Below, in pieces: positions 1 to 64,000 of a stretch of DNA of 64,000 bases. Under the pieces are notes generated by a model. It made no database searches, had not been told where the DNA came from, and saw only the letters and a program-made list of their open reading frames with translations. A program made the position numbers and the translations under genes. Positions within the stretch are counted from its first letter, which is position 1, and every line of letters starts with the position of its first letter. Source of the stretch: Lepidodermella squamata (Eukaryota > Animalia > Gastrotricha); the NCBI GenBank assembly GCA_047495785.1, contig JBLDXI010000029.1, positions 62,001 through 126,000 on the forward strand, read 5' to 3'.

Positions 1-3000
1 GAGCACTCGCCGCTCGCGCGCAACAGCCTCATCAAGACCGGCGACGAGATCCTCGCCGTCAACTCGATGCCGACCAGCACCATGAAGGTAATACTTGTAG
101 CAATCCATTTCGAATACTTGAATCATACGTAATTTCATTAAAGATCGAAGACGTCGTTTACATAATATCGCTGTCGAGTAAACTGCTCATAACCGTGCGC
201 TCGTTGCCGGCGGACCTGACTGGCGGCAGCAGCAAATCAGCGGCTGGCAAACGCGCATCGTGCAAGACAGCGGCGGCGGCGGTGCAGGAGTGGGAGGCGA
301 CGCCGCGCAGCATCGTCACGAACCACCAGCACCGCAACCAGCTGCGCGCCGCCGCCGAGGCCGCAGCCGCTGCCGAAGCGGCGCGAATCGCCGCCAAAGA
401 CCAACAGGCTGCAGCTACTGAGCAGAAAAAATCTGAAACCGCTACTACTACTACTACAACTACTAGTAAAAGGGAAGATAACACCACTCTGAACCAGGCT
501 GATGAGCGAACGTCGTCGTCGCCGTTGCAAAACGGCAATAATACTGCTGCTGTGCGGCCGTCACGCTCCGCCGACGTCGGCACCCTCGCAGCCACCGCAG
601 CCGCCGGTGGCTCTGATCAGCAACAACAGAACCCGCAGCCCGTGCCCATGATCGACGACTCGCTGTCGGTGCTGTCGAGCAGCGACGAGAACCTGCACCT
701 GACCACGCTGCAGAAAATGCAGCAGTCAGTTGCAGCATTGTCGTCAGCATCAGCCGTTCGCTCTTCCAGCCTTCGCGTTCGAACCTCGGCGCCTCCTCTT
801 CCGCCTCCGAAACTGCCGCCTCGTGGTGGCGACAGGTCGTCGCTGCTGACGACGGTGCACGACAACATTGATTCGCGCATGGTGCCGCTGCGCTACCGCT
901 CGGCCGAGTGTTTCCCGAAAGACGGCGACGACGACGTGGGCGGCACAGAGGACGACGACGGCGCCCGGCCGTACTACGCGCAGCCGAACCGAATTGGCGG
1001 CGGCGGCATTCTGCGGCGCGGCACCATGCCGTCGTCATCCGACTGCTACTACGCCGATGCGGCGGCGGCGGCGGCGTGCACGTGCGGCGCCAGGCACCGC
1101 AGCAGCGGTGGTGCAGGCGAGGTGTGGCGGGGCGTGGCGGCGAATGCGTCGTCGTGTTCGAATTTGATGCTCGATCACGACCAACCAGCCGCCAATGGTT
1201 GCTGTTACTACTGTGCCACGGCGTCTTCTCGATTCTCATCAACATCTTGCACTGCTCATCACTGCTCATCGTCGTCGAGACTCAATAACAACCACAGCCA
1301 TAGCCACAACCACGGCGCAGTGAGCGGCGGCTATGTCTCGGACACGGGTGAGCGAGTGGCGCCGCCGTTCCGCAACGCCGCCTTCCATCACCTGCAGCAG
1401 CATCATCCACGTTCTCCAGGTATCTTTACCCTTCTTTCGTCTTTATTCTTTCTTCTTGCGATTTCCCTGATTCATTCCGTCAATCTTAACTTCTTTTCCT
1501 TTGTTGTCGTAGCGCGCTTCTACCCGGCGTCGTTCGGCAAAAAGGGCGCCGCCGCGTCGGCGTCGTGTCTCTACGCCGACGACTACGACAACGACAACGA
1601 CTTGGATGGTGGCGTCGTAGCAGTGCAACAGCAGGCGCCGGCGAGACCGGCTCGGCGGCCGAACTGCCTCGACGTGCAAACTGCGGCGCACACGGACACG
1701 GAGCTGGACGACGGCGACGACGGCGACGGGTACCCGGGGGGCCGGTCCTACGCCCGGCACCACCAGCCTCGGCTGCAGGCGGCGCTGCTCGAGCAACTGC
1801 GCCCGCCCGCCGACGCGTTCCCGTCTTTCGTCGACTACGCGCGGCTGCCGACGGCGCCGGTCGGTGAACTGCCGCCGCCTCACGTGATGATAGGCAACCA
1901 GCAGCCGCCGCAGCAACCGCACGCCCCGGTGGCTGGCCAGCTCAACATCAACGTACAGGCGTTCTACGCGTGGAGCCTCGACGACCAGCCGGCACCGGAT
2001 ACCGCCGCCAGCAACCGCCCAGCTGGTGCTGCTGCCACCGCCTCCGCCGCCGAGTCGCAGCTCGCGAGTCTCTACGTCGCGCTGTTCATCGACGGGCGGC
2101 AAGTCGGACGCACTGCTGCTCGCATCGGCCTCAAAAGTAAGCTACTTATACATAAAGTTAGCTGTGGTAAATAATTTATTAATCGCGATTAAATTTGAAA
2201 ACCTGCAGCCATTTCAAACTTAACTCCGCTTTGAGTCCACCTTATTGCAGGGATAAAGTATGCCCCATGAATTTTTATGTATTTAAGCAATAAATTGAAG
2301 CTGCCTGGATAATTTCGCAATTTCCTCGAGAAAATTCAAGTTAGACAAGGAAATCCCGAAAAACTTGCCGGGTAAATAGCTGGCGCCATTTTAGGCTTTC
2401 TAATACTTTTATCAACTTAATTCTTCCCATGCGCTACGTACGATGAGACACTGACTTGGTTCAATGAAAATTGTAACAATTCTGATTCGTTTGATCGCAC
2501 AGGCTTTTACTTCAACGAGCTGCTGACGGTGAGCCTGACCGGCGCCCGCCTCGCCACCTTCGTCGTGTACAGCCACAGCGGCGCCGGGCGGCCGGCCCAA
2601 CAGCGCGCCTCCGCCGTCGTGTCGCTCGCCACCGCGCTGTGCCGCCGCGACGCCGCCGTCAAGGTCGCCCTGCCCACGCACCCGGCCGGCGTCGTGTTCC
2701 TGCGCTGGCTGCTCAAGCCGCTGCTCTTGTCGGCTCGAACGCCCAACAATACAACGACAACAACTAATACAAATGTCGATCATCAGTCGGACTCTGCTCA
2801 AACTGCTGCTGCTGCGACAAGTGGCGTCGACCACCTCCACCAAGTGCCGCAAGCTCCGCCGTTGCCACCTCGCGAGCCGGAATTCTCCAACAAATTCATC
2901 CGGCCATTAGCGACAGCAGCCATCCCGCCACTGCCACCAGCAAGTGTTCAGCTGTCTGCCGGCAGCAGCTTGAGCCGCGTCGTGTTCGGCATCGCGCTCG

Positions 3001-3833
3001 GCGAGCTCGTCGACGCCGAGTGGAAGCTGGGCCTGCTGACGGGCCACGTGCCCGTGCTCGTGCAGCTGTGCGTGCGCATCCTGAACACGTGCGCGAACGT
3101 CGCGGGGCTGTACTCGCGCGCGTCGCCCGTCGACGAGCGCGCGTACCTGCGCGAGTGCTTCGAGCAGACGCTCGAGCCGCGCCACCTGCCCGTGCTCTGC
3201 GACAAGCTCATGAAGTTCGAGCCGGCCGTCGTCTCCGACCTGCTCGTCGACTTCCTCGCCGCGCTGCCGGAGCCGTTGTTCGCGCCGCACGTCGGCGAGG
3301 CGATCGCGGCGCACTTCCGCTCGGCGCACGACATGGCGTACGTGGACCGGCAGCTGGTCGTGCGCCAGTTCCTGCTCGAGTGCGCGCCCAAGCACGTCGC
3401 CGAGACGTTCCAGACCCTGCTCGACCACATCTTCCTGCTGTCGGTGAACGCGCCGGCGAACGGCCTAACCGCCGCGCGCCTCGACTCGCTGTTCAGCGCC
3501 AGCATCTTTGGCCCAGCGACGTCATCGAATTCATCGAATTCATCGCATCATCGACAGCAGTCGGCGTTGACGCCGGCGACGAGTAACGCGAGTGCGTCGG
3601 CGGCGGCGCAGCCACCGCCATGCTCTGCCGCCGCCTCGGACCCGGACACGAGCCAGTCGTCGCTGATGTTGTCGCCGTCGACGACCGCCTCGGCCTCGTC
3701 GACGTCGTCGGCGCTGTCAATGTCTCCGAATAACAACCATCAGCAGCAGCAGCAGCACAGCAAGTCGACGCCGTCGCTTTTCTTGCAGTTGTGCGAAATC
3801 ATGTTTCCGAACATGCCGGGTTCATCGAAATGA
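1..3833 (+). CDS. syd-1: SYD-1/RhoGAP100F-like PDZ-C2-RhoGAP protein, 5'-partial. Exons <1-87, 144-1419, 1513-2136, 2503-3833
   Basis: Exons 1-2 give a PDZ C-terminal half (LIKTGDEILAVNSMPTSTMK|IEDVVYIISLSSKLLITVR). A C2-like segment follows (GQLNINVQ...LYVALFIDGRQVGRTAA...K|SFYFNELL), then RhoGAP-type text (VVFGIAL...VPVLVQLCV...GLYS...FLAALPEPLF). GT-AG junctions keep frame. The PDZ-C2-RhoGAP order is the invertebrate SYD-1 architecture. Confidence 0.75.
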
Positions 3834-4779
3834 ATTCGCATGTTAAAGGTACCTACCTACGTGTGTATTATATAGGCATTGTATACTTTTGCACCTGATG
3901 ATATATGAAGATCTTCGACTCTTTGTTTTATATACAACTAGTACGACTACTTCTATTGGCATTTCTTGCTCTCTCTCTCTCTTTTCATTACATTCATTAT
4001 ACTATAAACTATGCGCGGTCTTTTTCTGTTTCAAAACATGAACGACGATAAAATGTGCAAAAACGACATGACATTACAGATATTGATGACTGGTGTTTGC
4101 AATCGAAGGCTGAATGAGGATGAATCGAAAAATAAAGCAAAATTTATTAGACCTCAGTTTGAAGAATTTTGAAGTTTTCTTAGCTCAATTAGGTTCAGAC
4201 TGGTTACAAGTAAAAAAGCACCTGGTTTCCTTAGTTCGAAGCACTGTACTTAGTACAGAAAATTCGGCTTTTGATGATGCTGAAGCAAAAAGCTTACCTA
4301 ACAATGGAAATCGCTGCCTTTCTTTCCCAGGATTTGCATATTTTGCTTGGCTATTCCCTATAAAATTGGGAGCGGGCTATACCGCCGTAATAATAATCTA
4401 AAACGTGGCTATCCATATTTTGATGTCATCGATATTCAGGCTTATTGCCGAGTTGTTACCGGCTAAGTGCCGGCTAATGCTGAATCGGAACCGCCGATTG
4501 GGGCACGTTTGATTTTCGTTAGCTAACATCAAAGACCCTTGATTACACTTCAGGCTCGAGTTTTTTCACGTTCCACGTCGTTTTTATAATTAGCGAATTT
4601 TGAACATCAGGCGAGTTTGCAGACTGGCGGAAACACTGAGCTGCTCGAAGAACACTTTCAAATCAAAACCCGAATGAATTAGCATGAGTAAAAGTCACAT
4701 TAAATGTCCTCTTGTTTATTTATTGTCTCTTTTTTACTGAAAAATAAGCATCAACAAAAACGAAAGCATTGAGATGTGA

Positions 4780-5916
4780 CTAGTACGTGTCATCGGTTAG
4801 GAAAGCGTGCTGGTCCCAGAAGGCCTGCGAGATGATGTCAGCGCCGCGCAACTCCCGAATCGCATCATCTTCCTCATCGCCATCTTGTTGATGTTGCTTT
4901 TGCTGTTGGTGCTGCTTCTCTTCACGATGAGATTCGGCCTCACTTTCGATGTCGGCGCCATTATTATTATCATTCGCACCTGTTTCCCGTTGCCGCCGTT
5001 CCAGCTTGTGCTGCTGCCGCTTGCTCAACGACGGCAAGCGTACAATGGTCGTGCCTTTGCGCAGCAGGGCCGATATGTTGTTGTAGTTGGTGGCGAACTT
5101 GGCGAACAGCAGCTCGTTCTTCGCCGCCGAGTCGGTTTTGCCGAGGAACGCGTTCGCGTCTCGCGGCGACATGCCCGACTCGGCGACCAGCTTCCAGAAA
5201 CACGTGTTGTACAGGTTGTTGATGTGACAGTCCGCCTGCCGCCACGCGCAGTAGTCGCGCAGTTCACGCACGCTCGGATACGCGATCAACCTTCAGGTGT
5301 TTCACAAAAACAGTCAACTAAGCTGTGGTTATCTTAACAAATGCTAATAAATGCAAATAGGGTAAATCCAATTGTGTGTTTACCTTGAATCGAAGGCAGG
5401 CGCGTAGGCGAGACGAACAGGTTCCCGAAAGCCAGTCCAAAGACCCTGAAATGTCGCAAAATGAGGGAATTCATTGTTCTCATTAGAAAATAACAACATT
5501 GCTACCTGCATTTCATCATCACTGCAGAATTCGTCGGGCACGCCCGCTGGATTGCCGGCTTTCGGCGAGAAATATGCCGGCCAGTGGTAGACGAAAGCGG
5601 ACGAAAATAGACTCACGACCGTCGACAGAATTTTGCTGCTGCGGCGTTTGTAAACCTGCGCCGATTTGCGGAACACGAAGCTGTACTCGTCGCTCTGGCC
5701 GTACGCCAGCATGATGTCTTTGAATTCGTGCATCACGTGCCGCGCCGCCTTGTTCATCAGCGACAACAGTCGCACGTCGTTCGGCTTCGCCAGCGAGTGC
5801 ACCTCGCAGAAGCGCGTGAAGCCTTTCCCGTCCACTCGCACAACCATGTACGTGTTCAGTAGAACTGGGTCCGGAATTTCGAAATTCTTCACATACTCAA
5901 ACCGTGATTTTGCCAT
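4780..5916 (-). CDS. THG1L: tRNA(His) guanylyltransferase. Exons 5916-5506, 5445-5384, 5290-4780 (about 327 aa)
   Basis: Family motifs MAKSRFEYVKNFE, VVRVDGKGF, AYGQSDEYSF, FDSR|LIAYPS, WRQADCHINNLYNTCFW and RKGT; two frame-preserving GT-AG introns (60 and 93 nt). Confidence 0.95.
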
Positions 5917-7786
5917 TCTCTTTCAACCTAATGCACATAAAACCTATTCGGCAATGAAATCACCACCAATGATAAAATAGAACGTTGACCACGCTAATGA
6001 GTTTCTTGCGACTTTCATCAATCGCTGTAAGATTATTGATGGGTTTAATGCAGATCTGATGCAAAGCAAGGAAAATGAAACTGACGAGCGGGCGTTTGCC
6101 CGCCGTGGCTAACGGCCTGTGTCAACAGATTTCAGAGAAATCTCTTTAAAGTTATGATGACACTTAATAAAAAAAAGCCATGGTAAAAGCTTGAAGATTA
6201 TTAGAAATATTAGAAATATTGGGGGGTCAGCTGAAAAACGGATCTCTGTGGGTTCATTTGGGGAGGCACAAAGTCCCCTCAAGGGATTTCATTATTAGAA
6301 AGCTTGAGTTGGCATCAAGCATCAAGTCTAATCGTCACGGCGCTTCAAAATTACACCAATGAAGGCGCCTTGGCATTGTTCCAAGGATAAACGACGACTA
6401 TGTTTCATGTCCGGAGCATTAAACAATAAAACATGTTCAGGTTCATGTGCGAAACCTGATGGGTCACAGAGTTGTATCAGTAGACCTTGCATCAAAGAAC
6501 GAATTGTCTCGCTTCGCATAAAAAACGGCAAAAATATTTCAGCTGCACACCCTCAGCTGCGTTACGTAGCATCGAGAAATTCTCCAACAATGACCCATTT
6601 CGAAAGCCGTAGGTTACTACAACACTCCTAGAGACGCTCTCGCGGAACGAAATTCAGGTCGGCCGCTAAGAGACGATGAATCACCTCTCAGGTTCATCGA
6701 ACTGTTTTCATAAGTTCGATACGATGCTTCCACTTTCTACCATCTAACCAATAATTCGATTCGCTTTTTCAGTCATCAGATCACTTACGTATTTTATGAA
6801 CACAATAGTGAGAATCAGATACAGACAACAGTTTTAATGTGATTTTCAGAATCTACAATTTGTCGAAATGATCACGGGGTATCGAAGAAAAAAACAAATA
6901 AGTAAAGCACAGATTATATGATTGTTGTTGATGGATTGAGTTTTGACATTAAATGTTTCGAGCCGCCGCAAATATTCCAACAAAATGTTGAGAACTTGGA
7001 AGATTTCTGCTTGAGGCGTACATCCTATGGGTTTTGCACCCTTCGGACTTGCCTCGAAGAAAAAGACAAGAAACTACCAAGTGCTACTAACCTAACAAAT
7101 TCTAAGTTTTACTAGTTTTTCCTGTTTATCTGCATCCATTATGTCTCACGAAGAAGCAATAGCTCAGGCCAGAGCGGTTCTCGCAACGGACCCAAATACC
7201 AGATCTGATCCAATCAAGATGGCTCTTTTTGCTCTTATATCTCACACCAGCGCTAATAGTGGCCGTATCGCAGCTTTGGAGCAAGAAAATCTGAAACTCA
7301 AAGATGAAGTAGCCTTGCTGGAGCAATCGGTCATCATTAGTACGCTTCTATCTACTCAAAAATCTTATTCAAGTCGAAGGTCGTTCTTGTAACTCCCTAA
7401 TCCTAAGAGGCGTTAGCTGCTCGCACGGAAATTGCGAACAGGAAGTTCATGCCGCGCTGAATAAGCTTCCAGCTCAATATAGAGCCCTGCTAGTCAGGCA
7501 GAGTCGCGACTAGAGAAGCCTCTGCTAGCCTTCAAGCCATTCACTGTCTCAAATCACCAACTGCACCACAGGACTCGCAAGTTGCTCATGAACTGCGTTT
7601 CTACAACTTCATGGGAGTCTCGCGAGAACTCTTCACAAGTGATTTCAACACCAGAGCGGAAGCTCTGAAGCTAAACTTCCAACGCTCTCGAGGTCCGATG
7701 GAACAACGAGGCTACAAGGCGTTATCGACACATGTCTCCTCCATACTCAAAGCCCATCCGCCGTACAGAAAGTCGTAACGTTGCCC

Positions 7787-7934
7787 CAGATTACTAAAAT
7801 CGGCAATTACTAACCGGCCATTACTAATCTGGTTTTTCCTTATATATCGACGCGGTCGATTAGTAATCCGCGATTAGCAATGCCATTCACGATTACCAAT
7901 CCTGGATTAGTAATTCAGGATGGGTAATCCTCTG
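7787..7934. repeat. Short cluster of ATTACTAA/TTAGTAAT motifs in both orientations; possible non-autonomous element relic
   Basis: ATTACTAA at about 7790, 7806 and 7820; the inverted form TTAGTAAT at about 7860 and 7907; degenerate copies at 7874 and 7892. Confidence 0.4.
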
Positions 7935-8388
7935 AGTTCTGAGTCGCTTACGTAGTACGGCTCGGAAAAGCGCGCTTTTTGGCGCGGAAGTTTTGAAAAT
8001 CAAATTTAAAAAATACTAATGTGTAATATGCAATTTTCCCAAAATGATTGAGTTAATACAAATTTGATACATTTATGGGGAAAAAAGTTCAATAATATAT
8101 GAACCATTTTTCTGCGGCATCGAGAATCGAGAAGTAAATCTCGGGTCGGGATGTTTTCGAGCGATGGGACTGCCGCCTGCCCACAACAGGAAACAAGAGA
8201 CAACATGTTGTATTCACTCGCTTCGTTGATGTGCAATTGGAGGTTCCTTACGTGTGCTTTCCTCAATGTTCTCATCGTTTCAAGATGCCGTTATCATTTC
8301 TCTACCTTGAGCATTGTTCATTTTGATACCCTGATTGTATGGCCATATTCCCTCATATCTCTAGATTGTTATCAGCACCGCAAGCAAA

Positions 8389-9058
8389 ATGTCGACTTCT
8401 GAGGTTTTGAAGAAGGAGATCGAGAAGATCACCGAGTTGAATAAGTATAATCCAGAAAACTTGAAAATGCTCGGTGAATATTTAAATGCTCAAGTGGAGG
8501 AAAATGTCTATGACTTGGCAGCGAACATTGTTATGCTGCGTATTTACCAGAGCTTTCCCTCGGAAATAGACGAGCGTGAAGTCGCTAAAATCTTGCTGAA
8601 ATCTCTAATGCGCCTGCCTGAACGTGACTACGTAAGCAAGGCTTCAACTTTTCATGAAAACTGCGAAATTGATTTTCTGGTTCATATTTTTACAGGTGAT
8701 GTGTAAAGGCTTGGTAGATATTGGGTTGTGGGAAGGTCAAACTATGCATTACATTGATCAGCTGGCTTCGCTTCTCGAGACTTGCCGCTTTGCAGAGTTC
8801 TGGCAGCTTCGCCACGAAGACAGCGTGTTGAATATTGACATTCCATTTTTCGACGACGCCATGCGCAAGTACATTTGCCACGTTGTTGGTGCCACATTCC
8901 AGTCGATTGACGCCGAAGAGTTCAAAGCGTTCCTTGGCGGTGTGGACGATGCAACTTTGAAAAAGGTCGTTGCCGACCACAGCTGGAAGCTGGCGGGCGG
9001 CAAAGTTGCGACTTCTCTCAATCTTTCCGGTCGCGTAGTTGCTAGTGGTAGCTCATAA
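8389..9058 (+). CDS. EIF3K: Eukaryotic translation initiation factor 3 subunit K. Exons 8389-8631, 8696-9058 (about 201 aa)
   Basis: Motifs NKYNPENL, YDLAANIVMLRIYQ, ILLKSLMRLPERDY|VMCK, LLETCRFAEFW and FDDAMRKYICHVVGATFQSI; 64-nt GT-AG intron. Confidence 0.93.
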
Positions 9059-9197
9059 CTTTCAAAACCCATTGCGGCATGTTGCAATTTCTCGATTGAG
9101 CTGAATTGGTACTTTAAAATAAAGATCCTGGAAAGGAAAAGAGTTCGCCAACATCACGTCAATTTTTTGCTTTGATAGGGTTTTTAATTGATTGACG

Positions 9198-9596
9198 ATG
9201 ACTACGGAAGAGAAAAAGAACGAACAATACGTAGTATGCACGCATTGCGGTTCGAAGATTCTGGCGCCGTCTACTGCTTTATCAATCGAGGACAAAGAGG
9301 TAATGAAGAATCAAGTAACTAGTGCAGTTGGTAATATGTGTTGAATTTTGCAGTTTTTCTTGCCATTTTCCGGCTCTAAGCCGAATGCCGAAAACCCTGA
9401 GGGCGAAACACTGTCTTCATTTTGGGTTGTCAATGACATCTACGCTTTCATGAACGTTGGATTTACGAACTCGACGAACGGTTTCCGTTATCTGTGCTGT
9501 GCCGACTGCGAAATCGGCCCGATTGGCCTGCACAAAAACGACCGGCCCGACGCGATCTACGTGGCGAAACAGCGCGTTAAAAACTTGGATGCCTGA
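9198..9596 (+). CDS. RABIF: Guanine nucleotide exchange factor MSS4/RABIF. Exons 9198-9299, 9354-9596 (114 aa)
   Basis: First zinc pair VVCTHCGSKIL in exon 1 (not in the ORF track); FWVVNDIYAFMNVGF and YLCCADCEIGPIG in exon 2; 54-nt GT-AG intron. Confidence 0.93.
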
Positions 9597-10885
9597 TTTT
9601 AGCCGATATCTGCGATATGAATGATTCCACAAATGATAAAGTGTCTTCTTGCGCCTCACCATCTATCTCACATTGATATAAAGTTATGCTAATGATAGTA
9701 ATAATAGTAATGATGACGATGTTATAGATTATTATTCAATTGTGATGTTGTTCACTCGAAATTTCCGCTCGCCGTTGTCGTTTTTTCCAGTCAGTTTGCG
9801 TTTTGTGCAATAAAATACGATGTACTTTTTCAAAAACAGTGTTCTACTTGTTTCACGCGCGGTTATGCGTATAGCAAGATTGTGGCTAGGGCGTGAGGCA
9901 GAGAGTAGGTTGCAACTTGGAAATGCCATTCATGAAAGCGAATACTAACTTGATTTAAATAACAAACGATTTCAGCCCACACCACTCGCCGAGGTTGAGT
10001 CTCGAGCGGAACAGCTTTCCGACACGGGCCATTTGCCATTTGACTTGAGTCATGGCGTCATTTTTTACCTCGTAAAATAACATCATTGCATGAATGGAAG
10101 ACGTGGGCAGTCTCACACCTGCATTTGCAGTGTTTACTTTTCACGTATATACCTGAGTTGTGGTGTAATAAAGGTGAAGCAGCTTAGCCCGAAAGAAAGA
10201 GAGAGAGAGAGAGATGATGCGATAATAAACGAGCCAACAATAGTATTATAATTTATAGATGATAGGAAGCTCGAGATTAAACCTACACGTTATTGAACCT
10301 CTAAGATTGTTTTAGTGTTAAGAGTATCGTAAGAGATGAGCACCTATCATCAATTTACTATTCGTGTGGAAAACCACGCAAATATAATAATAATAACAGT
10401 AAGGAGAAATCCGCGAAGGAGATATCTCAAGCGTGGATATTATTATTATTATTATTACGACATACAGGCCAGTATTCCAAGTGAAGGTTCGTGCTAGACT
10501 AATTTGCTCTAAACCCGCCAGCCATTTTGCCAGCCATTGTTTTGCTATGTATTTAATATTTTAACATTCTTCTTACAATCGCCTGAAATGACGTCAATTT
10601 TTTTGACAACAAAATTCTACCCATTCACTATCCATTGATAGGTACTTCTTTGATACCTGCGGTGCATATGTATAGATTTTATTGCGTGCGCGCCCACAAC
10701 TTCTTCTCGCTATAAAATTACTACTACTTAGTTACAGGCCCAAAACACGCGGCTTAGTCACCGCAAGAAACTAAGCAATAGCTGCAAAATATTTTCGCGC
10801 AGGTATATATCACCTTTTAATGTCCTCTATTGTCTCTTTTATTATTGCCTCTACTCAGTTTATTATAGATTGTCACAATTTAGTG

Positions 10886-13800
10886 ATGAATTTTTCAAAT
10901 TATTGCAATCCTTTCCTGGTGCTGATTTGGATCTGCGCTTTGTTTGCGTTGTTGCAATCGCATCAAACAACGGCGCAGAACTGCGATGACTACGTGCCGT
11001 ACATAGTCGATTTGTCAGCCGGTTCGCCGATCGAAGAAACCGAAGGCCTTATCAAGCAATATTTCGGTAATTTTTCCAACTTTTTCGATTCGTGCAAAAT
11101 TTATTTTCGAATTTATAGACGCGTTAGAACATGCGATAACGACTGCGAAACGCAATGCAACTCGATCTTCTGCTCAAGTATTTAATTTAAAACATGATAG
11201 TGAATCCCAGAAATTTATAACGTATTTTTGCCTCAAATTTAGAGTCGATCAACGCCAACAGCGTCGAACACTCAGCTGTCGGCGAGTATCGGCAACGCGA
11301 TGGCGCGGGCGTACTGCAACCGGCCCATGTTCCGCCTGCCGCGCCTCAGCCAGGTGAGTCGCAGCAACGCCGCCGCCGGCGCTTCGGCCGTGTCGCGACT
11401 CGCCTCGCCGTTGTGCGGCTTCGAGATCCAGAAGAGCGCGTGCCAACTGCTGAGCGCGTTCAACGACGGCCGCGTCTTCCTGTCGCCGTTCGACCTCGAC
11501 GAGCTCGTCAGCAACGAAACGCGCGGCTCGGCGTGGCACCGCAACTCACCCCTAGTCTCCATCGTCCGCCTCTGTGTCGGCCTTAAAGCGTAAGTTTCAC
11601 GAAAAAAAAACGTTTCAAAATACCTTACCACCGTTATTTTCGAACGACCGACCCCGAGGCCTACAAAATGGGAGGAGCCCAATGGGAAAAAGTATGCAAG
11701 AGAGGGTTCTGAGAATCAGCCCCGTAGAATTTATTGACATCATTTGCGGGAAGAAGGCTTGAAACATGATATTGTCTAGCTAGGTTAAACAGCTGAACTG
11801 AATTTCGAGACTTGCTAACAGCAAACGTCATTTGTTATTTAGAACTGCATGAATCATTGTGATGTGCTGTATTTTTCTGCGCAGCATTTTTTTCTACCTA
11901 ATACCTGTAACGGAGGCGTATTTAGAAAATCGTGATTGGCTAAATTGCTTTCATAATATGCTTTGATATTTGATTGCAGGATGACAAAGTACGAATCAGC
12001 TGAGACGTGCATCGGGTCGATAATTCTCGAGAAGCTGACGCTGCTCGTGAACGACTACAGCACCTTCCGGACAGCAGCGACTGGCGGTGCTGCAGCTGCG
12101 GCGGCGGCGGCGGCTGCGAATGACGACAGCGGCAGTGTAGCGCAGTCGCAACCGGCGAACCAGCGCGGCGTCGGCGGCGGCAGCGTGTCGCTGTACTACG
12201 GCAACCGGTACATCACGGTGAAGGCGATCCTGAAGAACTTCGGCTACGCGTCGGCGGGCACGGCCGTCGAGCACGACACCGGCAACGCCGTCGACCTGCT
12301 GTGCGGCGCGTCGGCCGGCGTCGACTCGGGCGCCGAGCGCAACTGCTCCGCCCTCGCCGCGCTCTGCATGGGCGCGTCTGCGTCGACGGTGGTGACGCAG
12401 GCGGAGAACACGGGCTGCGGCGCCGTGCGCAGCCCCCTGCAGTCCGTGCACTGCGCCTTCTTCTACCGGCCCGTCCTCAACCTCGCCAACATGTCCGTCG
12501 TACAGGTGGGCGAGGCGATCCGCGCGCACTACGAACCGCTCGACCGCGAAGCCCAGGCCGTTATCAAGGACGCCGTCACGACAGCGGTTGAAACGGCTAA
12601 AACTCAGGTGAGCGAAAAGCTAAAGAGTTTTGCTTAATGGGAGTTGGTTTGAATCACGAGGAAATATTTGACTGAGTTGGAACCGCAATCTAATTGTTCG
12701 CTCTTTGCCCTCAGAATTTGAGTGCGGCCGAGGCGATGGGCCTAGTGAAGGCGGCGATGGTGCCGAAGATGTACAACCTGATCGTGGAGTCGTACGAGCG
12801 CGGGCTGACGTTCAACGTGAGCACGATGCCGCGGCGCAACTACCCGGTGCAGTTCAAGAAAATCGGCTTCCGCATCGCGTCGGGCGGCAACGGCGCCGCC
12901 AGCATCGACAACATCCTGCAGCGCACGCGCCGCCAGGCCGCCGACCGCATCGAGTGTCGTAAGTTCACTTTTCATCCTTAAAATTGTCAATCTTTAGAAA
13001 ACATCATTGTTAACAGCGTCTGCTTCGGTTGAAATGGCGAAACGGCTGCTGGAGATGTACAGCGTAGGCGGGCGCATCGTCTTTCTGCCGTACATGTTCA
13101 CCAAGTACAACTTGACGTCCATCTACGAGACCGTGAATGCGACCCTCGCCAGCGGCGGCAGCGCCACGACTACGACGCCGGCTGACGAGTCGGCGAAAAA
13201 GTTTGTCAACGCCAAGGCCGCCCTACGCTTTCAGATCAACGGCGCGGCGGTGCGGGCGTCACGTGACGGCTCAACCACATCGGCAGCGACCTCGTCGTCG
13301 TCGGCAGAGGCTGACGCAGCTGCGACCACAGCTGCGGCTGCGACGGAGACAAAAGGGTACGACGCGCTGGAGAACATCGTTCGCATGTCTTACGGCTACA
13401 AGGCGTACAACAGCGACGGCTCGCTGACGTGCATCTCCTACGAGACGCTGTTCGGCATCCAGAAAATGGCGACCGCCTTCTACGACAAGTACCAGCAACC
13501 CATCTACGTGAGTATCTTTTAAGCCTGAGAATTCCCAATTCAATGCCACGAAGTAGTAGTGTTTTACTGATGAGTTTCCAAGCTTAATCCGGAGCTATGG
13601 AGATCCGAGGTTCAGCATTTGGGGACTTCAGCCTTGGAAAAGACCCATTTCAGCCTATTAATTTGAAGAGTTTTGAAATTTTATCAGGAGAATCGAAGCA
13701 ATTTCTTTGCCTCGATGAGAAACTTTTCACATTTTCAAGAAAATGCTAATATTTTTGTTGCCTTTGTTATTACAGATCGCGTCGTTGTCGGGCACAGAGT

Positions 13801-14105
13801 ACCACCGCGGGTCGGCGGAGGCGGGCACGCACTTTGACGGCGTGGCGGTCGACGCGCTGTGCGGTCTAGTCTACCGGCGCAATACGGGCGCCGGGGCAGC
13901 AGCCGTAGCGGGTGCGGCGGGTGCGGCGGCGGCGGCCGGCGAGCAGGACCGCAACCTGTACTGCTCGGAGCTGGCGAGCGGCTGCTACCAGACGGCCATG
14001 TTCGCGCGCGCCGAGCTCGGCTCGACGAGTTCGTGCCTCGCCAGCAGCGTGCTGCAGCTCTTCGGCACCGTGCACTGCCGGTCGCGCTCATCGGCGAGGA
14101 GATAG
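10886..14105 (+). CDS. Secreted protein of about 759 aa with two Hedgehog/DD-peptidase (peptidase M15/LAS)-like domains. Exons 10886-11066, 11119-11177, 11243-11589, 11980-12607, 12715-12958, 13017-13507, 13776-14105
   Basis: Seven exons join in frame at GT-AG sites. Signal-peptide-like N-terminus (PFLVLIWICALFALLQSHQTTAQ). Duplicated motifs HDTGNAVD...SVHC and HFDGVAVD...TVHC. The gene model is more secure than the domain call. Confidence 0.7.
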
Positions 14106-15220
14106 CAGCCTCTCAGCCTGATAGCAGCCAGTGGTGTCTCGACATCCCCGTGATAGTAAAATAGCTTGCTGTCTATTATCGTAAATTATTATCGTGTTAA
14201 CACGCGCAGCAACACCGAACAATCTCCGTATTTTGGCTCTTTCGTGTTCTCTCATTTGCTGGTGTTGTTGTTGCCGATTTGTCGAACAACTCGTTGTGCG
14301 TGTACTGTGTGTGTGTGTGTACTTCAAACTTCAAACATCTATTTGTTGTCGTGTCGTGATGAGATGCTGTGAGATGCCCATGCGATGATTTATTTTCATT
14401 TCAAAAAAATCTGCCGACGATAGCGATTATATGTAGCCGAAAGAGGAGTGGGCTGTGTGGTGATTAAGGCTATAGGTATATTATAATGCTGTGTGTTAAA
14501 CTTTGGACACGACGACCAATTGATGATGATGATGATGATGATGATGTGATGCGACGTGATGGAGTTGACCTGATGATTATCTTTGTATCGACAAACAATG
14601 AGTCAATGCTTCAATTTTTTATCGTTCATATTGTTTATTTTGGATAAATCTTCAACGAGATGACCCAATAAAACTTTGATTTCATCATAAAATTAGTTTC
14701 CAGTGCTGCGGGATGTTGAAGATCCTATTTCTATTATTTTGCGGAGCTAGTAAAAGCTGCCTAAATTGTCTAGCCAACTTCTATTAATCATAGCAGCGGA
14801 CCGACATGGCAGAAAATTTCCAATATTTAGTATAGTACAGGGTGTCTCATAGGTAGCGCAACCAGTAAGTTGTCTAAAATTGCCGAGGCGATTTCCGGTC
14901 CGAGGATGTTTGAAATTCCACGATCAACTATGGAAATAGTCAAACAGAATGCAAAATCTTGTTGTGATAAGTAAAATACCGGAAATTACTCAACCTTTCC
15001 CAACAAGTTTTTTTTAGGCATTTCTCCGCGAAATTGTAGAGAAGGGCAGAGAAGTAAAAAAATCAATTTCTCATAAAATTACCAATAAATTCAAATGAAT
15101 ATTATGTAAACGGAGTCCATAAGGCTATAAATATTTTGGAAAATGTTTCGAAATGCTTCATGCTAACATTAAGACAGGGTCGCAAATTAAAGGTACGCGC
15201 TTTTGGTTACCGATAAGTTA

Positions 15221-15763
15221 TCATTGGATGAGAAAAGAGGGTGAGGGTAAGTTTGGTTTTGCATTTTGCCGCTTGCAGCTGATATTTCGACCGCACCAAG
15301 TTTTAGTCAACGAATGGCAGTTGGGACAAAGAAGCCGCAGATTCGATATATCATTGTTTTTGCGATCCCCATCAATGTGATCAAGTTGAGTTACGAGTCT
15401 CGAGGACCATTCCTCTGTCATTTCCAAGTTATCGTTTAGCTGCCAGGGGCAACCGAAATGGTGATCCAAGGTAATACCATCGATAGGTGTCACCAAATCT
15501 CGGTTGAACAGTCCCATGCATGAAATGTCTGAGATGACTTTCTTGTGAAGTGATATTCTGATGTAGGCTCTCTTGATAATAGCTAAACATGGTTCTTTCT
15601 CATTTGATGCGTACACGCGAAGCAAGGCTAAGCATTTCTCGAGTGATTTTTTAGGCCGGGCTTTTTGTAGCGATGCTTGGCCAGTCTGAATGGAAGGTGG
15701 ATCTTCTTTAATGGCCAATTCGCCCAACGGCAGTATAAGCTCTAAAAAGTCCTCGTTCGGCAT
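15221..15763 (-). CDS. Intronless HNH endonuclease-domain ORF (180 aa)
   Basis: C-terminal LDHIDGDRKNNDISNLRLLCPNCHSLTKTWCGRN is a canonical HNH motif with CxxCH. Expression is not shown by the sequence. Confidence 0.65.
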   Translation of the reverse strand: MPNEDFLELILPLGELAIKEDPPSIQTGQASLQKARPKKSLEKCLALLRVYASNEKEPCLAIIKRAYIRISLHKKVISDISCMGLFNRDLVTPIDGITLDHHFGCPWQLNDNLEMTEEWSSRLVTQLDHIDGDRKNNDISNLRLLCPNCHSLTKTWCGRNISCKRQNAKPNLPSPSFLIQ

Positions 15764-16086
15764 ATTCTACTGACAACTAGCTGACGAGATGGTAACGAAA
15801 TATATTTCAGCGTCGTATAGATAGGTGAAGAGACACTCGCAGCTGTTGATGATTCATTGTTTGCCATGGTGCATGACTCATCTGACCAACATAAAACATA
15901 ACAGCTCTAGCTGTAGCACTCTCGCTGTCGATAAAGAAAAAAAGCACTCGAGAACAATGGCGGCAATCACGCTGTTTATTCAAGAAACTAATTATTTAAG
16001 AAAATGTTCACCATTTTTATGTATTTTATATATTCTTTCCTTGGTGTTATCATTCGCAACTAAACAGCCCAACAAGTAAAATAAAA

Positions 16087-17235
16087 TTAATCGCTAGATT
16101 CTAAACAATTGCCCAGCATACAGTCGAACGAGAGGTCTTCCTCGAAGCCGCTGAAATCCTCCAGCCAAACATTCCTCAAATCAATACCCGGCGTGATTTT
16201 CGTCGCCGCGTCCCCGCGGTCTCGAGGCACGCAGTAACAGCACTCGTCCGGAATAACGCCTTCTTCGATGAGATTCGCAACTTTATCAACAGTCCGCGAC
16301 AACTCAGTCATCGATTTGCATCGCGCGAACACGTCTCGCCACTCGGGACGAGTAGCCAAAATCGGGTATAGAAATTTGAACAGATGACCTCGAACCCAGC
16401 CCAACGGGGTGTACGACACCGTGCCATATTGGTTATCCTCTAACTGAAGCTGTTCGACTATAGTCAAATACTCGCGCGTTATGTCGATAATTTTCGGCGG
16501 ATTCGACTCGTGCTCTTTACTGTACAAAGTCGGAACGTGGAGAATCGTTTCAGCACTCATAACCGCGTTCGCTCCGGTTTGTTGCATGCAATCGTCGATG
16601 TCAGAGTAGTATCTGATATTGCCATTCGCAATCACCGGAACTTCGGGCACATTCTCTCGAATTAGTTTAATCTGTTCCCAGCTAGCCATGCCTGTCAACG
16701 CACCTCGCTGCGCTCGAGTTCGACCGTGAACGGCTATCATTCCTATACCGGCTCGCACCAACATTTTTGCGTATTCAACCGACCGAGCCGGATCGTCGAA
16801 TATCCTAATTTTTGCTGTTACAGGTACTGGAATGTTACGCCGGGTTGTTTGAATTATATCCGTAATCAGATCCCACTGCTCCGACATGAAAGCGCCGTAT
16901 TTGCCTCGACGAGCCATCTCCTGCGGACAGCCGAGGTTGATGTCGACTGCTGAGCATTTGCAGCGGCACGCGACTTCGGCAGCGCGCGAAAATAAAGCTG
17001 CATCGTTAGCCGCCAGCTGAACAATTAGCGGCGAGTCGTTTGAAGAATCTATATTGAATAATTGATATTTAGGGTCTCGCACTAGGACTTGAGCGTGGAG
17101 CATTTGTGTGTAGGCAAGGTCGCAGCCGTACTTGCGGCACAGTATCCGGAAAGCCAGGTCACTTCGCTCTATCATCGGCGCAAGCACCGTTCTCGGCGAT
17201 CCGATGCTTTCCCACCACGTCCAGCTGTCCATCAT
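16087..17235 (-). CDS. DUS1L: tRNA-dihydrouridine synthase 1-like (382 aa, single coding exon)
   Basis: Motifs VLAPM, YTQMLHA, PLIVQLAAND, DINLGCPQ..ARRGKYGAF (catalytic Cys), VTAKIRI, VHGRTRAQRG, IANGNI and VMSAE. Confidence 0.92.
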   Translation of the reverse strand: MMDSWTWWESIGSPRTVLAPMIERSDLAFRILCRKYGCDLAYTQMLHAQVLVRDPKYQLFNIDSSNDSPLIVQLAANDAALFSRAAEVACRCKCSAVDINLGCPQEMARRGKYGAFMSEQWDLITDIIQTTRRNIPVPVTAKIRIFDDPARSVEYAKMLVRAGIGMIAVHGRTRAQRGALTGMASWEQIKLIRENVPEVPVIANGNIRYYSDIDDCMQQTGANAVMSAETILHVPTLYSKEHESNPPKIIDITREYLTIVEQLQLEDNQYGTVSYTPLGWVRGHLFKFLYPILATRPEWRDVFARCKSMTELSRTVDKVANLIEEGVIPDECCYCVPRDRGDAATKITPGIDLRNVWLEDFSGFEEDLSFDCMLGNCLESSD

Positions 17236-17395
17236 GAAGTTAAATGCCTATAATAAAAAGTATTTTAACCGTCTGAGCAAAGTTAGCAGTGAGTATCTAG
17301 TAATATTAAACTCATAGCTATGGTAAAATTGTGAAATTAAGCCAGTTTTTCTTCAAATTGTGCTCAGACTAGATTTCTGGCGATCACGGTCTTTC

Positions 17396-17832
17396 TACAT
17401 ACTGGGGTGACTTTGGGCAGTGGGGTCACTTCGGCGTACCGAAATGGGGTGACTTTGACGTACGAAAAATCAAAGATGGTAAGGTAAATACTAAATACCT
17501 CGCGAGTGGGGTACCATTGGTTAGCCTGGAGGAAATCCAGTCTGAAAATGGCATAAGATTTCAATTCTGATCAGACGGCTTCAGTTGGGCAGTCACCAAA
17601 GTTTGAGTAATTAAAATTCGTATTTTTCTCAAAACTTCACCTATGATTATGTCCTCAGATGGGGTGCATTGATGTGCATTGTACACATCCAGGCTGGCCT
17701 TTCCTTGGGCTATCCAACGATACCCCACTCGCAGGGTATTCACCCAACAATCTTTGATTTTTGATACGCCAAAGTCACCCCATTTTGGTACGTCGAAATG
17801 ACCCCACTGCCCAAAGTCACCCCAGTTGACGG
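17396..17832. mobile_element. MITE with long (about 150 bp) imperfect terminal inverted repeats, possibly Tc1/mariner-pogo type
   Basis: Left arm ACTGGGGTGACTTTGGGCAGTGGGGTCA...AAAAATCAAAGAT from 17401 is mirrored by ATCTTTGATTTTTG...TGACCCCACTGCCCAAAGTCACCCCAGT ending about 17826. The right end is followed by TA; the left tip is degenerate; no coding capacity. Confidence 0.8.
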
Positions 17833-18552
17833 TAGGGCCCGAGTAGACGCCGATTATCTACCATAAAAGATACACATGCGAAACCAAATGTAATTGAACA
17901 TCAAGATATACTAGATTTTCCATGGGCAAAGCAAATAGAAATGATGAAATTATTGAATCATCCAATGCTACACATGCTGAATAAAACAGCATGTAAAATT
18001 AACGACAATATCATATGAACAAAATATGACGTCACTTTTCAAAATCAAAGTGACAATGGTTCTTCTTAAATAGCTTCTAAATGAACGTTCAGTGCCCTCA
18101 GGCTGGCATGCCCTGTAAATGTCAAATGGTTTTCAATAAAGCATGATTGAAGAATGTCGGCAAATACTCCGATTTCCGATGCAGTGGAATCACAGAGTAC
18201 AGCGCCGATTCTTTCTTCAATGATTTCGTAAAAGCTGGTACTTGGCTCCATCTATGCATGGATTCATCTTCGGCACTTGGCAACCCTAGAAAGAATCAAG
18301 GACCCACAACCAAAACCATGAACGCACAAAAAACCGCCGAAAAGCTGACCGCTGACAAAACTGCGACTCCACTCTCCCTTATTCGCGGGTAAAGTCACGT
18401 GGAAAAAATTACTAATCATCAAAAAAATTCATCAATGCATGAATGGTATTATATAATTGAAGCAACTTTTGAGGTGAAAAACTTTTTAACATTTCAGCCA
18501 CGTGACCTGATGCTCGCATGGCCTTTGGCAAGTAATCAGCTGGTTTAACCTC

Positions 18553-18608
18553 AGAATGCTCTCGAGTTCTTGTCATGTCGGCGTGCTCTTACTGTCTGGA
18601 ATGTTCCA
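18553..18608. promoter_or_regulatory. Candidate heat-shock elements upstream of HSP10
   Basis: Inverted nGAAn arrays aGAAtgCTCtcGAGt (about 18553) and tGTCtgGAAtgTTCc (about 18593), 210-270 bp upstream of the HSP10 ATG. Confidence 0.45.
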
Positions 18609-18818
18609 TGAATCAGCTGATCGACGTTAAATACAGTCGCTTTACTGAGTTTTGCTCGAGATCAACGCTTAGGGTGCCTATTGATGAAGGCTGATAATTG
18701 TGCGCACATAATCCCCATTGACACAAGTGCCCTATCCTTTCCTTTCGGAACTTGACAAGTACCATTTTCATTTTTTGAACAGATTCATTAGTTATTATTA
18801 TTTCCCTGTCCCATTTAA

Positions 18819-19124
18819 ATGGCTGCAAAGAACCTGAAGAAGCTTATTCCGTTTTTTGACCGCGTGCTGGTTGAACGCGTGTTGCCGGAAACCAAGACCA
18901 AGGCTGGTATTATGATTCCAGATAAGGCGGCTGGTAAGACTCAAGAAGGAACCGTTGTGGCTGTTGGACCTGGCTCTCGTCTCAGCAACGGCACCGTTGT
19001 GCCCGTCGCGGTTAAAGTAGGCGACACTGTTATGGTCCCTGAATACGGCGGCACAAAGATTACCATGAATGAGAAGGAGTTCTTCCTGTTCCGCGAAAGC
19101 GATATCCTTGGCAAGCTTGAATAA
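18819..19124 (+). CDS. HSPE1: Mitochondrial 10 kDa chaperonin (HSP10), 101 aa, no intron in the CDS
   Basis: Motifs KLIPFFDRVLVER, KTKAGIMIP, GTVVAVGPG, VKVGDTVMVPEYGGTKI and FLFRESDILGKL. Confidence 0.97.
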   Translation: MAAKNLKKLIPFFDRVLVERVLPETKTKAGIMIPDKAAGKTQEGTVVAVGPGSRLSNGTVVPVAVKVGDTVMVPEYGGTKITMNEKEFFLFRESDILGKLE

Positions 19125-19497
19125 ACAAAGTTGAAAACCCTACGTAGTAATCCCGTGATTTAAAATTGTTGTGTCTTCGATTGTCCTTAGTCATCATGTT
19201 TATAAAACGCTCAATTCGCTCAAATAAAGTAGGTCTTTTAACTTGTGACTCGTGTGATTTACTACTTGTGAGCAGTTGGTGCTAGAATTGTTCGAATTGC
19301 AAAGTTGAACCGAAATGATTGAAAACGATATTTACATGTGTAAATACTGTGCCGAATTTTTACACGATATTGTTGTGAATTCAAAATAGCCTTACTGAGG
19401 AACTTATCTGATAGGTAGATCTATGTAATGAAGGAGAAATACAACGGATATTTATTTGTTTTGCAGTTTAGAAGTTTGATTTTATATGTAAATATTT

Positions 19498-21072
19498 ATG
19501 CACCACTCGTCGGAGGACATCAGCTATAGCAAAAAGCTATCATCACTTGAGGTTGATGGCTATTGGCCGAGGTTACCATTGATCTTCCACTGGAATAAAT
19601 GTTCCATTGAATTGTTATCACGTGCCGAGGAGCAACTTTTGGCAACAGCTAACACCCCGCATTCAGTGCGATATGTGCCTCTTCGCGACGCGGGCCGCCA
19701 GATTTGGACGCTGAGTGTCGAGCCGGAATCATCAGCTCGCAACTTATCGACGCGCTTTCAGCAACAACCCAGCTGCATCCATGAAGGTGCAACTCCGCTG
19801 GTTTTGCTGCATGGTTTGGGCGGCGGGGTTGGTCTATGGGTGCTGAATATCGCCTCGCTATCAAGACATCGCCGGGTCTATGCGATCGATCTACTCGGAT
19901 TTGGCAAGAGCAGCCGATGCCATTTCAGCTCAGAACCGAGCGTTGCCGAAATCGAATGGGTGGAGTCGATTGAAGAGTGGCGAGTGTCGATGGGCCTCGA
20001 CACTATCAATTTACTCGGCCATGGTCTTGGTGGGTTTTTAGCTGCGTCTTACGCCATGAGGTACCCGAAACGAGTGAAGCGGCTGATCCTGGTCGAACCG
20101 TGGGGCATCGCGGAGCGGCCGGCGAATTTCGATGGAGAGCCGCTGACGCTGCCGTTCTGGGTGCGGGCGGTGTCGGCGATCACGCGCCCGTTCAACCCGC
20201 TGATCAGCATTCGACTGGCCGGGCCGTGGGCGCCGACGATCCTGCGGCGGTTGCGGCCGGACCTGGGCGAGAAGTTCGGCCACGGCTACGCGTGCGGCTC
20301 CGACATCGTCTACGACTACATCTACCAGTGCAACGCGCAGTCGCCGGCGACGGGCGAAACCGCCTTCTGCGCCTTGTCCGACTCGTTCGGCTGGGCACTC
20401 AATCCGATCAGTGCCCGCATTGGCAGATTACCCATCACGGTTAGTTACTTTCATGTTTCATTCGAATTTCGATGTTTATCAATCTTATGAGGCCTCGAAA
20501 TATTCAAATTAGCGTCCAAAATATTGCTTAAAATTTAAATCTGGGTACCATAAGAAGTTCTCAAAATTACAGAATTTTACATCTCAGAAAAGCAGGACTT
20601 TTGTCCAGATGAGCCTCCCAAGTTCCAAGGCGAAATATTTGAAATTTGCCGTTACTAAAGGAAAAACTAATGTGTTGTTGTTTGTTGAGTGCAGGTGCCG
20701 ATCACGGTGATTCACGGCGCGCGGTCGTGGCTGGACGCGGGCACGGGCGAGTTGATCGCACGGGCGCGGGCGGCGCACCTGGCGGCGCAGGGCACCATCT
20801 CGGCGTCGGCGCCGGTCGACTCGTGGTCGCCGCCGGCCAAGCTCATGTCGGGCCGCGTCGACGTGCACATCCTGCCACAGGCCGGCCACCACGTCTACTC
20901 GGACCAGGCGCCCATGTTCAACGAGCTGCTGAACCGGCTGCTGGGCGACGACGACGCAGCTGCTGCCGCCCCATCGTCTGGCACTTCGAGCCACTCTTCA
21001 TCTTCGGCGACGCACAAACCGACGGCGCATTCGCCCACCGGAGCCACTAGCAGCAGTAGTTGGCTCGCGTGA
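19498..21072 (+). CDS. ABHD4/ABHD5(CGI-58)-family alpha/beta hydrolase. Exons 19498-20439, 20695-21072 (about 439 aa; start codon uncertain)
   Basis: Motifs PLVLLHGLGGGVGLW, VYAIDLLGFGKSSR, ESIEEWR, LLGHGLGGFLA, LILVEPWG, YIYQCNAQSPATGETAF, VPITVIHGARSWLD and AGHHVYSD. Confidence 0.9.
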
Positions 21073-22523
21073 AGATACTGTTGCCCCTCCCACATATCTA
21101 TATTATGCATTTTTACCCCCTGAACTACTTAACGTATTCGTCTTGTTATTGTATTCGTCGCACCAATGGTCTACTCTATTGTCTTCCTGCAACTTGACCT
21201 TCCTCGTCTCTTATTATGCATCGACTCGTGATGATTTTTATTTTGTTGAAGTACTCGTTGTTGTTTTGATTGCTGCTGCTGCTGCTGCTGCTATACTGTT
21301 CTTTCAAGCATGTTTCAAGCATGGCCAATTCGCGAACCGATGATGCCTTTTTGACTCCGGTGTTTTTTCTTTTCGAAAAATTTCTATTATGTCAAAATGA
21401 TAGTGTTGAGCAGTAATTGAGTGGGCGGAAAAGCAATAAAATGACGCGGTTGTTCACACTTTGTAGCTTTTTCATTTTAGAGTCGGGTAAGCGGATTCAA
21501 TTCGCGTTCAGATTCAAGCTTCGAATTGACGTGATGCCAGATCCAAGCTCGCTGTAGTCTGCTTCTCACATTTCAGGGCTTTTTCTGAGGACGAAATACT
21601 TGCAGGCGTGAAGCCTGACATGGCGAGTGATATTCCGCACAACTCCATAATCCAGGCCAAAATCCACGATTAGGGGAACGCCGAGTATTGAAAGTTACTT
21701 GGGTTTGCTCCCGTGATCGTGATGAGTCGAGCTGCTATTATTTGTAAAATAACTTCGAACTTCGAAGCCTGAGCCCTACCGAGACGGATTCTCAACACCG
21801 ACACAAAGCAGCAACATCATCACGTGCAGAAAAGTTGAGTCTTTACTCACTTGGCAAATGGGGATTCGATGCCGCTGTGAACTATCTATTTTACTTTCAA
21901 ACGCAGTTACCAACTAGCACCAGGAATATTTAGTGTAAATATTGTCAAAAATATAGTATCATTCAAATCTGCTTCAGTTCTGAATATTGATATTTGCACC
22001 CTACCTGCACTCCCCGTGCTCGGCGACCTCGGGTTGGCATGCACGCGCCTATTCGAATGGTTATTCAAATAAAACATGGAACGCACTAGTTGATAGACAC
22101 GGACAGGCTCAAGACCACAAATTAATTGATGGCGGTCATTGACAAACTTCGGCACCAAGCTGCATTTTCGCATTAAATAATGGTTCTAAAAATGTAACTA
22201 AAGCGAAGCAAGTGGCTTGCGGGCCTCGAGGTCACTATTGTAATGTCGAAGTATGTCATCAGAGGCGATGAAACGCAAAAGAACGAGGTTTGGACTTACC
22301 AGCCAAAACGGCTGGTCGGTTTTATTTAATTTTCTCAAGTTTCATTCAAGTTTCGCATCGTACAAAAAGCCGTACAACAAAAGCGAGTGAGAGGGAGAGA
22401 GAGAATAGTTTTTGTATAAGTAATATGAATGTTTGTTGATTTGAAAGCAGCGTTATTTGAAAATATCATCTTCACTTGATCTCGATTTCTTCTAGAATGT
22501 TCGCATTCAATCCTATAGCAATG

Positions 22524-25500
22524 TTATTGCTGTTGTGGTGGCAGGTGGTGGCGAGGCTGTTGCTGTTGCTGTTGCAGTTGGAGTTGAAGCCGATCGGCGT
22601 GCGAGCCGACGACGTGCTTCTGGCGCTGGCTGGACGTTGCGAAGCGCGCATCGCAGTGCGGACACGCGTAGGGCGCGGCGCCCGTGTGCCGGCGCAGGTG
22701 CACGACGAGGGCGGCGCGCGAGCCGAGCGCCGCCTTGCACACGTGGCACACGTAGGACGCGCGCTCGGCGGCGGGCACGTGCGTCGCCTGGTGGCTCGTG
22801 AGCGCGCTCTTGAGGCGGAACGCGCGGCCGCACTGCTCGCACCGGAACGGCACCTCGCCCGTGTGCGTCCGCTCGTGGCGCAGGCAGTCGCTGCGCTTCG
22901 CAAACGCCCGTCCGCAGAAGCGGCACTGCAGCGCACTGGCAGCGGCGACAGCGACCACCGTCGATGACGCACCGTCATCCACATCCTCCTCCTCGGCCTG
23001 GACATCGTCGCATTCATCAACAGACCTCGCTTCTACAGCTCCGCCTCCAACCGAGTCTTGTTGCCTGGGCTCTGGCACAGTCAAATTGATGGTCTGGTTG
23101 TTGTTGTGGCTGCCGACTTGCGATGCAGTTGCTGCCGATGCCGTCGCCACCGTCACCGCCGACGACGTGGCTCGGCATGTCGTAGCGTGTAGGCGCAACA
23201 ATGCGGCGCTGCTCAGGTGCCGGTTGCAAGTCGGGCACGAAAATGCCGATCGGTCGCGGTGCATGTCACCCATGTGCCTGAAACACCAGCGAAAATTCCA
23301 AATTAGTTAAGCTGTACATAACTAAGATTCATTTATGCAACGGTGGGTCTAGAAAGTTGAGCTTGCAACGAATGTCTCACTAATGATCTTAGTTGCTACC
23401 AGCCAGCTTACATCTTTTTACTTCCCATGCCTCACTTTGTGCGATACCTACCAATGTTCAGCTATTGGAACCTTTTTGTTTTGTGAGGACCTACTGCAAA
23501 AGTTCATAAAGCGAGAGAAACTCTATGTTGGTCGCAGAAGGTTTCAAGATTATTGTCAGTATTTCGAAACTTGTCGTTCAATGAGAAAATTGCCAGATCT
23601 CGTGATTTCCAATGCACCCGTATAAGAGACTACTTTCAAGACCAATTGTAAGCTATGCCACTTAGATAAGAGCCAGCCCTGTAATTTCGATTGATCTCTA
23701 CCGCTGTCGTCTGAGGTAGCCAATTAAATTGAAGGCCGACTATACTTTCGGGCGTACGGTAGCTTCCAATGCTGATCACTGTGGTTGTGTTTGCTACTGA
23801 TACTTCCCAGTCATTTCCGATTTTCCTAACTATAATACCTCCTGAAGTTTTCGAAAACTCAAGCCCATGCTGAAACAATGAAACTATTACTTCGAAATGA
23901 TTTACCTCGCAATAGCTTGCCGGCTGAAGAACGCGGCGCCGCACAACGTGCACCGAAACTCGACGCCGTTGCTGCTGACGTGGCTCGTACTCTGCGCCGC
24001 CACCTGATGATGCAGCTGCTGTTGCTGCTGATGCTGGCTATCGGCAGTTTGGAACGCCCAATGCGGCTGATAGTGCTGTACCTGTTGTTGTTGCTGCTGA
24101 TGCTGCTGTAGGGCATGGTGACCGTTCTCAAATTGCTGCTGATGGCGTTGGTGGTGGAAAGCCGCTTGCCGACTCGCATCATCCGCCGTCAGAATGGTCG
24201 GCACTTCTTGCCTCGCCGCCAACCGTTCGAGCAAACCGAGTCCAGTCTCATCATCGTCATCATCATCATCATTACCATCGTCGAGCGTGTTGTCACGTGT
24301 CGTAGGGTCGTTGTCGTTGTCGTCATCGTCATCGCCCAGCAGTGAATCTGATCGGTGGTGAGGCAATGCGGCCTGCTGTGTGTTGAGCGAAGGTGCAGCC
24401 GATGGCCGCGGCGGCGGCAGAGGAGGTAATGGCGCAGGTGGTGGCAACAGCGACAACTCAGGCAGCGTGACGGCGCCATCCACCTCACCAGCAGCAGCCG
24501 CCGCCGCCATCGTAGTCGCCGATGTCGGCGATGAGGCGCTGCGGAACACGCGGAAGTCGTCGACATCGGCGGCGGCGGCGAGCAGGTCGGGGCTGGGCAT
24601 GGGGCGCATCATCATCGCCGCCGTCGCAGCGTCGTTGGCGGCCGACGACAACAAGAGCGAGCGTTCGAAGGCGTCGGCGCACGCCAGGTCGTGGCGCGCG
24701 TGCGTGCGGATGTGGTTGCGCAGGACGGCGAACATGGCGAACGCCTTGCCGCACACCTGGCACATGTAGAGCCGCGCGCCCGAGCCGTGCGCCGACTCGA
24801 CGTGATACCGCAGGTGGTCCGTCTTCTTGTACGCCTTCGGGCACTGCGAGCACGCGTACTTGCGCGTCGGATCCGCCGGCCGAGCCACAGCAACTGCTAC
24901 TGCTGATGCTGAAGACGCCAGACCCGTCGATTGCTGGTTGTTGTTATTCATCGTGACAATGGCCTGTTGACGAGACGATGATGTTACTGCTATTGATGGC
25001 AGTGGCTGCTGCTGCTGCTGCTGAACCATCACTACTTGTTGTTGCTGCTGCGATGGCTGCTGCTGTTGCTCGTAGACGTAGTAGTGCTGAACGGCCTGGT
25101 GCATGCCAGCAGACTGCAGGTCCTCAATCGACTTCTTCGCAGTCGTCGACTCACCGCCGTTCGCCGACCTAAAACACGAACAATACAATAAATGTCATTA
25201 GTTGCATCAATATTTTCGATTTTTTGTTTTAAAATAACTTGATTTTTCTCTCTTCTAAAACACGCGTTCTCACGTTAACTTTTAGCTGAAAAAAATGAAT
25301 GGAAACTATGATGAAAATAACAACGATGTAGTTGAGGAATCGATTGAAAGCCGAATGCCCGCGATGGAGGCTGAAATTGCCGAACTTCGCGCTAAAAATC
25401 ATGTGATCCAGGAGGTGCTCAACGAACACGGGCGTCGACTCAGCATCGCGCCGAAAATTAAATCTGGCGAGCTTCCCCGTTAATCTCAATACCCGACTCC

Positions 25501-28500
25501 TCGCGAGAGAGCTTCGGACCTCTTCAACCTGGTTTCAAGTTGGATGCCCCTACTCTGCGGCCACCTAATGGCGTGCCGCCGCTTTGGTACGCAACGTCAA
25601 AACTAGGATGGTAACTTTTGATAACACGCAGTATACATGCTACTATCCGAATCGGAAGCGATAAACGTCATGTATCAAGACTGAGCGAAGTATACGAGCA
25701 TTTTCTGAGGCAATACGGCGTTTGGGTGTCGCAAAATCGCTCTTATCACAAACAAGTTATGCCCAAGTACCTGTTGAGCACGTAGAGCAGATAAGTCAGG
25801 ATTGTGCAAATGTTTTTCAAATTTTTCGTTTTTTTATGAATGATAATGTGAATTGAATAAACATGGACCGTTGTCTGGAAATTTGTCAGGATCATCCTTT
25901 GGTTCAATCGGTAGTAGAAAATCCTAATTTGGACGGATTCGAGTGGCGGCGGATTATACAACTTTCACTGTTTCATTTAATAATTCAATCTCAATTACTA
26001 TCGATTCTATCGAAAACGCTCTCTAAACTGATTGATTCGCTTACACCTCTGACTGAAAATAAACTTATTGTTAGCGAGTGTGCGTTGCGGTAGTCCGAAA
26101 AGGTCAGGAAATTATGCCTCATCAATTTTACACACGCGACAAAGGTACTTGACTCAAATTTTAAACCTAATTGAAAGAATTTTTTACTCACTTCAAAACC
26201 AGAATGAAAATCTGGTTAAATGAGTGGTAGGTTGCTTCGAACCATGTTATCATCATAGACATACGTATACGTACCTGTGATAGCGGGCAATGTGTTCGGC
26301 TCGGTGCGAGGAGGTGCGGAAGAAGCGCGGCTGCTGGCCACTGGCCGGGTCGTTCGGGCAGTGCGGGCACGCGAAGGGACGCTGGCCCGTGTGCACGCGC
26401 AGGTGCACCTTGAGGGAGGAGGGCGACGCGAACAGGCCGCGGCACACGTGGCAGCGGTGGCGGCGCGCGGCCGGGCCGGCGTGGACGCGCGCGTGCGTCG
26501 ACAGCGTCGACTTGTTGGTGAAGCGGGCGCCGCACTGGCCGCACGCGAACGGCTTCTCGTGCGTGTGCACGCGCACGTGCCGCACGTAGTCGTTGGCGCG
26601 GCGGAAGCGCTTCGAGCAGAACGCGCAGCAGTGCAGCAGCACGCCGTTGACGCGCACGACGCGGTGCGGCCGCACCACCCGCGTGTCCGGGTCCACCACC
26701 GCCACGTTGTCAAACGCCTCCTCCACCATCATCGTCACCATCACTTCTTGCTGCTGTTGCTGCTGTTCTTGACCAGCCATGTCGACCACCAAGTTGTTGT
26801 TAGTCGCCGCCGCTGGCAGCACCACATTGCTCCTGCTTTCCAACAGTTGCACAGCCTCGAGAACATGCTCGACTTGTTCGACGACATGAGCCGTTGTCGC
26901 TGTTGTTGTCGTCGTCAGCGTCGTACTCGTCGGTTTCGGCGGCAGTACAATGCGCTGCCGTTTCCTGTTCGAAGTCGAAGTCGACTGCAGCTGGTGCTGG
27001 TGCTGCTGCGAAGAGTCTAGCAAACTTGCAGCATCTGCCGACGAGGTGAGCAGCGATGTCGATGCTGACAGTGGGTCGTTGTTGCTGTTGCCTGGGCCTC
27101 GGGCGTGGCGCAGTGTCAAATGGGCGTTGTACGTGCGCAGGCGCTTGAACGAGCACGAACACAACTGGCAGCGGTACACGTCCGGCACCGCCACGTCGTG
27201 CGGCACCCGGTGGCAACTCTGAAAAGCCACAAAACAAACATCTTTATACTGGTTAAACAATTTCGGATAATTCTACACAAAATAAGAAGGGTCCAAAGCT
27301 CAAGATTTTCCTGAAGGCGAAATGTTCATCTTAAATTGTATAAGGCTTGTGGGCATGTGGCGGAAAGTGCCCGACGATGGTTCCTAGGCATTTCAGGCAG
27401 GCCTTATAGGGCCCTCCATTATCGGCTCATGTCCTGCAACTTCGACTTGTTCGCTATCCCGCAGTGACCGCTACGCAAGAAATGCATGTACTTCCTCTAG
27501 AAAACGCACACAAGTCCAAGAACAACCGTGGTCTGTTCAAGCCACGTGCCACCTCGGACGAGTTCGGTGCCTATACAGAGCGTGGCAATTTGAAAAATTA
27601 CAAATTTGACGAATTCGGTGAAAATCGTCACGGTTGACTAGGCCTCATTCAAACAAACAAATCTTGAGACCTCAACAATTTAGAGAATCGGAAACAACTC
27701 AGATGTCAACGTCGATACATCCAAATATTTAGTTGAATAGCATGTTTTAGAAGCTCGAACGTACCTTGATGTGTGCGCGCAAGTTGCCGCGCTGCGTGAA
27801 CGAGGCGAAGCAGAACTGGCAGTGGTGCGGCTTCTCGCCCGAGTGGCACAGCTTGTGCAGCTGCAGCGCTGACTTCTGGTTGAAGGCCTTGTCGCACGCG
27901 TCGCACGCAAACGGCTTCTCGCCCGTGTGGATGATCGCGTGCCGCTGCAGCAGCATCCGCGACTTGAACGCCTTGCCGCACTGCTCGCACACGTTCGCCG
28001 GCAACGCCGCGACGCGCCCGCGCGGTCTCTTCACGCTCGCCACCACCACCACCTCCGTTTCCTCCCGGTCATCCGCATCTGCATGCCCGTCAGCCTGCTG
28101 GTCATCTTGATCGGCCAATGCAGTTTCAGCGATCTGCCGAATGCCAGCCGAACCAGACGTCGACGGCATTTCCACATTTTCGTTGGTTTCAGGCGCGTCA
28201 TTTGTTGAGCCTGAAAAGAACCAAAATAAATTTCGACCTAAAGAAAGTTGCTCAGTTGTTCCTTAGTTTAGCATTTTAGATACATTTGAAGCATTATCGA
28301 CGACTTTAAGGCCCTTAAAAGTTATTTTTGCTTAAAAGTTTGGGCATTCTCTCTAATTATCGTCATTTTCTCGCAGTTTTACGCTTGGTTAACAATTTTG
28401 TTTTTGAGCCAAATAAACAAAGTTCAACATTTTAACAGAATATCTTCTAGCGGAACCAAATCGGCATCTTGCGGAACCTAACTTTAGGTAAGAAAAGGTC

Positions 28501-29843
28501 GCTTTTTGAATATTTCTACGAAATTGAGGCAATGCACGAATTCCATAGTGAAGAATGCGTCTTTTACAGGATTTTACGCTGAATTTAATGATTATTTATT
28601 TCAAATTATGCTGATAAATCATGAAAAGCTTGACAGACTCGAAAAGTGGCTTTAGGCCCATTGAAAAAAGCCAAAATTTGGTTCCGCTAAAAGTAAGACC
28701 CAAATTTTAATATCCCAGTACTCCCAACATAAACAGAAATTCAAAGATTATTACGAATCATCAAGCTTCACCTGTGAAATATTGCTCAGGTGAAACCTTC
28801 TCAGGCGGCAAAAATTCAACAAGCTTACCAGTTTTTGGCGTTACAGGTTCCTTCCGCCGGCGCTTCTGCGACGGTCGTGAGCTTTTGTCGATGAGCCGGT
28901 GCTCGGCCATGTGTTTGCGATGTTGAGCCGCGTCGCAAAACACAACGCCGCAATCGCGACATTGAAACTGCTGACTGAAAGACTGCTGCACGTTCTGGTC
29001 GCCGGTGTGGTTACGAGCCACGTGCTCGTCCAGTTCAACCTGCACGTCAAACTCGGCTAAGCAGAGTCGGCACGCCAGGGTGTCGTCGACCTGGTGGATC
29101 CGCATGTGCGAAATCAGCCCAGCGACACGAAGGAACCGTTTATCGCAGATGGGGCAACTCGAATCTGGCGTCAAATCGTGACTCGCCTCGTGCAGCACCA
29201 AATTGCGCTCAACGTTAAAGCTAGCCGAGCACGATCGGCATTTTAGAGGCTTCTCTTTGCGATGATCTGCTAAATGCCGTTTCATTTGCCGCGCCCTGCC
29301 AAACTCGGCCGAGCATCTATCACAACGATAACGACCATCTTCAAGCTGGAGCCGCGCTAATTCATCTTCTTCGCTTATCGTCAAATGTTGCTGTTCTTCA
29401 TATTGTTGCACAAACTGTATTTGAGAGCTGCCACCAGCAGCGTTTGGCGGTAAAATCAAAACTTGGTTGCCTGCTTGATTTTGATGCTTTTTCTGAAGAT
29501 CAGCCAGCGTAATGAGAGTTGAACGGTTTTGATCTGAAAGCTCGTAACCACCTTCAGTCGCTTCAAGCAACTGATCCTGCGAGATTTCGATAGTTTGTCC
29601 GTTCTCAGTTTGTACGGTAAATGGGCCCGAGACAAACTGTTGAATCGGAACTGAGCCAGCATTGTCACCAGTCAACACCAAAGTAGAAAATTGAGGTAAT
29701 ATGAGGATGGTTTCACCATCTTGAGTCGTATAAGCCGATGGGGCTATCACACCGTTAGCTGGAAAATCGCCATTGATTTGAATAAGCGACTGCAAAGAGT
29801 CAAGGGGTATTGAAGTCGTAGTGTATTCCACGACGTCCCCCAT
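22524..29843 (-). CDS. ZNF236: ZNF236-like multi-C2H2 zinc-finger protein (about 1473 aa, about 21 fingers). Exons 29843-28829, 28210-27765, 27218-26275, 25168-23906, 23277-22524
   Basis: Five exons join in frame and complete split fingers (HIK|SCH, AR|HMGDMH). The first finger cluster (SFNVERNLVLH, CPICDKRFLRVAGLISHMRIH, ACRLCLAEF) resembles the ZNF236 N-terminal fingers as recalled; orthology needs a phylogeny. Confidence 0.78.
28448..28689. mobile_element. Possible small MITE in the first coding intron of the zinc-finger gene
   Basis: Perfect 14-bp inverted repeat TAGCGGAACCAAAT (28448-28461) / ATTTGGTTCCGCTA (28676-28689), with an extra internal GCGGAACC copy. Confidence 0.45.
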
Positions 29844-30242
29844 CTCTTGAAAAAATTCACCGTTAACGTAAGACCTAAATATAATACGGCATCGCTAAAA
29901 CATACAAAGCGTTATTAGCCTGAGGGAAACTTCGCGGTACGAGTAGTAGGACGTTTAGAATTGAATAGTACAAAGCAACGAATGACATTACTAGCAGTAT
30001 GTTGATATGAGCAGATCAGAGTCCTTAGAATTCAAGCTAAAGGCTACCGAACGGCCTTTCAGTTGCGTAAAATGTTCACTAAATCAAAGCAACATTCGGT
30101 TCTTATCGTAAAAGCACTTTTCTATCAGATTTCAGATTAATATTTCTTTTCTTCTTCCGTATTTGACGGCACCGAGATTCCGCAGCTGGGAACACCCTGC
30201 CAATAGCCAATACTTTACCCGAGCGAGCTAGTTGACGCTATT

Positions 30243-30478
30243 CTGGACGATGTTTCGCCTGTAACATCCTGAAATGCTTGCCGCTTCCAATTTCGTTGGT
30301 AGAAGTGCTCTCTCAGAGGGCGCCGCTCTCAGAGGGTCAAGATTAAGGTTAAGATTAGGGTTAGGGTTATGGTTAGGTTGGGGGTAGGATGCCCTCTAAG
30401 CCATCTGAGAGGGCAATTCTACCAACCAAATTGGAAGCGGCAAGCATTCCAGGATGTTCTATGCGAAAAATTGTCCAA
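30243..30478. mobile_element. Foldback element: about 75-bp inverted arms around a degenerate TTAGGG-like tract
   Basis: AACATCCTGAAATGCTTGCCGCTTCCAATTTCGTTGGTAGAAGTGCTCTCTCAGA (from 30263) pairs with the arm ending GGATGTT at 30458, extending imperfectly about 20 bp further out. The centre reads GATTAAGGTTAAGATTAGGGTTAGGGTTATGGTTAGG. Confidence 0.7.
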
Positions 30479-31387
30479 CGCCCAACGACCTTCGACGCTT
30501 CTCTGGGTGCGATATCTGACAATTTTCGGACGATTCCTCGGTAAAGAGCGACACTCTCCTTTCCCCGTTCCCCGCCCTGAGGTCGCCACTGGATTGGATT
30601 CGATCTTTCGATCAATCGATCAAGCACCCTAAAACTCAGAACTTCGAAATGTTCCAACATTTCCATTTCCAACTTGGAATGGATTCCCCTGGAGCTTTTG
30701 ACGCAGCCTTTACAGCCCCGCATTTCTCAACTAAAATATGCACATTTTTGCTCATACATTATAAAACGCTGCAATTTTATTACAATTTATTTTTACAATT
30801 AATTATGAATGTATGACGTGAAGACAAAAATTTGTAAAAAGGCGCTATATAAGATCTACAGGTAGCATCCTGGTACCATCTGTATAACATCTGTTCACCG
30901 ATGTACTATACGGATGTACTATGCGTGTAATACGATACCAATGTACCGGTACAAGCCGCGCAGTGGTATAGAAGTGTGTTGCAGGGATAAACACTCGCTG
31001 GCCGTATGAATACATGCCTGTTAACCATACAACCATATTACTGCTTGCTGCCGGCCTATTGTACGTATGCTGCTCGCCGTTGCTATCATTACTTATTTGG
31101 CCTGTGAGAATATATCTACTGTGGTATAAATAATAGTGTAAAGGCGCAAATGTTGTAACACTAACGCTGTTTAGTTTCATGTTTTGCTAAATACTGCTGT
31201 TTTCATTTCTCTTAGCATTCAGCTTTAGCTAAATTTTGGTACTACCTAATGAAGCGTTCACAGGTGTTATGTCGCGTTTATTCCCGGAGGTTTTCCCGCT
31301 TGTTCAACGCGATTTCCTTCGAAAGCTGACCTCTTCATTAAAAAATGAAGTTGAGAATTATACCTATACCGTTCAGTTAGAGTAAAT

Positions 31388-31681
31388 AGAGTAAGAAATA
31401 TCTTGGCCGAGCGCGCGTTACCCTCCCAAAGCTGTTGTCGAAAGAACTTTCAAACATAAACAGTGCTATTCGTGTTCGTCATGACCACAACTATGATGGT
31501 CGTTTCTCAGCTGATGATTACCCGATCCTTCCGGAATCGATAACCTGTCTGGACGACATTACTCGTTTGAGGGAAGTGGCTGCTGATCGTGAGTGTTGGA
31601 AGAAGGTGGCGGATGTTGCGACCTCCTTTGGAGAGCAGTGAAATGTTTCTAAAACATGAACACTATTACTACTACTACTAC
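31388..31681 (+). mobile_element. Severely 5'-truncated RTE-like LINE 3' end with target-site duplication
   Basis: Peptide GRARVTLPKLL...LREVAADRECWKKVA resembles an RTE ORF C-terminus; (TAC)n tail; 10-bp direct repeat TAGAGTAAAT at 31378-31387 and 31682-31691. Confidence 0.65.
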
Positions 31682-32492
31682 TAGAGTAAATTAATTTAGT
31701 AGTTTGATTATTGCCTAATGCTGGTCTGAAACTACTACCAAGTTGAGTCGCGTTCAGATTGATTTTTCCAGGAAATTTTTAAATTCTACTGTTATGATGC
31801 TCCAAATCGGCCAGGTCGTTTTGGCCCTTTATGCGGTCTACAGTCAACAGCTATTCTATTTAGATTCCGGCAACCAAAAATGCTCACGACTCACGTCATG
31901 AGAGATTAACTGAACTAATAGGAATACTTGATACATAGACCACGAGTGAGCTAAGTGAGAATTTGTTTGCAAAATAACAAGTAACACTTGTAGGAAATGC
32001 ATTTTTAGCATTTCAACTCTAAGCGCTTAACCGAAGGCAGTTAGCATTTATCTGATGTTAACATGAGTGTGCGCTGCAAGCGCTTAACTCACGACCTTTT
32101 CCAGGAAAACTTCGGTTCTCACAAGATTCCGGTGGCCCTCTCAAATTTAAATTTTAATGTAAATAAAATTTACAATAAAATTGTAAGCTCATGATGGCGA
32201 TCAGCGAGCTTGTGTCTGTAAGTAAGGCGTGATGAATTGGATCGATATCGCTGCACAGATATTATCGAGAATGTCAGAATTGTGTTTGATTGAGCATAGC
32301 TGACAATTATGCTGCAGTTGAAATATCCAAACGCTAATTGTCTAGAACTAAGCTTAACAATGTTCTTACTTTTGTTTAGGACTTCGTGTAATTGATTTTT
32401 TTTATGTTACTGGTTCAGCGATTCGGTTTCTTCGAAAAACGTGGCGTATTGGTAGATAAAATGCTAATTTTTCTCGTTAATTTTTTATAGTA

Positions 32493-35400
32493 ATGAGAGC
32501 GTCGAAACGCTTCTTAAGTGGCAAGTTTATTTACGAATGATTAATTTTGTTGATAATAATTCTTTGTTTGCAGGATTTATATTACTGTTGCTAATCGGCG
32601 GAGTATTTGGGAAAATTTCGAAACCTCCTCCAAAGAAGGTGTGATTCACAGGATGATCATTATTATGAATTGACGTGAAGTGACGTGTTTTCGGCCTGAC
32701 CTTGATAATGCATGGAAACCCTACTACTGACATCTGATAATTGCTTCAAAATGAAACGGATTGAATTTGGCTGACAAAAATCGCATGAAAAAACTATGAA
32801 CATGTTAGGCGCCACAATGAACTGATTGGTGTTTTGTTTGCTGTGTTAAAGCCCTTTTGAGTGTGATCACAAGCTTTTCACCCAATAACAATAAAATTTA
32901 ACTAATTTGACCGCACGAGTGTGTTTTCAACTTGACATTCCGATTTCTTGAAGCAAAGAGAACTGATTACAAGCTATTTTCTATAACGAAATACAATACA
33001 GGAGTTGGCAACAAAACATAGCTCGCATCACAATGATAAAACCAGCATTCCTAGTGAGTTGATATCAAAACCAATAAATTGCCAGACTTTAAAAGTTATA
33101 CGCATTGCAGCAAACAACAATGCCATTCCCAGTAAGTTCACAAGCTACGCAGCCGAAATTGTGATATCAGCCACAACCGCTTCACTCCACTTTAGATTCG
33201 AAGGTTAGCAATCAGAACAGCAAGGACACGGACCAAGATGGAATTCCGGACGATTTAGACGATGACGACGATGGAGATGGAATTCTAGGTTTGTTGCTGC
33301 CGATTAACCACAACTAATGTTTACTCCCATCACTGTTTGGGTTTTACCACAATATTTCAGATGACTCATCAGGCAAGAGAAAGAAAAACACATTTTTGCT
33401 TTACCCTTTAGATTAGAGTTCTGCCTTCACAGTAGCTTTAGATCTATGACTGCTTCTTTGCGAATATTTTGCTAGCTTGAAAAACTATTTATCAAGGTGC
33501 TCATTAATACGCTTGTTCACTCGGATTTAGATCTCGACGACTGGGACGATGATGGCAACGGAATTCCTGATTTCGAGGAGCGTGACTCAGATGGTGATGG
33601 TATACCGGGTGAGTGAAATTGTAGAAGAGAATATTATCAATGCTCGGAATACTCAATTATGCTGGAGCATATTGAGAGAGATTCACCTTTTTTATTATTA
33701 TGACAACTTCAACATACTATCATAGATTTCATGGACCTCGATGACGACAATGATGGCGTTTTAGGTGAGATGATTTAATCCCGAAAAGTGAGAGTCTACA
33801 ATTTTAAACTCTTAAGACATCATTGGAGTCGATACGGATCGAGATGGCATACCAGGTTTGATGAAAAAACTGTCCATAACAGGGGAGACAAGTTCACTGA
33901 AAATGATTAGATTATTTGGACGATGACGATGATAACGACGGAATTCCAGGTAGTATATTTACTTATCAATCAAGACAATTGACGACCACAATATCTGAAC
34001 AGACGAGAAAGATGACGACGACGACGGTGACGGAAAACCAGACGCTGACGAGCGAGGTATGTTTTAGATTTAATGAAACAAAATCAAAGCAGCAGTTCAG
34101 CACTCCAACCTTAGAATTCTTGTTGAGCTTCGAATTGACGCTTTCAATGATATTTTTCAGACGCGCTAGACGACGATGATGACAACGACGGCATTTCTGA
34201 TGCCGACGAAAAGAAGGATTCGGATGGTGATGGCGTGCCAGGTAAGCGCACTTGGAACGGCTGGTTCGGGAGCGCGAGTTGCATCATTGTGTTTCTTTGT
34301 TCGCAGATTATCTCGACGACGATGATGATAACGATGGCATCCCAGATTCGCAAGACAACGATGATGATGGCGATGGCATTCCGGACGACCAGGAAGACAG
34401 CGATGGCGACGGTGTGCCAGGTTAGTTCCGGGCCGTGATGTGCAACTGCGCGTTGTGGGGAGGGCACCGTTGGGTATTGCGTTGCGAAAGGCTGAAATGT
34501 GCGGGGTTGCGAGCTTTCGAGCTTAGCCCAGCTAGGTTCGGGGATTGTCGGTTGGGTTTCACTTCCGGGCTGGCCTGCGTTTGGAATAGGTTGGCGGTAG
34601 TTCCCGGGTTGCGGGATTGAGGTTCGCTGGGAATCTCGTGCGTGCATGGCGCAGGTGGCGCTGGGTTTCGAGCTTCGAATTCTTGTTGAGCTTCGAATTG
34701 ACGCTTTCAATGATATTTTTCAGACGCGCTAGACGACGATGATGACAACGACGGCATTTCTGATGCCGACGAAAAGAAGGATTCGGATGGTGATGGCGTG
34801 CCAGGTAAGCGCACTTGGAACGGCTGGTTCGGGAGCGCGAGTTGCATCATTGTGTTTCTTTGTTCGCAGATTATCTCGACGACGATGATGATAACGATGG
34901 CATCCCAGATTCGCAAGACAACGATGATGATGGCGATGGCATTCCGGACGACCAGGAAGACAGCGATGGCGACGGTGTGCCAGGTTAGTTCCGGGCCGTG
35001 ATGTGCAACTGCGCGTTGTGGGGAGGGCACCGTTGGGTATTGCGTTGCGAAAGGCTGAAATGTGCGGGGTTGCGAGCTTTCGAGCTTAGCCCAGCTAGGT
35101 TCGGGGATTGTCGGTTGGGTTTCACTTCCGGGCTGGCATGCGTTTGGAATAGGTTGGCGGTAGTTCCCGGGTTGCGGGATTGAGGTTCGCTGGGAATCTC
35201 GTGCGTGCATGGCGCAGGTGGCGCTGGGTTTCGAGCTTCGAATTCTTGTTGAGCTTCGAATTGACGCTTTCAATGATATTTTTCAGACGCGCTAGACGAC
35301 GATGATGACAACGACGGCATTTCTGATGCCGACGAAAAGAAGGATTCGGATGGTGATGGCGTGCCAGGTAAGCGCACTTGGAACGGCTGGTTCGGGAGCG

Positions 35401-38400
35401 CGAGTTGCATCATTGTGTTTCTTTGTTCGCAGATTATCTCGACGACGATGATGATAACGATGGCATCCCAGATTCGCAAGACAACGATGATGATGGCGAT
35501 GGCATTCCGGACGACCAGGAAGACAGCGATGGCGACGGTGTGCCAGGTTAGTTCCGGGCCGTGATGTGCAACTGCGCGTTGTGGGGAGGGCACCGTTGGG
35601 TATTGCGTTGCGAAAGGCTGAAATGTGCGGGGTTGCGAGCTTTCGAGCTTAGCCCAGCTAGGTTCGGGGATTGTCGGTTGGGTTTCACTTCCGGGCTGGC
35701 ATGCGTTTGGAATAGGTTGGCGGTAGTTCCCGGGTTGCGGGATTGAGGTTCGCTGGGAATCTCGTGCGTGCATGGCGCAGGTGGCGCTGGGTTTCGAGCT
35801 TCGAATTCTTGTTGAGCTTCGAATTGACGCTTTCAATGATATTTTTCAGACGCGCTAGACGACGATGATGACAACGACGGCATTTCTGATGCCGACGAAA
35901 AGAAGGATTCGGATGGTGATGGCGTGCCAGGTAAGCGCACTTGGAACGGCTGGTTCGGGAGCGCGAGTTGCATCATTGTGTTTCTTTGTTCGCAGATTAT
36001 CTCGACGACGATGATGATAACGATGGCATCCCAGATTCGCAAGACAACGATGATGATGGCGATGGCATTCCGGACGACCAGGAAGACAGCGATGGCGACG
36101 GTGTGCCAGGTTAGTTCCGGGCCGTGATGTGCAACTGCGCGTTGTGGGGAGGGCACCGTTGGGTATTGCGTTGCGAAAGGCTGAAATGTGCGGGGTTGCG
36201 AGCTTTCGAGCTTAGCCCAGCTAGGTTCGGGGATTGTCGGTTGGGTTTCACTTCCGGGCTGGCCTGCGTTTGGAATAGGTTGGCGGTAGTTCCCGGGTTG
36301 CGGGATTGAGGTTCGCTGGGAATCTCGTGCGTGCATGGCGCAGGTGGCGCTGGGTTTCGAGCTTCGAATTCTTGTTGAGCTTCGAATTGACGCTTTCAAT
36401 GATATTTTTCAGACGCGCTAGACGACGATGATGACAACGACGGCATTTCTGATGCCGACGAAAAGAAGGATTCGGATGGTGATGGCGTGCCAGGTAAGCG
36501 CACTTGGAACGGCTGGTTCGGGAGCGCGAGTTGCATCATTGTGTTTCTTTGTTCGCAGATTATCTCGACGACGATGATGATAACGATGGCATCCCAGATT
36601 CGCAAGACAACGATGATGATGGCGATGGCATTCCGGACGACCAGGAAGACAGCGATGGCGACGGTGTGCCAGGTTAGTTCCGGGCCGTGATGTGCAACTG
36701 CGCGTTGTGGGGAGGGCACCGTTGGGTATTGCGTTGCGAAAGGCTGAAATGTGCGGGGTTGCGAGCTTTCGAGCTTAGCCCAGCTAGGTTCGGGGATTGT
36801 CGGTTGGGTTTCACTTCCGGGCTGGCATGCGTTTGGAATAGGTTGGCGGTAGTTCCCGGGTTGCGGGATTGAGGTTCGCTGGGAATCTCGTGCGTGCATG
36901 GCGCAGGTGGCGCTGGGTTTCGAGCTTCGAATTCTTGTTGAGCTTCGAATTGACGCTTTCAATGATATTTTTCAGACGCGCTAGACGACGATGATGACAA
37001 CGACGGCATTTCTGATGCCGACGAAAAGAAGGATTCGGATGGTGATGGCGTGCCAGGTAAGCGCACTTGGAACGGCTGGTTCGGGAGCGCGAGTTGCATC
37101 ATTGTGTTTCTTTGTTCGCAGATTATCTCGACGACGATGATGATAACGATGGCATCCCAGATTCGCAAGACAACGATGATGATGGCGATGGCATTCCGGA
37201 CGACCAGGAAGACAGCGATGGCGACGGTGTGCCAGGTTAGTTCCGGGCCGTGATGTGCAACTGCGCGTTGTGGGGAGGGCACCGTTGGGTATTGCGTTGC
37301 GAAAGGCTGAAATGTGCGGGGTTGCGAGCTTTCGAGCTTAGCCCAGCTAGGTTCGGGGATTGTCGGTTGGGTTTCACTTCCGGGCTGGCCTGCGTTTGGA
37401 ATAGGTTGGCGGTAGTTCCCGGGTTGCGGGATTGAGGTTCGCTGGGAATCTCGTGCGTGCATGGCGCAGGTGGCGCTGGGTTTCGAGCTTCGAATTCTTG
37501 TTGAGCTTCGAATTGACGCTTTCAATGATATTTTTCAGACGCGCTAGACGACGATGATGACAACGACGGCATTTCTGATGCCGACGAAAAGAAGGATTCG
37601 GATGGTGATGGCGTGCCAGGTAAGCGCACTTGGAACGGCTGGTTCGGGAGCGCGAGTTGCATCATTGTGTTTCTTTGTTCGCAGATTATCTCGACGACGA
37701 TGATGATAACGATGGCATCCCAGATTCGCAAGACAACGATGATGATGGCGATGGCATTCCGGACGACCAGGAAGACAGCGATGGCGACGGTGTGCCAGGT
37801 TAGTTCCGGGCCGTGATGTGCAACTGCGCGTTGTGGGGAGGGCACCGTTGGGTATTGCGTTGCGAAAGGCTGAAATGTGCGGGGTTGCGAGCTTTCGAGC
37901 TTAGCCCAGCTAGGTTCGGGGATTGTCGGTTGGGTTTCACTTCCGGGCTGGCCTGCGTTTGGAATAGGTTGGCGGTAGTTCCCGGGTTGCGGGATTGAGG
38001 TTCGCTGGGAATCTCGTGCGTGCATGGCGCAGGTGGCGCTGGGTTTCGAGCTTCGAATTCTTGTTGAGCTTCGAATTGACGCTTTCAATGATATTTTTCA
38101 GACGCGCTAGACGACGATGATGACAACGACGGCATTTCTGATGCCGACGAAAAGAAGGATTCGGATGGTGATGGCGTGCCAGGTAAGCGCACTTGGAACG
38201 GCTGGTTCGGGAGCGCGAGTTGCATCATTGTGTTTCTTTGTTCGCAGATTATCTCGACGACGATGATGATAACGATGGCATCCCAGATTCGCAAGACAAC
38301 GATGATGATGGCGATGGCATTCCGGACGACCAGGAAGACAGCGATGGCGACGGTGTGCCAGGTTAGTTCCGGGCCGTGATGTGCAACTGCGCGTTGTGGG

Positions 38401-41400
38401 GAGGGCACCGTTGGGTATTGCGTTGCGAAAGGCTGAAATGTGCGGGGTTGCGAGCTTTCGAGCTTAGCCCAGCTAGGTTCGGGGATTGTCGGTTGGGTTT
38501 CACTTCCGGGCTGGCCTGCGTTTGGAATAGGTTGGCGGTAGTTCCCGGGTTGCGGGATTGAGGTTCGCTGGGAATCTCGTGCGTGCATGGCGCAGGTGGC
38601 GCTGGGTTTCGAGCTCAGAATTCTTGTTGAGCTTCGAATTGACGCTTTCAATGATATTTTTCAGACGCGCTAGACGACGATGATGACAACGACGGCATTT
38701 CTGATGCCGACGAAAAGAAGGATTCGGATGGTGATGGCGTGCCAGGTAAGCGCACTTGGAACGGCTGGTTCGGGAGCGCGAGTTGCATCATTGTGTTTCT
38801 TTGTTCGCAGATTATCTCGACGACGATGATGATAACGATGGCATCCCAGATTCGCAAGACAACGATGATGATGGCGATGGCATTCCGGACGACCAGGAAG
38901 ACAGCGATGGCGACGGTGTGCCAGGTTAGTTCCGGGCCGTGATGTGCAACTGCGCGTTGTGGGGAGGGCACCGTTGGGTATTGCGTTGCGAAAGGCTGAA
39001 ATGTGCGGGGTTGCGAGCTTTCGAGCTTAGCCCAGCTAGGTTCGGGGATTGTCGGTTGGGTTTCACTTCCGGGCTGGCCTGCGTTTGGAATAGGTTGGCG
39101 GTAGTTCCCGGGTTGCGGGATTGAGGTTCGCTGGGAATCTCGTGCGTGCATGGCGCAGGTGGCGCTGGGTTTCGAGCTTCGAATTCTTGTTGAGCTTCGA
39201 ATTGACGCTTTCAATGATATTTTTCAGACGCGCTAGACGACGATGATGACAACGACGGCATTTCTGATGCCGACGAAAAGAAGGATTCGGATGGTGATGG
39301 CGTGCCAGGTAAGCGCACTTGGAACGGCTGGTTCGGGAGCGCGAGTTGCATCATTGTGTTTCTTTGTTCGCAGATTATCTCGACGACGATGATGATAACG
39401 ATGGCATCCCAGATTCGCAAGACAACGATGATGATGGCGATGGCATTCCGGACGACCAGGAAGACAGCGATGGCGACGGTGTGCCAGGTTAGTTCCGGGC
39501 CGTGATGTGCAACTGCGCGTTGTGGGGAGGGCACCGTTGGGTATTGCGTTGCGAAAGGCTGAAATGTGCGGGGTTGCGAGCTTTCGAGCTTAGCCCAGCT
39601 AGGTTCGGGGATTGTCGGTTGGGTTTCACTTCCGGGCTGGCATGCGTTTGGAATAGGTTGGCGGTAGTTCCCGGGTTGCGGGATTGAGGTTCGCTGGGAA
39701 TCTCGTGCGTGCATGGCGCAGGTGGCGCTGGGTTTCGAGCTTCGAATTCTTGTTGAGCTTCGAATTGACGCTTTCAATGATATTTTTCAGACGCGCTAGA
39801 CGACGATGATGACAACGACGGCATTTCTGATGCCGACGAAAAGAAGGATTCGGATGGTGATGGCGTGCCAGGTAAGCGCACTTGGAACGGCTGGTTCGGG
39901 AGCGCGAGTTGCATCATTGTGTTTCTTTGTTCGCAGATTATCTCGACGACGATGATGATAACGATGGCATCCCAGATTCGCAAGACAACGATGATGATGG
40001 CGATGGCATTCCGGACGACCAGGAAGACAGCGATGGCGACGGTGTGCCAGGTTAGTTCCGGGCCGTGATGTGCAACTGCGCGTTGTGGGGAGGGCACCGT
40101 TGGGTATTGCGTTGCGAAAGGCTGAAATGTGCGGGGTTGCGAGCTTTCGAGCTTAGCCCAGCTAGGTTCGGGGATTGTCGGTTGGGTTTCACTTCCGGGC
40201 TGGCCTGCGTTTGGAATAGGTTGGCGGTAGTTCCCGGGTTGCGGGATTGAGGTTCGCTGGGAATCTCGTGCGTGCATGGCGCAGGTGGCGCTGGGTTTCG
40301 AGCTTCGAATTCTTGTTGAGCTTCGAATTGACGCTTTCAATGATATTTTTCAGACGCGCTAGACGACGATGATGACAACGACGGCATTTCTGATGCCGAC
40401 GAAAAGAAGGATTCGGATGGTGATGGCGTGCCAGGTAAGCGCACTTGGAACGGCTGGTTCGGGAGCGCGAGTTGCATCATTGTGTTTCTTTGTTCGCAGA
40501 TTATCTCGACGACGATGATGATAACGATGGCATCCCAGATTCGCAAGACAACGATGATGATGGCGATGGCATTCCGGACGACCAGGAAGACAGCGATGGC
40601 GACGGTGTGCCAGGTTAGTTCCGGGCCGTGATGTGCAACTGCGCGTTGTGGGGAGGGCACCGTTGGGTATTGCGTTGCGAAAGGCTGAAATGTGCGGGGT
40701 TGCGAGCTTTCGAGCTTAGCCCAGCTAGGTTCGGGGATTGTCGGTTGGGTTTCACTTCCGGGCTGGCCTGCGTTTGGAATAGGTTGGCGGTAGTTCCCGG
40801 GTTGCGGGATTGAGGTTCGCTGGGAATCTCGTGCGTGCATGGCGCAGGTGGCGCTGGGTTTCGAGCTCAGAATTCTTGTTGAGCTTCGAATTGACGCTTT
40901 CAATGATATTTTTCAGACGCGCTAGACGACGATGATGACAACGACGGCATTTCTGATGCCGACGAAAAGAAGGATTCGGATGGTGATGGCGTGCCAGGTA
41001 AGCGCACTTGGAACGGCTGGTTCGGGAGCGCGAGTTGCATCATTGTGTTTCTTTGTTCGCAGATTATCTCGACGACGATGATGATAACGATGGCATCCCA
41101 GATTCGCAAGACAACGATGATGATGGCGATGGCATTCCGGACGACCAGGAAGACAGCGATGGCGACGGTGTGCCAGGTTAGTTCCGGGCCGTGATGTGCA
41201 ACTGCGCGTTGTGGGGAGGGCACCGTTGGGTATTGCGTTGCGAAAGGCTGAAATGTGCGGGGTTGCGAGCTTTCGAGCTTAGCCCAGCTAGGTTCGGGGA
41301 TTGTCGGTTGGGTTTCACTTCCGGGCTGGCCTGCGTTTGGAATAGGTTGGCGGTAGTTCCCGGGTTGCGGGATTGAGGTTCGCTGGGAATCTCGTGCGTG

Positions 41401-44400
41401 CATGGCGCAGGTGGCGCTGGGTTTCGAGCTCAGAATTCTTGTTGAGCTTCGAATTGACGCTTTCAATGATATTTTTCAGACGCGCTAGACGACGATGATG
41501 ACAACGACGGCATTTCTGATGCCGACGAAAAGAAGGATTCGGATGGTGATGGCGTGCCAGGTAAGCGCACTTGGAACGGCTGGTTCGGGAGCGCGAGTTG
41601 CATCATTGTGTTTCTTTGTTCGCAGATTATCTCGACGACGATGATGATAACGATGGCATCCCAGATTCGCAAGACAACGATGATGATGGCGATGGCATTC
41701 CGGACGACCAGGAAGACAGCGATGGCGACGGTGTGCCAGGTTAGTTCCGGGCCGTGATGTGCAACTGCGCGTTGTGGGGAGGGCACCGTTGGGTATTGCG
41801 TTGCGAAAGGCTGAAATGTGCGGGGTTGCGAGCTTTCGAGCTTAGCCCAGCTAGGTTCGGGGATTGTCGGTTGGGTTTCACTTCCGGGCTGGCCTGCGTT
41901 TGGAATAGGTTGGCGGTAGTTCCCGGGTTGCGGGATTGAGGTTCGCTGGGAATCTCGTGCGTGCATGGCGCAGGTGGCGCTGGGTTTCGAGCTTCGAATT
42001 CTTGTTGAGCTTCGAATTGACGCTTTCAATGATATTTTTCAGACGCGCTAGACGACGATGATGACAACGACGGCATTTCTGATGCCGACGAAAAGAAGGA
42101 TTCGGATGGTGATGGCGTGCCAGGTAAGCGCACTTGGAACGGCTGGTTCGGGAGCGCGAGTTGCATCATTGTGTTTCTTTGTTCGCAGATTATCTCGACG
42201 ACGATGATGATAACGATGGCATCCCAGATTCGCAAGACAACGATGATGATGGCGATGGCATTCCGGACGACCAGGAAGACAGCGATGGCGACGGTGTGCC
42301 AGGTTAGTTCCGGGCCGTGATGTGCAACTGCGCGTTGTGGGGAGGGCACCGTTGGGTATTGCGTTGCGAAAGGCTGAAATGTGCGGGGTTGCGAGCTTTC
42401 GAGCTTAGCCCAGCTAGGTTCGGGGATTGTCGGTTGGGTTTCACTTCCGGGCTGGCATGCGTTTGGAATAGGTTGGCGGTAGTTCCCGGGTTGCGGGATT
42501 GAGGTTCGCTGGGAATCTCGTGCGTGCATGGCGCAGGTGGCGCTGGGTTTCGAGCTTCGAATTCTTGTTGAGCTTCGAATTGACGCTTTCAATGATATTT
42601 TTCAGACGCGCTAGACGACGATGATGACAACGACGGCATTTCTGATGCCGACGAAAAGAAGGATTCGGATGGTGATGGCGTGCCAGGTAAGCGCACTTGG
42701 AACGGCTGGTTCGGGAGCGCGAGTTGCATCATTGTGTTTCTTTGTTCGCAGATTATCTCGACGACGATGATGATAACGATGGCATCCCAGATTCGCAAGA
42801 CAACGATGATGATGGCGATGGCATTCCGGACGACCAGGAAGACAGCGATGGCGACGGTGTGCCAGGTTAGTTCCGGGCCGTGATGTGCAACTGCGCGTTG
42901 TGGGGAGGGCACCGTTGGGTATTGCGTTGCGAAAGGCTGAAATGTGCGGGGTTGCGAGCTTTCGAGCTTAGCCCAGCTAGGTTCGGGGATTGTCGGTTGG
43001 GTTTCACTTCCGGGCTGGCCTGCGTTTGGAATAGGTTGGCGGTAGTTCCCGGGTTGCGGGATTGAGGTTCGCTGGGAATCTCGTGCGTGCATGGCGCAGG
43101 TGGCGCTGGGTTTCGAGCTCAGAATTCTTGTTGAGCTTCGAATTGACGCTTTCAATGATATTTTTCAGACGCGCTAGACGACGATGATGACAACGACGGC
43201 ATTTCTGATGCCGACGAAAAGAAGGATTCGGATGGTGATGGCGTGCCAGGTAAGCGCACTTGGAACGGCTGGTTCGGGAGCGCGAGTTGCATCATTGTGT
43301 TTCTTTGTTCGCAGATTATCTCGACGACGATGATGATAACGATGGCATCCCAGATTCGCAAGACAACGATGATGATGGCGATGGCATTCCGGACGACCAG
43401 GAAGACAGCGATGGCGACGGTGTGCCAGGTTAGTTCCGGGCCGTGATGTGCAACTGCGCGTTGTGGGGAGGGCACCGTTGGGTATTGCGTTGCGAAAGGC
43501 TGAAATGTGCGGGGTTGCGAGCTTTCGAGCTTAGCCCAGCTAGGTTCGGGGATTGTCGGTTGGGTTTCACTTCCGGGCTGGCCTGCGTTTGGAATAGGTT
43601 GGCGGTAGTTCCCGGGTTGCGGGATTGAGGTTCGCTGGGAATCTCGTGCGTGCATGGCGCAGGTGGCGCTGGGTTTCGAGCTTCGAATTCTTGTTGAGCT
43701 TCGAATTGACGCTTTCAATGATATTTTTCAGACGCGCTAGACGACGATGATGACAACGACGGCATTTCTGATGCCGACGAAAAGAAGGATTCGGATGGTG
43801 ATGGCGTGCCAGGTAAGCGCACTTGGAACGGCTGGTTCGGGAGCGCGAGTTGCATCATTGTGTTTCTTTGTTCGCAGATTATCTCGACGACGATGATGAT
43901 AACGATGGCATCCCAGATTCGCAAGACAACGATGATGATGGCGATGGCATTCCGGACGACCAGGAAGACAGCGATGGCGACGGTGTGCCAGGTTAGTTCC
44001 GGGCCGTGATGTGCAACTGCGCGTTGTGGGGAGGGCACCGTTGGGTATTGCGTTGCGAAAGGCTGAAATGTGCGGGGTTGCGAGCTTTCGAGCTTAGCCC
44101 AGCTAGGTTCGGGGATTGTCGGTTGGGTTTCACTTCCGGGCTGGCCTGCGTTTGGAATAGGTTGGCGGTAGTTCCCGGGTTGCGGGATTGAGGTTCGCTG
44201 GGAATCTCGTGCGTGCATGGCGCAGGTGGCGCTGGGTTTCGAGCTTCGAATTCTTGTTGAGCTTCGAATTGACGCTTTCAATGATATTTTTCAGACGCGC
44301 TAGACGACGATGATGACAACGACGGCATTTCTGATGCCGACGAAAAGAAGGATTCGGATGGTGATGGCGTGCCAGGTAAGCGCACTTGGAACGGCTGGTT

Positions 44401-47400
44401 CGGGAGCGCGAGTTGCATCATTGTGTTTCTTTGTTCGCAGATTATCTCGACGACGATGATGATAACGATGGCATCCCAGATTCGCAAGACAACGATGATG
44501 ATGGCGATGGCATTCCGGACGACCAGGAAGACAGCGATGGCGACGGTGTGCCAGGTTAGTTCCGGGCCGTGATGTGCAACTGCGCGTTGTGGGGAGGGCA
44601 CCGTTGGGTATTGCGTTGCGAAAGGCTGAAATGTGCGGGGTTGCGAGCTTTCGAGCTTAGCCCAGCTAGGTTCGGGGATTGTCGGTTGGGTTTCACTTCC
44701 GGGCTGGCATGCGTTTGGAATAGGTTGGCGGTAGTTCCCGGGTTGCGGGATTGAGGTTCGCTGGGAATCTCGTGCGTGCATGGCGCAGGTGGCGCTGGGT
44801 TTCGAGCTTCGAATTCTTGTTGAGCTTCGAATTGACGCTTTCAATGATATTTTTCAGACGCGCTAGACGACGATGATGACAACGACGGCATTTCTGATGC
44901 CGACGAAAAGAAGGATTCGGATGGTGATGGCGTGCCAGGTAAGCGCACTTGGAACGGCTGGTTCGGGAGCGCGAGTTGCATCATTGTGTTTCTTTGTTCG
45001 CAGATTATCTCGACGACGATGATGATAACGATGGCATCCCAGATTCGCAAGACAACGATGATGATGGCGATGGCATTCCGGACGACCAGGAAGACAGCGA
45101 TGGCGACGGTGTGCCAGGTTAGTTCCGGGCCGTGATGTGCAACTGCGCGTTGTGGGGAGGGCACCGTTGGGTATTGCGTTGCGAAAGGCTGAAATGTGCG
45201 GGGTTGCGAGCTTTCGAGCTTAGCCCAGCTAGGTTCGGGGATTGTCGGTTGGGTTTCACTTCCGGGCTGGCCTGCGTTTGGAATAGGTTGGCGGTAGTTC
45301 CCGGGTTGCGGGATTGAGGTTCGCTGGGAATCTCGTGCGTGCATGGCGCAGGTGGCGCTGGGTTTCGAGCTTAGAATTCTTGTTGAGCTTCGAATTGACG
45401 CTTTCAATGATATTTTTCAGACGCGCTAGACGACGATGATGACAACGACGGCATTTCTGATGCCGACGAAAAGAAGGATTCGGATGGTGATGGCGTGCCA
45501 GGTAAGCGCACTTGGAACGGCTGGTTCGGGAGCGCGAGTTGCATCATTGTGTTTCTTTGTTCGCAGATTATCTCGACGACGATGATGATAACGATGGCAT
45601 CCCAGATTCGCAAGACAACGATGATGATGGCGATGGCATTCCGGACGACCAGGAAGACAGCGATGGCGACGGTGTGCCAGGTTAGTTCCGGGCCGTGATG
45701 TGCAACTGCGCGTTGTGGGGAGGGCACCGTTGGGTATTGCGTTGCGAAAGGCTGAAATGTGCGGGGTTGCGAGCTTTCGAGCTTAGCCCAGCTAGGTTCG
45801 GGGATTGTCGGTTGGGTTTCACTTCCGGGCTGGCCTGCGTTTGGAATAGGTTGGCGGTAGTTCCCGGGTTGCGGGATTGAGGTTCGCTGGGAATCTCGTG
45901 CGTGCATGGCGCAGGTGGCGCTGGGTTTCGAGCTTAGAATTCTTGTTGAGCTTCGAATTGACGCTTTCAATGATATTTTTCAGACGCGCTAGACGACGAT
46001 GATGACAACGACGGCATTTCTGATGCCGACGAAAAGAAGGATTCGGATGGTGATGGCGTGCCAGGTAAGCGCACTTGGAACGGCTGGTTCGGGAGCGCGA
46101 GTTGCATCATTGTGTTTCTTTGTTCGCAGATTATCTCGACGACGATGATGATAACGATGGCATCCCAGATTCGCAAGACAACGATGATGATGGCGATGGC
46201 ATTCCGGACGACCAGGAAGACAGCGATGGCGACGGTGTGCCAGGTTAGTTCCGGGCCGTGATGTGCAACTGCGCGTTGTGGGGAGGGCACCGTTGGGTAT
46301 TGCGTTGCGAAAGGCTGAAATGTGCGGGGTTGCGAGCTTTCGAGCTTAGCCCAGCTAGGTTCGGGGATTGTCGGTTGGGTTTCACTTCCGGGCTGGCATG
46401 CGTTTGGAATAGGTTGGCGGTAGTTCCCGGGTTGCGGGATTGAGGTTCGCTGGGAATCTCGTGCGTGCATGGCGCAGGTGGCGCTGGGTTTCGAGCTTCG
46501 AATTCTTGTTGAGCTTCGAATTGACGCTTTCAATGATATTTTTCAGACGCGCTAGACGACGATGATGACAACGACGGCATTTCTGATGCCGACGAAAAGA
46601 AGGATTCGGATGGTGATGGCGTGCCAGGTAAGCGCACTTGGAACGGCTGGTTCGGGAGCGCGAGTTGCATCATTGTGTTTCTTTGTTCGCAGATTATCTC
46701 GACGACGATGATGATAACGATGGCATCCCAGATTCGCAAGACAACGATGATGATGGCGATGGCATTCCGGACGACCAGGAAGACAGCGATGGCGACGGTG
46801 TGCCAGGTTAGTTCCGGGCCGTGATGTGCAACTGCGCGTTGTGGGGAGGGCACCGTTGGGTATTGCGTTGCGAAAGGCTGAAATGTGCGGGGTTGCGAGC
46901 TTTCGAGCTTAGCCCAGCTAGGTTCGGGGATTGTCGGTTGGGTTTCACTTCCGGGCTGGCCTGCGTTTGGAATAGGTTGGCGGTAGTTCCCGGGTTGCGG
47001 GATTGAGGTTCGCTGGGAATCTCGTGCGTGCATGGCGCAGGTGGCGCTGGGTTTCGAGCTTAGAATTCTTGTTGAGCTTCGAATTGACGCTTTCAATGAT
47101 ATTTTTCAGACGCGCTAGACGACGATGATGACAACGACGGCATTTCTGATGCCGACGAAAAGAAGGATTCGGATGGTGATGGCGTGCCAGGTAAGCGCAC
47201 TTGGAACGGCTGGTTCGGGAGCGCGAGTTGCATCATTGTGTTTCTTTGTTCGCAGATTATCTCGACGACGATGATGATAACGATGGCATCCCAGATTCGC
47301 AAGACAACGATGATGATGGCGATGGCATTCCGGACGACCAGGAAGACAGCGATGGCGACGGTGTGCCAGGTTAGTTCCGGGCCGTGATGTGCAACTGCGC

Positions 47401-50400
47401 GTTGTGGGGAGGGCACCGTTGGGTATTGCGTTGCGAAAGGCTGAAATGTGCGGGGTTGCGAGCTTTCGAGCTTAGCCCAGCTAGGTTCGGGGATTGTCGG
47501 TTGGGTTTCACTTCCGGGCTGGCATGCGTTTGGAATAGGTTGGCGGTAGTTCCCGGGTTGCGGGATTGAGGTTCGCTGGGAATCTCGTGCGTGCATGGCG
47601 CAGGTGGCGCTGGGTTTCGAGCTTCGAATTCTTGTTGAGCTTCGAATTGACGCTTTCAATGATATTTTTCAGACGCGCTAGACGACGATGATGACAACGA
47701 CGGCATTTCTGATGCCGACGAAAAGAAGGATTCGGATGGTGATGGCGTGCCAGGTAAGCGCACTTGGAACGGCTGGTTCGGGAGCGCGAGTTGCATCATT
47801 GTGTTTCTTTGTTCGCAGATTATCTCGACGACGATGATGATAACGATGGCATCCCAGATTCGCAAGACAACGATGATGATGGCGATGGCATTCCGGACGA
47901 CCAGGAAGACAGCGATGGCGACGGTGTGCCAGGTTAGTTCCGGGCCGTGATGTGCAACTGCGCGTTGTGGGGAGGGCACCGTTGGGTATTGCGTTGCGAA
48001 AGGCTGAAATGTGCGGGGTTGCGAGCTTTCGAGCTTAGCCCAGCTAGGTTCGGGGATTGCCGGTTGGGTTTCACTTCCGGGCTGGCATGCGTTTGGAATA
48101 GGTTGGCGGTAGTTCCCGGGTTGCGGTATTGAGGTTCGCTGGGAATTTCGTGCGTGCATGGCGCAGGTGGCGCTGGGTTTCGAGCTTAGAATTCTTGTTG
48201 AGCTTCGAATTGACGCTTTCAATGATATTTTTCAGACGCGCTAGACGACGATGATGACAACGACGGCATTTCTGATGCCGACGAAAAGAAGGATTCGGAT
48301 GGTGATGGCGTGCCAGGTAAGCGCACTTGGAACGGCTGGTTCGGGAGCGCGAGTTGCATCATTGTGTTTCTTTGTTCGCAGATTATCTCGACGACGATGA
48401 TGATAACGATGGCATCCCAGATTCGCAAGACAACGATGATGATGGCGATGGCATTCCGGACGACCAGGAAGACAGCGATGGCGACGGTGTGCCAGGTTAG
48501 TTCCGGGCCGTGATGTGCAACTGCGCGTTGTGGGGAGGGCACCGTTGGGTATTGCGTTGCGAAAGGCTGAAATGTGCGGGGTTGCGAGCTTTCGAGCTTA
48601 GCCCAGCTAGGTTCGGGGATTGTCGGTTGGGTTTCACTTCCGGGCTGGCATGCGTTTGGAATAGGTTGGCGGTAGTTCCCGGGTTGCGGGATTGAGGTTC
48701 GCTGGGAATCTCGTGCGTGCATGGCGCAGGTGGCGCTGGGTTTCGAGCTTCGAATTCTTGTTGAGCTTCGAATTGACGCTTTCAATGATATTTTTCAGAC
48801 GCGCTAGACGACGATGATGACAACGACGGCATTTCTGATGCCGACGAAAAGAAGGATTCGGATGGTGATGGCGTGCCAGGTAAGCGCACTTGGAACGGCT
48901 GGTTCGGGAGCGCGAGTTGCATCATTGTGTTTCTTTGTTCGCAGATTATCTCGACGACGATGATGATAACGATGGCATCCCAGATTCGCAAGACAACGAT
49001 GATGATGGCGATGGCATTCCGGACGACCAGGAAGACAGCGATGGCGACGGTGTGCCAGGTTAGTTCCGGGCCGTGATGTGCAACTGCGCGTTGTGGGGAG
49101 GGCACCGTTGGGTATTGCGTTGCGAAAGGCTGAAATGTGCGGGGTTGCGAGCTTTCGAGCTTAGCCCAGCTAGGTTCGGGGATTGTCGGTTGGGTTTCAC
49201 TTCCGGGCTGGCCTGCGTTTGGAATAGGTTGGCGGTAGTTCCCGGGTTGCGGGATTGAGGTTCGCTGGGAATCTCGTGCGTGCATGGCGCAGGTGGCGCT
49301 GGGTTTCGAGCTTAGAATTCTTGTTGAGCTTCGAATTGACGCTTTCAATGATATTTTTCAGACGCGCTAGACGACGATGATGACAACGACGGCATTTCTG
49401 ATGCCGACGAAAAGAAGGATTCGGATGGTGATGGCGTGCCAGGTAAGCGCACTTGGAACGGCTGGTTCGGGAGCGCGAGTTGCATCATTGTGTTTCTTTG
49501 TTCGCAGATTATCTCGACGACGATGATGATAACGATGGCATCCCAGATTCGCAAGACAACGATGATGATGGCGATGGCATTCCGGACGACCAGGAAGACA
49601 GCGATGGCGACGGTGTGCCAGGTTAGTTCCGGGCCGTGATGTGCAACTGCGCGTTGTGGGGAGGGCACCGTTGGGTATTGCGTTGCGAAAGGCTGAAATG
49701 TGCGGGGTTGCGAGCTTTCGAGCTTAGCCCAGCTAGGTTCGGGGATTGTCGGTTGGGTTTCACTTCCGGGCTGGCCTGCGTTTGGAATAGGTTGGCGGTA
49801 GTTCCCGGGTTGCGGGATTGAGGTTCGCTGGGAATCTCGTGCGTGCATGGCGCAGGTGGCGCTGGGTTTCGAGCTTAGAATTCTTGTTGAGCTTCGAATT
49901 GACGCTTTCAATGATATTTTTCAGACGCGCTAGACGACGATGATGACAACGACGGCATTTCTGATGCCGACGAAAAGAAGGATTCGGATGGTGATGGCGT
50001 GCCAGGTAAGCGCACTTGGAACGGCTGGTTCGGGAGCGCGAGTTGCATCATTGTGTTTCTTTGTTCGCAGATTATCTCGACGACGATGATGATAACGATG
50101 GCATCCCAGATTCGCAAGACAACGATGATGATGGCGATGGCATTCCGGACGACCAGGAAGACAGCGATGGCGACGGTGTGCCAGGTTAGTTCCGGGCCGT
50201 GATGTGCAACTGCGCGTTGTGGGGAGGGCACCGTTGGGTATTGCGTTGCGAAAGGCTGAAATGTGCGGGGTTGCGAGCTTTCGAGCTTAGCTCAGCTAGG
50301 TTCGGGGATTGTCGGTTGGGTTTCACTTCCGGGCTGGCATGCGTTTGGAATAGGTTGGCGGTAGTTCCCGGGTTGCGGGATTGAGGTTCGCTGGGAATCT

Positions 50401-53400
50401 CGTGCGTGCATGGCGCAGGTGGCGCTGGGTTTCGAGCTTCGAATTCTTGTTGAGCTTCGAATTGACGCTTTCAATGATATTTTTCAGACGCGCTAGACGA
50501 CGATGATGACAACGACGGCATTTCTGATGCCGACGAAAAGAAGGATTCGGATGGTGATGGCGTGCCAGGTAAGCGCACTTGGAACGGCTGGTTCGGGAGC
50601 GCGAGTTGCATCATTGTGTTTCTTTGTTCGCAGATTATCTCGACGACGATGATGATAACGATGGCATCCCAGATTCGCAAGACAACGATGATGATGGCGA
50701 TGGCATTCCGGACGACCAGGAAGACAGCGATGGCGACGGTGTGCCAGGTTAGTTCCGGGCCGTGATGTGCAACTGCGCGTTGTGGGGAGGGCACCGTTGG
50801 GTATTGCGTTGCGAAAGGCTGAAATGTGCGGGGTTGCGAGCTTTCGAGCTTAGCCCAGCTAGGTTCGGGGATTGTCGGTTGGGTTTCACTTCCGGGCTGG
50901 CATGCGTTTGGAATAGGTTGGCGGTAGTTCCCGGGTTGCGGGATTGAGGTTCGCTGGGAATCTCGTGCGTGCATGGCGCAGGTGGCGCTGGGTTTCGAGC
51001 TTCGAATTCTTGTTGAGCTTCGAATTGACGCTTTCAATGATATTTTTCAGACGCGCTAGACGACGATGATGACAACGACGGCATTTCTGATGCCGACGAA
51101 AAGAAGGATTCGGATGGTGATGGCGTGCCAGGTAAGCGCACTTGGAACGGCTGGTTCGGGAGCGCGAGTTGCATCATTGTGTTTCTTTGTTCGCAGATTA
51201 TCTCGACGACGATGATGATAACGATGGCATCCCAGATTCGCAAGACAACGATGATGATGGCGATGGCATTCCGGACGACCAGGAAGACAGCGATGGCGAC
51301 GGTGTGCCAGGTTAGTTCCGGGCCGTGATGTGCAACTGCGCGTTGTGGGGAGGGCACCGTTGGGTATTGCGTTGCGAAAGGCTGAAATGTGCGGGGTTGC
51401 GAGCTTTCGAGCTTAGCCCAGCTAGGTTCGGGGATTGTCGGTTGGGTTTCACTTCCGGGCTGGCCTGCGTTTGGAATAGGTTGGCGGTAGTTCCCGGGTT
51501 GCGGGATTGAGGTTCGCTGGGAATCTCGTGCGTGCATGGCGCAGGTGGCGCTGGGTTTCGAGCTTCGAATTCTTGTTGAGCTTCGAATTGACGCTTTCAA
51601 TGATATTTTTCAGACGCGCTAGACGACGATGATGACAACGACGGCATTTCTGATGCCGACGAAAAGAAGGATTCGGATGGTGATGGCGTGCCAGGTAAGC
51701 GCACTTGGAACGGCTGGTTCGGGAGCGCGAGTTGCATCATTGTGTTTCTTTGTTCGCAGATTATCTCGACGACGATGATGATAACGACGGCATCCCAGAT
51801 TCGCAAGACAACGATGATGATGGCGATGGCATTCCGGACGACCAGGAAGACAGCGATGGCGACGGTGTGCCAGGTTAGTTCCGGGCCGTGATGTGCAACT
51901 GCGCGTTGTGGGGAGGGCACCGTTGGGTATTGCGTTGCGAAAGGCTGAAATGTGCGGGGTTGCGAGGTTTCGAGCTTAGCTCAGCTAGGTTCGGGGATTG
52001 CCGGTTGGGTTTCACTTCCGGGCTGGCATGCGTTTGGAATAGGTTGGCGGTAGTTCCCGGGTTGCGGTATTGAGGTTCGCTGGGAATCTCGTGCGTGCAT
52101 GGCGCAGGTGGCGCTGGGTTTCGAGCTTAGAATTCTTGTTGAGCTTCGAATTGACGCTTTCAATGATATTTTTCAGACGCGCTAGACGACGATGATGACA
52201 ACGACGGCATTTCTGATGCCGACGAAAAGAAGGATTCGGATGGTGATGGCGTGCCAGGTAAGCGCACTTGGAACGGCTGGTTCGGGAGCGCGAGTTGCAT
52301 CATTGTGTTTCTTTGTTCGCAGATTATCTCGACGACGATGATGATAACGATGGCATCCCAGATTCGCAAGACAACGATGATGATGGCGATGGCATTCCGG
52401 ACGACCAGGAAGACAGCGATGGCGACGGTGTGCCAGGTTAGTTCCGGGCCGTGATGTGCAACTGCGCGTTGTGGGGAGGGCACCGTTGGGTATTGCGTTG
52501 CGAAAGGCTGAAATGTGCGGGGTTGCGAGCTTTCGAGCTTAGCCCAGCTAGGTTCGGGGATTGTCGGTTGGGTTTCACTTCCGGGCTGGCATGCGTTTGG
52601 AATAGGTTGGCGGTAGTTCCCGGGTTGCGGGATTGAGGTTCGCTGGGAATCTCGTGCGTGCATGGCACAGGTGGCGCTGGGTTTCGAGCTTAGAATTCTT
52701 GTTGAGCTTCGAATTGACGCTTTCAATGATATTTTTCAGACGCGCTAGACGACGATGATGACAACGACGGCATTTCTGATGCCGACGAAAAGAAGGATTC
52801 GGATGGTGATGGCGTGCCAGGTAAGCGCACTTGGAACGGCTGGTTCGGGAGCGCGAGTTGCATCATTGTGTTTCTTTGTTCGCAGATTATCTCGACGACG
52901 ATGATGATAACGACGGCATCCCAGATTCGCAAGACAACGATGATGATGGCGATGGCATTCCGGACGACCAGGAAGACAGCGATGGCGACGGTGTGCCAGG
53001 TTAGTTCCGGGCCGTGATGTGCAACTGCGCGTTGTGGGGAGGGCACCGTTGGGTATTGCGTTGCGAAAGGCTGAAATGTGCGGGGTTGCGAGCTTTCGAG
53101 CTTAGCCCAGCTAGGTTCGGGGATTGTCGGTTGGGTTTCACTTCCGGGCTGGCATGCGTTTGGAATAGGTTGGCGGTAGTTCCCGGGTTGCGGGATTGAG
53201 GTTCGCTGGGAATCTCGTGCGTGCATGGCACAGGTGGCGCTGGGTTTCGAGCTTAGAATTCTTGTTGAGCTTCGAATTGACGCTTTCAATGATATTTTTC
53301 AGACGCGCTAGACGACGATGATGACAACGACGGCATTTCTGATGCCGACGAAAAGAAGGATTCGGATGGTGATGGCGTGCCAGGTAAGCGCACTTGGAAC

Positions 53401-56400
53401 GGCTGGTTCGGGAGCGCGAGTTGCATCATTGTGTTTCTTTGTTCGCAGATTATCTCGACGACGATGATGATAACGATGGCATCCCAGATTCGCAAGACAA
53501 GGATGATGATGGCGATGGCATTCCGGACGACCAGGAAGACAGCGATGGCGACGGTGTGCCAGGTTAGTTCCGGGCCGTGATGTGCAACTGCGCGTTGTGG
53601 GGAGGGCACCGTTGGGTATTGCGTTGCGAAAGGCTGAAATGTGCGGGGTTGCGAGCTTTCGAGCTTAGCCCAGCTAGGTTCGGGGATTGTCGGTTGGGTT
53701 TCACTTCCGGGCTGGCATGCGTTTGGAATAGGTTGGCGGTAGTTCCCGGGTTGCGGGATTGAGGTTCGCTGGGAATCTCGTGCGTGCATGGCGCAGGTGG
53801 CGCTGGGTTTCGAGCTTCGAATTCTTGTTGAGCTTCGAATTGACGCTTTCAATGATATTTTTCAGACGCGCTAGACGACGATGATGACAACGACGGCATT
53901 TCTGATGCCGACGAAAAGAAGGATTCGGATGGTGATGGCGTGCCAGGTAAGCGCACTTGGAACGGCTGGTTCGGGAGCGCGAGTTGCATCATTGTGTTTC
54001 TTTGTTCGCAGATTATCTCGACGACGATGATGATAACGACGGCATCCCAGATTCGCAAGACAACGATGATGATGGCGATGGCATTCCGGACGACCAGGAA
54101 GACAGCGATGGCGACGGTGTGCCAGGTTAGTTCCGGGCCGTGATGTGCAACTGCGCGTTGTGGGGAGGGCACCGTTGGGTATTGCGTTGCGAAAGGCTGA
54201 AATGTGCGGGGTTGCGAGCTTTCGAGCTTAGCCCAGCTAGGTTCGGGGATTGTCGGTTGGGTTTCACTTCCGGGCTGGCATGCGTTTGGAATAGGTTGGC
54301 GGTAGTTCCCGGGTTGCGGGATTGAGGTTCGCTGGGAATCTCGTGCGTGCATGGCGCAGGTGGCGCTGGGTTTCGAGCTTCGAATTCTTGTTGAGCTTCG
54401 AATTGACGCTTTCAATGATATTTTTCAGACGCGCTAGACGACGATGATGACAACGACGGCATTTCTGATGCCGACGAAAAGAAGGATTCGGATGGTGATG
54501 GCGTGCCAGGTAAGCGCACTTGGAACGGCTGGTTCGGGAGCGCGAGTTGCATCATTGTGTTTCTTTGTTCGCAGATTATCTCGACGACGATGATGATAAC
54601 GATGGCATCCCAGATTCGCAAGACAAGGATGATGATGGCGATGGCATTCCGGACGACCAGGAAGACAGCGATGGCGACGGTGTGCCAGGTTAGTTCCGGG
54701 CCGTGATGTGCAACTGCGCGTTGTGGGGAGGGCACCGTTGGGTATTGCGTTGCGAAAGGCTGAAATGTGCGGGGTTGCGAGCTTTCGAGCTTAGCCCAGC
54801 TAGGTTCGGGGATTGTCGGTTGGGTTTCACTTCCGGGCTGGCATGCGTTTGGAATAGGTTGGCGGTAGTTCCCGGGTTGCGGGATTGAGGTTCGCTGGGA
54901 ATCTCGTGCGTGCATGGCGCAGGTGGCGCTGGGTTTCGAGCTTCGAATTCTTGTTGAGCTTCGAATTGACGCTTTCAATGATATTTTTCAGACGCGCTAG
55001 ACGACGATGATGACAACGACGGCATTTCTGATGCCGACGAAAAGAAGGATTCGGATGGTGATGGCGTGCCAGGTAAGCGCACTTGGAACGGCTGGTTCGG
55101 GAGCGCGAGTTGCATCATTGTGTTTCTTTGTTCGCAGATTATCTCGACGACGATGATGATAACGATGGCATCCCAGATTCGCAAGACAACGATGATGATG
55201 GCGATGGCATTCCGGACGACCAGGAAGACAGCGATGGCGACGGTGTGCCAGGTTAGTTCCGGGCCGTGATGTGCAACTGCGCGTTGTGGGGAGGGCACCG
55301 TTGGGTATTGCGTTGCGAAAGGCTGAAATGTGCGGGGTTGCGAGCTTTCGAGCTTAGCCCAGCTAGGTTCGGGGATTGTCGGTTGGGTTTCACTTCCGGG
55401 CTGGCCTGCGTTTGGAATAGGTTGGCGGTAGTTCCCGGGTTGCGGGATTGAGGTTCGCTGGGAATCTCGTGCGTGCATGGCGCAGGTGGCGCTGGGTTTC
55501 GAGCTTAGAATTCTTGTTGAGCTTCGAATTGACGCTTTCAATGATATTTTTCAGACGCGCTAGACGACGATGATGACAACGACGGCATTTCTGATGCCGA
55601 CGAAAAGAAGGATTCGGATGGTGATGGCGTGCCAGGTAAGCGCACTTGGAACGGCTGGTTCGGGAGCGCGAGTTGCATCATTGTGTTTCTTTGTTCGCAG
55701 ATTATCTCGACGACGATGATGATAACGATGGCATCCCAGATTCGCAAGACAACGATGATGATGGCGATGGCATTCCGGACGACCAGGAAGACAGCGATGG
55801 CGACGGTGTGCCAGGTTAGTTCCGGGCCGTGATGTGCAACTGCGCGTTGTGGGGAGGGCACCGTTGGGTATTGCGTTGCGAAAGGCTGAAATGTGCGGGG
55901 TTGCGAGCTTTCGAGCTTAGCCCAGCTAGGTTCGGGGATTGTCGGTTGGGTTTCACTTCCGGGCTGGCCTGCGTTTGGAATAGGTTGGCGGTAGTTCCCG
56001 GGTTGCGGGATTGAGGTTCGCTGGGAATCTCGTGCGTGCATGGCGCAGGTGGCGCTGGGTTTCGAGCTTAGAATTCTTGTTGAGCTTCGAATTGACGCTT
56101 TCAATGATATTTTTCAGACGCGCTAGACGACGATGATGACAACGACGGCATTTCTGATGCCGACGAAAAGAAGGATTCGGATGGTGATGGCGTGCCAGGT
56201 AAGCGCACTTGGAACGGCTGGTTCGGGAGCGCGAGTTGCATCATTGTGTTTCTTTGTTCGCAGATTATCTCGACGACGATGATGATAACGATGGCATCCC
56301 AGATTCGCAAGACAAGGATGATGATGGCGATGGCATTCCGGACGACCAGGAAGACAGCGATGGCGACGGTGTGCCAGGTTAGTTCCGGGCCGTGATGTGC

Positions 56401-59400
56401 AACTGCGCGTTGTGGGGAGGGCACCGTTGGGTATTGCGTTGCGAAAGGCTGAAATGTGCGGGGTTGCGAGCTTTCGAGCTTAGCTCAGCTAGGTTCGGGG
56501 ATTGCCGGTTGGGTTTCACTTCCGGGCTGGCATGCGTTTGGAATAGGTTGGCGGTAGTTCCCGGGTTGCGGGATTGAGGTTCGCTGGGAATCTCGTGCGT
56601 GCATGGCGCAGGTGGCGCTGGGTTTCGAGCTTCGAATTCTTGTTGAGCTTCGAATTGACGCTTTCAATGATATTTTTCAGACGCGCTAGACGACGATGAT
56701 GACAACGACGGCATTTCTGATGCCGACGAAAAGAAGGATTCGGATGGTGATGGCGTGCCAGGTAAGCGCACTTGGAACGGCTGGTTCGGGAGCGCGAGTT
56801 GCATCATTGTGTTTCTTTGTTCGCAGATTATCTCGACGACGATGATGATAACGATGGCATCCCAGATTCGCAAGACAACGATGATGATGGCGATGGCATT
56901 CCGGACGACCAGGAAGACAGCGATGGCGACGGTGTGCCAGGTTAGTTCCGGGCCGTGATGTGCAACTGCGCGTTGTGGGGAGGGCACCGTTGGGTATTGC
57001 GTTGCGAAAGGCTGAAATGTGCGGGGTTGCGAGCTTTCGAGCTTAGCCCAGCTAGGTTCGGGGATTGTCGGTTGGGTTTCACTTCCGGGCTGGCATGCGT
57101 TTGGAATAGGTTGGCGGTAGTTCCCGGGTTGCGGGATTGAGGTTCGCTGGGAATCTCGTGCGTGCATGGCGCAGGTGGCGCTGGGTTTCGAGCTTCGAAT
57201 TCTTGTTGAGCTTCGAATTGACGCTTTCAATGATATTTTTCAGACGCGCTAGACGACGATGATGACAACGACGGCATTTCTGATGCCGACGAAAAGAAGG
57301 ATTCGGATGGTGATGGCGTGCCAGGTAAGCGCACTTGGAACGGCTGGTTCGGGAGCGCGAGTTGCATCATTGTGTTTCTTTGTTCGCAGATTATCTCGAC
57401 GACGATGATGATAACGATGGCATCCCAGATTCGCAAGACAACGATGATGATGGCGATGGCATTCCGGACGACCAGGAAGACAGCGATGGCGACGGTGTGC
57501 CAGGTTAGTTCCGGGCCGTGATGTGCAACTGCGCGTTGTGGGGAGGGCACCGTTGGGTATTGCGTTGCGAAAGGCTGAAATGTGCGGGGTTGCGAGCTTT
57601 CGAGCTTAGCCCAGCTAGGTTCGGGGATTGTCGGTTGGGTTTCACTTCCGGGCTGGCCTGCGTTTGGAATAGGTTGGCGGTAGTTCCCGGGTTGCGGGAT
57701 TGAGGTTCGCTGGGAATCTCGTGCGTGCATGGCGCAGGTGGCGCTGGGTTTCGAGCTTAGAATTCTTGTTGAGCTTCGAATTGACGCTTTCAATGATATT
57801 TTTCAGACGCGCTAGACGACGATGATGACAACGACGGCATTTCTGATGCCGACGAAAAGAAGGATTCGGATGGTGATGGCGTGCCAGGTAAGCGCACTTG
57901 GAACGGCTGGTTCGGGAGCGCGAGTTGCATCATTGTGTTTCTTTGTTCGCAGATTATCTCGACGACGATGATGATAACGATGGCATCCCAGATTCGCAAG
58001 ACAACGATGATGATGGCGATGGCATTCCGGACGACCAGGAAGACAGCGATGGCGACGGTGTGCCAGGTTAGTTCCGGGCCGTGATGTGCAACTGCGCGTT
58101 GTGGGGAGGGCACCGTTGGGTATTGCGTTGCGAAAGGCTGAAATGTGCGGGGTTGCGAGCTTTCGAGCTTAGCCCAGCTAGGTTCGGGGATTGTCGGTTG
58201 GGTTTCACTTCCGGGCTGGCATGCGTTTGGAATAGGTTGGCGGTAGTTCCCGGGTTGCGGGATTGAGGTTCGCTGGGAATCTCGTGCGTGCATGGCGCAG
58301 GTGGCGCTGGGTTTCGAGCTTCGAATTCTTGTTGAGCTTCGAATTGACGCTTTCAATGATATTTTTCAGACGCGCTAGACGACGATGATGACAACGACGG
58401 CATTTCTGATGCCGACGAAAAGAAGGATTCGGATGGTGATGGCGTGCCAGGTAAGCGCACTTGGAACGGCTGGTTCGGGAGCGCGAGTTGCATCATTGTG
58501 TTTCTTTGTTCGCAGATTATCTCGACGACGATGATGATAACGATGGCATCCCAGATTCGCAAGACAAGGATGATGATGGCGATGGCATTCCGGACGACCA
58601 GGAAGACAGCGATGGCGACGGTGTGCCAGGTTAGTTCCGGGCCGTGATGTGCAACTGCGCGTTGTGGGGAGGGCACCGTTGGGTATTGCGTTGCGAAAGG
58701 CTGAAATGTGCGGGGTTGCGAGCTTTCGAGCTTAGCCCAGCTAGGTTCGGGGATTGTCGGTTGGGTTTCACTTCCGGGCTGGCCTGCGTTTGGAATAGGT
58801 TGGCGGTAGTTCCCGGGTTGCGGGATTGAGGTTCGCTGGGAATCTCGTGCGTGCATGGCGCAGGTGGCGCTGGGTTTCGAGCTTCGAATTCTTGTTGAGC
58901 TTCGAATTGACGCTTTCAATGATATTTTTCAGACGCGCTAGACGACGATGATGACAACGACGGCATTTCTGATGCCGACGAAAAGAAGGATTCGGATGGT
59001 GATGGCGTGCCAGGTAAGCGCACTTGGAACGGCTGGTTCGGGAGCGCGAGTTGCATCATTGTGTTTCTTTGTTCGCAGATTATCTCGACGACGATGATGA
59101 TAACGATGGCATCCCAGATTCGCAAGACAACGATGATGATGGCGATGGCATTCCGGACGACCAGGAAGACAGCGATGGCGACGGTGTGCCAGGTTAGTTC
59201 CGGGCCGTGATGTGCAACTGCGCGTTGTGGGGAGGGCACCGTTGGGTATTGCGTTGCGAAAGGCTGAAATGTGCGGGGTTGCGAGCTTTCGAGCTTAGCC
59301 CAGCTAGGTTCGGGGATTGTCGGTTGGGTTTCACTTCCGGGCTGGCATGCGTTTGGAATAGGTTGGCGGTAGTTCCCGGGTTGCGGGATTGAGGTTCGCT

Positions 59401-62400
59401 GGGAATCTCGTGCGTGCATGGCGCAGGTGGCGCTGGGTTTCGAGCTTCGAATTCTTGTTGAGCTTCGAATTGACGCTTTCAATACATACTTTCCAAATAC
59501 CGGTTACACATGGCAGAGGGGCAACGGGGCCAGACGAAAAAGATCATTTCTCGATTATATCCTGATTGATAAGAATATTAAAGACAAATTTTCATTCTGC
59601 GACATTGAAGAAACACCCATTCTTGAATCAGATCATAGGCTGGTCAGAGGCGTCATCGACTGCCCAAATTTCAATCGAAAGAAAGAAATTATTAAAAAGT
59701 CGATCAAGCACCATTTATTGCGAAAAGAAGAATACGCTGGAAAATTCAATGAAAATTTAACTGTTAACACTCGAATTTTGTCGAACGAGCCAAAATCTAT
59801 TGAAGAAAACTGGTCTACTACCAAGGCTAATCTTCTTGACACCGCTAGGGAAACCTGCGGAGAAAGGAAAGTTGGCACGGTCAGTGAAAAACCCCCGTGG
59901 TGGTCCCCATTAGCCAATGAAATCATTCAAAAAGGCAAGGAAAATTTTAAAAATTATACCAAGGGCCGCATTTCAAGAGAGGAATTCACGCGAAATAGGA
60001 ACCAGAAAAACCATGCTCTAGAGCGAGTGAAACTCTTGAAAGACCAGAACGAATTTGCCGAATTAGATAAACTTCTGGAAAATCCCTTTGATTACGATAA
60101 CATCAAAAAATTTTGGCATGAAATCAAACGAATCCGAGGCGAAGGAAGAAGTAAAGGTGAACCAGACCCACTCGAAAAATCGGATGGCTCGCTAACGGAC
60201 AGTATTGACGAAATCTTGGAAGTGATGAAAAGTTATTTCATGGAGCTCTTAGAGGGACTAGAGAACCAACCTCATGACCCCGATCCTGAACCCGAACCAC
60301 CCGATTTAACTAATCTCACCGAAATTACCCAGGCCGAAATTGAGGGAGCTATTGATCACATGAAAAACGGGAAGGCCCCGGGAATTGACGAAATTAGACC
60401 TGAGATGATCAAAGCTTTGTCAGAAACAAATATCAAATGGTTAGGTGAAATTTTAAATCAAGCCTGGCGGGAAAAGAAGGTCCCCGAGGAATGGTCCACC
60501 GCCCTTATTACTCCGATTTATAAAAATAAGGGTGAAAAATCCAAGTGTCAAAACTATCGAGGCATCAGTCTGCTTTCTGTTGTAGGTAAACTTTATGCTG
60601 TTATCCTCGAAAGAAAACTAAGGTCTTTGATTGGATCGAAAATCTCCAAATTACAATTCGGATTTCAGCCTCTTAAAGGCACCCGTGATTGTATTTTTGT
60701 TCTTAGACAAATAATTGAAAAAATTATTTTCTTTCGCAAAGAACTTCATCTTGTCTTCATTGACCTCGAAAAAGCCTATGATCTGGTTGATAGGGAAAAG
60801 GTTTGGACAGCCTTGGAAAACATGGGTGTTGAAACTAGCCTTATTGACGCGATTAAGAGTCTATATAAAGTAAATAAAGTTGCGGTAAAAGTGGATTCTG
60901 AGGTCTCCGATTTTTTCTATGTAACTAGGGGTCTAAGGCAAGGCTGCCCGCTGTCCCCTCTGCTTTTCATTGCTACTTTTAACAAAATTTGCGAAAAATT
61001 ATACGACACAAAATTTGGTTTCCCTATGAACAACGGTGATTATCTAAATTTATTAGCTTTCGCCGATGATGGAACTCTCCTAGGCATGAACCATGACGAA
61101 ATTAAGCGCCTTCTAGAAATTTTTGACATGGCATGCGAAGAATTAGGATTGAAAATTAACGTGGCAAAAACTCAATACATGATCATTTCCAGGGACGATG
61201 CTGCAATAAGAAATTATGAACTAGAGCTGCGCGGATCGAAACTGGAAAAGGTTTCCAAATTCAAATACTTAGGTAGCATTATAACCAGCGACGGTCGCAT
61301 TGACGAAGAATTAAATTATAGAATTTCAAAGGCTGGCAGCGTATTTGGTGCGATAAATAAATTCATGTGCAGTAGGAATCATGTGTCATTACAAACCAAA
61401 TTGAAAGTACTCACTTGCGTCATCGTACCTACCATCATTTACGCCTGCGAATCCTGGAATATTTCTTTAAGCCAGGAAAATAGGTTGAATGTTTTAGAAT
61501 ATCGTTGGCTACGAGCGATTTTAGGTATACACCTGATGGATTATATTCCTAACATTGACATTAGATTGGCATTGTGCGGAGGTCTGATCGAAGTCAGCCG
61601 CATCATTGAAAAACAGCGTTTAAGATATCTAGGACACATCATTAGATCTCGTGATTACGATGAGTACGGCCTTCTGAACTTGATTTATACGTGGACACCT
61701 CCGTTCGGGTGGTTCGCACCGAGAGGCAGACCTCGAACTAGGTGGATAAACGGCATAAACAGAAGTCTACACAAGGTTGGCATTGTTAAGGAAGTTCGCC
61801 GGAAGAAAAGACAACCAAAAAATCAGAAAGGCAAAAAGCCAGCTAAAAACAAAAAATCCGGCGAAAAAGAAAATAAATTTGAAATTAAAATTATTCCTGA
61901 TCTGCAATTGACTGAATTACTTTCTTTTGATAAAATTGAATGGCGCAACATTGTTGACTCAATGAATGATTATGAATTTTTTGGAAAAAGTAGAATCTTC
62001 AACTGTGGGGGTGGGTGATTTCCATCTTTCGCCTGCCTTCGCCCTCCTCAAAACCGTTTTTACGGTATAGATGCTTAATCGAGAGGAGGACTAAATAAAA
62101 CCATTATTATTATTATTATTATGATATTTTTCAGACGCGCTAGACGACGATGATGACAACGACGGCATTTCTGATGCCGACGAAAAGAAGGATTCGGATG
62201 GTGATGGCGTGCCAGGTAAGCGCACTTGGAACGGCTGGTTCGGGAGCGCGAGTTGCATCATTGTGTTTCTTTGTTCGCAGATTATCTCGACGACGATGAT
62301 GATAACGATGGCATCCCAGATTCGCAAGACAAGGATGATGATGGCGATGGCATTCCGGACGACCAGGAAGACAGCGATGGCGACGGTGTGCCAGGTTAGT

Positions 62401-64000
62401 TCCGGGCCGTGATGTGCAACTGCGCGTTGTGGGGAGGGCACCGTTGGGTATTGCGTTGCGAAAGGCTGAAATGTGCGGGGTTGCGAGCTTTCGAGCTTAG
62501 CCCAGCTAGGTTCGGGGATTGTCGGTTGGGTTTCACTTCCGGGCTGGCATGCGTTTGGAATAGGTTGGCGGTAGTTCCCGGGTTGCGGTATTGAGGTTCG
62601 CTGGGAATCTCGTGCGTGCATGGCGCAGGTGGCGCTGGGTTTCGAGCTTCGAACTCTTGTTGAGCTTCGAATTGACGCTTTCAATGATATTTTTCAGACG
62701 CGCTAGACGACGATGATGACAACGACGGCATTTCTGATGCCGACGAAAAGAAGGATTCGGATGGTGATGGCGTGCCAGGTAAGCGCACTTGGAACGGCTG
62801 GTTCGGGAGCGCGAGTTGCATCATTGTGTTTCTTTGTTCGCAGATTATCTCGACGACGATGATGATAACGATGGCATCCCAGATTCGCAAGACAACGATG
62901 ATGATGGCGATGGCATTCCGGACGACCAGGAAGACAGCGATGGCGACGGTGTGCCAGGTTAGTTCCGGGCGGTGATGTGCAACTGCGCGTTGTGGGGAGG
63001 GCACCGTTGGGTATTGCGTTGCGAAAGGCTGAAATGTGCGCGGTTGTGAGCTTTCGAGCTTAGCCCAGCTAGGTTCGGGGATTGTCGGTTGGGTTTCACT
63101 TCCGGGCTGGCATGCGTTTGGAATAGGTTGGCGGTAGTTCCCGGGTTGCGGTATTGAGGTTCGCTGGGAATCTCGTGCGTGCATGGCGCAGGTGGCGCTG
63201 GGTTTCGAGCTTCGAATTGACGCTTTCAATGATATTTTTCAGACGCGCTAGACGACGATGATGACAACGACGGCATTTCTGATGCCGACGAAAAGAAGGA
63301 TTCGGATGGTGATGGCGTGCCAGGTAAGCGCACTTGGAACGGCTGGTTCGGGAGCGCGAGTTGCATCATTGTGTTTCTTTGTTCGCAGATTATCTCGACG
63401 ACGATGATGATAACGATGGCATCCCAGATTCGCAAGACAACGATGATGATGGCGATGGCATTCCGGACGACCAGGAAGACAGCGATGGCGACGGTGTGCC
63501 AGGTTAGTTCCGGGCCGTGATGTGCAACTGCGCGTTGTGGGGAGGGCACCGTTGGGTATTGCGTTGCGAAGGGCTGAAATGTGCGGGGTTGCGAGCTTTC
63601 GAGCTTAGCCCAGCTAGGTTCGGGGATTGTCGGTTGGGTTTCACTTCCGGGCTGGCATGCGTTTGGAATAGGTTGGCGGTAGTTCCCGGGTTGCGGGATT
63701 GAGGTTCGCTGGGAATCTCGTGCGTGCATGGCGCAGGTGGCGCTGGGTTTCGAGCTTCGAATTGACGCTTTCAATGATATTTTTCAGACGCGCTAGACGA
63801 CGATGATGACAACGACGGCATTTCTGATGCCGACGAAAAGAAGGATTCGGATGGTGATGGCGTGCCAGGTAAGCGCACTTGGAACGGCTGGTTCGGGAGC
63901 GCGAGTTGCATCATTGTGTTTCTTTGTTCGCAGATTATCTCGACGACGATGATGATAACGATGGCATCCCAGATTCGCAAGACAACGATGATGATGGCGA
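32493..64000 (+). CDS. Giant secreted Asp-rich protein of cysteine-free thrombospondin-type-3-like DxDxDGxxD repeats, 3'-partial. Unique exons 32493-32520, 32574-32638, 33002-33053, 33196-33288, 33531-33608, 33726-33764, 33817-33855, 33911-33949, 34003-34056; then repeated exon A (first 34161-34241) and exon B (first 34307-34420) every 563 bp
   Basis: Spliced translation MRASKRFLSGFILLLLIGGVFGKISKPPPKK..., then DTDQDGIPDDLDDDDDGDGIL and similar. Repeat unit DALDDDDDNDGISDADEKKDSDGDGVP|DYLDDDDDNDGIPDSQDNDDDGDGIPDDQEDSDGDGVP. Junctions tttttcag/AC, CCAG/gtaagc, ttcgcag/AT and CCAG/gttagt are canonical and all phase 1. The first three exons are less certain than the acidic exons. Confidence 0.85.
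34110..64000 (+). repeat. Tandem array of 563-bp units: 45 before the LINE, then 563, 545, 545 and a partial unit
   Basis: Exact 563-bp period (ORF track starts 34144 to 58916 = 44 x 563); only scattered SNVs between copies; 81+65+114+303 = 563. Confidence 0.98.
59484..62120 (+). mobile_element. 5'-truncated non-LTR retrotransposon (RTE-like clade) with the C-terminal end of the APE endonuclease and a complete reverse transcriptase; ORF stop at 62018
   Basis: APE end motifs (N)TYF...TW...LDYILI...ESDHRLV; RT motifs KAPGIDEI, PIYKNKG...NYRGISLLS, QFGF, FIDLEKAYD, GLRQGCPLSPLLF, LAFADD and FKYLGS; C-terminal GRPRTRW; (ATT)n tail at 62103-62120. It interrupts the array unit at ctttcaat/atgatatttttcag. 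Confidence 0.95.

What the first reader, a model, noticed from the sequence alone, without database searches (positions are those of the whole stretch)
32493..64000. Apparent satellite is a spliced gene for a giant secreted poly-aspartate calcium-binding-type protein
Seen: every 563-bp unit holds two exons with canonical splice sites that join in frame into 65 aa with 30 Asp, 2 Glu, 2 Lys, no Cys and five DxDxDGxxD motifs, two of which are completed only across splice junctions. Diverged single-copy exons with the same motif lie just upstream, preceded by a signal-peptide exon. At least 48 complete units give about 3,120 aa, about 240 motifs and a net charge near -1,400, and the gene continues past the window. 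No stop or frameshift was seen in any exon copy. Known: DxDxDGxxD is the calcium-binding motif of thrombospondin type 3 repeats; animal thrombospondins carry few, disulfide-linked copies, while Cys-free versions occur in bacterial surface proteins; very Asp-rich secreted proteins are typical of biomineral matrices. Inference: an undescribed extracellular calcium sponge or calcium-stiffened polymer for mineralisation, cuticle, adhesion or ion storage, likely to be masked as repeat by annotation pipelines.
Basis: partly seen in the sequence, partly recalled or inferred. Interest (0 to 1): 0.93.

Follow-up and report, generated by a model that had tools for sequence, protein, structure and literature searches.

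The report
Giant poly-aspartate calcium-repeat gene
What looks like a 563-bp satellite is a real, transcribed and correctly spliced animal gene for a protein of more than 3,300 residues that is 46% aspartate and carries about 250 thrombospondin-type calcium-binding loops; related species keep it under strong selection, but its function and its export from the cell are still untested.

Summary
From 34161 the window holds 48 complete units and one partial unit (45 of exactly 563 bp, over 99.5% identical). Each unit has an 81-nt and a 114-nt exon with GT-AG borders. Joined, they give 65 aa with 30 Asp, no Cys and five DxDxDGxxD motifs. The in-window model is 3,306 aa with 1,511 Asp and 250 motifs.

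New evidence:
- An RNA run holds a contig reading exon A-exon B-exon A, joined exactly at both predicted junctions. Intron depth is zero in that run, while a DNA run covers the introns at about 40-65 copies.
- Two upstream junctions (33608/33726 and 33949/34003) are also seen.
- Two metagenome contigs from related species carry the same array. Their exons are 92-97% identical and their introns about 60% (dN 0.01, dS 0.12-0.50). One of them lacks intron 1 precisely.
- The motif aligns to the type 3 repeats of COMP and just reaches the Pfam threshold for bacterial TSP3 repeats.

Still open:
- The join from the signal-peptide exon to the first acidic exon was not seen. RNA reads through that donor to an AATAAA signal near 32890.
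- The C-terminus lies outside the window.
- Calcium binding and function are inferred.

I found no described giant relative. The same scan had already noted this stretch, its LINE and its exon phases on this window.

The parts
32493..32520 (+). Exon 1: start codon and the positively charged start of a signal peptide (MRASKRFLS-). An in-frame stop lies 5 codons upstream.
   Evidence: Sequence reading. RNA depth begins in bin 32460-32551.
32521..32573 (+). Intron 1 of the gene, 53 nt, GC-AG type with donor G|GCAAGT.
Evidence: RNA joint 32519>32573 with 2 ambiguous letters. It rests on one odd contig with only 26 letters on the shorter side, so it is tentative.
32574..32638 (+). Exon 2: hydrophobic core of the signal peptide (FILLLLIGGVFG) followed by a Lys/Pro-rich linker (KISKPPPKK).
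   Evidence: Hydropathy of about 3.0 over 11 residues. Covered by RNA contigs.
32639..32904 (+). Read-through of the exon 2 donor: an alternative 3' end with AATAAA at 32890-32895. This form would encode only a 32-aa peptide.
   Evidence: Overlapping RNA contigs cover 32573-32904, depth 14-19, and none lies beyond that point.
33216..33288 (+). Exon 3: first acidic exon (phase 0 to 1). An alternative acceptor at 33197 would need a phase-1 upstream exon.
   Evidence: In-frame motif DTDQDGIPD. RNA depth is low, about 1, and no junction to exon 2 was seen.
33531..33608 (+). Exon 4: 78 nt, phase 1-1, two diverged motifs.
   Evidence: Its donor is confirmed by RNA joint 33608/33726, GT..AG, depth 14.
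33726..33764 (+). Exon 5: 39 nt, one motif.
   Evidence: Its acceptor is confirmed by the same RNA joint.
33817..33855 (+). Exon 6: 39 nt, one motif.
   Evidence: Canonical AG/GT borders and in frame. No junction was listed.
33911..33949 (+). Exon 7: 39 nt, one motif.
   Evidence: Its donor is confirmed by RNA joint 33949/34003, GT..AG.
34003..34056 (+). Exon 8: 54 nt, the last single-copy acidic exon.
   Evidence: Its acceptor is confirmed by the same joint. The join to the first array exon was not listed.
34161..59483 (+). Array, units 1-45 of 563 bp each. Each unit is exon A (81 nt), intron 1 (65 nt), exon B (114 nt) and intron 2 (303 nt). The repeated sequence already begins about 34113, inside the preceding intron.
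   Evidence: An RNA contig of 225 nt, depth 145, reads A-B-A spliced at 34241/34307 and 34420>34161; intron depth is 0 in RNA and 2,200-6,700 in DNA.
59484..62122 (+). 5'-truncated LINE, 2,639 bp, in sense orientation inside intron 2 of unit 45, 12 nt before the next exon. It has an open reverse-transcriptase frame, its own AATAAA (62093-62098) and an (ATT)n tail.
   Evidence: Sequence. An 866-aa ORF at 59418-62018 matches RVT_1 at 3.7e-36.
62135..64000 (+). Array, units 46-49: one of 563 bp, two of 545 bp (18-bp deletion in intron 2) and one cut by the window end inside exon B.

Best explanation
This is a genuine protein-coding gene of a small-intron invertebrate, hidden in a satellite-like array.

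Shown: about 49 near-identical 563-bp units each supply two phase-1 exons. These are spliced head to tail into an mRNA that encodes a homopolymer of 65-aa modules. Each module holds five Cys-free thrombospondin type 3-like DxDxDGxxD loops.

Inferred mechanism: each loop chelates calcium through its Asp side chains, as in thrombospondin/COMP type 3 repeats and bacterial TSP3 repeats. A chain of 3,300 or more residues with about 250 loops and net charge near -1,500 would be an expanded polyanion without calcium. In millimolar calcium it would load with hundreds of ions and compact or stiffen. That makes it a very high-capacity calcium buffer or a calcium-switched polymer.

Inferred entry route: it most likely enters the secretory pathway through the signal peptide encoded by exons 1-2.

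Origin of the array: because all acidic exons are symmetric phase 1-1, unequal crossing-over can add or remove units without breaking the frame. This explains the homogeneous array.
For: - Spliced RNA: a contig reads A-B-A with both predicted junctions, the introns have zero RNA depth, and two upstream junctions are GT..AG on the + strand.
- DNA depth of about 40-65 copies shows the array is not an assembly artefact.
- Contigs L001 and L002 from related species keep the 65-aa unit with 1-2 replacements. Synonymous sites and introns diverge: dS 0.50 and 0.12, dN about 0.01, introns about 60% identical.
- L001 lacks intron 1 exactly at the predicted borders.
- Pfam TSP3_bac scores 25.1-25.4 bits against a cutoff of 25. 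COMP (3FBY) type 3 repeats align with E 0.025 and share DDDDDNDG-PDS-DN.
- A 63-aa bacterial TSP3 domain is described as binding four calcium ions through loops without secondary structure (PMC12152738).
- The AlphaFold model of one unit is nearly all loop, mean pLDDT 73.
- Signal-peptide features of exons 1-2 are good. First exons of relatives in other animals carry a signal peptide, a basic linker and then the same motifs (P0296, P0298, P0307, P0308).
Against: - The exon 2 to exon 3 junction and the exon 8 to array junction were not observed.
- RNA reads through the exon 2 donor to a poly(A) signal, so exons 1-2 could be a separate short transcript.
- Short contigs cannot show that all 49 units sit in one mRNA.
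- The Pfam TSP_3 model stays below threshold, 15-16 bits against 25.
- Fold searches of the one-unit model found nothing.
- No calcium-binding measurement, tissue or protein-level evidence exists, and the C-terminus is unknown.
Confidence: 0.6

Rival explanations
1. The acidic gene is real but not secreted. Exons 1-2 would be a separate tiny gene or a dead-end isoform. The poly-Asp protein would start elsewhere, for example from the small ATG exons at 33034-33055 or 33120-33132 joined to an acceptor at 33197, or after trans-splicing. It would then act inside the cell as a polyanion or cytosolic calcium buffer.
For: RNA contigs run unspliced from 32573 to 32904 and stop after AATAAA, and no exon 2-exon 3 joint is listed. 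Alternative ATG mini-exons with strong donors, in phase with an acceptor at 33197, can be read in the sequence.
Against: Those mini-exons have no RNA depth: bins 32920-33195 are at 0. Exons 3 and 4 carry in-frame motifs and need an upstream start. Relatives in other animals start with a signal peptide directly followed by the motifs. TSP3-type loops are known from extracellular or luminal proteins (general knowledge).
Confidence: 0.2
2. It is a resident calcium store of the ER or secretory compartment, a functional analogue of calsequestrin, rather than an exported matrix polymer.
For: The predicted calcium capacity is very high.
Against: The C-terminus lies outside the window, so no retention signal can be checked. 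No thioredoxin-like calsequestrin domains are present.
Confidence: 0.12
3. It is the polyanionic partner, or the release agent, of a charge-based secreted glue. It would pair with the giant polycationic repeat protein noted elsewhere in this genome.
For: An earlier follow-up reports a giant, transcribed polycationic repeat protein in the same genome (unchecked). Net charge here is about -1,500.
Against: This rests on composition only, with no co-expression or tissue data. The conserved DxDxDGxxD spacing points to specific ion binding rather than charge alone.
Confidence: 0.06
4. It is a transcribed satellite or decaying pseudogene whose open frame is kept only by recent amplification.
For: The units are over 99.5% identical including their introns, so the lack of stops within the array proves little.
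Against: Splicing is exact, and the introns are absent from RNA. dN/dS is about 0.02-0.1 against two other species while the introns diverged. Intron 1 is precisely absent in one of those species.
Confidence: 0.02

Closest known systems
Type 3 repeats of thrombospondins and COMP (Pfam PF02412; structure 3FBY)
   Same: Both have Asp-rich DxDxDGxxDxxD loops in a continuous run. The local match is near-identical: COMP has DDDDDNDGVPDSRDN and this protein DDDDDNDGIPDSQDN.
   Different: This protein has no cysteines, so it lacks the disulfide staples. It has about 250 loops instead of about 13. No EGF, coiled-coil or C-terminal lectin-like domain is seen in the window. The Pfam TSP_3 score is below threshold.
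Bacterial TSP3 repeats (Pfam PF18884), e.g. the Ulvibacter K3T domain tested for metal binding (PMC12152738)
   Same: Both are largely Cys-poor, Asp-rich loops with little secondary structure (the longer K3T construct has one disulfide bridge). The bacterial unit is of similar size: 63 aa described as binding four Ca. The Pfam score just reaches the cutoff.
   Different: This is an animal gene with spliceosomal introns, an animal-type signal peptide and relatives in other animals. It is also far longer and more homogeneous.
Uncharacterised animal proteins with the same loops: the Anopheles AGAP011747 group (MFS_1_like membrane protein, labelled 'dentin sialophosphoprotein-like'), a Spirometra hypothetical protein, and Owenia Ofus.G011730
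   Same: They carry runs of loops of the same DDDDDNDGIPD type (about 30 in the Anopheles protein), matching at 64-71% identity. A peptide DDDDDGDGIPDSK was detected by mass spectrometry in an earthworm (PMC11547318).
   Different: They have at most about 30 motifs and are 22-24% Asp. The loops are embedded in other domains or interrupted by spacers, and the proteins contain cysteines. None is a homopolymer.
Asp-rich biomineral matrix proteins (Aspein, Asprich) and calsequestrin
   Same: They share extreme acidity and a presumed high-capacity, low-affinity calcium binding (my own knowledge, not tested here).
   Different: No sequence relation was found. Those proteins lack the regular DxDxDGxxD loop, and calsequestrin is built of thioredoxin-like domains.
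Giant tandem-repeat secretory genes (Balbiani ring genes, mucins)
   Same: The gene is built as a long, homogenised tandem array that encodes one huge secreted polymer (my own knowledge).
   Different: Here every unit carries two introns, and the product is a calcium-loop polyanion, not a Cys/Pro/Ser/Thr-rich silk or mucin.

Membership tests
Thrombospondin type 3 repeat (PF02412) | Asp-rich DxDxDGxxDxxD calcium-binding consensus | tested here: met
   The spliced model has 250 DxDxDGxxD motifs. It aligns to COMP type 3 repeats, E 0.025.
Thrombospondin type 3 repeat (PF02412) | Score at or above the Pfam gathering threshold (25 bits) | tested here: not met
   Exon B scores 15.2 bits and one orthologous unit 16.4 bits. 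Only single exons or units could be given by reference, so the whole protein was not scored.
Thrombospondin type 3 repeat (PF02412) | Conserved cysteine pairs that staple each repeat | tested here: not met
   There is no Cys in 3,306 residues.
Thrombospondin family proper | EGF repeats, type 3 repeats and a C-terminal lectin-like domain in one chain | tested here: inconclusive
   None is present in the N-terminal 3,306 aa. The C-terminus lies outside the window.
Bacterial TSP3 repeat (PF18884) | Score at or above the Pfam gathering threshold (25 bits) | tested here: met
   Exon A scores 25.1 bits and the orthologous unit P0083 25.4 bits, both only just above the cutoff.
Bacterial TSP3 repeat (PF18884) | Occurs in bacterial surface or outer-membrane proteins | tested here: not met
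   This is a spliced animal gene with GT-AG introns removed from the RNA. Its neighbours are animal genes.
Calcium-binding protein (functional class) | Measured binding of calcium | not testable with these tools
   Inferred from the motif only. A related bacterial domain is described as binding Ca (PMC12152738).
Secreted protein | N-terminal signal peptide on the same mRNA as the mature chain | tested here: inconclusive
   Exons 1-2 have good signal-peptide features, but the junction to exon 3 was not seen and a read-through form exists. Relatives do have a signal peptide in their first exon.
Acidic biomineral matrix proteins (Aspein/Asprich type) | Presence in a mineralised tissue | not testable with these tools
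   The organism is not identified and no tissue data exist. Only the composition is similar (46% Asp).
RTX repeats | Nonapeptide GGxGxDxUx forming a beta-roll | tested here: not met
   The unit sequence has a 13-aa loop period, and no RTX family appears in the Pfam scans.

The most novel reading that the evidence does not exclude
One secreted chain of 3,300 or more residues and about 250 Cys-free calcium loops would be the highest-capacity calcium-binding polypeptide yet proposed. It would work as a calcium-switched extracellular polymer (store, mineral regulator or glue partner). It would also represent a widespread, unannotated animal family built on a conserved 65-aa five-loop exon. In addition, an intron gained or lost in one unit appears to have spread through the whole array by concerted evolution.
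Probability: 0.3. Interest if true: 0.8.

Novelty: new variant of a known kind. Interest (0 to 1): 0.66.

Why it matters
- Repeat masking can hide a large, expressed and selected gene. Here, array homogeneity alone would have led to a call of 'satellite'.
- The product is an extreme case of a known calcium-binding loop, freed from disulfides and multiplied about 250 times. It gives a natural model for calcium-driven folding of polyanions and for calcium storage or mineral control in a small invertebrate.
- Because such loops also bind lanthanides (PMC12152738), it may be a template for metal-binding materials.
- The same 65-aa five-loop exon occurs in other, unannotated animal contigs, which points to an unstudied protein family.
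- The presence or absence of an intron across a homogenised array is a clean case for studying intron turnover under concerted evolution.

Tried and rejected
- Tandem Repeats Finder missed the array because its longest period is 500. Anchors in a script were used instead.
- My first exon B coordinates were off by 2 nt and gave nonsense protein and an empty Pfam result. This was corrected.
- Organism: the DUS neighbour has no exact record. The Atlas gave only 'Eukaryota'. The large protein search gave at best 44-47% identity to insects, nematodes, mites and fungi. The species stays unidentified; another agent's guess of 'rotifer' is unchecked.
- Search for the 5' region in related species: the exon 4 protein was too short for the search for related loci. 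A degenerate DNA pattern hit only a bacterial sugar-binding protein by chance (L007).
- Fold searches of the one-unit model found nothing, with Foldseek on PDB or with VIA-align wide. This is uninformative for a loop-only model.
- No Rfam family was found in 32000-35300.
- Intron 1 is not a copy of intron 2: the local alignment scores no better than shuffles.
- The minus-strand 188-aa ORF in each unit is rejected as a gene, because it needs the introns, which are absent from RNA.
- Six literature searches found no description of such a protein.
- The whole spliced protein could not be given to Pfam, homology or structure tools, because it has no reference and I did not type long sequences. Single exons and the orthologous fragment P0083 were used instead.
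Full report
**1. What is in the sequence**

From 34161 to the window end the + strand holds a very regular array. Anchors at the two acceptor sites occur 49 times each. Forty-four successive spacings are exactly 563 bp. One spacing is 3202 bp (563 plus an insert), followed by 563, 545 and 545. Forty-four units compared column by column differ at only 11 positions. GC content and GC skew are flat across the array and drop only at 58-62 kb, where the insert lies.

Each unit consists of:
- exon A, 81 nt;
- a 65-nt intron;
- exon B, 114 nt;
- a 303-nt intron.

All 97 borders checked are AG/GT. Spliced, a unit gives 65 residues with 30 Asp, no Cys and five DxDxDGxxD motifs. Only three of the five are visible without splicing: 148 motifs in six-frame translation against 250 in the model. 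Together with eight single-copy exons upstream (32493-34056), the in-window model is 3,306 aa with 1,511 Asp, no stop and net charge about -1,495.

Because the units are more than 99.5% identical including their introns, the absence of stops across copies is not independent evidence.

**2. Is it a gene? RNA evidence**

One RNA run (X1) and one DNA run (X2) hold this stretch. Laid on 32000-34730, X1 gives a 225-nt contig of depth 145. It reads part of exon A, then exon B, then exon A again. The joins are exactly at 34241/34307 (GT..AG, skipping 65) and from 34420 back to 34161.

X1 has zero depth over intron 2. X2 covers the same intron at 2,200-6,700 against 36-58 for single-copy flanks. So X1 is RNA, the introns are removed, and the genome of X2 holds roughly 40-65 units. 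That number agrees with the 49 units assembled here and argues against an assembly artefact. It also suggests the array does not extend far beyond the window.

Two upstream junctions are also confirmed as GT..AG: 33608/33726 and 33949/34003. The GT..AG direction puts the transcript on the + strand. Loose ends and one odd joint show further, diverged exons of the same kind elsewhere, either later in this gene or in paralogues.

**3. Selection**

A search of 1.84 billion representative proteins with exon B returned two short ORFs that turned out to be genomic contigs of related organisms.

- L002 (ENA assembly, 587 bp) has the same two-exon unit with a period of 532.
- L001 (JGI metagenome, 1,055 bp) has a period of 457. 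Its exons A and B are fused into one 195-nt exon, so intron 1 is absent exactly at the predicted borders.

The 65-aa unit differs by one residue in L001 and two in L002. Exon DNA is 92% and 97% identical. Intron 2 is about 60% identical and intron 1 is 78%. By Nei-Gojobori counting, dS is 0.50 and dN 0.010 against L001, and dS is 0.12 and dN 0.013 against L002. This is purifying selection on the predicted frame. The precise absence of the intron is a second, independent confirmation of the exon borders.

More distant contigs from other unidentified animals (L003-L006; L003 carries an L2-like LINE) hold tandem 195-nt exons with the same five loops in the same order, each ending in phase 1. The five-loop 65-aa exon therefore looks like the older module. 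Intron 1 was probably gained in the lineage of the window species and L002 and then spread through the array. This polarity is an inference.

**4. What kind of protein**

- Pfam: exon A reaches TSP3_bac at 25.1 bits (cutoff 25) and the orthologous unit reaches 25.4. TSP_3 stays at 15-16 bits.
- PDB sequences: one unit matches only COMP (3FBY), in its type 3 repeats, with E 0.025 and a near-identical local stretch.
- AlphaFold: a model of one unit built on 12 aligned relatives is almost all loop, with mean pLDDT 73. Fold searches found nothing, which says little for such a model.
- Literature: a paper on metal-binding peptides describes a 63-aa bacterial TSP3 domain as Asp-rich, without secondary structure and binding four calcium ions (PMC12152738).

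By analogy, each 65-aa unit should bind several calcium ions and the whole chain several hundred. This is inferred, not measured.

**5. Relatives and novelty**

None of the 150 best matches exceeds 29% Asp, and none is a homopolymer. The named relatives are:
- an Anopheles MFS_1_like membrane protein with about 30 such loops, labelled 'dentin sialophosphoprotein-like';
- a tapeworm hypothetical protein.

A peptide of this motif was detected in earthworm and mapped to an uncharacterised Owenia protein (PMC11547318). Six literature searches found no study of such proteins. The loop type is therefore known, its Cys-free form in animals exists but is unstudied, and the giant homopolymer is a new variant.

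**6. The weak point: the N-terminus**

Exons 1-2 encode a good signal peptide: three positive charges, an 11-residue core with hydropathy about 3.0, and small residues before the likely cut. A Lys/Pro-rich linker follows. RNA supports a GC-AG intron between them with donor G|GCAAGT, but only through one odd contig with 26 letters on one side.

RNA contigs then run unspliced from 32573 to 32904, past the proposed donor at 32638. They stop 14 nt after an AATAAA at 32890. That form encodes only 32 residues. No joint from 32638 to 33216 was listed, and exon 3 has depth of about 1.

The link is therefore unproven. Alternative small ATG exons at 33034 and 33120 are possible on paper but have no RNA depth. 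Three points favour the link:
- Exons 3-4 carry in-frame motifs and need an upstream start.
- The phases fit.
- First exons of relatives in other animals carry a signal peptide, a basic linker and the same motifs in one exon (P0296, P0298, P0307, P0308).

I put secretory-pathway entry at about 0.7.

**7. Other features**

- A 2,639-bp, 5'-truncated LINE in sense orientation lies in intron 2 of unit 45, 12 nt before the next exon. It has an open 866-aa frame with a reverse-transcriptase domain, its own AATAAA and an (ATT)n tail. It may truncate some transcripts.
- The minus strand has a 188-aa ORF per unit. It spans the introns, which are absent from RNA, so I reject it as a gene.
- Earlier notes of this scan, all unchecked, mention a small gene with a signal peptide, nine DxDxDG motifs and KEEL; a giant polycationic repeat protein; a spliced-leader gene; and a guess that the genome is a rotifer's. 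These feed the rival readings: ER store, glue partner, trans-spliced start.
- My own attempt to place the organism failed. The best hits to the DUS neighbour are 44-47% identical.

**8. Verdict**

The reading as a spliced, selected gene for a giant Cys-free TSP3-type poly-Asp protein is well supported. Secretion is likely but unproven, and function is inferred. The whole spliced protein could not be passed to the search tools, because it has no reference.

Noticed in passing
window 59484-62122: A young 5'-truncated LINE lies in sense orientation inside an intron of the array, 12 nt before the next exon. It has an intact 866-aa reverse-transcriptase frame, its own AATAAA at 62093 and an (ATT)n tail. 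It could cause premature polyadenylation of the host transcript.
   Followed up: partly
window 32573-32904: RNA contigs read through the exon 2 donor and end just after an AATAAA at 32890. This is either a short isoform or a separate transcript that encodes only a signal peptide plus KISKPPPKKV.
   Followed up: partly
window 32521-32573: Probable GC-AG intron with the typical GCAAGT donor. Just upstream of the ATG lies a pyrimidine-rich ...ttttttatag that looks like a possible trans-splice acceptor.
   Followed up: no
L001 415-609 versus window 34161-34420: Intron 1 is precisely absent in every unit of a related species' array, and in the 195-nt exons of more distant animals (L003-L006). An intron gain or loss seems to have been spread through a whole tandem array.
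   Followed up: partly
window 34144-34710 (minus strand), repeated in each unit: A 188-aa open frame on the opposite strand spans almost a whole unit. It is probably a by-product of the GAY-rich, G/T-rich composition, and RNA does not support it.
   Followed up: yes
window 62698-63787: Two units of 545 bp lack one copy of an 18-bp duplicated motif in intron 2. Five units carry an Asn-to-Lys change in exon B (unit position 199).
   Followed up: partly
window 22524-29843 (minus strand): A cluster of at least five genes with C2H2 zinc-finger-like sequence, with poly-Gln tracts and GC-rich exons. A Dus1-like gene lies at 16087-17235 and an alpha/beta-hydrolase gene at 19498-20490.
   Followed up: partly
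P0007 (UniParc UPI0006985C84), P0006 (Anopheles): Other eukaryotic layouts use the same Cys-free loops. In one, about 14 motifs sit between two copies of an unidentified ~130-aa domain. In the other, about 30 motifs are inserted in a loop of an MFS_1_like membrane protein that is mislabelled 'dentin sialophosphoprotein-like'.
   Followed up: no
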